64,000 bases of DNA. Source: Paracoccaceae bacterium (GTDB lineage: Bacteria > Pseudomonadota > Alphaproteobacteria > Rhodobacterales > Rhodobacteraceae). Under the pieces are notes generated by a model that was not told the DNA's origin, did not search any database, and worked only from the letters and a program-made list of their open reading frames with translations. Positions within the stretch are counted from its first letter, which is position 1, and every line of letters begins with the position of its first letter. The DNA lies in contig JAYTDA010000172.1 in the NCBI GenBank assembly GCA_043736155.1, positions 1,516 through 65,515 of the forward strand, given 5' to 3'. This document shows, in pieces, positions 1 through 64,000 of this stretch. Position numbers and translations under genes: made by a program.

Positions 1-385
1 CCATCACCCGCGCTGCCGGATTGCCGTCGGCAAACACCAGATTGCGCGCCCCCCGCTTCAGATCACAGCCGTCAAACCCGGCGATTGCCGCTTTCAGCGC
101 CGCCAGATCGGGGGCAGCGGCGGCCAGATCGCGGGTGATACCGGCAGGGTCTGCCGCAGGGGCCCGCTCTGCCACCGGCAGCGCCACATCCCCAGGCAGC
201 GCCATGGCAACCGGCAGCGCCATGGCAACCGGCAGCGCCACAGCCACAGGGGCCGGGGCGGCACTGGCGACCTCTGCCACCTCATAGCGATTGATGGATT
301 GATCACCGATCGCCTCGGTCACCCCCAGGTCAACCTGCCATTCCAGCATTGCCCGCAGGCTGTGAAAATCGTCTGGCGCATCCAT
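1..385 (-). CDS. uracil-DNA glycosylase family 4 (5' part only; gene runs off the left edge)
   Basis: Not in the ORF track because there is no stop inside the window. My minus-strand translation from the ATG (plus-strand CAT 383-385) reads [35 protein letters not shown]...[36 protein letters not shown]. The [14 protein letters not shown] stretch is the usual entry into the family-4 UDG core. Confidence 0.6.
177..248. repeat. about 4 tandem 18-bp units (GGCAGCGCCATGGCAACC and variants) inside the UDG linker
   Basis: Two perfect units at 195-212 and 213-230, with degenerate units either side. In frame on the minus strand they give (A-L-P-V-A-M)n. Confidence 0.8.
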
Positions 386-479
386 GGTGCAAAACTATGC
401 CCCTTGATGCCAGAGGTAAACCGGCTTGTCCCCCCCGCCCCCAGTTTCTATAGAGAGCCTGAGTGAACCGGAGGCTGCC

Positions 480-1439
480 ATGACTTTCCGCGCCCGCCAC
501 TTGTTGGGGATAGACCACCTGGCCCCGGATGAGATCCGCACCGTGCTGGATCTGGCAGACCGCTATGTCGATCTGAACCGCCGCACCAAAAGCGCCGATG
601 TACTGGCGGGGATGACCCAGATCAACATGTTCTTTGAAGCCTCGACCCGCACCCAGGCCAGTTTCGAGCTGGCGGGAAAGCGGCTGGGTGCCGATGTGAT
701 GACGATGCAGGTCGCCCATTCCTCGGTGAAAAAGGGCGAAACCCTGATTGATACCGCGCTGACGCTGAACGCGATGCACCCCGACCTCCTGGTGGTGCGC
801 CACCCCTCGTCCGGCGCGGTCAACCTGCTGGCGTCAAAGGTGAATTGTGCCGTGCTGAACGCAGGCGACGGCCGCCATGAACACCCGACACAGGCTTTGC
901 TCGACGCCCTGACCATTCGCCGCGCCAAGGGCCGGATACAGCGCCTGACCGTGGCGATCTGCGGCGACATCGCGCATTCCCGGGTGGCGCGGTCCAACCT
1001 GATCCTGCTGAGTAAAATGGAAAACCGCATCCGCCTGATCGGCCCGCCGACCCTGATGCCCGCCGGAGTGGCGGAGTTCGGCTGCGAGGTGTTTGACGAT
1101 ATGCGCGAAGGGCTGGCCGGCTGCGACGTGGTGATGATGCTGCGCCTGCAACGCGAGCGGATGGACGGCGGGTTTATCCCGTCGGAACGCGAATATTACC
1201 ACCGCTATGGCCTCGATGCCGAAAAGCTGGCCTTCGCAGCACCAGACGCCATCGTGATGCACCCCGGCCCGATGAACCGGGGGGTAGAGATTGACGGCTC
1301 CCTCGCCGATGACATCCGCCGCTCGGTGATCCAGGACCAGGTGGAAATGGGGGTGGCGGTGCGGATGGCCTGCATGGACCTCTTGGCGCGCAACCTGAAG
1401 GCGGAACGGGGACGTTTGGCCGCAGGGGTGATGGCATGA
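480..1439 (+). CDS. pyrB: aspartate carbamoyltransferase catalytic subunit
   Basis: [26 protein letters not shown]...[23 protein letters not shown]...HPTQALLD...: canonical ATCase motifs (STRT, HPTQ). The ATG at 480 was preferred to the track start at 426. Confidence 0.95.
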
Positions 1440-1441
1440 AT

Positions 1442-1521
1442 GTAGGTCGGGGCCTGCCCCGACTCCCCCGACTGCCCCGACTCCCCCGTGCCCCGGCGAG
1501 TCGGGGCAGGCCCCGACCTAC
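1442..1521. repeat. REP-like inverted repeat GTAGGTCGGGGCCTGCCCCGACTC ... GAGTCGGGGCAGGCCCCGACCTAC
   Basis: Perfect 24-nt arms (1442-1465 and 1498-1521) flank three tandem CCCCGACT(C/G) units. Related GTAGG...CCTAC elements occur at 33886-33941 and 34160-34213. Confidence 0.85.
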
Positions 1522-1571
1522 GGTGGCTCTCAGACCCTCATCCGATGTGCCGCCAGGCGGCAAAGGCCTAT

Positions 1572-1625
1572 GGTGCGTGCTTGCACGCACCACCCCTTGC
1601 GCCGGAATGGTGCGTGCAAGCACAC
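1572..1625. repeat. palindromic element GGTGCGTGCTTGCACGCACC plus a partial second copy
   Basis: 20-nt perfect palindrome at 1572-1591. GGTGCGTGCAAGCACAC follows at 1609-1625 in the pyrB-pyrC' spacer. Confidence 0.7.
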
Positions 1626-1766
1626 TCCCTGCGGTGGCACCATGAAGCGCCCGATGTCCGACGCCCGGATCGGCGGCATCGTCGCCACCGTGGTGCTGGT
1701 GGCGATGTTCGCTTTCGTCGGGCTGTTCATCTGGATGGGGAGTTGAGTTTGGTGAAAGACAGCCCC

Positions 1767-3032
1767 ATGATCCACCTGCAAAACGCCCGCCTGATCGACC
1801 CAGAGGCCCTGACCGACGCCCCCGGCTCCCTCACCATCGCCGATGGCCTCATCGCAGCCCTCAACCACCCCGCCCCCGTGGGTGCTACAATCATCGATTG
1901 CCACGGCCACCCCCTTGCCCCCGGCATCGTCGATCTCGGCGTCAAGGTCGGCGAACCCGGTGAACGCCACAAGGAAAGCTTCAAATCCGCCGCCCTCGCC
2001 GCCGCCGCCGGTGGCGTCACCACCCTCATCACAAGGCCAGACACCAACCCGGCGATCGACACCCCCGAAACCCTGGAATTCGCCTCGCGCCGCGCTGCCG
2101 AGGCGCAACAGGTCCGCTTTCACCACATGGCGGCGCTGACCAAGGGGCGGCTGGGGCGCGAAATGGTCGAGATCGGCTTTCTGCTCGACGCCGGGGCGAT
2201 TGCCTTTACCGATTGCGACCATGTCGTCGCCGATACCAGGGTGCTGGCCCGCGCCATGACCTATGCCCGCGGCCTTGGCGCGCTGATCGTCGCACACCCG
2301 CAAGACCCCGGCCTCAGCACGGGGGCCGCCGTCACCACCGGCAAGTTTGCCTCGCTGCGCGGGCTTCCGGGCGTGTCGCCGATGGCTGAACGCATGGGGT
2401 TCGACCGCGACATGGCGCTGGTGGAGATGACCGGGGTGAAATACCACGCCGACCAGATCACCTCGGCCCGCACCCTGCCCGCCCTTGCGCGGGCAAAACG
2501 CAACGGCCTTGATGTCACCGCAGGCACCTCGATCCACCATCTGACGCTGAACGAGCTCGACGTCGGCGACTATCGCACCTTCTTCAAGGTCAAACCGCCG
2601 TTGCGGTCTGAAGACGACCGGCTGGCGATGGTCGAAGCGGTGGCGTCCGGGCTGATCGACGTGATCTCCTCCATGCACACGCCGCAGGACGAGGAAAGCA
2701 AACGCCTGCCCTATGAAGAGGCGGCGTCCGGCGCGGTGGCACTGGAAACCCTGCTGCCCGCCGCGATGCGGCTCTATCATTCCGGCGACCTGACCCTGGC
2801 GCAACTGTTCCGCGCCCTGGCGCTGAACCCGGCGCGCCGCCTTGGCCTGCCGTCCGGCCGCCTTGCCGTCGGTGCCCCCGCCGATCTGGTGCTGTTCGAC
2901 CCCGCGGCACCTTTTGTGCTCGACCGCTTCACCCTGCGGTCAAAATCGAAAAACACCCCGTTCGATGGTCAGCGGATGGAGGGCAAGGTGATCGCCACCT
3001 TTGTCGGAGGGCTACAGGTTTTCGCCGCCTGA
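1767..3032 (+). CDS. dihydroorotase-like protein (PyrC'-type; metal-binding HxH not conserved)
   Basis: MIHLQNARLIDPEA... is amidohydrolase/DHOase-like throughout and sits next to pyrB. The N-terminal metal motif reads GIVDLGVKVGEPGERHKE instead of D-x-H-x-H. The ATG at 1767 was preferred; the 93-aa extension in the track is translated REP sequence. Confidence 0.8.
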   Translation: MIHLQNARLIDPEALTDAPGSLTIADGLIAALNHPAPVGATIIDCHGHPLAPGIVDLGVKVGEPGERHKESFKSAALAAAAGGVTTLITRPDTNPAIDTPETLEFASRRAAEAQQVRFHHMAALTKGRLGREMVEIGFLLDAGAIAFTDCDHVVADTRVLARAMTYARGLGALIVAHPQDPGLSTGAAVTTGKFASLRGLPGVSPMAERMGFDRDMALVEMTGVKYHADQITSARTLPALARAKRNGLDVTAGTSIHHLTLNELDVGDYRTFFKVKPPLRSEDDRLAMVEAVASGLIDVISSMHTPQDEESKRLPYEEAASGAVALETLLPAAMRLYHSGDLTLAQLFRALALNPARRLGLPSGRLAVGAPADLVLFDPAAPFVLDRFTLRSKSKNTPFDGQRMEGKVIATFVGGLQVFAA

Positions 3033-3047
3033 CTCCCGCCCCCGGAG

Positions 3048-3094
3048 CTTGTTTTTCGCGCAAATACTCCGGGGTGCGGGGCAGCGCCCCGCTG
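3048..3094. repeat. REP family CTTGTTTTTCGCGCAAATACTCC plus GC hairpin
   Basis: Near-identical copy CTTGTCTTTCGTGCAAATACTCC at 14597-14619. A looser relative (TTTTCTGTTCAAAAATATCCC) is at 19835-19858. The hairpin GCGGGGC-AGC-GCCCCGC follows here. Confidence 0.75.
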
Positions 3095-3109
3095 CTTGTT
3101 GCCGCCGCC

Positions 3110-3586
3110 TCACACCGGCAAAGCCGTGGTGTATTTGGTCTGCCGCAGCACCAGTGCGGTATTGCTGGACCGCACCACCCCCAGTGCCAGCAATTCGCGC
3201 ATGATGAACTGTTCCAGCGCCTCGGGGTCACTGGCAAACACCTTCAGCAGATAGTCGGCGGATCCGGTGATGGTGGCGCATTCCACCACCTGATCGTGGC
3301 GCTGCACAAAGGCGTCGAACCTTGCAATCGTCGCCTCGGAATGATCGACCAGGGTGATGTTCAGATAGGCCACGGCGCGCAACCCCAGCGCCCGGGGTGA
3401 GACCATCGCCACTTGCCCCACGATCAGCCCCGCCTCCTGCATCCGCTTCAGCCGCCGCCAGCAGGGCGACGCCGACAGGCCGACACGCGCTGCCAGATCC
3501 TGGGTGCTGATGGTTGCATCTTGCTGCACCAGCCGCAGGATATGGCGGTCGAACCCATCAAGGTCGGTCGACGGATCACGTAGCAT
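3110..3586 (-). CDS. Lrp/AsnC family transcriptional regulator
   Basis: LDGFDRHILRLVQQDATISTQDLAARVGLSASPCWRRLKRMQEAGLI... (HTH followed by an AsnC-type ligand domain). Divergent from phhA. Confidence 0.9.
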   Translation of the reverse strand: MLRDPSTDLDGFDRHILRLVQQDATISTQDLAARVGLSASPCWRRLKRMQEAGLIVGQVAMVSPRALGLRAVAYLNITLVDHSEATIARFDAFVQRHDQVVECATITGSADYLLKVFASDPEALEQFIMRELLALGVVRSSNTALVLRQTKYTTALPV

Positions 3587-3722
3587 GGCATTCCCCGTTT
3601 TGGCGGACAGGTGGAATTCCTTACCGCATATTGGCTTGATTTCACCAAGAAAGACAGATTATTCCCGCAAATGGCGCTAAACTTTGGGTATTCATGCCAC
3701 AGGTGTCCCCAAAGGGTGTCCG

Positions 3723-4520
3723 ATGCCGATCTCCACCGCCTATCAAGCCATGCTGCCTGATGCGAACGGCCATATCACCTATAGCGCCGCCGATGATGCG
3801 GTGTGGCACGACCTTTATGCCCGCCAGGTCCCGGCGGTGCGCCGGCATGGCGCCGCCGCGTTTCTCGACGGGCTCGACCGGTTGGCGCTGCCCGCTACCC
3901 ATGTACCGCAATGCACCGAGGTTTCGGCGCGGTTGAAGGACCTGACCGGGTGGCAAGTCACCCCGGTTCCGGCGCTGATCCCGTTTGGCCGGTTTTTTGC
4001 GCTGTTGTCGCAACGCATCTTTCCCGCCGCCTCCTTTATCCGCTCGCGCCGGGATTTCGACTATATCGAAGAGCCGGATATCTTTCACGAAATCTTCGGC
4101 CATACCCCCTTGTTGACCGACCCGCGCTTTGCCGCCTTTTCGCAGGTGATCGGGGAAACCGGGCTCAGGGCCGACAAGGCGGATTATCCCTGGCTGATCC
4201 GGCTCTATTGGTTTTCCATCGAATTCGGGCTGATCCGCGAACAGGGCCGGATCAAGGGGCTGGGCTCCGGCATCGCCTCGTCCCCCACCGAACTGATCTG
4301 GGCGGTTACGGATGCCACCCCCGAACGCCGCGCCTTTGATGTCATCGACATTCTGCGCACTCCGTACCGGATCGACATTCCACAACCGGTCTATTTCGTG
4401 ATCGACAGCCTGGACCAATTGTTCAACGCCGCCAGCCGCGATTTGCTGGCTGACATTGCCCATGCCCGGCGACTTGGGTTGCATGCGCCGAAATTCCCGC
4501 CCAAGGCATTGTCGGCCTGA
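3723..4520 (+). CDS. phhA: phenylalanine 4-hydroxylase
   Basis: ...DYIEEPDIFHEIFGHTPLLTDPRFAAFSQ...WFSIEFGL... is the aromatic amino acid hydroxylase iron site (H-x4-H, E). The ATG at 3723 has an upstream AAGGG; the track start at 3684 is a TTG. Confidence 0.9.
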   Translation: MPISTAYQAMLPDANGHITYSAADDAVWHDLYARQVPAVRRHGAAAFLDGLDRLALPATHVPQCTEVSARLKDLTGWQVTPVPALIPFGRFFALLSQRIFPAASFIRSRRDFDYIEEPDIFHEIFGHTPLLTDPRFAAFSQVIGETGLRADKADYPWLIRLYWFSIEFGLIREQGRIKGLGSGIASSPTELIWAVTDATPERRAFDVIDILRTPYRIDIPQPVYFVIDSLDQLFNAASRDLLADIAHARRLGLHAPKFPPKALSA

Positions 4521-4615
4521 AGGGCGCGGAACCGGGGCCGGAGAACCGCGCGCCCTCCCGGCGGCCTTGTGCGCCTCCCTCCCCCTTGTGGCAGGTCTGT
4601 CGCAGTTCACAGGAT

Positions 4616-4742
4616 CCTCTCCCCTGACCCCGCTCGGAAGCCGGACAGGGGCTTGGGGGGAGAGGTCGTCGCGCCATCTCCGGTCCTGCTGATCGCCCAA
4701 AGCAATAGCCTTGCCCCTCGTGGGGAGGGTCGGGGTGGGGGG
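4616..4742. repeat. REP cluster (CCTCTCCCCTGACCCC...GGGGGGAGAGG hairpin and GAGGGTCGGGGTGGGGG box)
   Basis: Hairpin at 4616-4665. The GGGAGGGTCGGGGTGGGGGG box near 4722-4742 recurs at 24712-24728. The CTCTCCCCTGACCCC motif recurs in reverse inside carB (near 30280-30300). Confidence 0.75.
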
Positions 4743-4840
4743 ATAAGGCGGGCCCCCATCGCCGATCCGCCGTTGAAATCTGGACAATTGCCGACCATGG
4801 TTTAAGGCTTGGCGCAACTCTACCAGATCAGGACCCCCCA

Positions 4841-5452
4841 ATGCCCGCCCTCACCACCTCCCTGCCCCTTCTGGCACTGGTTGCCCTGCTGGCCTACTTG
4901 CTGGGGTCGGTGCCGTTCGGCATTTTGATCACCCGCGTCCTGGGGCTTGGCGACCTGCGCCAGATCGGGTCGGGCAATATCGGTGCCACCAATGTGCTGC
5001 GCACCGGCAACCGGCGGGCGGCGGCGGCGACACTGCTGCTCGATGCCGCCAAGGGGGCGGTGGCGGTGCTGCTGGCGCGGGCTGCAGCGGGCGAAGACGC
5101 GGCGCAACTGGCGGGGCTGTGTGCCTTTCTCGGCCATCTGTACCCGGTGTGGCTGCGGTTCAGGGGGGGCAAGGGGGTGGCGACCTTCCTTGGCATCTTG
5201 CTGGCACTGGCCTGGCCGGTGGGTCTGGCCGCCTGCGCCACCTGGGCCGTTACCGCCGCTGTCACCCGGGTCAGTTCGCTGTCGGCCCTGATGGCGGCGG
5301 CGCTGTCAACGCTGTGGCTGTTGCTGTTCAACCAGGGCCAGATCTTCCTGCTGGTCATCCTCCTGACCCTGCTGGTCTATCAGCGCCACAGTGCCAACAT
5401 CACCCGCCTGCGGGCGGGGACAGAGCCGAAGATCGGCGCGAAACAGCCCTGA
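4841..5452 (+). CDS. plsY: glycerol-3-phosphate acyltransferase PlsY
   Basis: LGSVPFGILITRVLGLGDLRQIGSGNIGATNVLRTG...FRGGKGVAT: typical PlsY motifs and a multi-TM protein. Confidence 0.92.
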   Translation: MPALTTSLPLLALVALLAYLLGSVPFGILITRVLGLGDLRQIGSGNIGATNVLRTGNRRAAAATLLLDAAKGAVAVLLARAAAGEDAAQLAGLCAFLGHLYPVWLRFRGGKGVATFLGILLALAWPVGLAACATWAVTAAVTRVSSLSALMAAALSTLWLLLFNQGQIFLLVILLTLLVYQRHSANITRLRAGTEPKIGAKQP

Positions 5453-5460
5453 TCCGGCGG

Positions 5461-5730
5461 CTATTTCGAGGCCAGCTTTTCCACGGCATCTGCGGTGCGC
5501 TTGGTGTTCTGATAGATGCCCAGCCCCATATACAGCAGGCCGCCGATGAAAACGACGTAAATGCCGCCACCGATCAGAATGCCAAGCCCGGCCAGCGGGC
5601 CGCTTGGACCACCGGGACCCATGCCACCGGAAAACGCCGCCATCGCGGCAAAGACCACCACGCCGACCGCCAACAGGACCACGACGACGTTTACAAGTTT
5701 CTCGAACGAATTGATGAAGAAGTCTCTCAT
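5461..5730 (-). CDS. small membrane protein, unknown function
   Basis: MRDFFINSFEKLVNVVVVLLAVGVVVFAAMAAF...GILIGGGIYVVFIGGLLYMGLGIY has two or three hydrophobic helices. The ATG at 5730 was preferred. Confidence 0.5.
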   Translation of the reverse strand: MRDFFINSFEKLVNVVVVLLAVGVVVFAAMAAFSGGMGPGGPSGPLAGLGILIGGGIYVVFIGGLLYMGLGIYQNTKRTADAVEKLASK

Positions 5731-5853
5731 TCGGTGAACTCCGATTTCCAAAGGGTGTCTGCGTCACGCCATCGCGTGCCGCAAACCGGATTCGGCGCTT
5801 TGTTCACGAAAAAGTCAACGCATTCCTTGTGGTATTCAGCAGCGGCACCACAA

Positions 5854-7218
5854 TCAATAGCGCGCCGCCCCATATATCTGGCTCAAATCGCCGCCCCAGT
5901 CGCCGTTGAAATGCGCCAGCATGGCATCGGCCTGCACCTGTCCGCTCTCGACATGCCCCATCAGCACATCCAGATAGGGCACCTCATCCGTCCTGCCGTT
6001 GCCAGCCCGGGCCCGCGCCGTCAGCCCGGCGGCTGAAATCGCCAGCACTTCGCGCGCCAGATCGCGCATCTTCACGCCGCCCGCCTCGGCCTGCAAGCCA
6101 TCCACCGACGCCGCCACCCGCAGCGCCTCTCGGGTCTCGGCGGACCAGCCTTTGGCCACATCCCATGCGGCATCCAGCGCACTCTGGTCATACATCAGCC
6201 CAACCCAAAAGGCGGGCAGCGCCGCCAGATGGGCGACATCGCCACAATCGGCACCGCGCATTTCGATATAGCGCTTCATCCGCGCTTCCGGGAATACCGT
6301 GGTCAGATGGTCGGCCCAGTCGCTCAGCGTCGGGGTCTGGCCCGGCAAGGCCGGCAGATCTCCCTTCAGGAAATCGCGGAAGCTCTGGCCAAGCGCATTG
6401 ATGTACCGCCCGTCGCGGTAGACAAAATACATCGGCACATCCAGCACATAGTTCGCCCAGGCCTCGAACCCGAACCCCGGCTCAAACACCCAGGGCAGCA
6501 TCCCGGTACGGGCGTCATCCAGCCCCCGCCAGATCCGCGACCGCCAGCTTTTGTGGCCGTTGACCTTGCCTTCAAAGAACGGCGATGCGGCAAACAGCGC
6601 GGTTGCCACCGGCTGCAACGCCAGGGACACCCGCATCTTCTGCACCATGTCGGCCTCGGAAGCGAAATCGAGGTTCACCTGCACCGTACAGGTGCGGTAC
6701 ATCATCTGGGTGCCATGGCTGCCAACCCGGCCCATGTAATCGGTCATCAGCCGGTAGCGCCCCTTGGGCATCATCGGCATCTGCTCATGGCTCCAGACCG
6801 GGGCAGCCCCCAGCCCGATGAATCCCACCCCCATCGGCCCGGCGATCTCGGCCACTTCGGCCAGATGGCTGCGGGTTTCGGCGTCGGTCTGATGAATGCT
6901 GTCGAGCATCGCGCCCGACAGTTCGAACTGCCCGCCGGGTTCCAGCGACACATTGGCACCCGCCCGGGTCAGGCCGATGATCCGGCCCTGTTCCTGCACT
7001 TCCTTCCAGCCAAAGCGGTCGCGGAGCCCCTCCATCAGGGCCTTGATCGAGCGCGGGCCGTCATAGGGCAGCGGCGCAAGACTGTCGGTCAGAAAGCCGA
7101 ACTTTTCATGCTCGGTGCCGATGCGCCATTCGGATTTGGGTTTGCAGCCAGAGGCGAGGAACTCGGCCAGCTGGTCGATATGGTCAATCGGTCCGCCGCC
7201 GGACTGGGGAATCGACAT
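5854..7218 (-). CDS. gshA: glutamate--cysteine ligase (plant/alphaproteobacterial type)
   Basis: MSIPQSGGGPIDHIDQLAEFLASGCKPKSEWRIGTEHEKFGF...YIEMRGADCG... matches GCS2 plant-type GCL across its full length. Start moved to the ATG at 7218. Confidence 0.9.
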   Translation of the reverse strand: MSIPQSGGGPIDHIDQLAEFLASGCKPKSEWRIGTEHEKFGFLTDSLAPLPYDGPRSIKALMEGLRDRFGWKEVQEQGRIIGLTRAGANVSLEPGGQFELSGAMLDSIHQTDAETRSHLAEVAEIAGPMGVGFIGLGAAPVWSHEQMPMMPKGRYRLMTDYMGRVGSHGTQMMYRTCTVQVNLDFASEADMVQKMRVSLALQPVATALFAASPFFEGKVNGHKSWRSRIWRGLDDARTGMLPWVFEPGFGFEAWANYVLDVPMYFVYRDGRYINALGQSFRDFLKGDLPALPGQTPTLSDWADHLTTVFPEARMKRYIEMRGADCGDVAHLAALPAFWVGLMYDQSALDAAWDVAKGWSAETREALRVAASVDGLQAEAGGVKMRDLAREVLAISAAGLTARARAGNGRTDEVPYLDVLMGHVESGQVQADAMLAHFNGDWGGDLSQIYGAARY

Positions 7219-7368
7219 GGGCAGGCTCCGATCTGTTGCGGCGCCAGAGGTGTCTTGTCGGGCCGGGCAAGTCAAGGGGAGGCGGGTGGCAGAACACTGG
7301 CCAGGCCCTCGCCCCACGCCGCCCCGGCCCCCGAGCCGGGGCCTCCCGCGCACCGCTGCACACAACCC

Positions 7369-7884
7369 TCACCGCGCCAGCCGCACCGGCCTTCGCCAGA
7401 CCACCCGGTCGGCCGGGTCCGCTGTCTCCAGTGCCGCCAGCAGCTGTGCCATATCCAGCCCCGGCAGGGCGGCAAAGCTGTCAAACAGCGCCTCTGCCCC
7501 CAGCGCCTCCACCGGCACCGGCACCGGTGCACCGGCCATCGATGCCATGCGCCAGACCTGCTGCCCCGCGCCATCGCGGATCAGCGCCAGTTCGACCAGA
7601 TCGGGCATCCCGACAAAGCCGCCACCAAACGGGCCAAGGTAGGCCATCTGCCCTTCGACCACCCGGACAATGCCGGGGGCGGTGGCGTCGCGCGAAAACC
7701 GCAACCGCCGCCAGCCGATCAGCGCCAGCGCCGCCCCCAGCGCCACAACGCCGCTGCCGACCAATGCCAGAAAACTGCCGCCCCGGGTCGCCAGCCACAG
7801 CCCCGCCAGCGCCACCGCCGCCGCAATCTCCACTTCACGCCAGCGCCGGATCAGGGCGGCGACTTCGGGGCGCAGGTAACTCAT
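7369..7884 (-). CDS. hypothetical membrane protein
   Basis: MSYLRPEVAALIRRWREVEIAAAVALAGLWLA...VVALGAALALIGW has two TM helices. ATGA overlap with the rsmE stop (7881-7884). Confidence 0.5.
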   Translation of the reverse strand: MSYLRPEVAALIRRWREVEIAAAVALAGLWLATRGGSFLALVGSGVVALGAALALIGWRRLRFSRDATAPGIVRVVEGQMAYLGPFGGGFVGMPDLVELALIRDGAGQQVWRMASMAGAPVPVPVEALGAEALFDSFAALPGLDMAQLLAALETADPADRVVWRRPVRLAR

Positions 7885-8606
7885 CCCCAATCCCCCAGTT
7901 GCGCCTGCCACAGGGTCAGGGCGGCAACAGCGGCGGTATCGGCGCGCAGGATGCGGGGGCCGAGGCTGGTGGCGACCAACTGTGGCAGGGCGCGCAGGCG
8001 GGCCTGTTCGGCGTCGGAAAAGCCGCCTTCGGGGCCGGTCAGGATCGCCCAGGGCTGGCCTTTGGTGGCCTGCGGCAACGGGCGGGTACCCTGCCCCGCC
8101 AGATGTTCATCGCACCACAGCAGGTGCCGGTCGGCGGGCCAGGTGGCCAGCAGGTGCTCCAGCGCCACCAGATCCGCCACTTCGGGCACAAAGGTGCCGC
8201 CACATTGTTCCGCAGCTTCAACCGCATGGGCCTGCAACCGGTCCTGCCGCACCCGTTCGGCATTGGTGAACTGGGTCTGCACCGGGATGATCCGCGCCAC
8301 CCCCAGTTCCGCCGCCTTTTCCACGATGAAATCGGTGCGCGCCTTCCTGATCGGGGCAAACAGCAGCCACAGGTCGGGCGGCAGACGCAAGGGTGCTGTC
8401 TGCTCCACACAGCTCAGCTCCCCCCCCCGTTTGCCGGTTTTGCCGACCGTGGCCCGCCATTCGCCATCGCGCCCGTTGAACAGAAAGACCGGGGCCCCCG
8501 GTTCCAGCCGCATCACCGCAAACAGGTAATGCGCCTGTGCCTCGTTCACTGCGACAGCTTGCCCCGGGCCAAGCGGTTGATTTACATAAAGCCTGATCCG
8601 CGCCAT
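7881..8606 (-). CDS. rsmE: 16S rRNA (uracil1498-N3)-methyltransferase
   Basis: MARIRLYVNQPL...FLFNGRDGEWRA...ILTGPEGGFSDAE...LGPRILRADTA: RsmE hallmarks. ATG at 8606. Confidence 0.85.
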   Translation of the reverse strand: MARIRLYVNQPLGPGQAVAVNEAQAHYLFAVMRLEPGAPVFLFNGRDGEWRATVGKTGKRGGELSCVEQTAPLRLPPDLWLLFAPIRKARTDFIVEKAAELGVARIIPVQTQFTNAERVRQDRLQAHAVEAAEQCGGTFVPEVADLVALEHLLATWPADRHLLWCDEHLAGQGTRPLPQATKGQPWAILTGPEGGFSDAEQARLRALPQLVATSLGPRILRADTAAVAALTLWQAQLGDWG

Positions 8607-8671
8607 CGTTACCCTGCCGCCTGGTTGACCTGCCGCCTGAATTGCCCCTGCATAGGACCGGAGACCCCAGA

Positions 8672-9673
8672 ATGCCAGTATCCGATGATCCGGTTGGCGA
8701 AATCCCCGCGATCCCCACAACCCCCGCCACCCCGGCACCGGTTGCCGATGCGCCCACCGGCAACTGGGTCGACCGCTTTGCCCCTGCCGCCACCCGCCCC
8801 TACCTGCGGCTCAGCCGGGCTGACCGGCCGATTGGGACCTGGCTGCTGTTCATCCCCTGTTTGTGGGGGACGCTGCTGGCGGCGGGCGGTGACCCTGCGG
8901 GATGGAAACCCTGGGATGGCTGGATCATCGCCGGATGTGGCCTTGGCGCCTTTCTGATGCGGGGGGCAGGATGTACCTGGAACGACATCACCGACCGCGA
9001 CATTGATGCACAGGTCGCCCGGACCCGGTCACGCCCGATCCCGTCTGGGCAGGTTTCGGCGCGGGCGGCGCTGATCTGGATGGTGGTGCAAAGCCTTGGC
9101 GCGTTTTTCATCCTGATCAGCTACAATGATGTGACGATTGCGCTGGGTATCGCGTCACTGGCGCTGGTGGCGGTCTATCCCTTTGCCAAGCGGTTCACCT
9201 GGTGGCCCCAGGTGTTTCTGGGGTTGGCGTTCAACTGGGGGGCTTTGCTGGCAGCAGCTGCCCATTCCGGCAGCATCAGCCTGGCATCGGTGCTGCTGTA
9301 CCTGTCGGGCATATCCTGGACGCTGTTTTACGACACGATCTATGCCCATCAGGACCGTGAGGATGATGCGATGATCGGGGTGAAATCGACGGCGCGGCTG
9401 TTTGGCGCGGCCACGCGTCTGTGGTTGCGGGCCTTCATGGTGGCGGCGGTGGTGCTGATGGCGGCGGCGGTGGTGGTGGCGATGCTGCCGCACGGCAAGC
9501 CGCTGGCGCTGCTGCTGGGGGTTGCCGGGGCCTGGGCGCTGGGCTGGCACCTGTCGTGGCAACTGGGGCGGCTGGATATCGATGACCCGGCGCTGTGTCT
9601 GCGGCTGTTCCGCTCAAACCGCAATGCCGGGCTGTTGCCTGCGCTGTTTCTCGCCGCTGCCCTGCTGGTGTGA
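8672..9673 (+). CDS. ubiA: 4-hydroxybenzoate polyprenyltransferase
   Basis: YLRLSRADRPIGTWLLFIPCLWG...GCTWNDITDRDIDAQVARTRSRPIPSG...YDTIYAHQDREDD: UbiA prenyltransferase Asp-rich motifs. Confidence 0.9.
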   Translation: MPVSDDPVGEIPAIPTTPATPAPVADAPTGNWVDRFAPAATRPYLRLSRADRPIGTWLLFIPCLWGTLLAAGGDPAGWKPWDGWIIAGCGLGAFLMRGAGCTWNDITDRDIDAQVARTRSRPIPSGQVSARAALIWMVVQSLGAFFILISYNDVTIALGIASLALVAVYPFAKRFTWWPQVFLGLAFNWGALLAAAAHSGSISLASVLLYLSGISWTLFYDTIYAHQDREDDAMIGVKSTARLFGAATRLWLRAFMVAAVVLMAAAVVVAMLPHGKPLALLLGVAGAWALGWHLSWQLGRLDIDDPALCLRLFRSNRNAGLLPALFLAAALLV

Positions 9674-9733
9674 TTGCTCCGGGGCCTCTGGCACCGTAAG
9701 ACCGCAGTCAACCGACCCAAGGACCTCGCCCTG

Positions 9734-11800
9734 ATGCGCCTGACGCCGCCCCTGATCGCCCTGGCTGCCTTTGCCACTGCCGCCTGTCTGGCGTGGCTGG
9801 GGGCGCTGTGGGCGGTGACGGCGATTGAAAGCCGGGCCACTGCGGCGGTGACCCGGGCGCTGATGCTGGACGGGGTGACCTGGGCTGTGGCCCGGGCCGA
9901 CGGCTTGCAACTGGAACTCAGCGGCACCGCCCCGACCGAGTCGGAACGGTTCCATGCGCTGACCGTGGCCGGAACCCTGGTTGATGCCGCCCGCCTGATC
10001 GATGCGATGCAGGTCGCCCCCTCCATCGCCATCGCGCCACCGCGCTATTCGGTGGAAATTCTGCGCAATTCCGATGGCATTTCGCTGATCGGCCTGATCC
10101 CCTCTGCGGCTTCAGGGCGGGCGGCGATGCTGGCCTCGATTGCCCGGCTGGCCGGCGGTGTCAAGGTGACCGACATGCTGAACACCGCCGATTATACGGT
10201 GCCACCCAACTGGGACACCGCCGTTGCCTATGGCATAACGGCGCTGGAACTGCTGCCCCGGTCCAAGATCTCGATCCTGTCGGACCGGGTCACCATTACC
10301 GCCATTGCCGACAGTGCCGCCGAAAAGCGGCGGATGGAAACCGCACTGGCCAAAAGCCAGCCAGCGGGGCTGGCGGTGGAAATGGCAATATCGGCACCCC
10401 GGCCGGTGATTACCCCCTTTACCCTGCGGTTCCTGATCGAACCGGACGCGGCACGGTTCGATGCCTGTTCCGCCGATACCGCCCTGGCGCGGGATACCAT
10501 TCTGGCGGCGGCCACCAAAGCGGGGCTGCAGGGCAAGGCGGATTGTGTGCTGGGCCTTGGTGTCCCCTCGCCCAACTGGGCACAGGCGGTGGCCACCGGC
10601 ATTGCCGGGCTGGCGGAACTGGGTGGGGGCAGTCTGACCTTTTCCGATGCCGATATCAGCCTGATCGCCGGGCCAAAGGTCGATCAGGCCAGCTTTGACC
10701 GGGTGGTCGGCGATCTGAATGCCCGGCTGCCCGAAGTGTTTTCGCTGAAAGCGGTGATGCCGGAACAGACCGCCGCTGTGGTCGCCAGTGCCGGACCGGT
10801 GGAATTCACCGCAGCGCTGTCCGACGACGGGCAAGTGCAGCTGCGCGGCCGCCTGCCCGATGAACGGGTCCGCGATGCGGTTGACAGCTATGCCCGTGCC
10901 CGCTTCGGCTCGGAACAGGTTTACACCGCTACAAGGCTGGATGGCGGTTTACCCGCTGGCTGGCCGTTGCGGGTGCTGTCGGCGCTGGAGGCACTGGCGG
11001 AACTGGACCGGGGCACGGTACTGGTGCAACCCGGGGCGCTGGAAATCAGGGGGGTCACCGGCAACCCCGATGCCAGCGCCACCATCGCCCGTATCCTGTC
11101 GGAAAAGCTGGGATCAGGGCAGGATTTCCGCATTGTCGTCGCCTATGACAAGGCGCTGGACCCCAATGCCGGGCTGCCGACGCCAAGGGAGTGCGGCGCC
11201 AACATCGAAACCCTGCTGACCCGGCAAAAGATCGGCTTTGAACCCGGCAAGGCCGAAATTGACCCGGCAACCGGCTCCACCATCACGGCGATTGCCCGGG
11301 TGCTGGCGCGCTGTGGGGCAATTCCGTTTGAAATCGGTGCCCACAGCGATGCCCAGGGCCGCGATGCCATGAACCTGTCGCTGTCCCAGGCGCGGGCCGA
11401 GGCGGTGGTGCTGGCGCTGGCGGAACTGGGTGTTGCGGTGGCGGGGCTCAGCGCCAGGGGCTATGGCGAAACCCAGCCGATTGCCGACAACAAGACCGAA
11501 TCCGGCCGCGAAGCCAACCGCCGCATCGTGTTCCGCCTGCTGGTGCCAGAGGCAGAGGCCGGGGCGGTTTCGCAGGCCACAGTCGCCGCTGATGCCGCTG
11601 CTGATGCCGCCGCGCCTGTGGCGGGTGCTCAAGGTACCACTGCACAATCCCCCGTGACAGATGCTGCGCCAGCAGATAGCTCTGGTGCCAACCCGAACCC
11701 CGCAGCGGCAGCGGCAGACCCACAGGTGGTGGTGCTGCCTGCGGCACAAAATCAGGCCCGACCAAAGCCCCGCCCGCCTGCGCCGAAAGCCGAAAACTGA
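9734..11800 (+). CDS. OmpA-family protein with a long N-terminal region
   Basis: The C-terminus IGFEPGKAEIDP...FEIGAHSDAQGRDAMNLSLSQARAEAVVLALAELGV...GYGETQPIADNKTESGREANRRIVFRL is an OmpA_C peptidoglycan-binding domain. N-terminal signal/TM is MRLTPPLIALAAFATAACLAWL. Confidence 0.8.
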   Translation: MRLTPPLIALAAFATAACLAWLGALWAVTAIESRATAAVTRALMLDGVTWAVARADGLQLELSGTAPTESERFHALTVAGTLVDAARLIDAMQVAPSIAIAPPRYSVEILRNSDGISLIGLIPSAASGRAAMLASIARLAGGVKVTDMLNTADYTVPPNWDTAVAYGITALELLPRSKISILSDRVTITAIADSAAEKRRMETALAKSQPAGLAVEMAISAPRPVITPFTLRFLIEPDAARFDACSADTALARDTILAAATKAGLQGKADCVLGLGVPSPNWAQAVATGIAGLAELGGGSLTFSDADISLIAGPKVDQASFDRVVGDLNARLPEVFSLKAVMPEQTAAVVASAGPVEFTAALSDDGQVQLRGRLPDERVRDAVDSYARARFGSEQVYTATRLDGGLPAGWPLRVLSALEALAELDRGTVLVQPGALEIRGVTGNPDASATIARILSEKLGSGQDFRIVVAYDKALDPNAGLPTPRECGANIETLLTRQKIGFEPGKAEIDPATGSTITAIARVLARCGAIPFEIGAHSDAQGRDAMNLSLSQARAEAVVLALAELGVAVAGLSARGYGETQPIADNKTESGREANRRIVFRLLVPEAEAGAVSQATVAADAAADAAAPVAGAQGTTAQSPVTDAAPADSSGANPNPAAAAADPQVVVLPAAQNQARPKPRPPAPKAEN

Positions 11801-11832
11801 TCCCATGGCCGACTCCAGATGACCCACTCCAG

Positions 11833-12159
11833 ATGAACCGTACCGAATTCGTCATCGCCACCGCGATCATTCTGTTTGTCGCCTTTGGCCTTGGCTGGTT
11901 TGCCTATTGGCTGTTGCACCGCTTTACCCGGGTGACCCAGACCGAAATGGATGAGCTGGAACGCATGGCGCATGATCTGCATGAAGCCGAGGAATTGCGC
12001 GATCAGGCGATTGCCTATCTGGAACAGCGCGAAGCCGAACTGACCAGCCAGTTGCGCCAGACCGGGGCGGAACTGCAAGCCACCATGGACGGCCTGCGCG
12101 AGGCCCGCGCCGAAGCCGAAGACCTGCGCGCCTACATGTCACGGATCAACGCCGGCTGA
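11833..12159 (+). CDS. membrane-anchored coiled-coil protein, unknown function
   Basis: One N-terminal TM (FVIATAIILFVAFGLGWFAYWLL), followed by a charged helical region. Confidence 0.5.
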   Translation: MNRTEFVIATAIILFVAFGLGWFAYWLLHRFTRVTQTEMDELERMAHDLHEAEELRDQAIAYLEQREAELTSQLRQTGAELQATMDGLREARAEAEDLRAYMSRINAG

Positions 12160-12276
12160 AAGCCGGGCGGATTTCGAGCCCTGCGCCCGTCGGGTCCGAT
12201 GCCAAAGCGGCGCTTGAATGCCGGTTTCCGCCGGGTAGCTGATAGCAGCGTGACCCGGCGCGACGGCATGAAAAAA

Positions 12277-12296
12277 GGGGCAGGTTTCCCTGCCCC
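12277..12296. terminator. bidirectional hairpin terminator GGGGCAGG-TTTC-CCTGCCCC
   Basis: Perfect 8-bp stem flanked by an A-run (12271-12276) and AAAGG. It lies between convergent genes 11833-12159 (+) and 12330-13160 (-). Confidence 0.65.
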
Positions 12297-12329
12297 AAAG
12301 GTGTGAAAAAGATTCCGGAACTGCCGGGG

Positions 12330-13160
12330 TCAGAAACCGAAGACCAGCGAAAGGCCCACGGTATTGTCAGTCTTGATGGCACGGCTGTCGTTATATTCGC
12401 TCAGATAGCTGATGCGGGTCGAAATCGCATCGCTCACCTTGAAGCTGACACCCAGGTCATTGTTGACTCGCAGTGCAGAATTCGACGACAGAACGTCGAT
12501 ATCGTCGGACACAGACACCATGTCGTTGATCTTGTAATAGAACCGCGAAGAGGCAAGATAGCCCACTTCGGTCACATCATTGCCGACACCATCTTTCAGA
12601 TAGCTGGCACCGACACCGGCCTGCACCCGCCAGGCCATGGATTCGGTATTGATGAACCGGTAACCGGGACCGACACCCAGAAACGCATCGGTCTTGGTAT
12701 CGGCAGCGGTGGTTGCCAGACCGTCATTCTGGACCCGGCCCAGAATAAAGCCGTAGAATCTGTCATTGATGTAATAGTTGACATCATAGACGCCAAACAC
12801 ATCCTGCTTGGATTTCACCCCGGCGGCTTCGCTGAAATCGATCGCCATGCCGATGGTCTGGACCCATTGGCCAGAGGCAAAGCGCAACCGGGTGCCCAGC
12901 GAGAAATCCTGGGTGTCGGTGTTGCCCTTGGTGCCGGTATAGCTGAGCGATGCCGATCCCGACAGGCCTTCGCGGATATCGGGGTTGCCAAAGCGGAAAT
13001 CGTCATTGGCCCGTGCCTGATCGTCGGCAACCTTGGTTTCAATGTCATCCAGCCGGTCATTCAACGCGGTGATACCGACCAGATCACTCTGGGCAGCGGC
13101 GGCGGTGGTCAGCAAAGCAAAGGTGGCGGCAGCGGCGCCAAGCCGTTTCATTTTGGTCAT
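12330..13160 (-). CDS. DUF481-type (YdiY-like) outer-membrane beta-barrel protein
   Basis: Signal peptide MTKMKRLGAAAATFALLTTAAAAQ, alternating beta-strand pattern, C-terminal ...VGLSLVFGF. ATG at 13160. Confidence 0.7.
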   Translation of the reverse strand: MTKMKRLGAAAATFALLTTAAAAQSDLVGITALNDRLDDIETKVADDQARANDDFRFGNPDIREGLSGSASLSYTGTKGNTDTQDFSLGTRLRFASGQWVQTIGMAIDFSEAAGVKSKQDVFGVYDVNYYINDRFYGFILGRVQNDGLATTAADTKTDAFLGVGPGYRFINTESMAWRVQAGVGASYLKDGVGNDVTEVGYLASSRFYYKINDMVSVSDDIDVLSSNSALRVNNDLGVSFKVSDAISTRISYLSEYNDSRAIKTDNTVGLSLVFGF

Positions 13161-13414
13161 GGTATCCTCTTGATCGTTTGCCCATTGATGTTTGCCCAAA
13201 CCCAAGGTCGGCCGGACGATTTGCCATGACGGATATCTAGGGGTGCCAGCCCCGCATGTGAAACAAGGATGCCTCTTGCAAGCCATGAGAATTACTCGTG
13301 GTTACAGACCCTTGAATTGTGGCAAGCCATGCACTGCGGCGAAAGCTGATGCAGGTTAGGACCTCGGCGGAAGTCCCGCCTTTCATCCAGCCGCTGTCGG
13401 CAGATATCAGCCTA

Positions 13415-14296
13415 TCAGATCAGGTCGATCACGTCTTGTGTGTCAGACTCCGCCTTGGCGACGACAGAAACCAGTGTCTGATTGGCAACAAGCGCCAGGT
13501 CTTCATCCAGATCATCACGCCACACCGACCATGCCGGATAGTGAAAGGAGGGGGCGTCCGGAACCATGTGCATCATGCCGCTGTCGGTATAGCGCTTGAC
13601 AAAGCGGGCGGGCAGATAGGCGGCATAGTCGCGTTCCAGCACAAAGCGCGCCGCCAGCGATCCGATATCCAATGTCAGCCCGGGATTGGTGAATTTGGCC
13701 AGATGACTGGCGTGGAACTGCAGGAATTCGGGGCCCCAGTCGACAAAGGCATAGCGGCCCTTGATATCCTCGGTCCGGTGGGTTTCAAACGGGGCCACCA
13801 GCACCAGTTCATCCTCCAGCAGCTTCTCGACACTCAGCCCCGGCCGCAGCGACGGCCGGTAGGTCAGCGAGATCTGCATCACCCCTTCGGTCATCGACCG
13901 GGTCAGCGAGTCGGGCAGCCCCAGTTCCGCCTTCAGACTCAGGTCGGGCATCGCCTGGCGCAACCCGTCGATCCAGCGAAACCCCATGCGCGGCCACAAC
14001 GACACCTGGGCCCCGATGGTCAGCGACCGGCTGTACCCCTCGGGGATGGCGACCTGTTGGCAGGCCTGGCGCCAGTTGCGCAGCAGAACCTGGGCAAACC
14101 CTTCGAATTCCTTGCCGGCCGGCGTCAGTTCGGCGCCGGTACTGGAGCGGGTGAACAAAGGGCGGCCCAATTGGCTTTCCAGCCGCTGAACCCGCAGACT
14201 GACTGCCGACTGGGTGACAAACAGCTTGTCAGCGGCAGACACGAATGACCCCGCTTCGGCGACTTCGATGAAGGTCTTGATCAGGGCCAGGTCCAT
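13415..14296 (-). CDS. LysR family transcriptional regulator
   Basis: MDLALIKTFIEVAEAGSFVSAADKLFVTQSAVSLRVQRLESQLGRPLFTRS... is a LysR HTH plus substrate-binding domain. The track's N-terminal extension covers a repeat region. Confidence 0.9.
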   Translation of the reverse strand: MDLALIKTFIEVAEAGSFVSAADKLFVTQSAVSLRVQRLESQLGRPLFTRSSTGAELTPAGKEFEGFAQVLLRNWRQACQQVAIPEGYSRSLTIGAQVSLWPRMGFRWIDGLRQAMPDLSLKAELGLPDSLTRSMTEGVMQISLTYRPSLRPGLSVEKLLEDELVLVAPFETHRTEDIKGRYAFVDWGPEFLQFHASHLAKFTNPGLTLDIGSLAARFVLERDYAAYLPARFVKRYTDSGMMHMVPDAPSFHYPAWSVWRDDLDEDLALVANQTLVSVVAKAESDTQDVIDLI

Positions 14297-14398
14297 TGCC
14301 GGAACTGGAAACCAGCACGGGAAACAAGTCAACCAGATCAGGCGTGACCGGGCAAAAAGCGCGGCTGGTTTTGCGCTGGAGCCTGTCGGGCAAAATGC

Positions 14399-14453
14399 CT
14401 GATCCGGGCCTGTCCCGGGTCTGATCCGGGTCTGATCCGGGCCTGATCCGGGG
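14399..14453. repeat. five tandem 11-bp units CTGATCCGGG(C/T)
   Basis: Units: CTGATCCGGGC, CTGTCCCGGGT, CTGATCCGGGT, CTGATCCGGGC, CTGATCCGGGG. They lie in the divergent LysR / metalloprotease intergenic region. Confidence 0.9.
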
Positions 14454-14460
14454 TGACAAC

Positions 14461-14540
14461 CGGTGTTGGCGCAAGACATGCGCAAAACACGGACGCCAGG
14501 GTCAGTCTGGCGTTGCGATCACCGTCGGACCGACCCTGGA
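14461..14540. repeat. about 80-bp dispersed repeat (TTGGCGCAAGACATGCGCAAAACA core plus hairpin); inverted partner at 38395-38475
   Basis: By eye, TTGGCGCAAGACATGCGCAAAACA...AGTCTG..GCG....ATCA.CGTCGGAC.GAC.CT.G aligns with the reverse complement of 38395-38475. Confidence 0.8.
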
Positions 14541-14730
14541 AATCCCCGATGTGACAAGCAACCCGTCGCCCCGGTGACGAAAGCGCTGCGGCCCGGCTTG
14601 TCTTTCGTGCAAATACTCCCTGCTGCCCCACCCGGCGGCAACAGCGGCTGGATTAGTGCTGAAGTCATCGCCGTTTCATGATAAAGCGGCATCGTTCAAC
14701 CCTTTCATCCGCTGCCACCGGAGGATTTTC

Positions 14731-16233
14731 ATGCCCAACGATTTTACCGGCCTGCTCACCGGCTCCTATTGGAGCGGGATCGAGGTTGCGGGCAAACCCA
14801 CCATCGTCACCTATTCTTTCCCGGCCACCGCGACACCGCCGGGCTATATTGCCACCCTCAACGACCCCAACCTGACGCCCGCCGCCATTGCCAGCTATCA
14901 GGGCTTTGACGCCGCCGAACAGGCACTTGCCCGCACGGCACTGGCGGAATGGGGCAATGCATCGGGGCTGATCTTCATCGAAGTGGCACCCGGGCAGGGC
15001 GACATCAATTTTCAAAAGTTGGATTTTTCCGGCACCGGCTATGATGGCGCGGGCGGCATTGCCTATCGCCCGTTCGGCACTTGGGATGGCAGCAGCTATC
15101 CGTCGTTTACCGGTGATCTCGATAGCGCCGGTGATGTGTTCATGAACAGCGACATCCCGGTGACCTATGGCACCTTGCTGCATGAAATCGGCCATGCCCT
15201 CGGGCTGAAACATCCGATGGAAGTCTGGACCCAGTTTGCCGCCTGGCCGCCGGTGACCCATGCGGTGTGGGATGTGAATGATCCGGTGCTGACCATCATG
15301 GCCGAGGGCAGCGGCGCCGGTGGCACCGGCCATCTGACCGCCATCGACATTCAGGCGATCCAGTTCATCTATGGCACCCAGGCACAGGATGGCACCCAGG
15401 TCGCATCCTGGTCGTGGAACGCAACAACCCAGACGCTGACGCAGAACGGTTTTGCCACCGATGATGTGATCCGGGGCTCATCGGTCAAGGATATCATCCG
15501 AGGCAATGCGGGCAATGACGCGCTGTTCGGCCTCGCCGGGGCCGACAGCCTGATCGGGGCTGCCGGCAATGACAGCCTGTTTGGCGGCACCGGCAGGGAT
15601 ACGCTGGTCGGTGGGCTGAATGACGACAGCTACTTTGTCGATACCGGCGATCTGGTGACCGAAGCGGCCAATGCCGGCTATGACCGGGTGTTCAGCGGCG
15701 TCAGCTTTGCCCTTGCCGCCAATGTCGAGGAATTGACCCTGTTCGGCGCCACCGGTCTGACCGGCACCGGCAACGCGGGTGCCAATACGATCTTTGGCAA
15801 TGGCTTTGGCTGTCTCCTGAAGGGTCTGGGTGGCGGCGATTACATCGTGGGCGGCGCTGGCAACGACAGCCTGACCGGCGGCGCCGGGGCCGACCTGATC
15901 TATGGTCAGGCCGGGGCAGACCGCTTCGTGTTTGGCGCTTTGGCCGATTTTGCCGCCGCGGCCACACCCGACGCCATCGGCGATTTCAGCACCGCCGAGG
16001 GCGACAGGATCAACCTGTCAGCGATTGATCCAAATTCAGTGGTGGCGGGCAATCAGGCCTACAGCTTCATCGGCACCGCCGCCTTTTCCGTCACTGGCCT
16101 GTCACAGGTCCGCTATGTGGTGCAAGGGGCCGATGTACTGGTGCAAATCGATACCACCCGCGATCAGATCGCGGATCAGACCCTGCTGCTCTATGGTGTC
16201 AGCGCCTTGGTGGCGGCGGATTTCATTCTGTAA
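14731..16233 (+). CDS. serralysin-like zinc metalloprotease with RTX Ca-binding repeats (T1SS substrate type)
   Basis: Zinc motif TLLHEIGHALGLKHP (HExxHxxGxxH). GGxGxD nonapeptide repeats (GNAGNDALFGLAGADSLIGAAGNDSLFGGTGRDTLVGG). No signal peptide. GGAGGA lies 7 nt before the ATG at 14731. Confidence 0.85.
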   Translation: MPNDFTGLLTGSYWSGIEVAGKPTIVTYSFPATATPPGYIATLNDPNLTPAAIASYQGFDAAEQALARTALAEWGNASGLIFIEVAPGQGDINFQKLDFSGTGYDGAGGIAYRPFGTWDGSSYPSFTGDLDSAGDVFMNSDIPVTYGTLLHEIGHALGLKHPMEVWTQFAAWPPVTHAVWDVNDPVLTIMAEGSGAGGTGHLTAIDIQAIQFIYGTQAQDGTQVASWSWNATTQTLTQNGFATDDVIRGSSVKDIIRGNAGNDALFGLAGADSLIGAAGNDSLFGGTGRDTLVGGLNDDSYFVDTGDLVTEAANAGYDRVFSGVSFALAANVEELTLFGATGLTGTGNAGANTIFGNGFGCLLKGLGGGDYIVGGAGNDSLTGGAGADLIYGQAGADRFVFGALADFAAAATPDAIGDFSTAEGDRINLSAIDPNSVVAGNQAYSFIGTAAFSVTGLSQVRYVVQGADVLVQIDTTRDQIADQTLLLYGVSALVAADFIL

Positions 16234-16257
16234 AGCAGGTCCGGAAAGCAGCTTGAA

Positions 16258-16980
16258 TCACCCCGGAACCTGTCCGGCGGATGGGGATTGGCTCCTCACG
16301 ACCGGCGCTGTCAAAGCAGCCAGTGACTGGCGCTGCTGCCCGGTTTCATCGAAATTCTCCGGGGCCAGCCATCTGCGATAGGCGTCGTGCAGGCGCGGCC
16401 AGTCCTTGTCGATCACCGCAAACCACGCGGTATCGCGGTTGCGGCCCTTGACGATGCTGGCTTGGCGGAACAACCCTTCATAGGAAAAGCCGAACCGTTC
16501 GGCGGCGCGGCGCGATGCCAGGTTCAAGGCGTCGCATTTCCACTCATAGCGGCGATAGCCCGCGTCAAACGCCCATTGCATCATCAAGAACAGCGCCTCG
16601 GTCGCTACCGCGCTGCGCTGCAACCGGGGGGACAGGGTGATGTGACCCACCTCGATCGACCCCGCCTCGGGGGTGATGCGCAGATAGCTGGCGACCCCGC
16701 CAAGATCGCCGTTACCCATTGATCTTATGGCATAAAAATACGGATCGGCGCTGGCCGCCATGCCGTCAACCCAGTGCCGATAGTCTTCGAGCCGGTCAAA
16801 TGGACCATAGGGCAGATAAGACCAGATGGCGTCATCGGCGCGGTTGGCGGCAAACAGCCCCTCGGCATGGGCCGCAGCATCCAGCCGTTCCAGCTGCGCC
16901 AGCCGCCCGTGCAGGACCGCAGGTCCGGGGCGTTCCGGCACTGTCCATCCCGCAACCCTTTCGCCGAATTCCTGCTGCAT
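16258..16980 (-). CDS. GNAT family N-acetyltransferase (RimJ/RimL-like)
   Basis: ...GSIEVGHITLSPRLQRSAVATEALFLMMQWAFDAGYRRYEWKCDALNLASRRAAERFGFSYEGLFRQ... is an acetyltransferase core. Confidence 0.85.
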   Translation of the reverse strand: MQQEFGERVAGWTVPERPGPAVLHGRLAQLERLDAAAHAEGLFAANRADDAIWSYLPYGPFDRLEDYRHWVDGMAASADPYFYAIRSMGNGDLGGVASYLRITPEAGSIEVGHITLSPRLQRSAVATEALFLMMQWAFDAGYRRYEWKCDALNLASRRAAERFGFSYEGLFRQASIVKGRNRDTAWFAVIDKDWPRLHDAYRRWLAPENFDETGQQRQSLAALTAPVVRSQSPSAGQVPG

Positions 16981-17038
16981 CACCGCCCCTCCGTCTTGCC
17001 CGGACCCTATCCGGCACAAAGCGTCGGCGCCACCCCGA

Positions 17039-18271
17039 CTACAGCAACAGCCCGAAATCGCTTCCCATATCCAGCCCCGGAAACACCGTGTTTTCGATCA
17101 GCGCCGCATCCAGACCGAACATCCCGCGCATCACCCAGGCGGCATGGGCGCGGACATCCGAGGTTGGCATCAGATCGCGGCGGGCATAAAGATCCGCCTC
17201 TGCCAGCCCCGGCCATTGCCCCAGCACCCGCCCGCCCCTGACCGCGCCACCGGCCAGCAGCATCAGCCCGCCGGTGCCATGATCGGTGCCGTTCGACCCG
17301 TTTTGCCGGGCGGTGCGACCAAACTCGGTCATTGCCACCACCGCCGTATGGCGCCAATTGGCCCCCAACCCGTCTTTCAGCGTCAACAGGGTGTTTTGCA
17401 AGGCCGCCAAGGCCCGTTTCAACGCGGCTTCCTGATCGCGGTGGGTATCCCATCCGGCGATGGAAAAAGCGGCGATCCGGGTCGCTTCGTTCAGGCGCGC
17501 GGCGGCAAAGGCAGCAACCGGGTCAATGCGCGCCGGTATCGGGGCGCTGGCCAGATCGGCCTTCATCCCGGCTTCCATCGCCGCCATTTCCGCCATTTCC
17601 GCCGGGTCTGCCAGCCGTTCCGCCAGATCCATCGCCGACAGAGCGGCGTCGCGGAACACCGGGTCCTGGTGATAGACCTGCTCCAGCAGGGTCCGGGCCT
17701 GCGGGGTCAGCGTCAGGCGGCTGGTCGGGGACCATTGGGTAAAGCGGGCAGGCCCGCGCAACACCTTCATCTCATCCCGGCCGAGGGCAAAGGCGGTTTC
17801 CGCCTGCATTCCCGGCACCACCTGCAACATCCGGTTCAACCAGCCGTCCTGCACGTTGGCCATGGCCAGATCGAACCCGGTGCCGCTTTCCAGCAGGTCC
17901 TGCCCATCGAAATGGCTGCGCTTGTCGCGATATGGCGTTGACACCGCATGCACAAACCCCAACGCGCCGGCATCCCACCACGGCTTCAACCCGGCCAGCG
18001 CCGGATGCAGCGCGAAATAGCCATCCAGCGGCAAGCCGTCACCCCCGGCTCCGGCGGCAAAGCCGGGGCGCAGACCGGCAAACGCCGCATCCCCCACCGG
18101 GCGCACCACATCCAGCCCATCCATCGCCCCGCGCAGGATGATCACCACCAGCCGCTGATCACCGGGGACCGAGGCCAGGGTAATCCCCGACATCAGCGGA
18201 TGCGCCGCCGCCGAACAGCCGATCAGCGCCGACCCTTTCAGAAACAGCCGCCGAGACAGACCCTGTGCCAT
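17039..18271 (-). CDS. DUF1501 domain protein (Tat-exported, sulfatase-like fold)
   Basis: Twin-arginine leader MAQGLSRRLFLKGSALIGCSAAA, then ...TEFGRTARQNGSNGTDHGTGG... typical of DUF1501. Confidence 0.8.
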   Translation of the reverse strand: MAQGLSRRLFLKGSALIGCSAAAHPLMSGITLASVPGDQRLVVIILRGAMDGLDVVRPVGDAAFAGLRPGFAAGAGGDGLPLDGYFALHPALAGLKPWWDAGALGFVHAVSTPYRDKRSHFDGQDLLESGTGFDLAMANVQDGWLNRMLQVVPGMQAETAFALGRDEMKVLRGPARFTQWSPTSRLTLTPQARTLLEQVYHQDPVFRDAALSAMDLAERLADPAEMAEMAAMEAGMKADLASAPIPARIDPVAAFAAARLNEATRIAAFSIAGWDTHRDQEAALKRALAALQNTLLTLKDGLGANWRHTAVVAMTEFGRTARQNGSNGTDHGTGGLMLLAGGAVRGGRVLGQWPGLAEADLYARRDLMPTSDVRAHAAWVMRGMFGLDAALIENTVFPGLDMGSDFGLLL

Positions 18272-18279
18272 GATTTTTC

Positions 18280-19668
18280 CTATCTGCGGTTGAATTCGGG
18301 CGAGGCGAGGATGATGCCGGTGCCGACCGGAAAGCTTTCGGCCCGTTCGGCAGCCAGCACCAGACCGGGGCTGGCGGCATCGGCCAGCGCTGCCCTGACC
18401 ATCAGGCGCGGGTCCGGCAGGTCCGCTGCCAGCTGCGACGGGGCAGTCATTGCCCATTGGATCCGCGCCGCCAACCCCGAAGGGGTCACCCAGGCCTCGG
18501 CCTCCTCGGGCCAGCCGTTGGGGCCGGTTGGTTGCTGATAGGGCTGCCCCATCAGCTGCAGCGGGTCGATCAGCTGCGTCTTGATCTGCCGCGCTGGCAG
18601 GTTCAGCAGCCGGTGCGGCGGTACCGCCAGCGCCCGCAGCGCGGTGGCGATGAAATCCATCGGTTGCCGGACCTTTTGAAACACCGGGTCCCAGGCCGCA
18701 GGATGGGCCAGCATCGCCGCATAAACCTGCGCCAGATCGCCGTCACTGTCGGCAAAGGCCGAGGCCATCGACGCCACCAGTCCGGGGTCAGGCACATCCG
18801 CCACGAAATGCACCGCCAGCTTGCGGGCGATATGGCGGGCGGTGTCTGGATGACGGGCAATATCGTGTAACGCCGCCACCACATCCGCCAGCGTCGCAGG
18901 CCCCGCGCTGCCGTAGCTGTTGCCCAGCACCACCTCTGCCCCCGGTTCCGCCATCCCCGGGCTGAACCGAAACCCGGTTGCAAGCGAAAAGGTCAACCCG
19001 GTCAACAGCTTGGCAAATGACCGCACATCCTCCTGGCGATAGGCGCCATCGACCCCAAGGGAATGCAGTTCCAGAATTTCCCGCGCCAGATTCTCGTTCA
19101 ACCCGCGCTTTTGTCGCAGGGCAATCGGCGCATTGGGGCCGAATGACCCGACCTGATCCAGATAGACCAGCATCACCGGATGCAGCGCCGCCGCCACCAG
19201 CAGATCGCCGAATTTGCCCGCGACATGCGGGCGGATCGCGTCATCGACATAGGCCAGCGGTCCCATCATCTGCGCCGTGGTCTTGGACCGCACGGTGAAA
19301 TGGTCGGCCCAGAACCAGACCAGCCGTTCGCGAAAACCGACAGGTGCGGCGACGGCGCGGGCCAGGGTGATGGCGGCACCGCGCTGATAGCGCTCGCCCA
19401 GCGCCCGCCTGGCCTCGGTCAACGCAACCACAGCGGCAGGGTCCGGTGCCGTGCCGGTGGCCTTGACGCCGCGCGCGGCGCGCTGGGTCTCCAGATAGGA
19501 CTGTGCTTCGGCCGTGGTGTCGGCAAAACCCGTCACCGGAAACCGCGCCACCGCCCGGTCTTCGCCCGCCAGATCCGCCAGCAGCGCTACGGCATCCGCC
19601 GACGGCTCCTGCCCCGGCGACAGACCAAAGCCAAAACGGATCGCGGCAACGGTGGCGGGAAAGGTCAT
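18280..19668 (-). CDS. DUF1800 domain protein
   Basis: MTFPATVAAIRFGFGLSPGQ...NENLAREILELHSLGVDGAYRQEDV... is DUF1800-like. It is the usual upstream partner of DUF1501. Confidence 0.75.
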   Translation of the reverse strand: MTFPATVAAIRFGFGLSPGQEPSADAVALLADLAGEDRAVARFPVTGFADTTAEAQSYLETQRAARGVKATGTAPDPAAVVALTEARRALGERYQRGAAITLARAVAAPVGFRERLVWFWADHFTVRSKTTAQMMGPLAYVDDAIRPHVAGKFGDLLVAAALHPVMLVYLDQVGSFGPNAPIALRQKRGLNENLAREILELHSLGVDGAYRQEDVRSFAKLLTGLTFSLATGFRFSPGMAEPGAEVVLGNSYGSAGPATLADVVAALHDIARHPDTARHIARKLAVHFVADVPDPGLVASMASAFADSDGDLAQVYAAMLAHPAAWDPVFQKVRQPMDFIATALRALAVPPHRLLNLPARQIKTQLIDPLQLMGQPYQQPTGPNGWPEEAEAWVTPSGLAARIQWAMTAPSQLAADLPDPRLMVRAALADAASPGLVLAAERAESFPVGTGIILASPEFNRR

Positions 19669-19834
19669 GGGCGGCCTATCGGGACTGGTCCTGGAAACAT
19701 GTTTTGCAGGGCCGTGCCCCGCAATCCCTAAATAGGCGCTTGCCAGCCACTCTGCATCCCCCCGCCGGCGGCGCAGGGCGGAAACCTGCCGGTCCTCGGA
19801 TATGGCCACGACAGCACCCTGTTACCTGCTGCTG

Positions 19835-19932
19835 CCATTTTCTGTTCAAAAATATCCCACGGGGGTCCGGGGGTGTGAAACCCCCGGCTTCTTTTCAGAC
19901 CCGCGCGGGTCCGGGGGTGTGAAACCCCCGGC
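19835..19932. repeat. REP unit plus two direct copies of a 26-bp hairpin element GGGTCCGGGGGTGTGAAACCCCCGGC
   Basis: Copies at 19863-19888 and 19907-19932. Each contains the stem CCGGGGG/CCCCCGG. The block is immediately 3' of aspS (minus strand) and probably acts as its terminator. Confidence 0.8.
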
Positions 19933-19938
19933 AACCGG

Positions 19939-21903
19939 TCATTCCTTCGGGTTGACCCGCAGACTCAACTCGCGCAGCTGCACGTTGGTCGGCTCCGACG
20001 GTGCCCCCATCAGCAGATCGCAGGCCTGCTGGTTCATCGGGAACATGATAACCTCGCGGATGTTGGCCTCATCGGCCAGCAGCATCACGATGCGGTCGAT
20101 CCCGGCAGCACAACCGCCATGCGGCGGTGCGCCATAGCGGAACGCCTTGACCATGCCGCCAAACCGCTTGTCCACCTCGGCGGCCGGATAGCCCGCCAGT
20201 TCAAACGCCTTGTACATGATCTCCGGCTTGTGGTTGCGGATGCCGCCGGAAATCAGCTCATAGCCGTTGCAGGCGAGGTCGTATTGGTAGGCATAGACCT
20301 GCAAAGGATCGCCCTGCAGCGCCTCCAGCCCGCCTTGCGGCATCGAGAACGGGTTGTGGGAAAAGTCGATCTTCCCCTCGGCGGTCTTCTCGTACATCGG
20401 GAAATCGACGATCCAGGCGAACGCGAAGCGGTCGGTCTCGGTCAATCCCAGTTCGCGGCCAATCTCGTTGCGCGCCTTGCCCGCGATGGCCTCGAATGCC
20501 TCCGGCTTGCCGCCAAGGAAAAACGCGGCGTCGCCAAGGCCAAGGCCGAGTTGCAGGCGGATGGCTTCGGTGCGTTCGGGGCCGATGTTCTTGGCGAGGG
20601 GTCCTGCGGCTTCCATTCCTGAAGAAAAGAATTCGTGGATCAGCTTATCGGCTTTAAGGATGGCTTCACTGTCGCCATTTGCGAGGTGTCCAAGAATTTC
20701 CTCGACAACGTCCTTATTGTCCTGAGACAGCCCACCGCTCAGTTCTCGAACTTTAGAGTCGTCCGCGACGGAGCCAAGATACCAGTCACGAAGTGCGGGA
20801 TATAGCCGTGTATCCACATCTCCACGCCAGAAAATATACCCCATCCCCGGCAGCCCCTCTTTCTGGGCAAAGGCGTTCATCCGGTCGCAGAACTTGCGGC
20901 TACCACCCGTCGGTGCCGGAATTGCCCGCACCTCATTCCCCGCCACCTCCAGCAACTTCGCGAAAATCGCAAACCCCGATCCGGCGAAATGCGCCGACAC
21001 ATCCTGCATCCGGATCGGGTTGCGCAAGTCGGGTTTGTCCGATCCGTACCATTTGAAACTGTCGCGATAGGTAATCAGCGGCCAGTCCTGATCCACCTTG
21101 CGCCCGCCGCCAAACTCGGTGAAAATCCCCGACAGCACCGGTTGCACAGCAGCAAACACATCGGCCTGTTCAACGAAACTCATCTCGATATCCAGCTGAT
21201 AGAAATCGGTCGGTGAGCGGTCCGCCCTCGGGTCTTCATCGCGAAAACACGGCGCAATCTGGAAATAGCGGTCGAACCCCGCCACCATGATCAGCTGTTT
21301 GAACTGCTGCGGTGCCTGTGGCAGGGCATAGAATTTCCCCGGATGCAGCCGCGACGGCACCAGAAAGTCCCGCGCCCCTTCGGGGCTGCTCGCCGTGATG
21401 ATCGGGGTCTGGAACTCGGTAAACCCCTGATCCCACATCCGCCGCCGCATCGACTGCACGACCTTCGAGCGCAACATCATGTTGCCATGCAGCTTTTCGC
21501 GGCGCAGGTCGAGAAACCGGTAGGTCAGCCGGGTTTCCTCGGGGTAATCCACTTCGCCAAACACCGGCATCGGCAGCTCGTCGGCGGCCCCCAGCACCGT
21601 CAGGCCCTTGACATAAACTTCGATCCCGCCGGTCGCGATCTTCGGGTTGACCAGTGACGCATCGCGCGCCTTGACCACACCATCGATCCGCACCACCCAT
21701 TCGGCCCGCACCCGGCCCACCTCGGCAAAGGCGGCACTGTCGCTGTCGGCGATCACCTGCGTGATGCCATAATGGTCGCGCAGGTCGATGAACAGCACAC
21801 CGCCATGGTCGCGGACCCGGTGCACCCAGCCCGACAGGCGCACCGCTTGGCCGACATGGGCAATGGAAAGATCGGCGCAGGTATGGCTGCGATAGGCGTG
21901 CAT
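19939..21903 (-). CDS. aspS: aspartate--tRNA ligase carrying an in-frame insertion of about 65 aa
   Basis: [46 protein letters not shown]...[16 protein letters not shown]...GGIRNH...: class II motifs. It is 654 aa from the ATG at 21903, versus 590 aa for E. coli AspS. Confidence 0.95.
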
Positions 21904-22139
21904 GATGCCCCCTTCACGAGGTGTCGCTGGCTGGAATTGGTCCGCAGCCGATACATACGTTGCTCTGCGGGAAGTCAAGTAACCTCTGCCATCCGCCGCA
22001 CGGTGTTGTGCCAAAAGACATTGGAACTGCAAGGAACAATCCTATACATTAACCTGTGTCAGCAATCGGCAAAGGCCAAAGGGGTACGCCTGCCAGAAGT
22101 TGACCGGGACCTGAAGCTGACCAAAATCGGAGACACGGG

Positions 22140-23372
22140 ATGTGGGACCGGATCCTGGATCATATGCTGGGAAAGCTGATCAAAACCGGCACGCTGGTCC
22201 TGCGGCTGCCGGGTGGCGCCACCCTGCGCCACGGCGATGGCACCAGCCCCGAAGTCACCGCAACGCTGACCGACCCCGCCCTTGCCGGAAAACTGGTGCG
22301 CAACCCCGAACTGGCGCTGGGCGAGGCCTATATGAACGGCACTCTGCTGATCGAGGGCGATGACCTGCACGGGCTGTTGACCCTCGTGATCCAGAATGCC
22401 ACCGAAAACGGCCACGTCTGGTGGCACCGCGGGATCGCCCGGGTGCGGGAGGCGCTGAAATTCCTGTCACAGTTCAATCCAACGCCCCGGGCCCGGCGCA
22501 ATGTCGCGCATCATTATGACCTGTCGGGGGAGTTGTATGACCTGTTTCTCGATGCCGACCGGCAATATTCCTGTGCCTATTTCAAACAGCCGACCGATAC
22601 GCTGGAACAGGCCCAGGCGCAGAAAAAGGCGCATATCGCCGCCAAACTGCGGATCGAACCGGGGATGCGGGTCTTGGATATCGGCTGTGGCTGGGGTGGG
22701 CTGGGGCTGACCCTGGCGCGCGATTATGGTGCCCAGGTGCTGGGGGTGACGCTCAGCGCCGAACAGCACAAGATCGCCCAGCACCGCGCCGAAGCGGCGG
22801 GACTAAGCAGCCAGGTCGCATTCCGCCTGACCGATTACCGCCATGTCACCGGCCAGTTCGACCGGGTGGTGTCGGTCGGCATGTTCGAACATGTCGGTGT
22901 CCCGCATTACCGCGAATATTTCCGCAACGTCGCCTCCCGCCTGGCCCCGGACGGCGTGGCGCTGATCCATACCATCGGGCGCGCGTCGCCGCCCGGCTAT
23001 ACCAGCCCCTGGGTCACCAAATACATCTTTCCCGGCGGCTACGTTCCGTCATTGTCGGAACTGATGCCTGCGGTTGAGCATGAAGGGTTATGGCCCACCG
23101 ATATCGAGGTCTGGCGCATGCATTACGCCGAAACCCTGCGCCACTGGCATGACCGGTTCATCGCCAACATCGACCGGGCACGGACGATCTATGACGAACG
23201 CTTCTGCCGGATGTGGCGCTATTATCTGGTGGCGGCGGAACTGACCTTTCGCGTTGGCCGGCAATGCGTGTTTCAGGTGCAACTGGCACATGACCAACGG
23301 GCAGTGCCGCTGACACGGGATTACATTGCCGCGTCACCCCCACCGGCAAAGCTGGTCAAGGCGGCGGAATAG
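22140..23372 (+). CDS. cfa: cyclopropane-fatty-acyl-phospholipid synthase family methyltransferase
   Basis: NVAHHYDLSGELYDLFLDADRQYSCAYF...VLDIGCGWGGLGLTLAR...: CMAS family with a SAM motif. Confidence 0.88.
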   Translation: MWDRILDHMLGKLIKTGTLVLRLPGGATLRHGDGTSPEVTATLTDPALAGKLVRNPELALGEAYMNGTLLIEGDDLHGLLTLVIQNATENGHVWWHRGIARVREALKFLSQFNPTPRARRNVAHHYDLSGELYDLFLDADRQYSCAYFKQPTDTLEQAQAQKKAHIAAKLRIEPGMRVLDIGCGWGGLGLTLARDYGAQVLGVTLSAEQHKIAQHRAEAAGLSSQVAFRLTDYRHVTGQFDRVVSVGMFEHVGVPHYREYFRNVASRLAPDGVALIHTIGRASPPGYTSPWVTKYIFPGGYVPSLSELMPAVEHEGLWPTDIEVWRMHYAETLRHWHDRFIANIDRARTIYDERFCRMWRYYLVAAELTFRVGRQCVFQVQLAHDQRAVPLTRDYIAASPPPAKLVKAAE

Positions 23373-23373
23373 A

Positions 23374-23997
23374 TCAGGGGTTGCGGGCCACCACCGGGGC
23401 CAGCGCGGGCCGAGCGGCGACCGCTGCACAGAGCCGGATGACTTTGGGGCATTGCGCCGCCAATGAAGCTTGATCGACCCACCCCGCCAGCATCCAGATC
23501 ATCAGATCCAGCATCTGCACCTTGTCGCCAAAGTGATAGGGTCCCGACCCAAGTGCCGCTTCATAGATCGCAAAATGTTGCAAAACATAAATTTGCGCGG
23601 CTGCTTTCACAGAACCCGCAGCAGCGGCATCGGTGACAAAACGATCGGAATAGAACAGCCGCAGGATGCCTTCGTACAGATTGGCATGGGCAAAGGTCAG
23701 CCAGCGGTCATGCTGGGCGCGCGCCGGTGATCCGGGTACCGGGGCCAGCCCCGCCGCCGGAAAGGCATCGGCCAGATGCTGCAGCATCGCTGCGGTTTCC
23801 GTCATCACCGATCCATCCGGCAGCATCAGCGCCGGCACCTGCCCCCGCGGGTTCAGCGCCAGAAATCCGGGATCAGGGGCGCCGTCAGCCGTCTTTGGCA
23901 CATTGACCAGATCGCAAGGCACCCCCAGTTCGGCAAAGGCGGCTTCAACCACCATGTTGCCAGCACCCGGCCGCCCGTAAAGCCTGTAACCCGTCAT
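23374..23997 (-). CDS. glutathione S-transferase family protein
   Basis: MTGYRLYGRPGAGNMVVEAAFAELGVPCDLVNV...LNPRGQVPALMLPDGSVMTETAAMLQHL is a GST N-terminal thioredoxin-like motif. ATGA overlap with the upstream gene. Confidence 0.8.
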   Translation of the reverse strand: MTGYRLYGRPGAGNMVVEAAFAELGVPCDLVNVPKTADGAPDPGFLALNPRGQVPALMLPDGSVMTETAAMLQHLADAFPAAGLAPVPGSPARAQHDRWLTFAHANLYEGILRLFYSDRFVTDAAAAGSVKAAAQIYVLQHFAIYEAALGSGPYHFGDKVQMLDLMIWMLAGWVDQASLAAQCPKVIRLCAAVAARPALAPVVARNP

Positions 23998-24644
23998 ATC
24001 CCCGCCCCCTCTGTCAGCACCGCCGGGATCAGCCCGCGCAGCGCATTGCCAACCCATAAATTCACTTCACCCAGCGCCGCCTCTGGCAGCACCGCTTCCC
24101 GGCACTGCCCGCTGTCCAGCAATTCCGCCCGCAGAATACCCGGCAACAGGCCACAGCTCAGCGGTGGCGTACAGAGCCCCTGCCCTGCATCAAAGAACAG
24201 AGTGGTGATGGTGCCTTCGCACACCTCGCCACGCTGGTTCAAAAACAGCATTTCGTCGGTGCCAGCCGGCAGGGCACCGCGCACCCGGTCATAAACCGCG
24301 CGTTCGGTGGTCTTGACGCCCAGCCAGGGATTTGAAGCGTTCAGCCGCTCCATCGCAATCCCGACATGCCAGACAGCCGCCGCCTGCGCCATGGCCGCAT
24401 CGGTCACGACAACGCGGCCATCCAGCGCCACCGTCACCCTGATCCGCAACGGCCCGGTATCGGGCAGCGCATCCAGCTGCACCAGCACCTGCATCGGGTC
24501 AAACGCGATGCCGAACCGGGCACAGGTCACAGCCATCCGCGCCATGTGCCGGTGAAGCCGGGGAAAGCGGCGGCCATCCCAGCCAAAGGTTTCAATCACC
24601 CGAAAGCTGGCCGGATCGGGCGGGATCAGGTCAGGCAATGCCAT
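23994..24644 (-). CDS. pabC: aminodeoxychorismate lyase-like (class IV aminotransferase fold)
   Basis: Short fold-type IV protein: ...MLFLNQRGEVCEGTITTLFF...TPPLSCGLLPGILRAELL... It lies downstream of pabB. Confidence 0.65.
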   Translation of the reverse strand: MALPDLIPPDPASFRVIETFGWDGRRFPRLHRHMARMAVTCARFGIAFDPMQVLVQLDALPDTGPLRIRVTVALDGRVVVTDAAMAQAAAVWHVGIAMERLNASNPWLGVKTTERAVYDRVRGALPAGTDEMLFLNQRGEVCEGTITTLFFDAGQGLCTPPLSCGLLPGILRAELLDSGQCREAVLPEAALGEVNLWVGNALRGLIPAVLTEGAGI

Positions 24645-24689
24645 GGCAACCGGCTTGATGGCCTGAACCCTTTGACTGCAGCATCGCAG

Positions 24690-24730
24690 CCTTCTCCCTC
24701 CCCCCAGTGGCGAGGGTCGGGGTGGGGGAA
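24690..24730. repeat. REP copy (CCTTCTCCCTCCCCCCAGTGGCGAGGGTCGGGGTGGGGGAA)
   Basis: Shares the GAGGGTCGGGGTGGGGG box with 4722-4742. Located in the pabB-pabC spacer. Confidence 0.7.
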
Positions 24731-24761
24731 CGGCGGCAATCCGGGTCGCGTTTCGTTTCCC

Positions 24762-25904
24762 CTATCCCAACTTTGCAAACCGGGCTTTCCACAGCGCCTC
24801 CTCATATTCCGCCTCTGCGGTGCTGTCATACACCAGACCACCACCGACATTCATCACCACGTTCCAGCCCGGGTCGGGTCCACCGTCAAACAGGCTCAGC
24901 GTCCGGATTGCCACGTTGAACTGCGCCGCCCCATCCGGGGCAATCCAGCCGATGGCGCCGCAATAGGGCCCGCGCGGTTCCGGCTCCAGGTCCCGGATCA
25001 CCTCCATTGCCCGGATTTTCGGCGCTCCGGTGATCGAGCCACAGGGGAACAGCGCGCGAAACAGCGCCTCGACATTCAAGGGGGCGCTCAATTGCCCGAC
25101 AATGCGGGAAATCATCTGATGCACGGTGGCATAGGTTTCCACCCGGAACAATTCCGGCACCCTGACAGATCCCACTGCACACAACCGGCTGATGTCATTG
25201 CGCAAAAGATCGACAATCATCAGGTTTTCCGCCCGGTCCTTGGCGCTGGCAGCCAATGCGGCCTTCAACCCGGCATCGCGCACCGGGTCCGGGTCGCGCC
25301 GCGCCGTGCCTTTCATCGGCCAGGTTTCGATCCGGCCGGATGCTGACAGGCGAAAGAACAACTCGGGTGACCGCGACAGGATCACCGGCCCCTGCCCCAG
25401 ATCGGCAAAGGCACCGTGGCGCACCGGCTGCACCGCCCGCAGCGCGCCATAAAGCCCCAGCGCAGTGCCGCTGGCCCGTGCCCGGATCGGCACCGTCAGA
25501 TTGACCTGATAGCAATCACCGGCGCGGATCAGCTCGGCGACCTGATCAAACGCCTGGCCATAGCGCTCCGCCGTCCAGTCCGGCTGCAAGGTGCTCAGCC
25601 CGGCACCTGCCGCCTCGGCATCGGCCTGCGCCAGCAGCGGGGTGCCATCGACCGGGGCTTCATGCACCTCGAACGCCAGCAGCGGCACCCGGCGGTTGCC
25701 CGGCATCAACGCCGCCAGCTTCGGTTCCAGCGCATAGCCCAGTTCATAGCTGGCATAGCCCGCCAACCAGTGCCCGCTGGCCCGTGCCGCCGCCATCGCG
25801 GCAAAAGCCGGTGCGATCTCCTCCGGTTCCCAGGCGGTGACAAGCGCCTGCCTGCCGGTAAACAGCACCGGTTGCCGCGCCGGGCCCTGGTCAAACAAGA
25901 TCAA
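24762..25904 (-). CDS. pabB: aminodeoxychorismate synthase component I
   Basis: ...SPELFFRL...IETWPMKGT...DRAENLMIVDLLRNDISR...FPCGSITGAPKIRAMEVI...EPRGPYCGAIGW... are chorismate-binding enzyme motifs. The start is uncertain (the track start is a TTG). Confidence 0.85.
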   Translation of the reverse strand: MILFDQGPARQPVLFTGRQALVTAWEPEEIAPAFAAMAAARASGHWLAGYASYELGYALEPKLAALMPGNRRVPLLAFEVHEAPVDGTPLLAQADAEAAGAGLSTLQPDWTAERYGQAFDQVAELIRAGDCYQVNLTVPIRARASGTALGLYGALRAVQPVRHGAFADLGQGPVILSRSPELFFRLSASGRIETWPMKGTARRDPDPVRDAGLKAALAASAKDRAENLMIVDLLRNDISRLCAVGSVRVPELFRVETYATVHQMISRIVGQLSAPLNVEALFRALFPCGSITGAPKIRAMEVIRDLEPEPRGPYCGAIGWIAPDGAAQFNVAIRTLSLFDGGPDPGWNVVMNVGGGLVYDSTAEAEYEEALWKARFAKLG

Positions 25905-26149
25905 CGGCTACCCCCATTCCTGCCCCTGTCCTAGGCCGAACCCTCGTTCTGTGCCAGCCGGTTTCAGCCCGTTTCGCCGCCAATTGCGACCTGGATGCCC
26001 CGCAAGCGGGCCGTGGCCACCCTCCCAAGATGCCCAACTTTCGGCTGTAAATTTCTATTCATTGCTTGCCAGCCTGAAAATCTGTGGTTTCATGGTTGCA
26101 GAGCCAACACTCATAAGGCTCAGTTCAACAAATAGAGGAAGGGACCATC

Positions 26150-27706
26150 ATGGCGGACAAATATACCGACATGGAGCATAAGGAGGATGTAAAAGTCCTT
26201 CATGGCATGGGCTACGCCCAGGAACTATCGCGCTCGATGTCGAAATTCTCCAACTTCGCGATCAGCTTTTCGATCATCTGCATCCTGTCCGGCGGGATCA
26301 ACTCGTTTGCCCAGGCAATCTCGTCGGTTGGCGGCGCCGGGGCGGGTATCGGCTGGATCGTCGGCTGCATCCTCTCTGGCATGTTTGCGCTGGCGATGGC
26401 GCAGATCGCTTCGGCTTTCCCGACAGCGGGGGGGCTTTATCACTGGGCGTCGATCCTTGGCGGCCGGTTCTGGGGCTGGCTGACGGCGTGGCTGAACCTG
26501 CTGGGCCTGATCACCGTGCTGGGGGCGATCAACATCGGCACCGCCTATTTCTTTGCCGGAACATTCGGGTCGATGTTCGGCTTTACCGGCACCGATATGC
26601 AGGTGGTGCTGTTTGTCGCGGTGATCACCGCGGTTCAAGCGCTGTTCAACCACATGGGGATCAAGGTCACAACGATGCTGACCGACATCTCCGGTTACAT
26701 CATCTTTGCCACCACAGCGGTGCTGGTGGTTGCGTGCCTTTACTATGCCCCGGCGATCGACATTTCGCGGCTGTGGACCTTTACCAACTTCTCGGGTGAA
26801 GCCGGCGGCAACGTGTTCCCGCAGTCGGACAATGTCGGTTACCTGTTCCTGCTGTGTCTGCTGTTGCCGGTCTATACCATCACCGGCTACGACGCTTCGG
26901 CCCATACCTCCGAAGAAACCAGGAGTGCCGCGACATCGGTGCCACGCGGCATCGTGACAGCAGTGATCTGGTCGTCACTGGCCGGCTGGGTCATGGTCAT
27001 CGCCATCACGCTGGCGATCCCGGATCTGGCAGTGGCAGCTGGGCAAGGCTGGGGTATGTTCTTTGCCACCATGGATGCGATCCTGCCTGCGGGTCTGAAA
27101 ACCATCCTGTATCTCGGCATCCTGATTGCGCAACTGCTGTGCGGTCTGGCAACCGTCACTTCCGCCAGCCGGATGCTGTTCGCCTTTTCCCGCGATGACG
27201 GCATGCCGGTCGGCTCCAAGGCGTTGGCGTCGGTATCACCAAAGTACCGCACCCCGGTGAATGCGATCTGGACGGCGACGGTGCTGTGCATCCTGTATGT
27301 GGTGCTGGCAATGACCATCAAGGTGGCGGGCACCTCGATTTATGTGATCGTGGTGAACTCCACCCTGGTGTTCCTGTTCCTGTCGTTCACGGTGCCGCTG
27401 GTGGCGGGCATGTTTGCCTATGGCACCGCCAAATGGCCGAACCCCGGCCCCTGGGCAATGGCGACCGGCACTTACAAACTGGTCACGGTGCTGTCGGTTG
27501 TTGGCATGGCGGTGATCCTGTTCATCGCGGTGGCACCGCCGAACGGGCGGGTGCTCTGGGTGGTGCTGGGCTTTATCGCGCTGGCGCTGGTGATGTGGGT
27601 TCTGGTGGAAAACCGCCGGTTCCAGGGCCCCCCCACCGGTGACCGGATCGCGGCGCGCAAGGCAGCGATTGCTGCCGCCGAAAAAGCAGTGGGTGAGGCG
27701 GTCTGA
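26150..27706 (+). CDS. APC-superfamily amino acid permease
   Basis: About 12 TM segments, with the N-terminal FSNFAISFSIICILSGG motif typical of amino acid/polyamine permeases. GAGGAAGGG sits upstream of the ATG. Confidence 0.85.
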   Translation: MADKYTDMEHKEDVKVLHGMGYAQELSRSMSKFSNFAISFSIICILSGGINSFAQAISSVGGAGAGIGWIVGCILSGMFALAMAQIASAFPTAGGLYHWASILGGRFWGWLTAWLNLLGLITVLGAINIGTAYFFAGTFGSMFGFTGTDMQVVLFVAVITAVQALFNHMGIKVTTMLTDISGYIIFATTAVLVVACLYYAPAIDISRLWTFTNFSGEAGGNVFPQSDNVGYLFLLCLLLPVYTITGYDASAHTSEETRSAATSVPRGIVTAVIWSSLAGWVMVIAITLAIPDLAVAAGQGWGMFFATMDAILPAGLKTILYLGILIAQLLCGLATVTSASRMLFAFSRDDGMPVGSKALASVSPKYRTPVNAIWTATVLCILYVVLAMTIKVAGTSIYVIVVNSTLVFLFLSFTVPLVAGMFAYGTAKWPNPGPWAMATGTYKLVTVLSVVGMAVILFIAVAPPNGRVLWVVLGFIALALVMWVLVENRRFQGPPTGDRIAARKAAIAAAEKAVGEAV

Positions 27707-27817
27707 GCCTGCCGCACTGGCAAGACATCAGGCGGCAGGGTCCACCCTGCCGCCTTTTGCTTGACCGCCAGCGCAGGCTGGCAGACGGTGCACCGGACCC
27801 GACAGGAGACCGGCCCG

Positions 27818-28168
27818 ATGACCTACCTGCTGCTCAAAGCCGCCATTTCCGGCATTCTGATCGCGCTGGCATCCGAAGTGGCGCGGCGCAACGCCGGTAT
27901 CGGGGCGCTGATCGCCTCGCTGCCCCTCGTCTCAATCCTCGGGATGATCTGGCTGTGGCGCGATACCCATGACCCCTTGCGCCTTGCCGACCATGCCGCT
28001 GCCACCCTGTGGTATGTGGCACCATCGCTGCCGATGTTTGTGCTGATCCCGCTGATGCTGCGGGCCGGTTTTGGCTTTTACCTGACACTGGCGGCAGGCT
28101 GTGCCCTGACCTTTGTGCTCTATCTGGCGGCGCTGTGGCTGGGACAACGGCTGGGCTGGGCGCTGTAG
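27818..28168 (+). CDS. small 4-TM membrane protein (DUF3147-like)
   Basis: MTYLLLKAAISGILIALASEVARRN...SLPLVSILGMIWLW... ATG at 27818. Confidence 0.55.
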   Translation: MTYLLLKAAISGILIALASEVARRNAGIGALIASLPLVSILGMIWLWRDTHDPLRLADHAAATLWYVAPSLPMFVLIPLMLRAGFGFYLTLAAGCALTFVLYLAALWLGQRLGWAL

Positions 28169-28567
28169 CTACCAGATGCGGCGCAGGCCGATCAGCGTAT
28201 CAAACGCGGTATCCGCCGACACCAGCACCCAGCCATGAACCAGCGCTGTTGCCGCAATCAGCCGGTCAAACGGATCACGGTGCGGCCACGCCAAAGTACC
28301 GGCCAGGTGGGCGATTTCGGGGGTGATGTCGCACAGTCGGGCGAATTGCCACTCTGATGCTCCGATCAGCCCCGGAACCCGGGACTCCATTTCCGGCCAT
28401 TTGCCAAGGCGGACCTTCTGGGCAATCTCGAACACCGAAACGACCGACACTCTGACAACCGCAGCCTGATCGATTGCTTGCGCCGCCTTCGGGGTGACGC
28501 GCTCCTTGGCATCCATCGACCAGGCCCAGCTATGGGTGTCCAACAGGACCTCAATGGCTATTCCCAA
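28169..28567 (-). CDS. vapC: PIN-domain toxin (VapC family)
   Basis: VLLDTHSWAW...SVVSVFEIAQK...DPFDRLIAATALVHGWVLVSADTAF shows the PIN acidic residue pattern. It overlaps the antitoxin gene by 10 nt. Confidence 0.8.
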   Translation of the reverse strand: MGIAIEVLLDTHSWAWSMDAKERVTPKAAQAIDQAAVVRVSVVSVFEIAQKVRLGKWPEMESRVPGLIGASEWQFARLCDITPEIAHLAGTLAWPHRDPFDRLIAATALVHGWVLVSADTAFDTLIGLRRIW

Positions 28568-28782
28568 AGTTTCAGCTCTTCTTCACTCATCGGCTCCAGG
28601 AAATCGGGCATCGGGATCCCTTGAAAGCCCGGCACCCCGAACCTGAACTTCTTTTTCGGCTCGATCGGCACCAGCTTGACCACCGGCTTGTCGCCACGGG
28701 CGATAATGACCTCTTCCCCCCGTTCCGCTGCTTCGATCAGCTTGGACAGGTTGGTCTTGGCGGCATGAACGTTGACTTGCAT
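28558..28782 (-). CDS. Phd/YefM-type antitoxin
   Basis: MQVNVHAAKTNLSKLIEAAERGEEVIIARGDKPVVKLVPI... is a typical Phd/YefM N-terminus. An alternative ATG is at 28794. Confidence 0.75.
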   Translation of the reverse strand: MQVNVHAAKTNLSKLIEAAERGEEVIIARGDKPVVKLVPIEPKKKFRFGVPGFQGIPMPDFLEPMSEEELKLWE

Positions 28783-28922
28783 GATGCGCCTCATTCCTCT
28801 TGATTAGCTAACTTAGCCATCCACCACCGCTCCGTCAAGTCCAGCCGCGTCGATTCCGCCCTTGCGCCCCCGCCCGGCCTAGCTATAACCCCCGAAGTTT
28901 TGCGCGCGCTCAGGGGGCCCCG

Positions 28923-32354
<3,432 letters not shown>

Positions 32355-32364
32355 GGTGCGCCCG

Positions 32365-32389
32365 AAAAACGCTCCTGTGGAGCGTTTTT
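32365..32389. terminator. rho-independent, bidirectional-looking terminator AAAAACGCTCC-TGT-GGAGCGTTTTT
   Basis: Perfect stem with an A-run and a T-run, 11 nt after the carB stop. A second GC hairpin (GCCCGCGCA-CGCT-TGCGCGGGC) follows. Confidence 0.7.
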
Positions 32390-32438
32390 AGCGCCGAACG
32401 CCCGCGCACGCTTGCGCGGGCCGGGTGGCTGGGGTGCT

Positions 32439-32651
32439 TTATTTGTGCGGGTTAACGTTGTCTTTTTTTGACTTATCAGGGTTATCTCTCGCATATTCTC
32501 GGTCATTGATCTTTACGACATGGGCATCTGGATGCTCACCGCGCTTTATTTCAGCAACTACATTCCGGCGGGGCACGTCTTTTCGCCCTCCAATATCATA
32601 ATGTTCATTTCGCCCGCCGGGTCCATCATTCTTTCCATTTATTTTTGTCAT
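32439..32651 (-). CDS. small hypothetical protein (possibly DUF3892-like) in the low-GC islet
   Basis: MTKINGKNDGPGGRNEHYDIGGRKDVPRRNVVAEIKRGEHPDAHVVKINDREYARDNPDKSKKDNVNPHK. It has clearly lower GC than its surroundings. The family assignment is from memory only. Confidence 0.4.
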   Translation of the reverse strand: MTKINGKNDGPGGRNEHYDIGGRKDVPRRNVVAEIKRGEHPDAHVVKINDREYARDNPDKSKKDNVNPHK

Positions 32652-32662
32652 AGTGTACCCCT

Positions 32663-33688
32663 TTACGAGTTTGAGGCCCCCAGTGTTTCGAAAAAGTCCA
32701 ATTGATCAGAATCCTTCTTCGGAATCGCTTCCGGGAAAGCAGAGTAAAAAAGTCGATCAAACTGCGTCTTGTCTCTTGATGCCTGCCCTATCCCGACGAC
32801 CTGCCAAAGGTGCTGTCGAAATGCAGGCATCCCAACCTGCTCCGTCAAGAATTGGAAGAACTTAAATTTGCGTCCTCCTCCCACATACACAACTGGGTTC
32901 TGTTGGTCCAACTGCTCCAAAATGGCACCATTGCTATGAGCCAATGGGTAATAGACATACTTTCTAATGAATTTTCCAAAAAACTGTGGATGCCTTGTTG
33001 AGTCTGGTTTTTGACGTTTTAGTCCGTAAAACTTGTATATCATCTCGAAGAATTTGTCGGGAAATTCTTGCTCCCATTGCCTAAACTCCCTTCGGACAAA
33101 ATCATCGAAAAGCTTCCTGTATTCACTCTTTGTTCGATCTTGATATCCGGTTGCTTCGTCTACTAGAGCGATAATTCCGACTTTGGCAGCAGCACGGACA
33201 ATTACCTCCGCTTGCATGGAGAGAAACATCTGCGACGGGCTAAGTGTTGCACGATTTCGCGCCTCGATTAGTGCGTCACAGACCTCAATAAGGGTTTCTG
33301 CCTCGTAACCATGAGCGGTAGTGCCTCCGAGGGTCAGAAATACGATCGGGTTGTCGATTCTTTTCTGCAGTTCATCTGTGAGGACTGACTTGATGCCTGG
33401 GCGAGACATTGTTCGCAAAAAGGCATTGCCTCCAGACGATTTCAGTTGGAGCGCCTTTGCCATGGCCTTCTTGTTAATCAACCGCCGCCGATCTTTCAAA
33501 ACGTAGACTTCGAGCTCCACATCGCCGATCATAAGCTTTCCGTCGGTTTCGGATTCTGGAGTGGATGAGGCCATCCGAGCCTTTTCCCACCGAGCGGTTG
33601 CGGCATGTGACGCAATCGACTTTCGATCTGTCGCAGAGAGGTTCTTGGCGCGAGCCTGTCCGCCCTTACTTTGAATCGTTTCTTCCAT
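32663..33688 (-). CDS. P63C-domain protein (phage-derived family)
   Basis: 341-aa ORF in a low-GC block. KGGQARAKNLSATDRKSIASHAATARW is a KilA/Bro-like basic N-terminus. Then ...ALVDEATGYQDRTKSEYRKLFDDFVRREFRQWEQEFPDKFFEMIYKFYGLK... resembles the P63C domain as I remember it. Confidence 0.65.
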   Translation of the reverse strand: MEETIQSKGGQARAKNLSATDRKSIASHAATARWEKARMASSTPESETDGKLMIGDVELEVYVLKDRRRLINKKAMAKALQLKSSGGNAFLRTMSRPGIKSVLTDELQKRIDNPIVFLTLGGTTAHGYEAETLIEVCDALIEARNRATLSPSQMFLSMQAEVIVRAAAKVGIIALVDEATGYQDRTKSEYRKLFDDFVRREFRQWEQEFPDKFFEMIYKFYGLKRQKPDSTRHPQFFGKFIRKYVYYPLAHSNGAILEQLDQQNPVVYVGGGRKFKFFQFLTEQVGMPAFRQHLWQVVGIGQASRDKTQFDRLFYSAFPEAIPKKDSDQLDFFETLGASNS

Positions 33689-33699
33689 GCTTCGCCCCT

Positions 33700-33773
33700 A
33701 TGCTTGCTGCAGCATGTTGTAACTCTTGCTTGCTGTGTCAGCAAGCATTTTTTTTGCTCCGTTCAGCAAGCAT
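33700..33773. promoter_or_regulatory. cluster of TGCTTGCTG / CAGCAAGCA palindromic sites upstream of the P63C gene
   Basis: ATGCTTGCTGCAGCAT (33700-33715). Perfect inverted repeat TGCTTGCTG-TGT-CAGCAAGCA (33727-33747). CAGCAAGCAT again at 33764-33773. Confidence 0.6.
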
Positions 33774-33885
33774 TTGGGCGCGACGGTCTGGTTGATTAAT
33801 GTTTCGCAAGCCCCGCCCTACCTCTCCCCCTCGATCTCCCGCCCGGTATCCCCCCACTCCGGCCTCGGCCCCTCACGCAGCAAGC

Positions 33886-33941
33886 GTAGGGTGGGTGCCA
33901 ACCCACCACTTCCGCCCATGGTGGGTTGGCACTCACCCTAC
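33886..33941. repeat. REP inverted repeat GTAGGGTGGGTGCCAACCCACC ... GGTGGGTTGGCACTCACCCTAC
   Basis: Arms at 33886-33907 and 33920-33941. Same GTAGG...CCTAC architecture as 1442-1521 and 34160-34213. Confidence 0.8.
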
Positions 33942-34183
33942 TCTGCCGCCTCCGGCCTGCTCTCCAGAAACACAATCGCCCGGTCCTTGTCGCCACCCTT
34001 CCCACGCTCGGCAAAGAACGCCGCCGCCCCCACCTTCTCCGCCAACACCCGCTCCACAAACCGGTTTAGCGACACCCCGTCCCGCGCAGCACACTCCACA
34101 GCCGCCCGTTTCACCCATTCCGGCACTCTCAACGTCACACGGCTTTTCACGATGTCCTCGTAGGTCGGGGTACACCCCGCCAC
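33938..34183 (-). CDS. HicB-like / ribbon-helix-helix antitoxin-like protein
   Basis: ...SRVTLRVPEWVKRAAVECAARDGVSLNRFVERVLAEKVG... matches the C-terminal RHH pattern of HicB-family antitoxins. The true start is probably an internal GTG, because the track start lies inside a REP. No toxin gene is adjacent. Confidence 0.55.
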   Translation of the reverse strand: MAGCTPTYEDIVKSRVTLRVPEWVKRAAVECAARDGVSLNRFVERVLAEKVGAAAFFAERGKGGDKDRAIVFLESRPEAAE

Positions 34184-34213
34184 AATACCACGGCGGGGTG
34201 AACCCCGCCCTAC
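34160..34213. repeat. REP inverted repeat GTAGGTCGGGGTACACCCCGCC ... GGCGGGGTGAACCCCGCCCTAC
   Basis: Arms at 34160-34181 and 34192-34213. Confidence 0.8.
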
Positions 34214-34218
34214 AAATC

Positions 34219-34578
34219 CTACCTCCCCCCCTCAATCTCCCGCGTCGTATCGCCCCATTCCGGCCTCGGCCCGTCCTGCAGCACCTTCGGCGTGTCCGGC
34301 CCGTCGACGATCCCCGCCAACCGCCCATGCATGAAGGCGCGCAAGACATCGTTCATCCGCTCCTGATAGCCCCGCCCCATCGACTTGAAGAACCGCAGCA
34401 CGTCCTCCTCGACCATGGTCGTCACCCGCACTTTGGCTTTGCGGCCACGCTCCTTGGCGATTTCGTGCCACTGGGCGGGGATGCGTTGCTGGCGCAGCAC
34501 CTCGTCGTGCATGTCCCATTCCAGCCGCCGCATCGCGTCCATCAGATAGTGGAAATTCACCCGTTCAACCTTGGTCAT
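34219..34578 (-). CDS. BrnA-like antitoxin family protein (no BrnT partner)
   Basis: MTKVERVNFHYLMD...KAKVRVTTMVEEDVLRFFKSMGRGYQERMNDVLRAFM matches the BrnA pattern (V-T-x-R-x-D-x-D-V-L-x-W-F-K..G.GYQTR-x-N..LR). ATG at 34578. Confidence 0.6.
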   Translation of the reverse strand: MTKVERVNFHYLMDAMRRLEWDMHDEVLRQQRIPAQWHEIAKERGRKAKVRVTTMVEEDVLRFFKSMGRGYQERMNDVLRAFMHGRLAGIVDGPDTPKVLQDGPRPEWGDTTREIEGGR

Positions 34579-34647
34579 CCGCTGCCTCCGGTTCCGCCAC
34601 CGGCCCAAGCCTGCCGAAAACAAGCTAAAATTGTCTGACACCAGCGT

Positions 34648-34686
34648 CTGCATGCAACCTGCATCAAAGCTGCATGAAAGCTGCAT
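34648..34686. promoter_or_regulatory. four CTGCAT boxes at exact 11-bp spacing
   Basis: CTGCAT at 34648, 34659, 34670 and 34681. They lie 70-110 bp upstream of the BrnA-like gene (minus strand) and upstream of rhlE (plus strand). Confidence 0.55.
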
Positions 34687-34959
34687 TTGCACGAACCGCT
34701 TGACTTCCCCCCGCAAATCCCCCATCTCCCCCCGATCAACACCGCGCTGCCGCGTGAGCAGCTTTCCCGCAAGGCGGGGAAACCGGTGCGATGAACGGTG
34801 CCTTGCGCACCATTTGGTTCCCATTTCACGCAGGGGTCCGGCGGCCTTTGGGCGTCTGGCATTCGGCTTGGCGCTGGCTTCGGCCGCACCCTATTGCCCG
34901 CGCGTCCCCGTTCGGGGCGCAAACCATATGGCTTTCCCAAGCCGTTGAAAGATATAGAT

Positions 34960-36267
34960 ATGTCCGACCTCTCCCCCGCCCAGTTCGATAGTCTGGGACT
35001 CAATGCCACCCTGCTCAAAGCCCTGGCCACCGCCGGGTTTTCCACCCCGACCCCGATCCAGACCCAGGCGATCCCGCATGTGATGGCGGGCCGCGATCTG
35101 ATGGGGCTGGCGCAAACCGGCACCGGCAAAACCGCCGCTTTCGGTCTGCCACTGGTGCACCGCATCATGGAATTGGGCAAAGCGCCGTTTCCCAAAACCG
35201 CCCGCGCCCTGATCCTGGCCCCGACCCGCGAACTGGTCAACCAAATCGCTGATAACCTGACATCTTTTACCCGTGGCACCCATATCAAGGTGGTCACCGT
35301 GGTCGGTGGCTCCTCGATCTTTGCCCAAACCACCAAACTGGCCCGTGGCACCGACATATTGGTGGCAACACCCGGTCGCCTACTAGATCTATTGGACCGC
35401 CGCGCTGTCACGCTCGACCACACCACCTATCTGGTGCTGGATGAGGCGGACCAGATGCTTGACCTTGGCTTCATCCATGCCCTGCGGAAAATTGCCAAAC
35501 TGATCCCCGACAGCCGCCAGACCCTGCTGTTTTCGGCCACCATGCCGAAACTGATGGCGGAACTGGCCGCCAGCTACCTGCAGAACCCGGTGCGGGTCGA
35601 GGCAGCCCCCCCCGGCAAGGTCGCCGACAAGATCACCCAGGGCGTGCATTTCGTCAGCACCGGCGACAAGGCTGTGCTGCTGAAAAAGTACCTGTCGGAA
35701 CATCCGTCCGAAATGGCGCTGGTGTTTTCGCGCACCAAGCATGGCGCTGAAAAGCTGATGAAATTGCTGTCCAGCTGGGGCTTCAACGCCGGTTCGATCC
35801 ATGGCAACAAAAGCCAGGGCCAGCGCGAACGCACGCTGAAATCGTTCCGCGATGGCGAAATGAAGGTGCTGGTGGCCACCGATGTTGCTGCCCGAGGCAT
35901 CGACATTCCGGGGGTGCGGCATGTCTATAACTTCGACTTGCCGAACGTGGCGGAAAACTACGTCCACCGCATCGGTCGCACCGCCCGCGCCGGAATGGAT
36001 GGCCGTGCCGTCGCATTCTGCGCCCCGGCGGAATATGACGAATTGCGCGCGATTGAAAAGCAGCTGAAGGCCACGCTGCCGGTACTGGGCGGCGAAGCCC
36101 CTCCGCCCGGTTTTGTGGTTCCCAAGGTTCCGGGCAACGGCCAGGGCCGCCGGGCACAGCCCTCGGGTCATCGCAGCGCCGGCAAACCGGCGGCAAAGCC
36201 GGGGTTTGGCGGGCAGCGCACCGGCAAGCCCTCTGGTGGCCGACCACAGCGCCGCGCCCAGGCCTGA
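34960..36267 (+). CDS. rhlE: DEAD-box ATP-dependent RNA helicase
   Basis: F-x-TPTPIQ (Q motif), AQTGTGKTAAF, DEAD (LVLDEADQM), SAT, HRIGRTARAG, and a basic C-terminal tail. ATG at 34960. Confidence 0.92.
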   Translation: MSDLSPAQFDSLGLNATLLKALATAGFSTPTPIQTQAIPHVMAGRDLMGLAQTGTGKTAAFGLPLVHRIMELGKAPFPKTARALILAPTRELVNQIADNLTSFTRGTHIKVVTVVGGSSIFAQTTKLARGTDILVATPGRLLDLLDRRAVTLDHTTYLVLDEADQMLDLGFIHALRKIAKLIPDSRQTLLFSATMPKLMAELAASYLQNPVRVEAAPPGKVADKITQGVHFVSTGDKAVLLKKYLSEHPSEMALVFSRTKHGAEKLMKLLSSWGFNAGSIHGNKSQGQRERTLKSFRDGEMKVLVATDVAARGIDIPGVRHVYNFDLPNVAENYVHRIGRTARAGMDGRAVAFCAPAEYDELRAIEKQLKATLPVLGGEAPPPGFVVPKVPGNGQGRRAQPSGHRSAGKPAAKPGFGGQRTGKPSGGRPQRRAQA

Positions 36268-36410
36268 CCCCCCGTACAAGCCGCCCGACCTTGGCCCGAC
36301 CTTGGCCTGACCAGACCTCAGACTAAAGTCGGGCCGATCACAAAGGCGATATCCAACCTGGGTACCGCAAGGTATGCCTTTTTTGTCATTCCGACAAAAG
36401 GGCCGAACCG

Positions 36411-38384
36411 ATGACCAACATTGCACCGATTGCCGCAGACGACGCCTTTACCATCCAGCAAGGCAGCCTGAATTCGACGGTGTCGGGCAACCTGGGGGCC
36501 GATAACGGCTTTGGCGTCGATTACGACCCCGATGGAACCCTTCTGGGCTGGGCAGGGGTCGGTTTCAACTCGGTTGGGGATGGCGACAGGTACCTTGGTG
36601 CGTTCTTTTCCAACGGGCAGTTGGGGTTCCTGTCGATCGAGGGCACGGTGTCCTACCCGTTTCCGGTGTTTTCGACGACGTTGCTGCTGTTCACCGCCAA
36701 TGGCGGACAGGTGGTGCTGAACACCAATGGGGCCTTCACCTACACTTCGGCGGCCGGCTTCAGCGGCACCGACTGGGTGGACTATACCCTGGTTGACGGG
36801 CTGTTCGGCACCGACATCGGGCGGCTGACCTTTACCGTGGTCGACACCGTTACCGGCAATGACAAGCCGCTGGCGGCAGACGATCATTTCACCGGCCCCG
36901 AAGATCAGCAGATCACCGGCAACCTGTTGGCCGACAATGGCAACGGGCCAGACACCGACCCGAATGGCGATGCGCTGACGGTGGTGAACCGTACCTATGT
37001 CACCACCCAGGGCGGCATCGTCTCGGTCTATGCCAATGGCAATTTCGTCTATACCCCAAAAGCCAACTACTCCGGTCCCGACAGCTTTTCCTATGAGATC
37101 ATCGACGCCAACGGGGCGAGGGATACCGGAACCGTCACTCTCAACCTGACGCCGGTCAATGATGCCCCGGTTGCCGGCGATGACAGCTTTGCCGCGCCCC
37201 ATGGCCAGAGCATCAGCGGCAATGTCCTCACCAATGACAGCCATGTGGCCGGGCAGCTTGTCGATGCCGATGGTGATCCACTGGCAGCCGTGGCGGCGAA
37301 CCTGACCACCAGCAATGGCGGACAGGTGGTCCTGAACGCCGACGGCAGCTTTACCTATGTTCCGAATCCCGCCTTTGTCGGAACCGACTCCTTCACCTAT
37401 GTCGTGACCGACGGCAACGGCGGCAGCGACAGTGCGACGGTTCTGCTGAACCTGACCAACAGGGCACCGATTGCCGCCACCGATTGGTTTACCGCCCCGT
37501 TTGGTACCGGCATTTCCGGCAATGTGCTGGCCAACAACGGCTCGGGCGCCGACAGTGACGCCGATGGCGACCCGCTGACGGTCACTGCCGGTCAGTTCAC
37601 CACGACCCGTGGCGGCACTCTGGTTCTGAACGCCAATGGCAGCTTTGCCTACACGCCGCCCGAAGCGTTTTATGGCACCGACAGTTTCCAATACAGCCTG
37701 TCCGACGGGTTCGGCGGCACCGCCACCGGAACTGCGCTAATCTCGACTGCGGCTCCGACCGGCTCGGTCTATTGCACGGCAGGCGACGACATCAACGGCG
37801 GATCGGCGGTGCGTGACGTGATCTTTGGTCTTGATGGCGACGACAGCCTGTCGGGCCAGGGCGGCAACGATCTGCTGTCCGGCGGAACCGGGGATGACAC
37901 CGCGATTGGCGGTGCCGGAAATGACCAATTGTACGGACAAGCCGACAAGGACCTGCTGAAAGGCGGGCTTGGCGCGGACTATCTGTCTGGCGGTGACGGG
38001 GGCGACGATCTTTACGGCAATGAGGCCGCCGATACCCTGGTCGGCGGTGCCGGGTCAGACACCTTGGCGGGCGGCGGCGGGATTGATCGTTTCGTCTTTG
38101 CCGCAGCAGATGCCTATAGCCGTGACAAGGTGGTGGATTTCACCGCAGGCGAGAAACTGGCGGTTTATGCCACGGATTATGGCTTGGCTGCAGGCGCATT
38201 GCCGGATGCGAGCTATTTCGCGCTGTCAGGCGCGGCTGCGGTAGGCCATGGTCGGTTTGTCTATAATGCAGCGGCGCGCAGCCTGTCCTGGGATGCCGAT
38301 GGCAATGCCGCAACGGCAGACCTTGTCATTGCGGTCTTCAACCGGGCTGTCTCCCTGAGCCATGCCGACTTTCTGGTCCTGTAA
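36411..38384 (+). CDS. large secreted repeat protein (cadherin/VCBS-like repeats plus C-terminal RTX repeats; T1SS substrate type)
   Basis: About five repeats of the unit NDAPVAGDD.F....G..ISGNVL.ND.D.DGD.L.V......T..GG.V.LN.DGSFTY.P...F.G.DSF.Y...D. C-terminal GGxGxD repeats (GGAGNDQLYGQADKDLLKGGLGADYLSGGDGGDDLYG). No signal peptide. Confidence 0.85.
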   Translation: MTNIAPIAADDAFTIQQGSLNSTVSGNLGADNGFGVDYDPDGTLLGWAGVGFNSVGDGDRYLGAFFSNGQLGFLSIEGTVSYPFPVFSTTLLLFTANGGQVVLNTNGAFTYTSAAGFSGTDWVDYTLVDGLFGTDIGRLTFTVVDTVTGNDKPLAADDHFTGPEDQQITGNLLADNGNGPDTDPNGDALTVVNRTYVTTQGGIVSVYANGNFVYTPKANYSGPDSFSYEIIDANGARDTGTVTLNLTPVNDAPVAGDDSFAAPHGQSISGNVLTNDSHVAGQLVDADGDPLAAVAANLTTSNGGQVVLNADGSFTYVPNPAFVGTDSFTYVVTDGNGGSDSATVLLNLTNRAPIAATDWFTAPFGTGISGNVLANNGSGADSDADGDPLTVTAGQFTTTRGGTLVLNANGSFAYTPPEAFYGTDSFQYSLSDGFGGTATGTALISTAAPTGSVYCTAGDDINGGSAVRDVIFGLDGDDSLSGQGGNDLLSGGTGDDTAIGGAGNDQLYGQADKDLLKGGLGADYLSGGDGGDDLYGNEAADTLVGGAGSDTLAGGGGIDRFVFAAADAYSRDKVVDFTAGEKLAVYATDYGLAAGALPDASYFALSGAAAVGHGRFVYNAAARSLSWDADGNAATADLVIAVFNRAVSLSHADFLVL

Positions 38385-38394
38385 CCCGACCTAG

Positions 38395-38475
38395 AGTCTG
38401 TCCGACGTTGATAGAAACGCCGGACAGACTCCAGTCCCCTTGTTTTGCGCATGTCTTGCGCCAAGACCGGATTCC
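38395..38475. repeat. inverted partner of the 14461-14540 repeat
   Basis: GAGTCTGTCCGACG...CGCCGGACAGACTC hairpin followed by GTTTTGCGCATGTCTTGCGCCAA. Located 11 nt after the stop of the RTX repeat protein. Confidence 0.8.
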
Positions 38476-38561
38476 ACTTTTGTCGGACATGCTCTGACGC
38501 TTTGATCAGCCCCTGCCCTTGCGGTTCCTCGGGGGGGCACCACGCCCGCTTTTGGATCAGA

Positions 38562-39035
38562 TCAGACTGCCTCTTCCTCCAGGTTCAGCTTCATTTCAAG
38601 CAGAACCTGTTGAATCATCACGGTTTCCCGCAGCAGCCGCTTGGCCTCGTTGATCGAGATTTTGCCGTCGCCAATCGCGGCGTTATATTCCCCCATCAGC
38701 AGGGCAAAGCGTTGGGCCAGCGCCACCACATCTTCGTTGACACCCGAGCTTTGGGCATTTCGCCGGTCTTCGTCATAGGCCATGGTGATGCCGCGCAGAT
38801 CGGCCAGCGCCGCCGTGATATGCGGAAACCGCGCCGCCTCTTCCAGCGCCGCAACCACATCAATCGGCATGAACCGGTCGGCATGTTCATCGGAATCCGA
38901 ATAATAGCGCCCAAGGGTCGCTTTGCTCTTGCCGGTCAACGCGCAGGCGGCTTCGATGCCGACATCCTTGACCAACGCTTCGGTATGTTTGCGCAAATAA
39001 CTGCCCGTGCCCGACATCGCGTTCCCCGCCACCAT
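38562..39035 (-). CDS. orphan phage-type regulator (CII/CP76-like?)
   Basis: ...IEAACALTGKSKATLGRYYSDSDEHADRFMPIDVVAALEEA...AIGDGKISINEAKRLLRETVMIQQVLLEMKL... has an HTH-like N-terminus and a DG-I-x-x-x-E helix, which recalls phage CII (CP76) regulators. No other phage gene is adjacent. Confidence 0.4.
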   Translation of the reverse strand: MVAGNAMSGTGSYLRKHTEALVKDVGIEAACALTGKSKATLGRYYSDSDEHADRFMPIDVVAALEEAARFPHITAALADLRGITMAYDEDRRNAQSSGVNEDVVALAQRFALLMGEYNAAIGDGKISINEAKRLLRETVMIQQVLLEMKLNLEEEAV

Positions 39036-39419
39036 CCAACAAACTTTCCCGGGGGAAAACCCGGGCGCTATTCCCCTTAATCAGTTGGCAGAAGTTTGTC
39101 ATTTATAAAAGGGTTCCGTGTGATCGGAACGTAAGAGTGCCGGCGTCCCCAGCGCCGGTTGGGTGGGGCCCGCATGCGCGCATTCGGGCAGGAAATGCTG
39201 GTTCAAACCGGCAGCTGGGCGGCAGGGTGTCAAGGGTAACGGTCAGGTACCAGACGATCGGTGCCGCATAACAAGTAGACAACCTTCCGCCTCCGTCCGT
39301 TTCCGCGTCAGGCTTTGCCACCACGGAACCAACGGGCCCCACCCGGTTTTTCCACGCACGGCTCCCTTGATCCTGCCGGTCGCTTCGCGCTAAGGGCAGG
39401 TTCTAGTTAAGGGCAGGTC

Positions 39420-39998
39420 ATGGCAAAGCTGTATTTTCACTATTCCACCATGAATGCCGGCAAATCGACGGTGCTGCTGCAAGCCGCGCACAATTACCGC
39501 GAAATGGGCATGGACACCTATCTGCTGACAGCGCAGTTCGACAACCGCGCCGGTTTTGGTCGCATTGCCAGCCGTATCGGCATTGGGGAACCCGCCGATA
39601 CCTTTGCCGAAGGCGATGACCTGTTTGCCCGGATCGCCGCACAGATGGCCACTCGTGCCATTGCCTGCATTTTCATTGACGAAGCCCAGTTCCTGTCGCG
39701 CGATCAGGTCTGGCAACTGGCCCGCGCTGTCGATGACCTGAAAGTGCCGATCATGTGCTATGGCCTGCGCGTCGATTTCCGGGGAGAACTGTTCGCGGGA
39801 TCTGCGGCGCTGCTGGCACTGGCGGATGAAATGCGCGAGGTGCGTACCATTTGCCACTGCGGGAAAAAGGCAACGATGGTGGTGCGCAAAGGAGCCGATG
39901 GCCGCGCCCTGCTGGATGGCGCCCAGGTGCAGGTCGGCGGCAATGAAACCTATGCTTCGCTGTGCCGCCGCCATTGGCGCGACGCCGTCGGGAAATGA
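39420..39998 (+). CDS. tdk: thymidine kinase
   Basis: MAKLYFHYSTMNAGKSTVLLQAAHNY...FIDEAQFL...CHCGKKATM...YASLCRRHW: P-loop plus a zinc-ribbon lasso domain. Confidence 0.95.
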   Translation: MAKLYFHYSTMNAGKSTVLLQAAHNYREMGMDTYLLTAQFDNRAGFGRIASRIGIGEPADTFAEGDDLFARIAAQMATRAIACIFIDEAQFLSRDQVWQLARAVDDLKVPIMCYGLRVDFRGELFAGSAALLALADEMREVRTICHCGKKATMVVRKGADGRALLDGAQVQVGGNETYASLCRRHWRDAVGK

Positions 39999-40005
39999 TC
40001 TGGCG

Positions 40006-40971
40006 CTATGGCGCAGCCGTGACCCGGTTCGGCACCGTGCGCCCTTCGGCAAAGGCCAGCAGGTTCTCCACCGCCATCAGCCCCATCGCTTCGCGCACCT
40101 CCAGCGCAGCAGTGCCAAGATGCGGCAGCAGAACCACATTTTCCAGCGCCTGTAACCCCGCAGGCACCAGCGGTTCCTGTTCGTAAACATCAAGCCCGGC
40201 GCCACCGATCTGCCCGCTTTGCAAGGCCGCAATCAGCGCCGCCTCATCCACCACATCGCCGCGCGAAATGTTGACAAAGATCGCATGCGGCTGCATCGCG
40301 CCAAACACCCCGGCCCCGATCAGGTGCCGTGTGGCCGCCCCACCCGGCACCGCCGCCACCAGCACATCGACCTCGGCCGCCAGCGCCGCCACCGATGCCA
40401 GCTGTTCCGCCGGTACCCCGGCATCGGCCACCGGCGAGCGGTTGCAAAACTTCACCGCCATGCCAAAGCCATGGTGACAGCGCCGTGCAACCGCGCGGCC
40501 GATCCGCCCCATGCCAACGATACCGACCACCTTGCCGCTGACATGCAGCCCCAGCATCTGGGTCGGGTGCCAGCCTTGCCAACCGCCGCTGCGCACCAGC
40601 CGTTCGCCTTCACCGGCGCGGCGCGCCGCCATCAGGATCAGCATCATCGCGATATCTGCGGTGGAATCGGTCACCGCACCCGGAGTGTTCGATACCACGA
40701 TGCCCGCCGCTTCTGCCGCCGCCACATCGATATGGTTGTATCCGACGCCGAAATTCCCCAGCATCCGCGCACGCGGCTTCGGCACCGCGCCAAAGGCGGC
40801 AGCATCGTAAATGTCGCGCAACGTTGGCAACACCAGATCAAAGTCGTGCAAAGATGCGGTGATTTCGTCGCGGGTCAGGGGCAGGGTTTCACTGCGCACC
40901 GTCACGTCAAACCGCGCCTGCGCCGCTGTGACCACCTTGGGTGGCAGCGGGCGGGTGATCAATAACCTCAA
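40006..40971 (-). CDS. D-isomer-specific 2-hydroxyacid dehydrogenase (glyoxylate/hydroxypyruvate reductase-like)
   Basis: GKVVGIVGMGRIGRAVARR (NAD fold), ...NISRGDVVDEAAL..., ...PHLGTA... The start is probably the TTG at 40971 or 40962, because the upstream in-frame region overlaps the csaA-like gene. Confidence 0.82.
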   Translation of the reverse strand: MRLLITRPLPPKVVTAAQARFDVTVRSETLPLTRDEITASLHDFDLVLPTLRDIYDAAAFGAVPKPRARMLGNFGVGYNHIDVAAAEAAGIVVSNTPGAVTDSTADIAMMLILMAARRAGEGERLVRSGGWQGWHPTQMLGLHVSGKVVGIVGMGRIGRAVARRCHHGFGMAVKFCNRSPVADAGVPAEQLASVAALAAEVDVLVAAVPGGAATRHLIGAGVFGAMQPHAIFVNISRGDVVDEAALIAALQSGQIGGAGLDVYEQEPLVPAGLQALENVVLLPHLGTAALEVREAMGLMAVENLLAFAEGRTVPNRVTAAP

Positions 40972-41300
40972 AACATCCGCCCCCCCAATGGCACGGCAAA
41001 GTCGGGCACCAGCAGCACCACCTCGCCATCCGCGTCCGGCACCCCCAGTACCAGCACTTCGGACAGAACCTTGCCGATCTGGCGTGGCGGAAAGTTCACC
41101 ACCGCCACGACCTTGCGCCCCACCAGCGTTTCCGGCGTGTAGTGGCGTGTCAGTTGGGCAGAGCTTTTCTTCGGCCCAATCTCCGGCCCGAAATCCAGCC
41201 ACAGCCTGATCGCCGGTTTGCGCGCCTCGGGATAGGGTTCGGCGCGGGTGATGATGCCGACGCGGATATCAAATTTCAGGAAATCGTCGTAGGAAATCAT
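40968..41300 (-). CDS. tRNA-binding OB-fold protein (CsaA/EMAP-like)
   Basis: MISYDDFLKFDIRVGIITRAEPYPEARKPAIRLWLDFGPEIGPKKSSAQLT...VVAVVNFPPRQIGKVLSEVLVLG. ATGA overlap with the proC stop. Confidence 0.8.
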   Translation of the reverse strand: MISYDDFLKFDIRVGIITRAEPYPEARKPAIRLWLDFGPEIGPKKSSAQLTRHYTPETLVGRKVVAVVNFPPRQIGKVLSEVLVLGVPDADGEVVLLVPDFAVPLGGRMF

Positions 41301-42109
41301 TTGCCCAGTTCCCGCCCGCGTGCGGCAGCGGCGGCAACAGCGCGTTTGAGCAACGGCGGAAAGCCGGTTTCCGGGTCCATCAGCACCGCCAAAGCTGCGG
41401 CCGTAGTGCCACCGGGGCTGGTGACATTGATGCGCAGTTGCGCCGCAGCCTCGGGGGCCTGATGCGCCAGTTCCCCGGCGCCACATACGGTGGTCCGTGC
41501 CAGTTGCATCGCCATCTCGGGGGCCAGCCCCTCGGCAACACCCGCTGCCGCCATCGCCTCGATCAGGTGAAACACATAGGCAGGGCCAGAGCCGGACAGG
41601 GCGGTCACCGCATCCATCTGGCCTTCATGCTCCAGCAGCACCACCTGCCCCACGGCCGACATCAGCCCCTCTGCCAGCGCCAGCCCTTCGGCACCTGCCC
41701 GGTCATTCGCCACCAGCGCCGTGATGCCGCGCCCGACCGCAGCGGGGGTGTTGGGCATGGCGCGGACAATCGGGGTTGCTGCGCCAAGCGTCGCGGCAAA
41801 GGTGGCAATGGTGGTGCCTGCGGCGATCGACAGGAACAGCGTCGCGCCATTGCCCAGCGCCACAATCGAGGGCAGCGCCGCGCCCATCATCTGCGGTTTG
41901 ACCGCCAGAACACAAACGGCAGCTGCGGCGGGCACCCCCTGGTTCAGATGGACCCCCTGCGCCTGTAGCCAATCAGACGGATTAGGTTCCAGAACCCAGA
42001 CAGCTTGCTCGGAAATCCCCTGCGCCAACCACCCCGCCAGCAGCGCCGACCCCATCTTGCCACAGCCCAGCAACACCAGCCCGTGGCTGTTTACCTGTTC
42101 CATCACCAT
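41297..42109 (-). CDS. proC: pyrroline-5-carboxylate reductase
   Basis: LVLLGCGKMGSALLAGW...RAMPNTPA...SGSGPAYVF...VTSPGGTT: canonical ProC motifs. Confidence 0.92.
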   Translation of the reverse strand: MVMEQVNSHGLVLLGCGKMGSALLAGWLAQGISEQAVWVLEPNPSDWLQAQGVHLNQGVPAAAAVCVLAVKPQMMGAALPSIVALGNGATLFLSIAAGTTIATFAATLGAATPIVRAMPNTPAAVGRGITALVANDRAGAEGLALAEGLMSAVGQVVLLEHEGQMDAVTALSGSGPAYVFHLIEAMAAAGVAEGLAPEMAMQLARTTVCGAGELAHQAPEAAAQLRINVTSPGGTTAAALAVLMDPETGFPPLLKRAVAAAAARGRELGK

Positions 42110-42133
42110 CCCCGAACACTCGCCGGGACCAGC

Positions 42134-42637
42134 CTAGGCGCGGCCGTAAGCCTCTGCAATGGCGACTTTCAGCGCATCGACTGGGGAGCGGTCGGCCCAG
42201 GCCACCAGTTGAAACGCCGGGTAGAACCGTTCGCAATTGGTGACAGCCAGACCGATCATCCGGTCGATCTGTTCCGGCCCGGCAATCTGGCCACCGGTCA
42301 GCACCAGACCATAGCGATAGACCATCAGCCGCTGTTCGACCCAATAGGTGAAAGCCCCGGCCCAGCATTCGTCATTGGTCAGGTTCAACAGTTCATAAAG
42401 CTGCGCCATCTTCTCGGTCGGCGGCTCCATTTCAAAGGTGCAGATCAACCGCAGCGTCTCGTCATGGGCCGACCAGGCCAGCGTGATCGAATAGGTCCGC
42501 CACTGGCCTTCGACCGACATGGCGATCTGATCATCTGTCACCCGGTCAAAATCCCAGGCGTGATGTTCAGCCAGCGTTTCCACGATGTCGATCGGATGCA
42601 GGTCATCGGTCTGCGGAAAGGTTTCAGAAAGCGACAT
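42134..42637 (-). CDS. YbjN-domain protein
   Basis: MSLSETFPQTDDLHPIDIVETLAEHHAWDFDRVTDDQIAMSVEGQWRTYSITLAW...LRLICTF... matches the YbjN-family pattern. ATG at 42637. Confidence 0.75.
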   Translation of the reverse strand: MSLSETFPQTDDLHPIDIVETLAEHHAWDFDRVTDDQIAMSVEGQWRTYSITLAWSAHDETLRLICTFEMEPPTEKMAQLYELLNLTNDECWAGAFTYWVEQRLMVYRYGLVLTGGQIAGPEQIDRMIGLAVTNCERFYPAFQLVAWADRSPVDALKVAIAEAYGRA

Positions 42638-42918
42638 TGCCCGGCCTCGTTGTTTTAGCCTTTTGTGAGCCAGAACCCACAATCAGCAGGGTGTCCGACA
42701 AGGTGCGGCAGTTGCCCCCTGCCACCCTTACTAGATATGGTATGCCGAAAGCGAAACCCTGCATAGCAGTATTTTTGTGAAATTTCTGTGGACAAGTTAT
42801 GTGTGTAGCGTGACAGCAGATCCTGCATTGTTTGACAGCAGATATGGCAGCAGAACGATTTTTCGCGCTGCAGGTGCGAAGTGGGGCGGGTGGGAAGGGC
42901 TGGGCCGGGGGCTGGGCG

Positions 42919-42992
42919 GGTTGAACCGGGGGTGAAACCGGGGTTCTTGAACCGGGTTTGAACGCCGCTTGAAGGCCGGTTTGAACCCCGTT
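42919..42992. repeat. about seven 11-13-bp TTGAAC/TGAAAC/TTCAAG units
   Basis: GGTTGAACCGGG GGTGAAACCGGGG TTCTTGAACCGGG TTTGAACGCCGC TTGAAGGCCGG TTTGAACCCCG TTTCAAGCC, abutting the stop of the last tail gene. CTTGAATCCCCCTTGAACGCCC occurs at 63969-63990. Confidence 0.75.
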
Positions 42993-43358
42993 TCAAGCCA
43001 GCTTCTTCCCCACATGCACCTCTTCATACCCCGAGTTCGGCACCGTCTCCAGCGCACCGCCGGAAAAGGTCGCGTTGAACTCGCAGTGATAGACCCCGGC
43101 GTCCACGATGCCGCCCGAGGGCCAGACGAACCGCATCCAGCCGTCGACCGGGCTGACGGTGATGGTGCTGCCGTCGTCCAGGGTGACCGGCCCGGACCAG
43201 ACCGCCGCGGCGACCCGCGACAGCACCAAAGGCCCCGCCACCTTTGCCAGCGAAAAGTCCACCGTGGCCCCGGTCAGGTTGACCGGCGCACCGGTGCCAT
43301 CGCGCATCTGGCGCAGCAGCGCAGGCGAGGTATTGCCCTGTTTGATGTAAAACGTCAT
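42993..43358 (-). CDS. phage tail/baseplate-associated protein (BppU-N-like Ig domain?)
   Basis: MTFYIKQGNTSPALLRQMRDGTGAPVNLTGATVDFSL...GVYHCEFNATFSGGALETVPNSGY. The pattern D-G-x-P-V-N-L-T-G-A-T-V...Y..E is typical of the phage BppU N-terminal fold. Last gene of the fibre block. Confidence 0.55.
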   Translation of the reverse strand: MTFYIKQGNTSPALLRQMRDGTGAPVNLTGATVDFSLAKVAGPLVLSRVAAAVWSGPVTLDDGSTITVSPVDGWMRFVWPSGGIVDAGVYHCEFNATFSGGALETVPNSGYEEVHVGKKLA

Positions 43359-43359
43359 G

Positions 43360-44154
43360 TCACGCCCCCAATCCATTCCTGCCGTCCAGTCCGGCCAGAC
43401 GGTTTCTGCCGTCCCACCCGGACAGCGTGGTCCGGCTGATCCGGCCCGCTGTGCTGCGCAACCCTGACCCCGGGATGCCGACACTGCCGGTGCCGCTGCC
43501 GGTCAGGCCGAACAACCCGGCAGAGATGCCCCGCACCGGCACCGCCCCGGTTCCGCCGCCGGCAAGCGCCACAGAGCCTGCGCCCGACCCTGCCACCCGC
43601 ACGCTGCCGCTGCCGCTGCCGGTCAGCGGCAGAGCGCCCGATCCGGTGCCACTGATCCCGTTCGGGGCGGTGCCACTGCCCGCGCCGCCGAGGAGAAGGC
43701 TCCCCGAGCCAGTGCCATTCACGAGCACTGAACCGGTGCCGGAACCGCCGAGCGGCAGGCTGCCCGCGCCAGTTCCGGCAACCGCACCAGTGCCGGTGCC
43801 AGACCCGGTCAGCGCGATGGTGCCGGCAGCCGTGCCTTTGACCGCCACCGCGCCGGTGCCGGTGCCGCCGAGGGGCAAGGCCCCCGCTCCGGCACCCGCG
43901 ACTGCCGCCGCACCGGCTCCTGATCCCGTCAGCGCAACCGTTCCGGCCCCGGTGCCCGCGACAGCCACGGCACCGGTGCCGGTACCACCCAGCCCAACCG
44001 TGCCAGCCCCGACGCCTGCTACCAGAACCGTCCCGGTGCCACCGCCAGCCAGCGCCATTGTGCCAGCGCCGGTGCCGGATAGTCCCGACGCGCCGATGGT
44101 CAGCGGGTTGCTGCCAAAGACCAGCCGGTTGGTACTGACGTAAAGGACGCCCAT
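43360..44154 (-). CDS. glycine-rich fibre protein with about 20 tandem decapeptide repeats
   Basis: G-[TS]-G-[AST]-G-[TSA]-[VL]-x-[LV]-x repeated about 20 times (GTGAGTVALT GSGAGAAAVA GAGAGALPLG ...). Stop/start overlaps with both neighbours. Confidence 0.7.
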   Translation of the reverse strand: MGVLYVSTNRLVFGSNPLTIGASGLSGTGAGTMALAGGGTGTVLVAGVGAGTVGLGGTGTGAVAVAGTGAGTVALTGSGAGAAAVAGAGAGALPLGGTGTGAVAVKGTAAGTIALTGSGTGTGAVAGTGAGSLPLGGSGTGSVLVNGTGSGSLLLGGAGSGTAPNGISGTGSGALPLTGSGSGSVRVAGSGAGSVALAGGGTGAVPVRGISAGLFGLTGSGTGSVGIPGSGLRSTAGRISRTTLSGWDGRNRLAGLDGRNGLGA

Positions 44155-44558
44155 CAGAAGGCCGTCAGGGTGAACCGCCAGACATCCGCCACCTGTTCTC
44201 GGCTCAGAACCGGCTCTGCCGGCAGCCAGGACCGATAGGCGTCAATCAGCGCCATCACCCGTTCGAACCCGAAGCTGTCGGAGGCGCGCAGGCCCTTCAG
44301 GGTGGCGTAGGACACCGGGTCGGCGGCGTGCATCGCGGCCTCCAGCCCGTCCCAGACCGTCTCAAAGCCGGACAGGGCCAACAGAAAGGCAAACTGCGCC
44401 CGGTTCAGGTCCGGGAGCGGATCGGCGTAGCTGTCGATGATCGCCTGCACCGCCTTGTCGTCATCGGCCTCCCATTTGCCGTCGACCTCGGCCAGCCGGT
44501 ATCCGGCTTCGGCGATGGCCGCGTGCAGACCGGATCCCTTTTCGACATAGCGGATCAT
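44154..44558 (-). CDS. phage protein, unknown function (tail-fibre-module associated)
   Basis: MIRYVEKGSGLHAAIAEAGYRLAEVDGKWEADDDKAVQAIIDSY... ATG at 44558. Sits in the fibre gene block. Confidence 0.55.
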   Translation of the reverse strand: MIRYVEKGSGLHAAIAEAGYRLAEVDGKWEADDDKAVQAIIDSYADPLPDLNRAQFAFLLALSGFETVWDGLEAAMHAADPVSYATLKGLRASDSFGFERVMALIDAYRSWLPAEPVLSREQVADVWRFTLTAF

Positions 44559-44568
44559 GGCGGACCTT

Positions 44569-45369
44569 TCAGGTGGAACGAAGCCAGATGGCGGTGGCGA
44601 TGGCGGTGGTTGTGTCGGACACTTCACTGACCAGATAGCCCCAGGTGGCTGGTGCGGCGGTGGCAAAGGCCAGGGTGCGGCGCAAGAGCTTGCGCGGGTT
44701 GACGGTGATGTTGGATGTGGTCAGTTCCGGGGTGGTCGCGGTGCCCCAGGCCGACAGGGTGGCGGTCGACGATGTGCGCATCCCGATCCAGTAGGTCACC
44801 CCCGCCCGGAAGGTCAGCGCCACCGTTGCCTCCTTGATCCCGGTGGTGGCAAAGTCGAGCGTCGCGGTCTCGACGATCAGATTGTTCGGCAAACCGCTGG
44901 CGTCGGCATCGTAGACCACGATCTTGCCCTGTGCCGCCGCAACCAGTGTGGTCACGTTGACCGAAAGGCGGTCAATCGTCAGATCGGCGCGCGGGATGAA
45001 CGGAAAGAGGTCGATCCGGTTGAGCACCCCGGCAATGGTGCCGGTGGCACCGCCCATGCCGGTGGTGATGGTGGCGATGTAGCTGCCCGCTGCGGGGTTC
45101 TGATGCGCAAACGGCGTGCCGAAGATGATCCGGGTGATGCCGTTGATCCGCATCCGGACCTGGCCGGCCGTGGTGTTGTACCAGACCAGGCCGTTGGCCG
45201 GAGACCCGGGGTCAGCGGCCAGGGATGGGATGCTGAACCCGTTCGGAAGCAGGCTGTCGGGTGCCAGCAGATCACCGCCAAACGGCGCAGCGGCTCCGGA
45301 GCGCACCATGATCGCATCATTGGTGGTCCGGGCCCTTGGGGTGAAGCTCTCGAAATCAATGTCGGGCAT
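44569..45369 (-). CDS. phage tail fibre-module protein
   Basis: MPDIDFESFTPRARTTNDAIMVRSG...GLVWYNTTAGQVRMRINGITR... The start codon shares one base with the stop codon of the upstream gene (TGATG at 45367-45371). Confidence 0.6.
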   Translation of the reverse strand: MPDIDFESFTPRARTTNDAIMVRSGAAAPFGGDLLAPDSLLPNGFSIPSLAADPGSPANGLVWYNTTAGQVRMRINGITRIIFGTPFAHQNPAAGSYIATITTGMGGATGTIAGVLNRIDLFPFIPRADLTIDRLSVNVTTLVAAAQGKIVVYDADASGLPNNLIVETATLDFATTGIKEATVALTFRAGVTYWIGMRTSSTATLSAWGTATTPELTTSNITVNPRKLLRRTLAFATAAPATWGYLVSEVSDTTTAIATAIWLRST

Positions 45370-45770
45370 CAGGCACCGCCAGCCGTCAGGGTAAAGGAGG
45401 TGATCGTCACCTGCTGGGCCAATGCGATCACGATATTGTCCAGGGTGATATCGCCGCCGCCGCCGGTGGCGGTGACGGTGCCCTGCCAATGGCAGGTGAC
45501 CCCCTGGTTGATCCGGAAATGCGCCGCCGTACCAGCCGCATCGGCGCTGGTATCCTGCCAGCTGCCGGACAGCGCCTTGGCCCCGGCGGCGGCGGCAGCC
45601 AGCCAGTCAGACGGCAGGACCAGGGTGGCCAGCACGGTGCCGGTGGCGGCAGCAGCACAGTTGGCGGGTGCGGCACCGGTGCGGATTTCCAGCGTCGGGG
45701 CGGTGCCGATCGCGGTTTCCATCGCATCAAGAGCGGCGTTTCGGGCGACGGCAGAGAACTGGAAGGCCAT
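45369..45770 (-). CDS. small phage structural/fibre-associated protein
   Basis: MAFQFSAVARNAALDAMETAIGTAPTLEIRTGAAPAN... is Ala/Gly/Thr-rich. Coupled to the downstream gene. Confidence 0.55.
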   Translation of the reverse strand: MAFQFSAVARNAALDAMETAIGTAPTLEIRTGAAPANCAAAATGTVLATLVLPSDWLAAAAAGAKALSGSWQDTSADAAGTAAHFRINQGVTCHWQGTVTATGGGGDITLDNIVIALAQQVTITSFTLTAGGA

Positions 45771-45791
45771 GGGGATTTGCTCCTTTGATTG

Positions 45792-46889
45792 TCAGAGAGA
45801 GGCGCGCAGTTTCAGGCGCCAGTTGGCAGGGGTGATGGTGGCGGCGGCACCGGTGGTCAGGTTGTTGAGGATGAAGCTGGCGGCGCTCCCGAAGATCACG
45901 CGGAGGTTCGCGGTGTCGTTGGCAGAGACGGTGTAGCCGTTCGATCCGGTGCCGTTCGACAGCGCGATGTAAACGCTGTCGCCGACGCCGTAGCCATGCT
46001 CGGCCGTCAGGCATTCGAGGCTGGCAGAGACGGCGAAAGGCCGGGCACCAAGGCCATGGGCAAGGGTCAGCGACCCGCCCAGCGTGATGGTCTGGTTGGA
46101 CGAGGTGAAACGGCCCACGCTTTGCAGGGTGGCAGGGTAGTTGGCGGAATCGATCGCCTGCACCCAAGGCTGCCAGACGCCGCCGGATTTGCGCCGATAC
46201 CACATCTCGTTGCCGACCGTTCCCCGGATCGCGAGTTGAGCGGCGGTGGTGGTGTTGGCCTGCTGATGAAACAGCAGGTAGTTCGTGGCCGCCGCCGGTG
46301 CGCCGACACAGGCGGTGGTGGCGTTGCGGTAAAAGCCGTCGGCAGCGATGGCGTCGAAATCCTCGGTGGTGATCGCGTTGCCGCCAAGGCCAAAGGCCCC
46401 GGTGAACATCAGCCGGTTGGCGGTGGCATCAGCGGTACTGGTCTGGGCCGGACGCTGAAACGGCAGGCTGATCCAGGCGGTGCCGGTGCAGATCAGCAGC
46501 GAGGCGGCACCGGCGGGGATCGTGATCGTCGCCGCCCCGTCGACCAGCTCGGCCCCGCTCGGATCGATGGTTATGGTGCCAACGCCTGCATTGGCCAGAA
46601 TGACGTTGAAGCCGATGCCGAGCGAGGCAGCGGCACTCAGGCTCAGGGTCCAGCTGCCGCTGGCCGAAATCACGTCGCCGCGGTCGCCGCTGACCACGGT
46701 GTAGGCGGCACTTTTTGTGATGAACTGGGTGAAGGGCACCCCCAGCGCGGCCAGGGCAGCGGCAATCGTGCCGCTGGTGCCGACCAGCCCGGCCAGAAAG
46801 TCGCGCTGTGCTGCGATCGCCGTCTTGATGGCGATATGGGTGTTGGTGACGGCACCGGTCAGTTCACCGGAAGTGGGCAAGGCTACCAT
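45792..46889 (-). CDS. phage tail fibre protein
   Basis: MVALPTSGELTGAVTNTHIAIKTAIAAQRDFLAGLVG... The N-terminus is typical of fibre attachment and the C-terminus is Ser/Thr/Gly/Asn-rich. The ATG at 46889 has GGAG 8 nt upstream. Confidence 0.65.
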   Translation of the reverse strand: MVALPTSGELTGAVTNTHIAIKTAIAAQRDFLAGLVGTSGTIAAALAALGVPFTQFITKSAAYTVVSGDRGDVISASGSWTLSLSAAASLGIGFNVILANAGVGTITIDPSGAELVDGAATITIPAGAASLLICTGTAWISLPFQRPAQTSTADATANRLMFTGAFGLGGNAITTEDFDAIAADGFYRNATTACVGAPAAATNYLLFHQQANTTTAAQLAIRGTVGNEMWYRRKSGGVWQPWVQAIDSANYPATLQSVGRFTSSNQTITLGGSLTLAHGLGARPFAVSASLECLTAEHGYGVGDSVYIALSNGTGSNGYTVSANDTANLRVIFGSAASFILNNLTTGAAATITPANWRLKLRASL

Positions 46890-46891
46890 GA

Positions 46892-49837
46892 TCAACTCCA
46901 GAAGGGGGCGGCATCAGCGCCCCAGAAAGATGCAGTGTCCGCCAGCCAAAAGAGCCCGATCAGGGAGCCGACCGTCGTTGCATTCCACGGCCCGGCCCCA
47001 AGGCCGACGCCGCGCACCCGGATCAGCGTCTTGGCCGGGGCCAGCAGCTGCAACACATAGGAGGTTGCGGTGGTGTCGGCGACCCTTGTCCAGGTGACGT
47101 TCGGATCGGCGGGATCAGTGCCTTCGGCCATTTCCAGCCGGTAATGATCGGCCCCCGGCGCGGGCTGCCAGGCGATCAGAACCCTTGTGCTGTCGCCGGG
47201 CATCGCGCGCCCGATCAGCCCGGTGACAACGGGCAGGGTCACGACGCGCGGCAAGGAACTCATGATGACCGGCGGCGCCACCACGCCCTGATCGGCGGTA
47301 TGGACCGACGGATCTTCGGTGATCGCCTCGATCTCCACATGGTGCAGCCCGCGCGGGCGCACCGCCGCCACGCGTGCCAGCGCATAGAGCGTGCTGGCCA
47401 GGCCGAAGGCGACATGGGTCCGCTCTTCATTGCCGCCGACATAGGGGGTGATGTCGGGAGCAACCGTCAGAATGACCTGGGTGGGGATCGCGCCGGGGCG
47501 CACCGCCCAGGGGCCGCTGTTGGCACCACCGCGCTTGCGCAGGCCGACATAGTGCGTCCCGGTGCCGAAGGTGACGGGTTCGCTCAGGCTCAGCGTCAGG
47601 GTGCCCGCGTCCCAGGCCACCGCCTCGGCCGCCTGACCCCAGCCGATCATCTCGTGCTGGACCGAAATCAGATCGCCAAAGCTCGGGATGAAGCCTTCCA
47701 TCTCGGTGGCGAACTTCACCGGCCGGCGGCGGTAGCGGTTGACAGCGGCAAGATAAAGACCCTCGCGCAGCGCCTGTGCCCCGTCGGTGATGCCGAAGGT
47801 CTCGACGGTCACCGGTTTCAGGGCGGTGCTGCCCGGCAGAGTGGCGGTCACCGAGTTCGGGGCCCAGATCGCGGCGTCGAAGAACCGCACCCGGATCGAA
47901 TCGGCGGTGGCGTCGTTGGCCAGCAGATGGTCGATCTCGAACGATCCGCGCAGGATGTTGCGCGTCGTGAACATTGCCACCGGGACCGATGCCGCCTGAT
48001 CGCGCACCACCCGCAGAATGCCGCCTTGCAAAAAAGGTCGCGCGCGGCCTGCCACGGCAATCCTGGTCACCGCGTCCCACCAGGTGCCGGTCTGGTCGAA
48101 CCGCCCGTTGAAACCGTCGCCGCGTGCCGCCCAGATCGCATCGAGGGCCAGCAGGGCCGCCAGATCGATGCGGGCGTCGGCCAGACCGGCACCATAGGTC
48201 GCATCGCGCGCCGCGTCGGCAATCGCCCAGGCGGGGGATGTGGTGGCCACCGGGGCCGACCAGCTGACACCGTTCCACACCGGCAGCTTGCGGGTGGCCA
48301 GCACCTTGATCCGGCGGCTGGCCTGCGCCGACAGGTTGTTGGAGGCGCGCATCCGGATCGCCAGCAGGGTGACCGCGCCAAACGACTGCGGCTCGCGCAG
48401 ATAGGCGCGGAGCGCGGTCACTGCGACCTCGTGGCCGACGCCACTGGTCAGATCCTTGACGTCGGCCCGGAAGGCGCGCACCCGGTAGCGTCCGGGGGTG
48501 ACCGGATAGCTGAAGCTCTTGCGCACCGGGGTGCTGGTGCGGTCGGTCAGGGTCTCGGTGGCCAGGTCAACCCAGGGGCCGGTGGCCACTCCGGCATTGT
48601 CGACCGGCACCGCCTGGAGGGTCACCGACGCGCTTTTGTCAACCAGGTTGGAACCCGACAGGCCATAAAGCCCGTAAGGCAGCACCAGATCGACCGCCAA
48701 CCGGTTGGCCAGCGATCCGGCGGCATTGGCCACGAAGCCCGAAACCCCTCCCATGAGGCTGAAGATGTTCACAGTGCCGGACCCGGCACCGGTCGGACCG
48801 GTGACAGTGAAGGTGTCGGTGGCGACTCCCGTGATCGTGTAATATTCGGTTGGACCGCCGCCGGTGGTAAAGTTCAGATGGACACCCTGGCCCACGGCAC
48901 GGCCATGGGCCACTTGCGTCACGGTGATCGTGGTGGCGCTGCGGCTCCAGGTGCCGGTCATCAGCCCGGCCAGCGTCTGACCCGACACTTCCACCGACGA
49001 AATCACCGCCGACGGGAACAGGGTCAGGGCACCGCCGGGTGGCACGATCTCGGTGGTGACTTCGCTGAACGCGGTGATCGGGGTGTCCTCGATGCGGATA
49101 TCCTCGATGGCGAACTCGCCTGCGCCAAGACACATCAGCTGATACAGGAACAATTCGCCGCCGACGAACTCGGTATAGGGCATCGCCGCCAGATCGGGGC
49201 TCATGAGCAGCCGGCCATACTGCACCGGAATCGCATTCTCCAGCCGGGCCGCGTTGCCCTGGGCTTGCAGGCTGTAGGTCGGGCTGGCGGCAGGGATCGA
49301 CAGCGCGCCGGAGGATTGCTGCGGTACCAGGGCGCTGACCAGCGCCTGCCCGGCAAAGGTCAGACCGATCACCGTGGCATTGCCAAGGGCGGTAAAGGCG
49401 GTGACCCCGGTAAAGATGTTGAAGGACGAAAAGGCAGGCCCGAGCAGCCCGACGGCAAAGGGCGCAAAGACCATGATCAGCAGACTGAGCACGAGCTGCA
49501 ACGGGTTGCTGCCCCGGTCGAGCGGCAGGGTCCAGAACACCAGGTGATCGCCGTTGCGCAACCGCCGCCGCCAGCCTGCCCGCTTGAGCGGCCGGCCATT
49601 CAGGATCGCCACCACCGGCGCATTTCCGACTGGTGCCAGGCGGCGCACCCGCAGCGGGCGGCGCAAGGTGAGCTTGTAGCTGAAGCCTTCGATCTGAATG
49701 CCCGACGCCCCGCACCATGCCGCCGGTTCGCAGAGCCTGGTGATATGGGCGCGCACCTCTTCGATGTCCCAGCCCTGCACCCGTTCAAGGTAACGCAGCA
49801 CGGCATGGTCGCTGACATGGACAGGGGGGCGTTTCAC
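46892..49837 (-). CDS. host-specificity protein: gpI-like N-terminal part fused to a gpJ-like tail tip protein
   Basis: Ubiquitin-like plus hydrophobic segment like lambda gpI (VVAILNGRPLKRAGWRRRLRNGDHLVFWTLPLDRGSNPLQLVLSLLIMVFAPFAVGLLG). Then a J-like core (SPTYSLQAQGNAARLENAIPVQYGRLL...). C-terminal FN3-like WQPAPGADHYRLEMAEG. There is no ATG upstream of the gpI-like segment; the GTG at 49837 overlaps the gemA stop (GTGA). Confidence 0.75.
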   Translation of the reverse strand: MKRPPVHVSDHAVLRYLERVQGWDIEEVRAHITRLCEPAAWCGASGIQIEGFSYKLTLRRPLRVRRLAPVGNAPVVAILNGRPLKRAGWRRRLRNGDHLVFWTLPLDRGSNPLQLVLSLLIMVFAPFAVGLLGPAFSSFNIFTGVTAFTALGNATVIGLTFAGQALVSALVPQQSSGALSIPAASPTYSLQAQGNAARLENAIPVQYGRLLMSPDLAAMPYTEFVGGELFLYQLMCLGAGEFAIEDIRIEDTPITAFSEVTTEIVPPGGALTLFPSAVISSVEVSGQTLAGLMTGTWSRSATTITVTQVAHGRAVGQGVHLNFTTGGGPTEYYTITGVATDTFTVTGPTGAGSGTVNIFSLMGGVSGFVANAAGSLANRLAVDLVLPYGLYGLSGSNLVDKSASVTLQAVPVDNAGVATGPWVDLATETLTDRTSTPVRKSFSYPVTPGRYRVRAFRADVKDLTSGVGHEVAVTALRAYLREPQSFGAVTLLAIRMRASNNLSAQASRRIKVLATRKLPVWNGVSWSAPVATTSPAWAIADAARDATYGAGLADARIDLAALLALDAIWAARGDGFNGRFDQTGTWWDAVTRIAVAGRARPFLQGGILRVVRDQAASVPVAMFTTRNILRGSFEIDHLLANDATADSIRVRFFDAAIWAPNSVTATLPGSTALKPVTVETFGITDGAQALREGLYLAAVNRYRRRPVKFATEMEGFIPSFGDLISVQHEMIGWGQAAEAVAWDAGTLTLSLSEPVTFGTGTHYVGLRKRGGANSGPWAVRPGAIPTQVILTVAPDITPYVGGNEERTHVAFGLASTLYALARVAAVRPRGLHHVEIEAITEDPSVHTADQGVVAPPVIMSSLPRVVTLPVVTGLIGRAMPGDSTRVLIAWQPAPGADHYRLEMAEGTDPADPNVTWTRVADTTATSYVLQLLAPAKTLIRVRGVGLGAGPWNATTVGSLIGLFWLADTASFWGADAAPFWS

Positions 49838-50337
49838 CTGCCGGCCCCGCCCCGGTCTTGCAGACGCCGCACCTCGATCCCGGCGCGTTTGCACATCGCC
49901 TTCAGCGCATCGACCACGTCCTTGATTTCGCGCCAGTCGCGCATCGCATCGACATCGATCGGCACATGGCCCCAATGCGCCGCGAACCGCGCCCGGATAA
50001 AGGCGTTCAGTCCCTTTGGCCCGGCCACCTTCACCGCCCCCTGCTCTGCCAACAGCCGCCACAGCACATGGGCATAGCGAATATCGCCGCGCTCGGCCGC
50101 CGGGCGACCGGTCTTCACACCGGGCCGCGAGTGGTCGGGGTTGAAGCCCGGTTCAAATCCTCTGGCTTTCAGCGCCGCCAGCACCGCCTCCAGATCGGCC
50201 TGCCCCATGTCGCACATCGAGGATTTGCCGGTGACCAGCAGCTGCAGGTCGTGCCTTGTCTCGCCGTCGATGCCCAGTTCGCGGCAGCCGACATGCACCA
50301 GCTTTTGCAGAGCGGCCTTTTGCGATGGGGCTTTCAT
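49834..50337 (-). CDS. gemA: Mu gp16/GemA-like protein (DUF1018)
   Basis: MKAPSQKAALQKLVHVGCRELGIDGETRHDLQLLVTGKSSMCDMGQADLEAVLAALKARGF... shows the typical GemA family pattern. Confidence 0.8.
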   Translation of the reverse strand: MKAPSQKAALQKLVHVGCRELGIDGETRHDLQLLVTGKSSMCDMGQADLEAVLAALKARGFEPGFNPDHSRPGVKTGRPAAERGDIRYAHVLWRLLAEQGAVKVAGPKGLNAFIRARFAAHWGHVPIDVDAMRDWREIKDVVDALKAMCKRAGIEVRRLQDRGGAGR

Positions 50338-50798
50338 GGCGCGCTCCTTTGCGTCCGACCCGACGAAAATCCCCGAAACACCTGGGCCGCGTGATCGAAC
50401 TTTGCCCTGACCACCATGGCGTGGCGCAACTGATCCTCAGCTTTCTCCCTGGTGAACTCGGCCACCGATCGCAGCACCCTGTGCCCACCGGGCTGGCGCA
50501 GCGGCAGTCCAAGCCGCCGCGCCGTCTTTGAAATCGTCGTAAAATGGACGTTGAAATGCGCGGCCATCGCGCTGGCCGCCACATTGCCCAACCACAGGTC
50601 CGCAAATTCAGCCTCGTCTGGCGGCAAGATGGAATATCGGGTGCCCAATTTTCGCGCTGGCAGCCCCAGCGCCTTGGCCCGCAGCCAGATGTTTGACCGT
50701 GTCAGCCCAACCTCGGCAGCGGCCTCTGCCGTGGTCAATCGCGGGTCAAGCCAGACCCGGCGGATCGCGGCGTTGGGAACATGCTTGTCGGCCATCAT
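50334..50798 (-). CDS. phage DNA-binding protein with two HTH-like segments
   Basis: TTAEAAAEVGLTRSNIWLRAKALGL and ASAMAAHFNVHFTTISKTARRLGL. GAGGTGG lies before the ATG; ATGA overlap with gemA. Confidence 0.6.
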   Translation of the reverse strand: MMADKHVPNAAIRRVWLDPRLTTAEAAAEVGLTRSNIWLRAKALGLPARKLGTRYSILPPDEAEFADLWLGNVAASAMAAHFNVHFTTISKTARRLGLPLRQPGGHRVLRSVAEFTREKAEDQLRHAMVVRAKFDHAAQVFRGFSSGRTQRSAP

Positions 50799-50823
50799 GC
50801 CACCTCGTGGATACAGTGGGCGC

Positions 50824-51060
50824 TCATTCCATCACCGACAGACCACAGACGCAGGCCATGCGCAGATGTGCCTTTCGCCCGACAATGGCGACATGCACCT
50901 TGCCGGTGCAGCGCGGGCATTCGCAGCTGCCCACCTCTTCCCCGGCCTCGACCAGTGCTTTCTTGACTGCCATCCCCACGGTGACCAGGGCCAGATAATG
51001 CTTCAGCCAACCGATTGTGGCCGGGTCATCGCTGGAAAGTTGCTTTGCCACGTCGCTCAT
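50824..51060 (-). CDS. small Cys-rich (zinc-ribbon-like) phage protein
   Basis: MSDVAKQLSSDDPATIGWLKHYLALVTVGMAVKKALVEAGEEVGSCECPRCTGKVHVAIVGRKAHLRMACVCG. CxC-x2-C ... CxC. ATGA overlap with the upstream gene. Confidence 0.6.
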   Translation of the reverse strand: MSDVAKQLSSDDPATIGWLKHYLALVTVGMAVKKALVEAGEEVGSCECPRCTGKVHVAIVGRKAHLRMACVCGLSVME

Positions 51061-51467
51061 GCTGCCACTCTTTCCTGCCGCTCGCGCCGCTCGCGCGGCA
51101 TTGCCCATTCGATCACCACGCCGCTGAAATCCCGCGCCCCGTGCCGCTCCAGCCAGAAGTGGGTCATGTCATCCTGGTCGGTGAACCCGTCGAGGGCGGC
51201 AAACATGTCGAGATCGCGCACCGGCACCTGGCCCACGTCGATCCGGGCGATCCGCGCGGTGGCGAAACTGATGGTGATCGGCAGCACCATGGTGCAGACC
51301 GGGTCCGGCACGATTTTCAGGCACTGCGCGGTTCGCATGCCGGTGAACAGCTGCAACCGCTCGCCGGGCCTTGCGTGCCGCTCGCGGTCGGCCCGGATGG
51401 TCTGCAACTTCAGCCCCGCCCGGATCAGCGGCGCAAACCGTGTTTGAAAGGAATAGGCGACCATCAT
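51057..51467 (-). CDS. ASCH (PUA-like) domain protein
   Basis: MMVAYSFQTRFAPLIRAGLKLQTIRADRERHARPGERLQLFTG... shows the S-x-x-Q/R-P..A..I..G.K..E.R pattern of ASCH domains. Confidence 0.65.
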   Translation of the reverse strand: MMVAYSFQTRFAPLIRAGLKLQTIRADRERHARPGERLQLFTGMRTAQCLKIVPDPVCTMVLPITISFATARIARIDVGQVPVRDLDMFAALDGFTDQDDMTHFWLERHGARDFSGVVIEWAMPRERRERQERVAA

Positions 51468-51670
51468 TCCGCCTCCAAGAGCGTCGAAGGCCGGAAGTAG
51501 GGTCGTTGCACGTCGATGCAGAGGTCAACTTTTTCTGGCCCGGCAATCACGCGGACAACGCCTTGTTTCACATAGCGTTGGACTTTCGGGTGGAGTGCGC
51601 CGCTTGCCGAAAACGCAACACTTGCTGGTAAGTGCCTGACCCAAACCGGAAGATAGGCTGAAGCCTTCAT
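51464..51670 (-). CDS. small phage protein, unknown function
   Basis: MKASAYLPVWVRHLPASVAFSASGALHPKVQRYVKQGVVRVIAGPEKVDLCIDVQRPYF... Coupled at both ends. Confidence 0.5.
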   Translation of the reverse strand: MKASAYLPVWVRHLPASVAFSASGALHPKVQRYVKQGVVRVIAGPEKVDLCIDVQRPYFRPSTLLEAE

Positions 51671-52302
51671 CACTGCCTCCCCTTGCGAAAGGCGGCGGCC
51701 TTGTGGGCCAATTTCGCGATGGCCATGATGCTGGGCTTCAGTGCGGCCGGGGCCGCGTCATAGCCGCGCCCGTACATGCCGTTCAGGCGCGGGGACATGC
51801 CGACCGGAAGTGCTTCCCAATTGGACGGGTCGGTGTTGGTCCTGTTGCCATCCAGGCACTTCAGCCGCATGCCGTCCGGCACCGGGCCGTTCACCCCTTC
51901 CCACAGCCAGCGGTGCTTTTGCACATAGCGGCGCGCGAAGCCGGTGTGCGGATTGGTTTCGGCGACGCTGATCTCGACATAGCCATCCCGCGTCACCCGT
52001 TCGTGCCCGAGGTATTTGGTGTTCCGGGGCTGTTGCCCCGATTTGAACTGGGTCCGGGCATTGTTCGGGTGCGCGGGCTGCCTCTTGCCCTTGTTGGCTG
52101 GCACATGCCCCGGCGCGTAGCCTTTGGCGATCCCATCGTTCCAGCCCTTGCGGATGCAAAGGCGTTTCACATTTTCAACGGTGACATCGCTGCGCCCGAA
52201 CCGGGCGCAGAAGCCTGTGTGCAACTGCGCGCGCGGCCAGTCCTTGTGCGCCTCGATCCACGCCAGCTCCTCCGGGATATAGTCGACCCTTGTCCGCTTC
52301 AT
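51670..52302 (-). CDS. HNH endonuclease (HNH_3 / phage homing-type)
   Basis: ...YVQKHRWLWEGVNGPVPDGMRLKCLDGNRTNTDPSNWEAL... is an HNH_3-like core (the second position is degenerate: K-C-L-D-G-N). The N-terminal WIEAHKDW..L...F..RFGR is typical of this phage family. Confidence 0.7.
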   Translation of the reverse strand: MKRTRVDYIPEELAWIEAHKDWPRAQLHTGFCARFGRSDVTVENVKRLCIRKGWNDGIAKGYAPGHVPANKGKRQPAHPNNARTQFKSGQQPRNTKYLGHERVTRDGYVEISVAETNPHTGFARRYVQKHRWLWEGVNGPVPDGMRLKCLDGNRTNTDPSNWEALPVGMSPRLNGMYGRGYDAAPAALKPSIMAIAKLAHKAAAFRKGRQ

Positions 52303-52535
52303 TCCGCCCTCCCGATCAAGGGCAGGTACGGCAGGATCACTTCGCGATGTTCGGCAAAGAGCTTTGCCGCCTTCAGCTGGGCCTCTGCGCTGCGCACTAC
52401 CTGATCCGCAACGGCTACGATGGCTTCCGCGCGCCGGACCTCAGTCTCGATCTGCTCTGCCTCCATCCCTTCCGCAGACAGCCGGTCCAGTTGCGCGAAG
52501 AGGTGGTTGTTCAAGTCGGAAAGCCTGCCTCCCAT
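52299..52535 (-). CDS. small helical phage protein
   Basis: MGGRLSDLNNHLFAQLDRLSAEGMEAEQIETEVRRAEAIVAVADQVV... ATGA overlaps on both sides. Confidence 0.5.
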   Translation of the reverse strand: MGGRLSDLNNHLFAQLDRLSAEGMEAEQIETEVRRAEAIVAVADQVVRSAEAQLKAAKLFAEHREVILPYLPLIGRAE

Positions 52536-52741
52536 CACTGCCACCCCGCCAACATGAACAGCAGAATGCTGGCCACAAAGAAAAACAGCGTGAGCAGGAA
52601 TACGAAGACTTCCTTCCTTTGTAACGACCTGGACAGTTGTTCAATCGGCAAACTGTTGGCTCCCATGCCAAAGACCCCCGCCGATATCAGTGCGGCGATG
52701 CCGAGGGCGATTGCGATAAGGCTCAGGATGGCTGAAGTCAT
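52535..52741 (-). CDS. small 2-TM membrane protein in a locally AT-rich patch
   Basis: MTSAILSLIAIALGIAALISAGVFGMGANSLPIEQLSRSLQRKEVFVFLLTLFFFVASILLFMLAGWQ. The ATG at 52741 was taken; the longer track ORF looks spurious. Confidence 0.6.
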   Translation of the reverse strand: MTSAILSLIAIALGIAALISAGVFGMGANSLPIEQLSRSLQRKEVFVFLLTLFFFVASILLFMLAGWQ

Positions 52742-52751
52742 CGCTGTCACC

Positions 52752-53462
52752 CTACGCACTTGCCAGATCGATGCTGACCGCCAGCCACGGCGCATCATGC
52801 CGGGCGCGCCGGTAGACCCGGACATAGGTCTTGCTGCCCACGATCCGCATCGCATCGCGGATCGCCGCCATCGCCCGCAGCCAGCGTGGATCGCTGATGT
52901 CCAGGCGCAGCAGCATGAAAATCTCCGACCGGTTGATCTGGCCCGCCTTGTCGGTGTTGAAGGCGCGAGTGACGATGGCGCGGATTTCAACCCTTGCGTC
53001 CGCCGCCCATTCGTTCAGGCATTCATCGACCAGCCCCTTGGCCACCTGCAACTCGGGGCCAAAGTCGATGTGGTCGGCGACCTGCACCTTGATCTGATAA
53101 AGCCCGTCATGGCTCATCAGCGTCTTGTTGCCTTTGGCTCCGCCGACCTTTGCGCCATATTCCTGTTCCAGCAGCGCCTCGAACCCGCCGATGTCGTCGA
53201 ATGTGTGCGCCTTGAACCGCCCGACCTGATCGGCCAGTGCGATGGCGTAACCCGCGACCTTGCGCACCATTTCGTCCTGCAGCAGATACTGCGCCTTGAT
53301 CAGGTCGATCGGCACCAGATTGCCTTTGGCGTCAGGCATGTAGACCTTGCCATCGACCGTCACCCGGCCATCAGGCACCGGCTCGGGCACATAGGTAGTG
53401 GGCGGAGCGCCGAACGCGGGATAGGCAAATTGTCCCGTCACAAGGGGTTTCTCAGGTGTCAT
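52752..53462 (-). CDS. DUF3164 family protein (conserved Mu-like early protein)
   Basis: ...DAKGNLVPIDLIKAQYLLQDEMVRKV...KGNKTLMSHDGLYQIKVQVADHIDFGPELQVAKGLVDECLNEW... Confidence 0.75.
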   Translation of the reverse strand: MTPEKPLVTGQFAYPAFGAPPTTYVPEPVPDGRVTVDGKVYMPDAKGNLVPIDLIKAQYLLQDEMVRKVAGYAIALADQVGRFKAHTFDDIGGFEALLEQEYGAKVGGAKGNKTLMSHDGLYQIKVQVADHIDFGPELQVAKGLVDECLNEWAADARVEIRAIVTRAFNTDKAGQINRSEIFMLLRLDISDPRWLRAMAAIRDAMRIVGSKTYVRVYRRARHDAPWLAVSIDLASA

Positions 53463-53686
53463 GTCGTCAGTCCTTTCCGGGAGGTTTCGATCAGGTCGGC
53501 ATAGGCGATGCGCTGTGGCGGGCCGGGCAGTGCGTTCGAGATCACGATCAGCGCGGCCATGGCGGCGATCTCGTCCATGCTGCAGAGCGTGGTGCCGCGT
53601 TCGCCCAGCAGGTCGACCTTGGCCACGCCACTACCGGCAAGCCGGTAGATTTCGGCCATGGTGAAGGGGGCGGGAGCGGCGTTCAT
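53459..53686 (-). CDS. small phage protein
   Basis: MNAAPAPFTMAEIYRLAGSGVAKVDLLGERGTTLCSMDEIAAMAALIV... ATGA overlaps on both sides. Confidence 0.5.
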   Translation of the reverse strand: MNAAPAPFTMAEIYRLAGSGVAKVDLLGERGTTLCSMDEIAAMAALIVISNALPGPPQRIAYADLIETSRKGLTT

Positions 53687-53910
53687 GCCTGCCCCTCGCC
53701 GAACAGCAGCCAGTCGGCCGACACCTTCAGACCCGCGCACAGCAGCGCGATCTGCCCGGCGCGCGGCTCGGTGCCCTGGTACAGGTAGCTTTCCAGCGTC
53801 GGCTTCGGCAGACCACAGGCGGCAGCGACCTGCGCCAGGGTCCCCAGATTGGCGGCGGCGCATTGCAGCCGCAGCGAGAATTCCTCGACGATGAACCGGG
53901 GATCAGCCAT
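53683..53910 (-). CDS. XRE/Cro-type HTH protein
   Basis: ...LGTLAQVAAACGLPKPTLESYLYQGTEPRAGQIALLCAGLKVSADWLLFGEG is a classic HTH_XRE ending. Confidence 0.7.
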   Translation of the reverse strand: MADPRFIVEEFSLRLQCAAANLGTLAQVAAACGLPKPTLESYLYQGTEPRAGQIALLCAGLKVSADWLLFGEGQA

Positions 53911-54307
53911 TGCTGTCCTCCGACTTGTTGCGCGGACAGGCGGGGCAGGCGCGGAACATGCTGACCCGCAGCGGATTGCCGCTGGCAAAGCTGCGCGCCT
54001 TGCGCCGCCACTCCTGGCATTCGTTGACCGGCAATTCGCCCAGGGCGGGGCAATCGATACGCATGTTGAGGTATGCCCCCATGAACAGCTCTTCAATGGC
54101 GCTGACAGAGCCTTCGTATTTGTTGCGCAGCACGGTGCTGATGACGGCACCGGAGCGGTTCAGCCGCGCCGCCACGGCTTTTTGCGAGCTGCGGGCGCAT
54201 TCCACCGCCAGCGCCTCGACCCATGTCGGCAGGGCGTCGCCCCAGGCGGCGCGGGCGATGTCCAGCGGGCTTTCCTTCGGGGTCAGGGCTTTGGGTGCGG
54301 CACTCAT
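53903..54307 (-). CDS. phage DNA-binding protein (HTH plus Cys cluster)
   Basis: ...SQKAVAARLNRSGAVISTVLRNKYEGS...CPALGELPVNECQEWRRKARSF...ACPACP. Confidence 0.55.
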   Translation of the reverse strand: MSAAPKALTPKESPLDIARAAWGDALPTWVEALAVECARSSQKAVAARLNRSGAVISTVLRNKYEGSVSAIEELFMGAYLNMRIDCPALGELPVNECQEWRRKARSFASGNPLRVSMFRACPACPRNKSEDSNG

Positions 54308-54855
54308 TTCGCACCGCCGCTGACATGAACGATTTCGCCCAGATTGTCGTCAAACACCGCCTTGACCCGGCGTTCGCGCGGCGGGCGCGGGCCGGTCATC
54401 CGGATCAGCCGGTAGATCGCCTCGCGCCGCCCCGGGATCGCAGTACGTTCAACCCGCAGATAGCCTGCCCTGAGCAGGGTCTGGCAATAGCCCTGTGCCG
54501 CTTCAATGCTGACCTGCACCGCGCCTGCGGTCGAATGGGCGGCGAGATCGGTCGGGGTGAAGCTTTTCAACCCGCGCATCGAGGTCCAGAGGTTCAGCGG
54601 AACTGATCCGTGCAGCTCCGGCGCCGGTGCGCGCTTGAAGTCGGGTTCCAGCGCAAAGATGTTGCGCAGTCCCGCACCGCTGGCGATGCGCCGCACCGCG
54701 CCTTCTGCCTCCCAGCCCCGGACAATTTCCGACGCGCGGTCCATGCTGATATGCAGATCGGCGCTGATCTGGTTGTAGCCAAAGCTGCCAAGCCGCAAGG
54801 CCAGCGCCCAGGCGGCATCCGCCACCGCCGCTTTGGTATCCGGAGTGATCCGCAT
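54304..54855 (-). CDS. phage protein with two winged-helix-like halves
   Basis: ...YNQISADLHISMDRASEIVRGWEAEGAVRRI... and ...AAQGYCQTLLRAGYLRV... The start codon shares one base with the stop codon of the MuB-like gene (TGATG at 54853-54857). Confidence 0.5.
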   Translation of the reverse strand: MRITPDTKAAVADAAWALALRLGSFGYNQISADLHISMDRASEIVRGWEAEGAVRRIASGAGLRNIFALEPDFKRAPAPELHGSVPLNLWTSMRGLKSFTPTDLAAHSTAGAVQVSIEAAQGYCQTLLRAGYLRVERTAIPGRREAIYRLIRMTGPRPPRERRVKAVFDDNLGEIVHVSGGAK

Positions 54856-55649
54856 CAGACGGCCCTCCGGCGGGCGTGACCCGCCACGGCAGTGGCGCGG
54901 CGTTCCTCGGCCATTTCCTCACGTCGCGGGGCCGGGGCTTCGCCGGTGAAAAACGCGCCTTTCCAGTCGGACCGTTGCATCCGGTTCAGACCGCGCACCC
55001 GGGCGAACTCGCTGACCATCGCCAGATTGACCGCCACCCGGCGGATCGACCGGCGCGACGCGGCCAGCAGATGGTCGCGCAGATCCCCGGCGATCTCGAT
55101 GCCGGGCGCATAGATCGGTGCCATGTGCCCGACATCGGCGAGACAGGCCGGTTCCGAGGCGACCCAGTCGAGCATCCGCCCATGCACCCGTTCCCAGCGT
55201 TGCAGCTTTTGCGGCAGCAGCTCCTCGCCGATCAGGATCACCGGCACCCCGCTGGCTTCATAAAGCCCGCGCACCACCTCGATCATCGCGTCTTTCGCCA
55301 GATGGTCGGCTTCATCCAGCAGCAGCGGCCGTCCCGACCGCGCCAGTTCCTCCGCCGCCTGGTTGAACATTTCCGGGGCGGTGCGGGCCGGGCGGTGGCC
55401 AAGCTCGATCACGATCTCCTGCAGCAAGGTCTTGGCGCGCCACAGCGCCTGCACCTGAATATGGCAGGCGCGGAACCGGTTGGTGGCATAGACCGCAGCG
55501 GTGGTTTTGCCATAGCCGGATGGTCCGTAGAATGTCGCCATCCCTGGCAACCCATGGGCGCGGCTCTTGACCCGCTCGATCAGGGTCAGCAGCGCCGCCA
55601 CGTTGCGCAGCGGTGCCACATTATTGTAAAGTCTCGGTTCGTCTGTCAT
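54855..55649 (-). CDS. MuB-like AAA+ transposition ATPase
   Basis: Walker A FYGPSGYGKTTAAVY, Walker B LLLDEADHL. Positioned directly after the transposase, as in Mu. Confidence 0.85.
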   Translation of the reverse strand: MTDEPRLYNNVAPLRNVAALLTLIERVKSRAHGLPGMATFYGPSGYGKTTAAVYATNRFRACHIQVQALWRAKTLLQEIVIELGHRPARTAPEMFNQAAEELARSGRPLLLDEADHLAKDAMIEVVRGLYEASGVPVILIGEELLPQKLQRWERVHGRMLDWVASEPACLADVGHMAPIYAPGIEIAGDLRDHLLAASRRSIRRVAVNLAMVSEFARVRGLNRMQRSDWKGAFFTGEAPAPRREEMAEERRATAVAGHARRRAV

Positions 55650-55709
55650 CCTGTATCCTCTGACTGCCCTCGTTTCGCCGGTGGGTGCCCCACACCCCCG
55701 GCGTTTGCC

Positions 55710-57848
55710 TCATCCGAAAATCGCGTCGCCCGCCTCCTCCCACAGCATCCGCTCGGCGCGATATTCCGGCTCGTTTTGATAGATCGTCAGCCAAAGCTTC
55801 TGTTCGAACGTCACCGCAGCCCCCGCCGCCAGCCCCCGTTCCAGTTCCAGCGCCCGGCGAAACCGGTCGCGCTGGCTCTCTTCAACCGGGGCCACTGCCG
55901 CGCGCTGCGCCGCCAGATCGACCACGATGCCCGCCTGAACCTCTGAGACGCCCGGCGGCAAAGCCAGCGCCGGGCGTCCGGTGGCAGCGCCAAAGGCCGG
56001 GCGCACCACCTTTGCCTCGGGCCGGACACTGTCGCTCATTCTTCCCGAAACGGGGGCGATCTGGTCCAGGCCGTCGGCAATTTCGGAAATCGTGAACTGG
56101 CGATGCGCCGCTGCCGCCTTTTTCTCGGCGGCGATCCAGGCGTTGCGGCTGCGGGCATGCACGCGGGCTTCGTCCATATCCAGGAACCCGGCTTTCTGCA
56201 TCGCGGGCGCATGGCCGAGATAGGCATTGTCCTGGCTGTAAACATGCACGCCGCTGTGCAGATCGGCGGGATCGAACCGCACCACGACGCGGCAGCCCGC
56301 GACATCATGCATCCAGGCCGCCCAATAGACATTGCCCAGGAACGCCACTTCACCGCTGCCGCGCTTGGCATTCAGCCCTTCGGCCCCCAGCAGCCACAAC
56401 CGGCGCTGTGCCTCGGTCGCCTTGCGGATCGGCGCTGTAGCATAGCTTTCGTCAAACACTTCGGCAAAGCTGCGGCCCCAGGCCACTTCCGACCGCCGAC
56501 CGGCGCGGGCATTATGTTCGGCGATCCCTTCGGCCAGAACCGCCAGAAACACCTCCAGATCGATGGCCTTGTCGCCATAATTCTCCGGCTTCGCATCCGG
56601 ACTGTTGCCACTATAGGCTCCGGCGAAACGCGGGTCTTTCGCCACGGTGCTGGCCAGATCGCGCCAGGCCCGTTCAACCGGCTTGGATTGCCCGGCATAG
56701 GGCGTGGCCCAGTGAATTTCGCAGCCAAGCAGGGTAAACAGACCCGGCAGATCGTCTTCCTTCACCTTGAACCGGTAGCGGGTTTCCGCGCCGCCGGTGA
56801 TCGCCTTGGCGGCAAATTCGCGGCCATTGTCGAACAAGACATGCTCGGGAATGCCCCATTGTTCGATCATGTCGCCTGCGGCCAGCATGACGGCGGTGCT
56901 GTTCGGGCTGCGGTCGACCCGGAACGACAGGATACGACCGGAATAGATATCCTGAAACCCGACCATCTGCGGCCGGCCGATCCATTCCGGCTGACCCAGC
57001 TTCGGGATCGCGGGCCAGCGCACAAACACATCGAACTTGTGAAAATCGGCGTTGACCGCTTCCAGCGCCACCAGGGCGGTCTTGTCGCGCACCTGTGCCG
57101 GATACAGCCGCTTCAACGCATCGGTGCCCTTGCGCGCCAGCACCTGCACCGGCATCGATACCGTCGCGTCCAGCCAGCGCCGCATCGTCCGTTCCGGGGC
57201 GATCTCCAGACCCTTGTCCAGCGCCACCCGCACCGAACGGCGGTAGCAATCGGTGAAGGGCGGTGCTTCAGGGCGGAGGAAATCCGACCGTATCAGGCCC
57301 CAGAAATCGGGATCGAACCCCTTGGTCCGTGCCCGCTCCGGCACAGCACGGTGGCGCGGTGCGAGATAGGACAGGCGGTCGCAGGCCAGCACCCCGTCGA
57401 TCAGGGCGAACCATGACCAGAGGGTCCGGGCACCCATGCTTTCCATCCGCGCCACTTCGGCAACAGCCAAATGCTTGCCGAACATGGGTTCCAGGGCCTC
57501 GACTTTTTGGACCACCAACAGCCGCTCTTGCGCCTTTGCCTTTACATTGCCGGGCAGGGCTTCGAACCACTTCCAGACTTCATCCCGCATCGGCCTTGAC
57601 GTCGAAACCTTCAACGGCTGGCCGGAAGAAAGCAGCTTCCGTAGCGCCCGTGACGGCAACAGCCGCCAGCTGTATTCCCAGCCACCGCCCCGACCTGTCC
57701 GTCGCCGCGCCATGCCCGGTTGGCTGCGCCAGCCCTCGCGCGCAATCAACAGGTTGATGCCGCGCGCCGTGGCGGGCAGATCGGGTAGACCCGCCACCGC
57801 AATTTCGTCGGCACTCCACCATTCTTGCGCTGGCGTCACCCTGGTCAT
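55710..57848 (-). CDS. MuA-like DDE transposase
   Basis: N-terminal HTH (WWSADEIAVAGLPDLPATARGINLLIAREGW). rve-type DDE triad candidates are VNADFHKFDVFV, VLFDNGREFAAK and KPVERAW. The 712-aa size fits the Mu transposase family. ATGA overlap with the ParB-like gene. Confidence 0.9.
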   Translation of the reverse strand: MTRVTPAQEWWSADEIAVAGLPDLPATARGINLLIAREGWRSQPGMARRRTGRGGGWEYSWRLLPSRALRKLLSSGQPLKVSTSRPMRDEVWKWFEALPGNVKAKAQERLLVVQKVEALEPMFGKHLAVAEVARMESMGARTLWSWFALIDGVLACDRLSYLAPRHRAVPERARTKGFDPDFWGLIRSDFLRPEAPPFTDCYRRSVRVALDKGLEIAPERTMRRWLDATVSMPVQVLARKGTDALKRLYPAQVRDKTALVALEAVNADFHKFDVFVRWPAIPKLGQPEWIGRPQMVGFQDIYSGRILSFRVDRSPNSTAVMLAAGDMIEQWGIPEHVLFDNGREFAAKAITGGAETRYRFKVKEDDLPGLFTLLGCEIHWATPYAGQSKPVERAWRDLASTVAKDPRFAGAYSGNSPDAKPENYGDKAIDLEVFLAVLAEGIAEHNARAGRRSEVAWGRSFAEVFDESYATAPIRKATEAQRRLWLLGAEGLNAKRGSGEVAFLGNVYWAAWMHDVAGCRVVVRFDPADLHSGVHVYSQDNAYLGHAPAMQKAGFLDMDEARVHARSRNAWIAAEKKAAAAHRQFTISEIADGLDQIAPVSGRMSDSVRPEAKVVRPAFGAATGRPALALPPGVSEVQAGIVVDLAAQRAAVAPVEESQRDRFRRALELERGLAAGAAVTFEQKLWLTIYQNEPEYRAERMLWEEAGDAIFG

Positions 57849-58708
57849 TCGGGCGCCTCGTCGTTTGGCGGGCGCGGCAGGCCCTTGTTTTGGGCCATCC
57901 AGATGTCCTTGGAATGTTCGGTACAGAACCGCTTGCGCGCCGCCTCCGACGCCCGTGTCCACGCGGATTTCAGCGCGAGAAACTCGGCTTCAACCGGGGT
58001 TTTAAGGGGGGTTGAACCGCCGGTTTGTTGCACCTTCCAGACGCTGCGGGCGGCGGCGGCATTCTTGGCTGTCCCGCCCGCCAGGGCATCGACAACCGCT
58101 CGCCTCTCTCCACCGGTGACGATTGTGGCGATCTGCTGGATGTCGCTCAACGTGATCCGCCGCTTGCCGTTGCGAAGGCTGCGCACTTCTTCAGTGCCCA
58201 ACACCTCCCCGGCAGCGACCATCTTTCGAACTTGCCGGGTGCTGATCGACCGTTTTTCCGCGATGATTTCTGCAAAGGAATTATAGTTCCGCTGCAGACC
58301 GTGCCTGGCCAGCGCCCCGGCAATGCCGCCCCTGGTTTCCGGATGCTCCTGTTCATGCAGCCGCTTCCATGCCGCCAGAAACACCGCGTCATCCAGCACT
58401 GACATCGCAGCGCCAGCCAGATTGCCGCCGATCTCCAGCCCGCGCGCCTCTGCGGCCGAGCAATCGTAGGCGCGCACAGCGATGCTGGCGTGGCCAAGCC
58501 GCGTCATCGCCTCCAGCCGGTGCGCACCGTCGATCAGGACATTCTGCCCACCGGTGCGCCGCACGGTGATTGGCGTGGTGAAGGCATAGGTGCCGATCAT
58601 TTCCATCAGCGCCGCCACGCCCGGTTCGGTCACCCCTCGTAGCCGGTCGTCTGGCACAAGGATCTCTGCCACCGGCAGTTCGGTGAAAGTCGGCATGAGC
58701 TCAATCAC
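57845..58708 (-). CDS. ParB/Srx N-terminal domain protein
   Basis: ...ITVRRTGGQNVLIDGAHRLEAMTRLGHASIAVRAY... is the ParB-like nuclease/CTPase box (DG.HR). The C-terminal half is helical. Confidence 0.75.
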   Translation of the reverse strand: MIELMPTFTELPVAEILVPDDRLRGVTEPGVAALMEMIGTYAFTTPITVRRTGGQNVLIDGAHRLEAMTRLGHASIAVRAYDCSAAEARGLEIGGNLAGAAMSVLDDAVFLAAWKRLHEQEHPETRGGIAGALARHGLQRNYNSFAEIIAEKRSISTRQVRKMVAAGEVLGTEEVRSLRNGKRRITLSDIQQIATIVTGGERRAVVDALAGGTAKNAAAARSVWKVQQTGGSTPLKTPVEAEFLALKSAWTRASEAARKRFCTEHSKDIWMAQNKGLPRPPNDEAPE

Positions 58709-58964
58709 TGGTGGCTTCCTCCTGTTCCTTCAGAACCACCTCCAGTGAAGCAAGCAAGATGTTCAGGGCGTTGCGGCTGCCTTCCAACTGACCCAGTAAA
58801 AGAAAGGCGCGAAGTTGTGCCCTGCCGAAATCATCGCTCAAGAGGGTCGTCTGGATGCCCTGGATCAAACCCGCCAGCCTTGGCAGGTCCTGCATCAGCA
58901 GCGTTCCGACTGTCTTTGCGCGCTTCGCTTCCCGCTCTGGATCGCTTGTCATTGTGATTGTCAT
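58701..58964 (-). CDS. small phage protein
   Basis: MTITMTSDPEREAKRAKTVGTLLMQDLPRLAGLIQGIQTTLL... Overlaps its neighbours. Confidence 0.5.
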   Translation of the reverse strand: MTITMTSDPEREAKRAKTVGTLLMQDLPRLAGLIQGIQTTLLSDDFGRAQLRAFLLLGQLEGSRNALNILLASLEVVLKEQEEATSD

Positions 58965-59191
58965 GCACTCGGTCCCCTGGTCATCGTGTAAAGCCACGTC
59001 CGCTTGCCAGCCGCGAACTGCTGGATGCAGACGATCTCGGCCCCGTGCTGGCGCAACTCGGCCATGCAGGCATTGACCGCCATCACCCGGGCCCGCCGCA
59101 CCACGTCGCGCGTGGTATGCGGCCGCCCGTCGCGCAGCAGGGCAAGCACCCGTTGCAGGCGTGGCGAGGCAAGAGCGGCGGCGTTCATCAT
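58961..59191 (-). CDS. small winged-helix-like phage protein
   Basis: MMNAAALASPRLQRVLALLRDGRPHTTRDVVRRARVMAVNACMAELRQHGAEIVC... Confidence 0.5.
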   Translation of the reverse strand: MMNAAALASPRLQRVLALLRDGRPHTTRDVVRRARVMAVNACMAELRQHGAEIVCIQQFAAGKRTWLYTMTRGPSA

Positions 59192-59194
59192 GGG

Positions 59195-59434
59195 CTAGAT
59201 CCCCGGTCCCCGCCCGCGCGAGGGCGCGGCACCGAGCATGAAGGCAATATGATCGGCCAGTCCGGCAGCGAGCAGATCGGCCACCAGCGCATCCACCGCC
59301 GTCACATAGCGGTCGGTTGCCAGATCGCGGTCCTTGGCATCGGCAGCGCGCGACCCCATGATCGCCTTGGCCGCCGCCGCGTCTGACAGTCGCGCCTGCA
59401 CCAGCGCCCACTGGCTTGCCATCGAGATCGACAT
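59195..59434 (-). CDS. small phage protein
   Basis: MSISMASQWALVQARLSDAAAAKAIMGSRAADAKDRDLATDRYV... Confidence 0.45.
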   Translation of the reverse strand: MSISMASQWALVQARLSDAAAAKAIMGSRAADAKDRDLATDRYVTAVDALVADLLAAGLADHIAFMLGAAPSRGRGPGI

Positions 59435-59436
59435 GG

Positions 59437-59667
59437 TCAAATCTCCCCGATATGCGGGATCAGCCCGGACAGCGCTTCCAGCACCCCGGCATCCTCCAGC
59501 AGGCACAGTGCCTCACACAGCTTCTGGCGGGCCACGTCGCAGCACTCCCAGTACTCGACAGCGATATCGTGATTGTCCTCAAACAGTGCCTGCGCCCGGG
59601 CGCCCCTGGCTGTGACCAGCTGTGCCCTCACCTCTCGGAACAGCTCCACATGACCCGCCGCGTTCAT
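59437..59667 (-). CDS. small phage protein
   Basis: MNAAGHVELFREVRAQLVTARGARAQALFEDNHDIAVEYWECCDVARQKLCEALCLLEDAG... Confidence 0.45.
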   Translation of the reverse strand: MNAAGHVELFREVRAQLVTARGARAQALFEDNHDIAVEYWECCDVARQKLCEALCLLEDAGVLEALSGLIPHIGEI

Positions 59668-59927
59668 TGCAGCACCCATCCGCAAACCAGCCCCAGCCAC
59701 AGCGCGCCGAACAGGCAGGCGCAGCCGATCGCATCGCCCAGCAGGCTGGTTTCCAGCCGCCGGTTCGCCCGCTTCACGCACCGCCACCCTGCGCGGGAGG
59801 AGGTGCGCAGGGTGGCGATGATCCCGGCCTCGGGAGGAGATAAGGCCGGGAATGCGGGATATTTCGCCGACAGCGCCTGCGCCAGCTCGCGGCGTTCCTC
59901 TGCCGTCCTCTTGCAGGCCGCACCCAT
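59664..59927 (-). CDS. small phage protein with C-terminal TM
   Basis: MGAACKRTAEERRELAQALSAKY...SLLGDAIGCACLFGALWLGLVCGWVLQ. Confidence 0.45.
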   Translation of the reverse strand: MGAACKRTAEERRELAQALSAKYPAFPALSPPEAGIIATLRTSSRAGWRCVKRANRRLETSLLGDAIGCACLFGALWLGLVCGWVLQ

Positions 59928-60271
59928 CACGCACACCCGGCCAGACGGGCGTCGAGCGCGATGATCTCGCCCTTTTGCGCCGAAATCAGCCCCGACCGGT
60001 CGCCGTTGGTCAGCAGGCTGACCGGAATGCCGATCAACACCACGGCCCACACGTCGCTGATCGCAGCGTCACGTTGCGTGGCCTCCAGCGCGGCCAGCGT
60101 CTGCGCCACGCCGTCACGTTTGGCCCGTGCCGCGCTGCAGGACAAAGGGTCATAAAGCCCGGCGGGCACCGGTGTCGCGGCGATGCTGTCGGGCGACGGG
60201 GCGCAGGCCCCGAGCAGCAGGGTGGCAGCCAGCGCCGGTGCCGCAAATGCGGTGAAACCCTTGCCCATCAC
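59927..60271 (-). CDS. prophage lipoprotein
   Basis: MMGKGFTAFAAPALAATLLLGAC has a lipobox (LLGAC), followed by a short soluble domain and a hydrophobic stretch (VWAVVLIGIPVSLL). Confidence 0.6.
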   Translation of the reverse strand: MMGKGFTAFAAPALAATLLLGACAPSPDSIAATPVPAGLYDPLSCSAARAKRDGVAQTLAALEATQRDAAISDVWAVVLIGIPVSLLTNGDRSGLISAQKGEIIALDARLAGCA

Positions 60272-60672
60272 GCACCTGCCTTTTTCGGCTTTGACGCCTT
60301 GAAATGCAGTGTGGTGCTGGCCGGAATGTCGACGGCGGCACCGGTGCCGGGGTGGCGGCCCACCCGGGCGGCGCGGGTCCGGGCCTCAAACGTGCCGAAA
60401 CCCTTGATCGCAACGCTGTCACCGCGATCCGTCATCTGACTGATTGCCGCCAGGAACCGGTCGAACAACCGACCCGCTTCGGCCTTTGAATAGGAGGGCG
60501 TCATCGAACTGGCGACTGCGTCGACGAGGTCACTTTTGCTATGCCGTGTCATGTCTTGGTCCTTTCTGGGTTTGCGGGGAAAATCGGGATGCTGCCGGAT
60601 CGCCAGCCCGAAGGCGGCGTCGAACGCCCGCAGCTGGTCGAGCGACAGGGCATGGAAGTCGGGCACACTCAT
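60268..60672 (-). CDS. HU/IHF-family DNA-binding protein (possibly starting at the internal ATG 60552)
   Basis: ...SKSDLVDAVASSM...SKAEAGRLFDRFLAAISQMTDRGDSVAIKGFGTFEARTRAARVGRHPGTGAAVDIPASTTLHFKASK shows the HU beta-arm signature (R-x-G-R-N/H-P-x-T-G). The 40-aa N-terminal extension is uncertain. Confidence 0.7.
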   Translation of the reverse strand: MSVPDFHALSLDQLRAFDAAFGLAIRQHPDFPRKPRKDQDMTRHSKSDLVDAVASSMTPSYSKAEAGRLFDRFLAAISQMTDRGDSVAIKGFGTFEARTRAARVGRHPGTGAAVDIPASTTLHFKASKPKKAGA

Positions 60673-60749
60673 CGCGCACCCCGGTCCGGGTCGGTTTTGC
60701 CTTGGCCCGAACCGGGGTGGCCCCTACCATCCGCCGTGCCAACAACCGG

Positions 60750-61022
60750 ATGGATACCTTGCTGATTCCCGACGAACTCCCCGAAGGAATTGAACCCGTC
60801 GAGGCCCAGCTCTTCACCCTGATCGAGGCCTGGATTGCCAGCACCGTCATCTTGTTGGCCGGGGATGACCTCAAGACCCACATGTTCATCGACTACATGG
60901 AGACGATGGCCAACGGCTTCCGGGGCGGCGGTCGGGGGGCACTTGCCAACCACATCGACGGCTGGGTATCGCGCATCGAACTCGGCACAAGCGAGCTTCG
61001 CCAAGCGATCAATAACGGCTGA
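60750..61022 (+). CDS. hypothetical protein encoded opposite to the early operon
   Basis: MDTLLIPDELPEGIEPVEAQLFTLIEAWIASTVILLAGDDLKTHMFIDYMETMANGFRGGGRGALANHIDGWVSRIELGTSELRQAINNG. Third-codon positions are strongly G/C-rich in this frame. The overlapping minus-strand ORF (60669-61043) places its third positions on this frame's first positions, which are much less GC-biased. Confidence 0.55.
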   Translation: MDTLLIPDELPEGIEPVEAQLFTLIEAWIASTVILLAGDDLKTHMFIDYMETMANGFRGGGRGALANHIDGWVSRIELGTSELRQAINNG

Positions 61023-61039
61023 GACGCCCGACGAGATCA

Positions 61040-61282
61040 TCACGCGGCCTCCTTCTTCTTGCTGGGGCGGGGGATGTCACGGGGCCATTCAAGGTCGGCG
61101 GGCCAGTTGGCGTCAAAGTAGGTGAGTAGCGCCTCCGCCCTCTTGAGGGTGCAACCGGCCCCGCTCTTAAGATGCCCAAAGAACTTTCCATCATTGGCGG
61201 CATAGGTCGAAACCGTAGTCAGCTTCAGTCCCCGATGGGACGAAAGCATCTCTGCCAGAAGGATCAAGGCCTGGACGTTCAT
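61040..61282 (-). CDS. first gene of the early operon (Ner/Cro position), unknown family
   Basis: MNVQALILLAEMLSSHRGLKLTTVSTYAANDGKFFGHLKSGAGCTLKRAEALLTYFDANWP... Divergent from the repressor across the operator region. Confidence 0.6.
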   Translation of the reverse strand: MNVQALILLAEMLSSHRGLKLTTVSTYAANDGKFFGHLKSGAGCTLKRAEALLTYFDANWPADLEWPRDIPRPSKKKEAA

Positions 61283-61293
61283 GGCTCGCCTCT

Positions 61294-61365
61294 CGGTGTT
61301 ATTACCGACAAGCTACACGGTAGTATTACCGATAGTCAAGCGCCCTTTTTTCGGTAATAATACCG
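61294..61365. promoter_or_regulatory. three operator-like 14-bp palindromes CGGT-N6(AT-rich)-ACCG
   Basis: CGGTGTTATTACCG (61294-61307), CGGTAGTATTACCG (61318-61331) and CGGTAATAATACCG (61352-61365). They lie in the 87-bp gap between the divergent repressor and early genes. Confidence 0.75.
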
Positions 61366-61369
61366 ATTC

Positions 61370-62044
61370 GTGAAGCCCATCGCCGAAGCCTTTGCCGAGC
61401 TAGTATCCGAGCGCCTTAAAGCGTTGGGAACGAATGCATTTTCGATTGAGACGCAGTTCGACTTGCCCGAGGACTCTGTGCGAAACGTGCTGCGCAGCAC
61501 CAAGAAGGACGGACCATCTCTCTCCAAAGCTAAGGAAATTTGTGACGCTCTGGACCTTGAGATTTATGTCGGCCATCGGCGCGAGACCGGCCCAGTCGAA
61601 CACACAATCATCAACGGCGAGGACTTCGCCGCCATTCCTCGCCTCTCCGTGAGGCTCTCTGCAGGTGCTGGAGCGAACAACGAAGATGAATCCGTTATCG
61701 AAACTCTGGCCTTCCGCCGCGAGTGGTTGAACCAGCTCGGGGTCAACCCTTCCGAGTGCGTAATCGTTTCGATCTTCGGTGACAGCATGGAACCCGGTCT
61801 GCACGACGGCGATCTGGCCCTGATCGACCAAGGCAAGAAAGTGCCGCGCCCCGGCTGCATCTACGCCCTGACCGACTTCGACGGTTCCACCCGCGTCAAG
61901 CGCATTGACCTGCTGCCTGAAACCGGCCTGATCCTGCGCTCCGACAACCCACAATACCCGGTTGAACCCCGCCTGAACCACGACGCAGAGCGCGTCGAGG
62001 TCATAGGTCAGGTCGTCTGGTCGGGTCATACCCACAAGGAGTAG
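61370..62044 (+). CDS. prophage repressor, LexA/CI-like S24 peptidase family
   Basis: N-terminal HTH-like region. C-terminal S24 domain with GDSMEPGLHDGDLALID and ...TRVKRID... (Ser/Lys dyad). GTG start. Confidence 0.85.
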   Translation: MKPIAEAFAELVSERLKALGTNAFSIETQFDLPEDSVRNVLRSTKKDGPSLSKAKEICDALDLEIYVGHRRETGPVEHTIINGEDFAAIPRLSVRLSAGAGANNEDESVIETLAFRREWLNQLGVNPSECVIVSIFGDSMEPGLHDGDLALIDQGKKVPRPGCIYALTDFDGSTRVKRIDLLPETGLILRSDNPQYPVEPRLNHDAERVEVIGQVVWSGHTHKE

Positions 62045-62046
62045 GC

Positions 62047-62712
62047 ATGTCGGACGGGCCTAAATTTACTATTCAGCTGATCCACAAGAGTTGGAAAGAG
62101 ATCAAGGCCGCTGCCGAACTCGGTTCGCGCACCTGCCTCGTTTACGAGTACCTGGACGATCTGGCATCCCGACTGACTATCGACCAAGCCGTAGAGTGCT
62201 ATCGCCACGTGTTCTCGCAAACAACGATGAAGCCCGAAGTATCCGAAGGGATGCTACCTCTTTGGCTGCACGGATGGGTCAACCGCGATCAAAGACTTGA
62301 GAAGGCAGCACTTATGCCCGCCGGTGGTGACGTGAGTTGGGGCTGGTCGGCAGTTCACACTTTTAGGGATCGTTTCATCAACCTTGGCTCGTGGCCAAAA
62401 GTCTGGGAAATGTATCTTGACCTCGACAACCTTCGTGACCGCCGTAGAGGGCTAAAGTCAGAGATGGTTGAATTGCTGCGCCGAACTATTGCCGAAACCA
62501 TCCACAACCGCGCCAATGCCGCGCAAGATAACCCGGACCCGACTTCCTTCTCGTGGCGACACGGTTATGAGTTTCATTGTGACGGCGACGTTGAGCGCAC
62601 CGTCGCAGAGGAACATAGGTCAACTCTGGTGCTGGGCGACTGGCGAACCTATCCACCGTACTTTCCAGGTGACACAACTCGGATCAGACCTGTCTTCCGA
62701 AAGCGAGATTAG
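62047..62712 (+). CDS. unknown protein coupled to the repressor (candidate lysogeny-expressed exclusion/defence gene)
   Basis: 221-aa, Trp-rich protein with no motif I recognise. AAGGAG lies 6 nt upstream of the ATG, which is 2 nt after the repressor stop. GC is visibly lower than in its neighbours. Confidence 0.6.
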   Translation: MSDGPKFTIQLIHKSWKEIKAAAELGSRTCLVYEYLDDLASRLTIDQAVECYRHVFSQTTMKPEVSEGMLPLWLHGWVNRDQRLEKAALMPAGGDVSWGWSAVHTFRDRFINLGSWPKVWEMYLDLDNLRDRRRGLKSEMVELLRRTIAETIHNRANAAQDNPDPTSFSWRHGYEFHCDGDVERTVAEEHRSTLVLGDWRTYPPYFPGDTTRIRPVFRKRD

Positions 62713-62799
62713 CTCTTTCCCGTCGCTCCCGTTCCTGCTACGTTCCAACCACCCGGAACGCCGCGAGCGTCTTGTCTGCCAACCGCCGATGTTCCGCCG

Positions 62800-63012
62800 A
62801 TGCCCGATCAGATCCCCTTCCGCTGCACACCCTGCAACCGGCTGCTGTTCACGGCGGACGATGGCGCGATTGTCGGCACCCTCACCATCAAATGCCCGCG
62901 CTGCAACGCGATCAACATCCTGAGGCCCAACCGCGCCGCTTCCCCCGCGCGGTCCATCGATCAGGGCGAACCCGATTCCGCAGGCGAGAATGACCCGTTT
63001 AACCCCGGTTGA
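62800..63012 (+). CDS. com: Com-like zinc-finger protein (Mu translational activator family)
   Basis: IPFRCTPCNRLLFTADDGAIVGTLTIKCPRCNAINIL compares with Mu Com ..IRCKNCNKLLFKAD....IEIRCPRCK. It has the same C-x2-C ... C-x2-C layout and LLF-AD core. Confidence 0.75.
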   Translation: MPDQIPFRCTPCNRLLFTADDGAIVGTLTIKCPRCNAINILRPNRAASPARSIDQGEPDSAGENDPFNPG

Positions 63013-63802
63013 ACCGACCGCCCCGGTGGCCCCCTGGCTCGGCGGCAAACGCAACCTCGCCAAACGGATCTGCGCAATCCTCGATGCCATGCCCTGCCAG
63101 ACCTATGCCGAACCCTTTGTCGGCATGGGTGGCATCTTTCTGCGCCGGTCTGCGCGGCCCCGCGCCGAGGTGATCAATGATCGCGGCCGTGATGTCTCCA
63201 ACCTCTTTCGCATCCTGCAGCGCCACTATCCCCAGTTTCTCGAGGTTCTGCGCTTCCAGCTGACCACCCGCGCCGAATTCAACCGCCTCGTCGACACCAA
63301 TCCCGACACCCTGACCGACCTCGAACGGGCGGCGCGATTCCTCTATCTCCAGCGCACCGCCTTTGGCGGCAAGGTCTCCGGCCGCAACTTCGGCGTGTCC
63401 CGCGACCGGCCCGGCCGCTTCAATCTGTCAACGCTGGAACCGATGCTCGAGGATCTGCACAGCCGCCTGGCCGGTGTGGTGATCGAATGCCTCGACTTTG
63501 GCGAGTTCGTCGCGCGCTACGATGGCCCCGCCACCGTCTTTTACCTCGATCCGCCCTATTGGGGCTGCGAGAATGACTATGGCAAGGCGATGTTCGAGCG
63601 GTCGGATTTCGAGCGCCTGGCCGACCAGCTGGCCCTGCTGCAAGGCCGCTTCCTGCTGTCCCTCAATGACGTGCCCGAGCTGCACCGGATCATGGCCCGC
63701 TTCACGATAGAAACCGTTCAAACCACCTATACCATCGGCCAGCAAAACGATGCCCGCCACACCCGGTCGGAACTGTTGATCACCGGCCCCAAACACCCCT
63801 GA
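62990..63802 (+). CDS. DNA N6-adenine methyltransferase (D12/Dam class)
   Basis: PWLGGKRNLAKRI...YAEPFVGMGGIFL (SAM motif), YLDPPYWG (DPPY catalytic motif). Its start overlaps the com 3' end by 23 nt. Confidence 0.85.
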   Translation: MTRLTPVEPTAPVAPWLGGKRNLAKRICAILDAMPCQTYAEPFVGMGGIFLRRSARPRAEVINDRGRDVSNLFRILQRHYPQFLEVLRFQLTTRAEFNRLVDTNPDTLTDLERAARFLYLQRTAFGGKVSGRNFGVSRDRPGRFNLSTLEPMLEDLHSRLAGVVIECLDFGEFVARYDGPATVFYLDPPYWGCENDYGKAMFERSDFERLADQLALLQGRFLLSLNDVPELHRIMARFTIETVQTTYTIGQQNDARHTRSELLITGPKHP

Positions 63803-63826
63803 AAACACCCTTTTCGCCCAAAACCG

Positions 63827-63946
63827 CTTCCTAGTTCGCCCCGCAGCAATGCAGGTGCAGCATTTTCCTAAGCCTCTGGGATTAAAGGCGTATTCGCTAA
63901 GTGGGAAGTGGAAACCGAACTATTACGCCAACTTCCTAGTTCGCCA
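63827..63946. repeat. two direct copies of CTTCCTAGTTCGCC, 106 bp apart
   Basis: Copies at 63827-63840 and 63933-63946, in the non-coding stretch after the methyltransferase. They may be end-binding sites or host sequence. Confidence 0.5.
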
Positions 63947-64000
63947 CCCTGTCACGGTGCCATTTTCCCCCTTGAATCCCCCTTGAACGCCCTTTTTATC

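Follow-up and report, generated by a model that had tools for sequence, protein, structure and literature searches.

Gene content and extent of the element

The window, that is, the whole 64-kb stretch of DNA that was analysed, is occupied from position 42804 to its edge by a Mu-like element carrying repressor, Com/Dam, ner-like, ParB, MuA, MuB, DUF3164 and GemA genes, with a TipJ (lambda J-like) gene and a set of fibre-region ORFs located directly after GemA. The rest of the window consists of ordinary chromosomal genes, and a search of its 64 kb for a head-tail or GTA cluster found none. The features are collected in Table 1, the families having been assigned with Pfam, PHROGs and NCBIfam. 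As in Mu-like phages, the repressor faces the early operon, which starts at 61282 on the minus strand, and GemA closes the early-middle region. The ATTACCGA repeats of the divergent control region would represent operators. Homologues of the first early gene adjoin the repressor in L004, L008, L018, L022, L024, L046 and L136.

Table 1. Features of the Mu-like element, in order of position in the window.
Feature	Position	Strand	Evidence and remarks
Right end of element	42804..42870	.	terminus 5'-TGTAGCGTGACAGCAG, then repeated TGACAGCAGAT-type sites 42809-42855
ORF, 163 aa as listed, last of element	42993..43484	-	weak phrog_1084 match; no Pfam or NCBIfam match; true start probably internal
Gly-rich repeat protein, 264 aa	43360..44154	-	no family match (Pfam, PHROGs, NCBIfam)
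ORF, 170 aa as listed	44154..44666	-	no match in Pfam, PHROGs, NCBIfam
phrog_25093-family protein, 306 aa as listed	44569..45489	-	phrog_25093, E=9.5e-49; homologue downstream of J in L063
Virion structural protein family, 133 aa	45369..45770	-	phrog_3758, E=6.5e-27
Tail-fibre-like protein, 367 aa	45792..46895	-	weak phrog_2712 tail-fibre match
TipJ part of chimera, residues 58-981	46892..49670	-	lambda J-like host-specificity/tail-tip protein; lacks native first ~22 residues
Small-gene 5' remnant, codons 1-56/57	49671..49837	-	phrog_8252; fused in frame to tipJ
GemA	49834..50337	-	PF06252, E=3.9e-14; 73% identity to L003 GemA
HTH protein, 154 aa	50334..50798	-	weak HTH matches; phrog_323/phrog_24591
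HNH endonuclease-domain protein	51670..52302	-	PF13392; homologues in L005, L054
DUF3164 protein	52752..53462	-	PF11363, E=5e-69; typical of Mu-like early regions
Early transcriptional regulator	54304..54855	-	phrog_2030; homologous to vB_RhkS_P1 gp12
MuB-like AAA+ transposition protein	54855..55649	-	AAA_22; directly downstream of A
MuA-type DDE transposase, full length	55710..57848	-	DDE_2, 2.9e-48; HTH_Tnp_Mu_1, HTH_Tnp_Mu_2, Mu-transpos_C
ParB-like protein	57845..58708	-	phrog_3264, E=2.6e-49
HU/IHF-type DNA-binding protein	60268..60672	-	PF00216, E=5e-23
First early gene, ner position	61040..61282	-	phrog_7669
Divergent control region	61283..61369	.	repeated ATTACCGA at 61301, 61325; inverted copy at 61351
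CI/LexA-type (S24 peptidase-like) repressor	61370..62044	+	34% identity to vB_RhkS_P1 CI-like repressor; weak NCBIfam S24-type matches
221-aa ORF without PHROG match	62047..62712	+	present in Logan contig L002
Com-like zinc-ribbon protein	62800..63012	+	overlaps Dam start; PF10122 Zn_ribbon_Com on identical gene in L001, L002
Dam-type (D12 class) adenine methyltransferase	62990..63802	+	PF02086; last gene at left end
TTCCTAGTTCGCC site array	63828..63945	.	sites 63828, 63933, inverted half-site 63916; between Dam and left end

The 154-aa HTH protein is not Mor; its matches are limited to those given in the table. In a correction to the earlier gene listing, Com and Dam form part of the element and stand beside the repressor; in many viral contigs of 32-38 kb, Dam is the outermost viral gene. 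Within the family, the Com/Dam module does not keep a constant place, which demonstrates modular exchange.

The right end of the element is ~80% identical over 59 nt to the end sequences of relatives, and a motif scan shows that both its terminus, 5'-TGTAGCG... at 42804, and the repeated TGACAGCAGAT sites, presumed to be transposase-binding sites, agree with those ends. A copy of the right end is found inverted directly after Dam in L025 and in direct orientation in L005, while termini ...GCTACA are present in L021, L025 and L026, reading ...CGCTACA in two of these three. A search of 63803-64000 for an inverted partner of the right end or a target-site duplication found neither. Judging from L005, the left end is probably to be sought ~200 bp beyond position 64000. 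An earlier sequence-only reading had placed an element of ~21 kb inside the window; the size holds as an estimate of ~21.4 kb, and only as an estimate, because the left end probably falls outside the window.

The same reading had described six fibre-type ORFs downstream of tipJ. Of these, the ORF next to J is the only one with a consistent fibre-like character. Its homologue directly follows J in most loci, the L057 one being 78% identical along its whole length. The remaining ones comprise a member of the phrog_3758 structural family, with homologues at 62-78% identity downstream of J in L063, L139, L140 and L161, a phrog_25093 member, a Gly-rich protein that is possibly a fibre component, and ORFs without a clear family. 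Rhodobacter capsulatus SP18 (locus L161) has a comparable Gly-rich ORF after its J gene.

The chimeric 981-aa reading frame

The ORF at 46892-49837 on the minus strand belongs to the TipJ family (NF040662, 415 bits, cutoff 140; Phage-tail_3; phrog_469 and phrog_31). Although it had been read as an intact J gene, it consists of two truncated genes fused together. The TipJ part, with 86% identity to P0002 (949 aa)/L057 and 81% to L049, aligns from TipJ residue ~23 onward. The 5' part of the ORF derives from the phrog_8252 small gene (gp21 of Rhodovulum phage vB_RhkS_P1): in tblastn searches, residues 1-56 of the 80 of gp21 and residues 1-54 of the 86 of the L054 small ORF align to 49837-49673. 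Full-length homologues of this small gene, 83-86 aa in length, are found directly after GemA in L003, L004 and L054. The deletion junction is located at 49671|49670: the DNA of L003 aligns over the small gene as far as 49671, and from 49670 onward the sequence is homologous to the 5' end of the L057 J gene. No repeat common to both sides of this junction was found, and homology switches within 1-2 nt.

As a result of the fusion, the family-conserved TipJ N-terminus (consensus MRAxCxTVxNPFDPLGSR) is lost and 57 phrog_8252 residues stand in its place. The native size in the close family is mostly ~940-960 aa; among the 120 best TipJ homologues, a length of 981 aa with this N-terminus is observed only in the identical window protein, and the first 57 residues of the chimera give no alignment in the 119 other listed homologues. 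The GTGA overlap with gemA, which underlies the apparent "gapless coupling" of GemA and the J-like gene, is the native gemA/small-gene overlap, taken over by the chimera.

The source is apparently metagenome-derived (ENA, NCBI and Logan sources) and related Mu-like phages co-occur in such samples, both of which would fit an assembly or binning artefact, with a contig wrongly joining the early arm and the J/fibre arm of two Mu-like phages. Such an artefact is nevertheless extremely improbable: there is no repeat at the abrupt junction to mislead an assembler, an independent Logan assembly of the raw run SRR14689454 (L056, 8.1 kb) spans HNH, GemA, chimera and fibres and encodes the identical protein, and the junction recurs in a contig of 75,540 bp and another of 75,497 bp. 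Two chimera-bearing contigs differ by one Dam residue. The chimera is present in three assemblies, these two contigs included, and the deletion is therefore fixed in the sampled population and not a transient variant.

Missing late genes and their context in relatives

Head and tail genes were sought by tblastn over the 64 kb with the proteins of three relatives, vB_RhkS_P1, L054 and L049. No match was obtained for Mor, lysin, DUF2730, TerS, TerL, portal, MuF, protease, major head or adaptor proteins, nor for neck, tube candidate, tape measure or minor tail proteins, and homologues of gpL/K are found nowhere in the 64 kb. The Mor, amidase, endolysin and DUF2730 proteins of relatives likewise have no match in the window, where no such Pfam or PHROG match is present either. 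Taken with the family assignments, these searches bear out the earlier description of an early/transposition module with host-recognition genes, devoid of a head or tail-shaft module, a Mor-type late activator and lysis genes.

In the closest intact relative, the contig L186 (34.5 kb), GemA is followed by the small ORF, MTase, endolysin, DUF2730, TerS, TerL, portal, MuF and protease genes; the gene order after GemA in L054 is the same, and in vB_RhkS_P1 17.6 kb extend from the GemA stop to the J start. At the other side of the junction, J is preceded by gpL-like and gpK-like genes in 108 of the 112 loci that contain J and extend for 1 kb or more upstream of it. Among 130 J-anchored loci, of which 80 are viral and 50 genomic, none has GemA, MuA or MuB upstream of J in the window's arrangement. 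According to the sequence-only reading, identical elements in related strains with an extra ~18 kb at this point would mark a simple deletion remnant; the closest intact relatives, of 34.5 and 31.8 kb, indeed have the same left arm and carry their late genes exactly after the small gene. Other remnants, L053 and L136, have breakpoints that differ from those of the window.

These observations bear on the possibility, raised speculatively in the sequence-only reading, that the element is maintained in a satellite-like state, retaining transposition and receptor binding only and giving TipJ and fibres to the particles of another phage or a GTA. The intactness of all surviving ORFs, the in-frame tipJ translationally coupled to the early operon and the occurrence of the chimera in three assemblies of the population are in its favour. 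However, the architecture stands alone both in the 130 J-anchored loci and among the 120 best homologues. A satellite (PICI/P4-type) or a domesticated structural locus (such as a GTA accessory locus), kept in reduced form across divergent genomes, would be recognised by a second case, which does not occur among them. Furthermore, the conserved TipJ N-terminus has been swapped for an unrelated peptide, both the gpL-/gpK-like tail-tip partners and the tape measure are missing, the small gene is the source of the coupling to gemA, and L053 and L136 are broken elsewhere. The window is also without a GTA or other head-tail cluster, and retargeting of a GTA or resident phage finds no support within it. 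A maintained element of this kind is thus considered very unlikely.

Proposed origin of the locus

Comparison with related sequences makes it very probable that the locus is a Mu-type transposable prophage with a single internal deletion, hence a defective prophage of the ordinary sort rather than an element built for a purpose; its host is a Rhodobacterales-like bacterium. The ancestor would have been a Mu-like siphoviral transposable prophage of ~34-39 kb, from the group around vB_RhkS_P1, vB_ThpS-P1 and vB_PeaS-P1. One internal deletion of ~17 kb, with breakpoints at codon ~57 of the post-gemA small gene and codon ~23 of tipJ, would have removed the remainder of the small gene, the late activator, the lysis genes, terminase, portal and head genes, as well as the tail tube, the tape measure and the gpL-/gpK-like tail-tip genes. 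What was left of the two genes would have been joined in frame by chance, creating the 981-aa chimeric ORF with the start codon of the small gene and its overlap with gemA. The pre-deletion state is rebuilt from relatives at 60-87% identity, and no intact sibling at >95% identity was found.

The deletion was probably a one-off and recent event, in line with the very recent internal deletion proposed earlier as one of two readings, which the breakpoints within two genes and the chimeric ORF support. According to the literature, the majority of the Mu-like prophage regions of such genomes have the appearance of remnants (PMC5488378). Intact ORFs and an in-frame fusion are also the outcome expected under selection; without selection, the in-frame join has a one-in-three chance, and a recent date of the deletion would explain the intact ORFs.

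The two arms could also stem not from one ancestral prophage but from recombination of two resident Mu-like prophages. Illegitimate recombination of this kind, or between a prophage and an infecting relative, would give a hybrid without the late region. The best early-arm matches (L003/L004: MuB 85%, GemA 73%) and the best TipJ match (P0002, 86%, a short contig) are located on different contigs, and the variable Com/Dam position is consistent with such exchange. Nothing specific argues against it, and the outcome, a defective element with a chimeric ORF, and its significance would be the same as for a simple deletion; we nonetheless assign this route only a slight probability.

Under the simple deletion, which we prefer, the leftover would be a defective prophage that amounts to a natural mini-Mu. 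The element cannot make particles, and tipJ and the fibre genes survive in it as passengers, without a selected function. Repression, induction and transposition of the element may still take place, because the repressor, transposase, MuB and right end look intact. It is very unlikely that it works as a mini-Mu with a helper, being induced, transposing, expressing the chimeric TipJ and fibres from the early operon, and being packaged by, or donating receptor-binding proteins to, a co-resident related Mu-like phage. If true, this would make it a transposable satellite altering the host range of its helper.

Implications for annotation

The appropriate label is "defective Mu-like prophage" for the locus and "deletion fusion artefact" for the 981-aa ORF; the former is not a new class of element and the latter not a new kind of I-J protein. 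Beyond correct annotation the importance is small. The locus provides a clean case of prophage decay, resolved to the base pair, in the poorly studied Rhodobacterales Mu-like siphoviruses, and illustrates how a deletion that keeps the frame can look like a purposeful arrangement of tightly coupled genes. Should the element still be able to transpose, it would be a natural mini-Mu that could serve as a genetic tool.

Comparison with known systems

RcapMu is reportedly the first described Rhodobacterales Mu-like example. With the Mu-like siphoviruses of this order, namely vB_RhkS_P1 (NC_031059), Thiobacimonas phage vB_ThpS-P1 and Pelagibaca phage vB_PeaS-P1, the element has in common the early order of CI-type repressor, ParB-like protein, MuA, MuB, regulator, DUF3164, GemA and small gp21-like gene, and a lambda J-type tail tip at the far end. 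MuA is 45-49% identical to their transposases in full-length alignment, the MuB-like protein 56% to the "DNA transposition protein" of vB_RhkS_P1, and the DUF3164 protein 60%. In contrast to these phages, the element measures ~21 kb instead of 38-40 kb, has Com/Dam beside the repressor, and carries a different, shorter type of TipJ (~950 aa versus 1845 aa, ~25% identity). Relative to vB_RhkS_P1, it lacks everything from gp21 codon ~57 to J codon ~23, which there amounts to 17.6 kb.

The relatives IMGVR_UViG_3300001594_001536 (L003/L186, 34.5 kb) and IMGVR_UViG_3300038336_000119 (L004/L187, 31.8 kb) have the same left arm, with Dam at the repressor end (identities: Dam 79%, MuB 85%, DUF3164 77%, GemA 73%, small ORF 48%). 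After the small ORF they continue with MTase, endolysin, TerS, TerL, portal, MuF and protease genes, whereas the window element runs straight into tipJ. Laboratory mini-Mu/Mud derivatives and defective Mu-like remnants have likewise kept at least one end, the repressor, A and B and lost the morphogenesis genes; unlike them, the element in the window retains the distal tipJ/fibre block, fused in frame to an early-region gene.

Gene content of the element and its host flank

The window has a high G+C content and is filled up to about 42.7 kb by ordinary chromosomal genes, and the Mu-like element extends from 42804 to the window edge (see the table). Within the chromosomal part, G+C falls to 0.53 at 32000-34600, against about 0.63 on either side; this low-G+C island includes a P63C-domain ORF and possibly represents a small insertion of foreign DNA with no connection to the Mu-like element. 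Four plus-strand genes, from the repressor to Dam, occupy the far end of the element, and an 87-bp region carrying repeated ATTACCGA sites separates the repressor from the divergent early operon. This minus-strand operon comprises, in order, a gene in the ner position (phrog_7669), HU-like and ParB-like genes, MuA (with all four Mu transposase Pfam domains) and a MuB-like AAA gene, followed by a regulator (phrog_2030) and the DUF3164, HNH, HTH and GemA proteins. Assignment of the HTH protein as Mor was rejected, since its matches are generic HTH families only, all of them weak.

Coordinates and assignments of features in the window
Feature	Position	Strand	Remarks
Amidohydrolase; OmpA-domain protein; RTX/cadherin proteins; amino-acid permease; 2-hydroxyacid dehydrogenase-like ORF			chromosomal
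Class II aminoacyl-tRNA synthetase (Asp/Lys/Asn type)			chromosomal
P63C-domain ORF	32663-33688	minus	inside low-G+C island
proC	41297-42109		chromosomal
YbjN-family gene	42134-42682		chromosomal
Right end of element	42804		5'-TGTAGCGTGACAGCAG, then TGACAGCAGAT repeats
Two ORFs			after fibre-like ORF; no assignment
Gly-rich protein			after fibre-like ORF
phrog_25093 protein			after fibre-like ORF
phrog_3758 virion structural protein			after fibre-like ORF
Fibre-like ORF			next after TipJ; adjoins TipJ in most relatives too
TipJ-family tail-tip ORF	46892-49837	minus	NF040662, 415 bits; phrog_469/phrog_31; directly after GemA
GemA	49834-50337	minus	last of early operon
HTH protein	50334-50798	minus	early operon
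114-aa ORF	59927-60271	minus	early region
192-aa ORF	60444-61022	plus	overlaps 124-aa ORF
124-aa ORF	60669-61043	minus	overlaps 192-aa ORF
CI/S24-type repressor	61370-62044	plus
221-aa ORF		plus	between repressor and Com-like gene
Com-like zinc ribbon	62800-63012	plus
Dam-type methyltransferase	62990-63802	plus

Between the ner-like and HU-like genes, two ORFs overlap on opposite strands (60444-61043) and both frames are kept in the related locus L136 (8163-8903), so that the coding strand is ambiguous where the sequence-only reading had counted the 124-aa ORF as an early gene. The 114-aa ORF has no family match; its lipoprotein-type signal (…LLLGAC…) would be compatible with a surface protein or one that acts in superinfection exclusion.

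Absence of the late module

Late proteins of three relatives (the cultured Rhodovulum phage vB_RhkS_P1 and the loci L054 and L049) were used as tblastn queries against the whole 64 kb: Mor, lysin, DUF2730, TerS, TerL, portal, MuF, protease, major head, adaptor, neck, tube candidate, tape measure and the gpL- and gpK-like minor tail proteins. None of them gives a match, and the early proteins and J are recovered as expected in the same search. Furthermore, family scans of every ORF of the element return no structural match outside the J/fibre block. These results bear out the initial description of an element with early/transposition and host-recognition genes and no head or tail-shaft module.

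Structure of the junction

The 981-aa J-like ORF, previously taken to be intact, proves to be a fusion of two genes. PHROGs divides it into residues 1-84, matching phrog_8252 (a 95-position profile), and the J families, which match from about residue 330 on. The intact relatives L054, L003/L186 and L004 carry an 83-86-aa phrog_8252 gene directly 3' of gemA, its start overlapping the gemA stop in the same GTGA, and its equivalent in vB_RhkS_P1 is gp21. Of this small gene, the first ~56 codons are left in the window: residues 1-56 of 80 of gp21 and residues 1-54 of 86 of the L054 ORF align by tblastn to 49837-49673. From residue 58 (LRRPLRVRRLAP...) the fusion protein is collinear with TipJ proteins from their residue ~23, the matching stretch of the 949-aa homologue on the contig L057 (P0002) reading ...AVAT/LRRPLRVRRLAP. 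At the DNA level, homology to the small gene of L003 stops at 49671; from 49670 on, the sequence is about 90% identical to the tipJ 5' region of L057. This places the junction at ...TAC AAG CT/C ACC TTG CGC... (slash, breakpoint). The TipJ N-terminus, strongly conserved in the family (consensus MRAxCxTVxNPFDPLGSR), is thereby lost.

Residues 28-38 (VRAHITRLCEP) resemble the TipJ start (MRAxC...NP); an alternative start or junction there was rejected because small-ORF homology extends to about residue 56 in both protein and DNA. The match of the locus L061 to query residues 7-980 is likewise not a shared extension, its N-terminus being an ordinary TipJ start and the remainder alignment noise.

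An assembly mis-join could produce such a fusion and is scarcely credible here: no repeat able to cause one is present at the junction, and an 8.1-kb contig (L056), assembled independently from run SRR14689454 in Logan, spans HNH, GemA, the fusion gene and fibres, its 981-aa product being identical to that of the window. The fusion is also found on two long contigs (75,540 and 75,497 bp), with a single-residue difference between their Dam proteins. The deletion is genuine, and in the sampled population it is fixed.

Extent of the deletion and comparison with relatives

In the closest intact relative (L003/L186, a 34.5-kb contig; MuB 85%, DUF3164 77%, GemA 73% and Dam 79% identical to the window), the small gene is followed by genes for a DNA methyltransferase, endolysin, DUF2730, TerS, TerL, portal, MuF and protease; the late-gene order after the small gene is the same in L054. 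In vB_RhkS_P1 (38.8 kb), genes for Mor, lysin, terminase, portal, head, tail tube, tape measure and minor tail proteins lie in the 17.6 kb that separate the GemA stop from the J start. Up to the window edge, the element spans about 21.2 kb, or about 21.4 kb with a left end positioned as in the relative L005; set against the span in relatives, this puts the deletion at about 17 kb. The in-frame joining of two genes, together with the late genes that follow the small gene in L003/L186 and L054, upholds internal deletion, one of the two initial readings. Recombination between prophages would be another route to the same product, and we consider it highly improbable.

The closest TipJ relative, L057 (ena:ERZ27314301:k141_5199764, 2900-5657; 86% identity), has a single fibre gene 3' of J, then a minus-strand ORF and a Pterin_4a gene resembling host DNA; with one fibre gene before host-like DNA, its distal fibre block is far shorter than that of the window.

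The other initial reading is a maintained element that might retarget a gene transfer agent. Among the best 120 of 443 TipJ homologues from a 5.8-billion-cluster protein set (sources: Gemmobacter, Cypionkella, Rhodobacter, Pseudorhodobacter and related MAGs), only the identical sequence combines this N-terminus with a length of 981 aa; most of the remainder have about 940-960 aa and 91-97% query coverage and lack the first ~57 residues. Furthermore, none of 130 J-anchored loci (80 viral and 50 genomic, each with up to 10 kb upstream) has GemA, MuA or MuB before J in the manner of the window. The genomic loci came from a contig scan with the family alignment as query, the same scan with the single chimeric protein giving no relative. 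Of the 112 loci that include 1 kb or more of upstream sequence, 108 have gpL-like and gpK-like genes immediately 5' of J.

Early genes come close to J in two loci, both remnants with the same TipJ type and different breakpoints. L053 (1-7281) was rejected as a second such element, being doubly deleted: a truncated MuA leads into TerL and portal, and a second fusion links a MuF-like gene to J at about residue 265. L136 (7200-10100) lacks MuA and MuB and has a repressor and a ner-like gene followed by gpL-like, gpK-like and J. The pattern is that of elements which decayed independently and not that of a conserved type. In L164 (10001; Rhodobacter viridis), another independently decayed remnant of this TipJ type, J begins at about residue 222.

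Ends of the element

The relatives L025 and L026 have the right-end terminus just after Dam, in inverted orientation; L005 has it in direct orientation. Placement of both ends and a target duplication inside the window was rejected, as 63803-64000 contains neither an inverted right-end motif nor a TG...CA pair with a matching 5-bp duplication. The left end probably lies about 200 bp beyond the window edge, because the left terminus of L005 (IMGVR_UViG_3300037751_000439) is ~420 nt beyond Dam. At about 415-445 nt after the Dam stop, L005 reads ...ATTGGTGTCAACGTACA/GCTGT/TGTAGCGTGACATCAG..., which looks like left-end and right-end Mu-like termini abutted across a 5-bp spacer, suggesting that this metagenomic contig contains an end-to-end junction, circular or tandem.

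At 63828-63945, on the Dam side of the presumed left end, the window carries two direct TTCCTAGTTCGCC copies (at 63828 and 63933), with the half-site CGAACTA in inverted orientation at 63916. At the same place, L005, L007, L012, L017 and L023 have arrays that are analogous but differ in sequence; all of these may represent binding sites.

The Com-Dam module (62800-63802) lies at the left end, beside the repressor and in its orientation, as in L003, L004 and L005. In the other relatives compared (L065, L136, L141, L157 and L158) it is 3' of the fibres at the right end, where Mu has com-mom. Within the phage group, the module has switched ends.

Functional meaning

Full-length relatives match the element in its early/transposition genes, repressor and right end. 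Repression of the element, and perhaps its induction and transposition, would still be possible; cell lysis and particle assembly would not. The tipJ and fibre genes would now be co-transcribed with the early operon solely as a result of the deletion. A role of the chimeric TipJ in another particle is unlikely because the conserved N-terminal segment and the assembly partners are gone. With the arrangement unique among the 130 loci and the best 120 homologues, and the other remnants broken at different points, the maintained-element and retargeting readings are not supported and appear very improbable. The element is an ordinary defective prophage of a known kind, its deletion mapped to the base pair; published work describes the majority of the Mu-like prophage regions of such genomes as remnant-like (PMC5488378).
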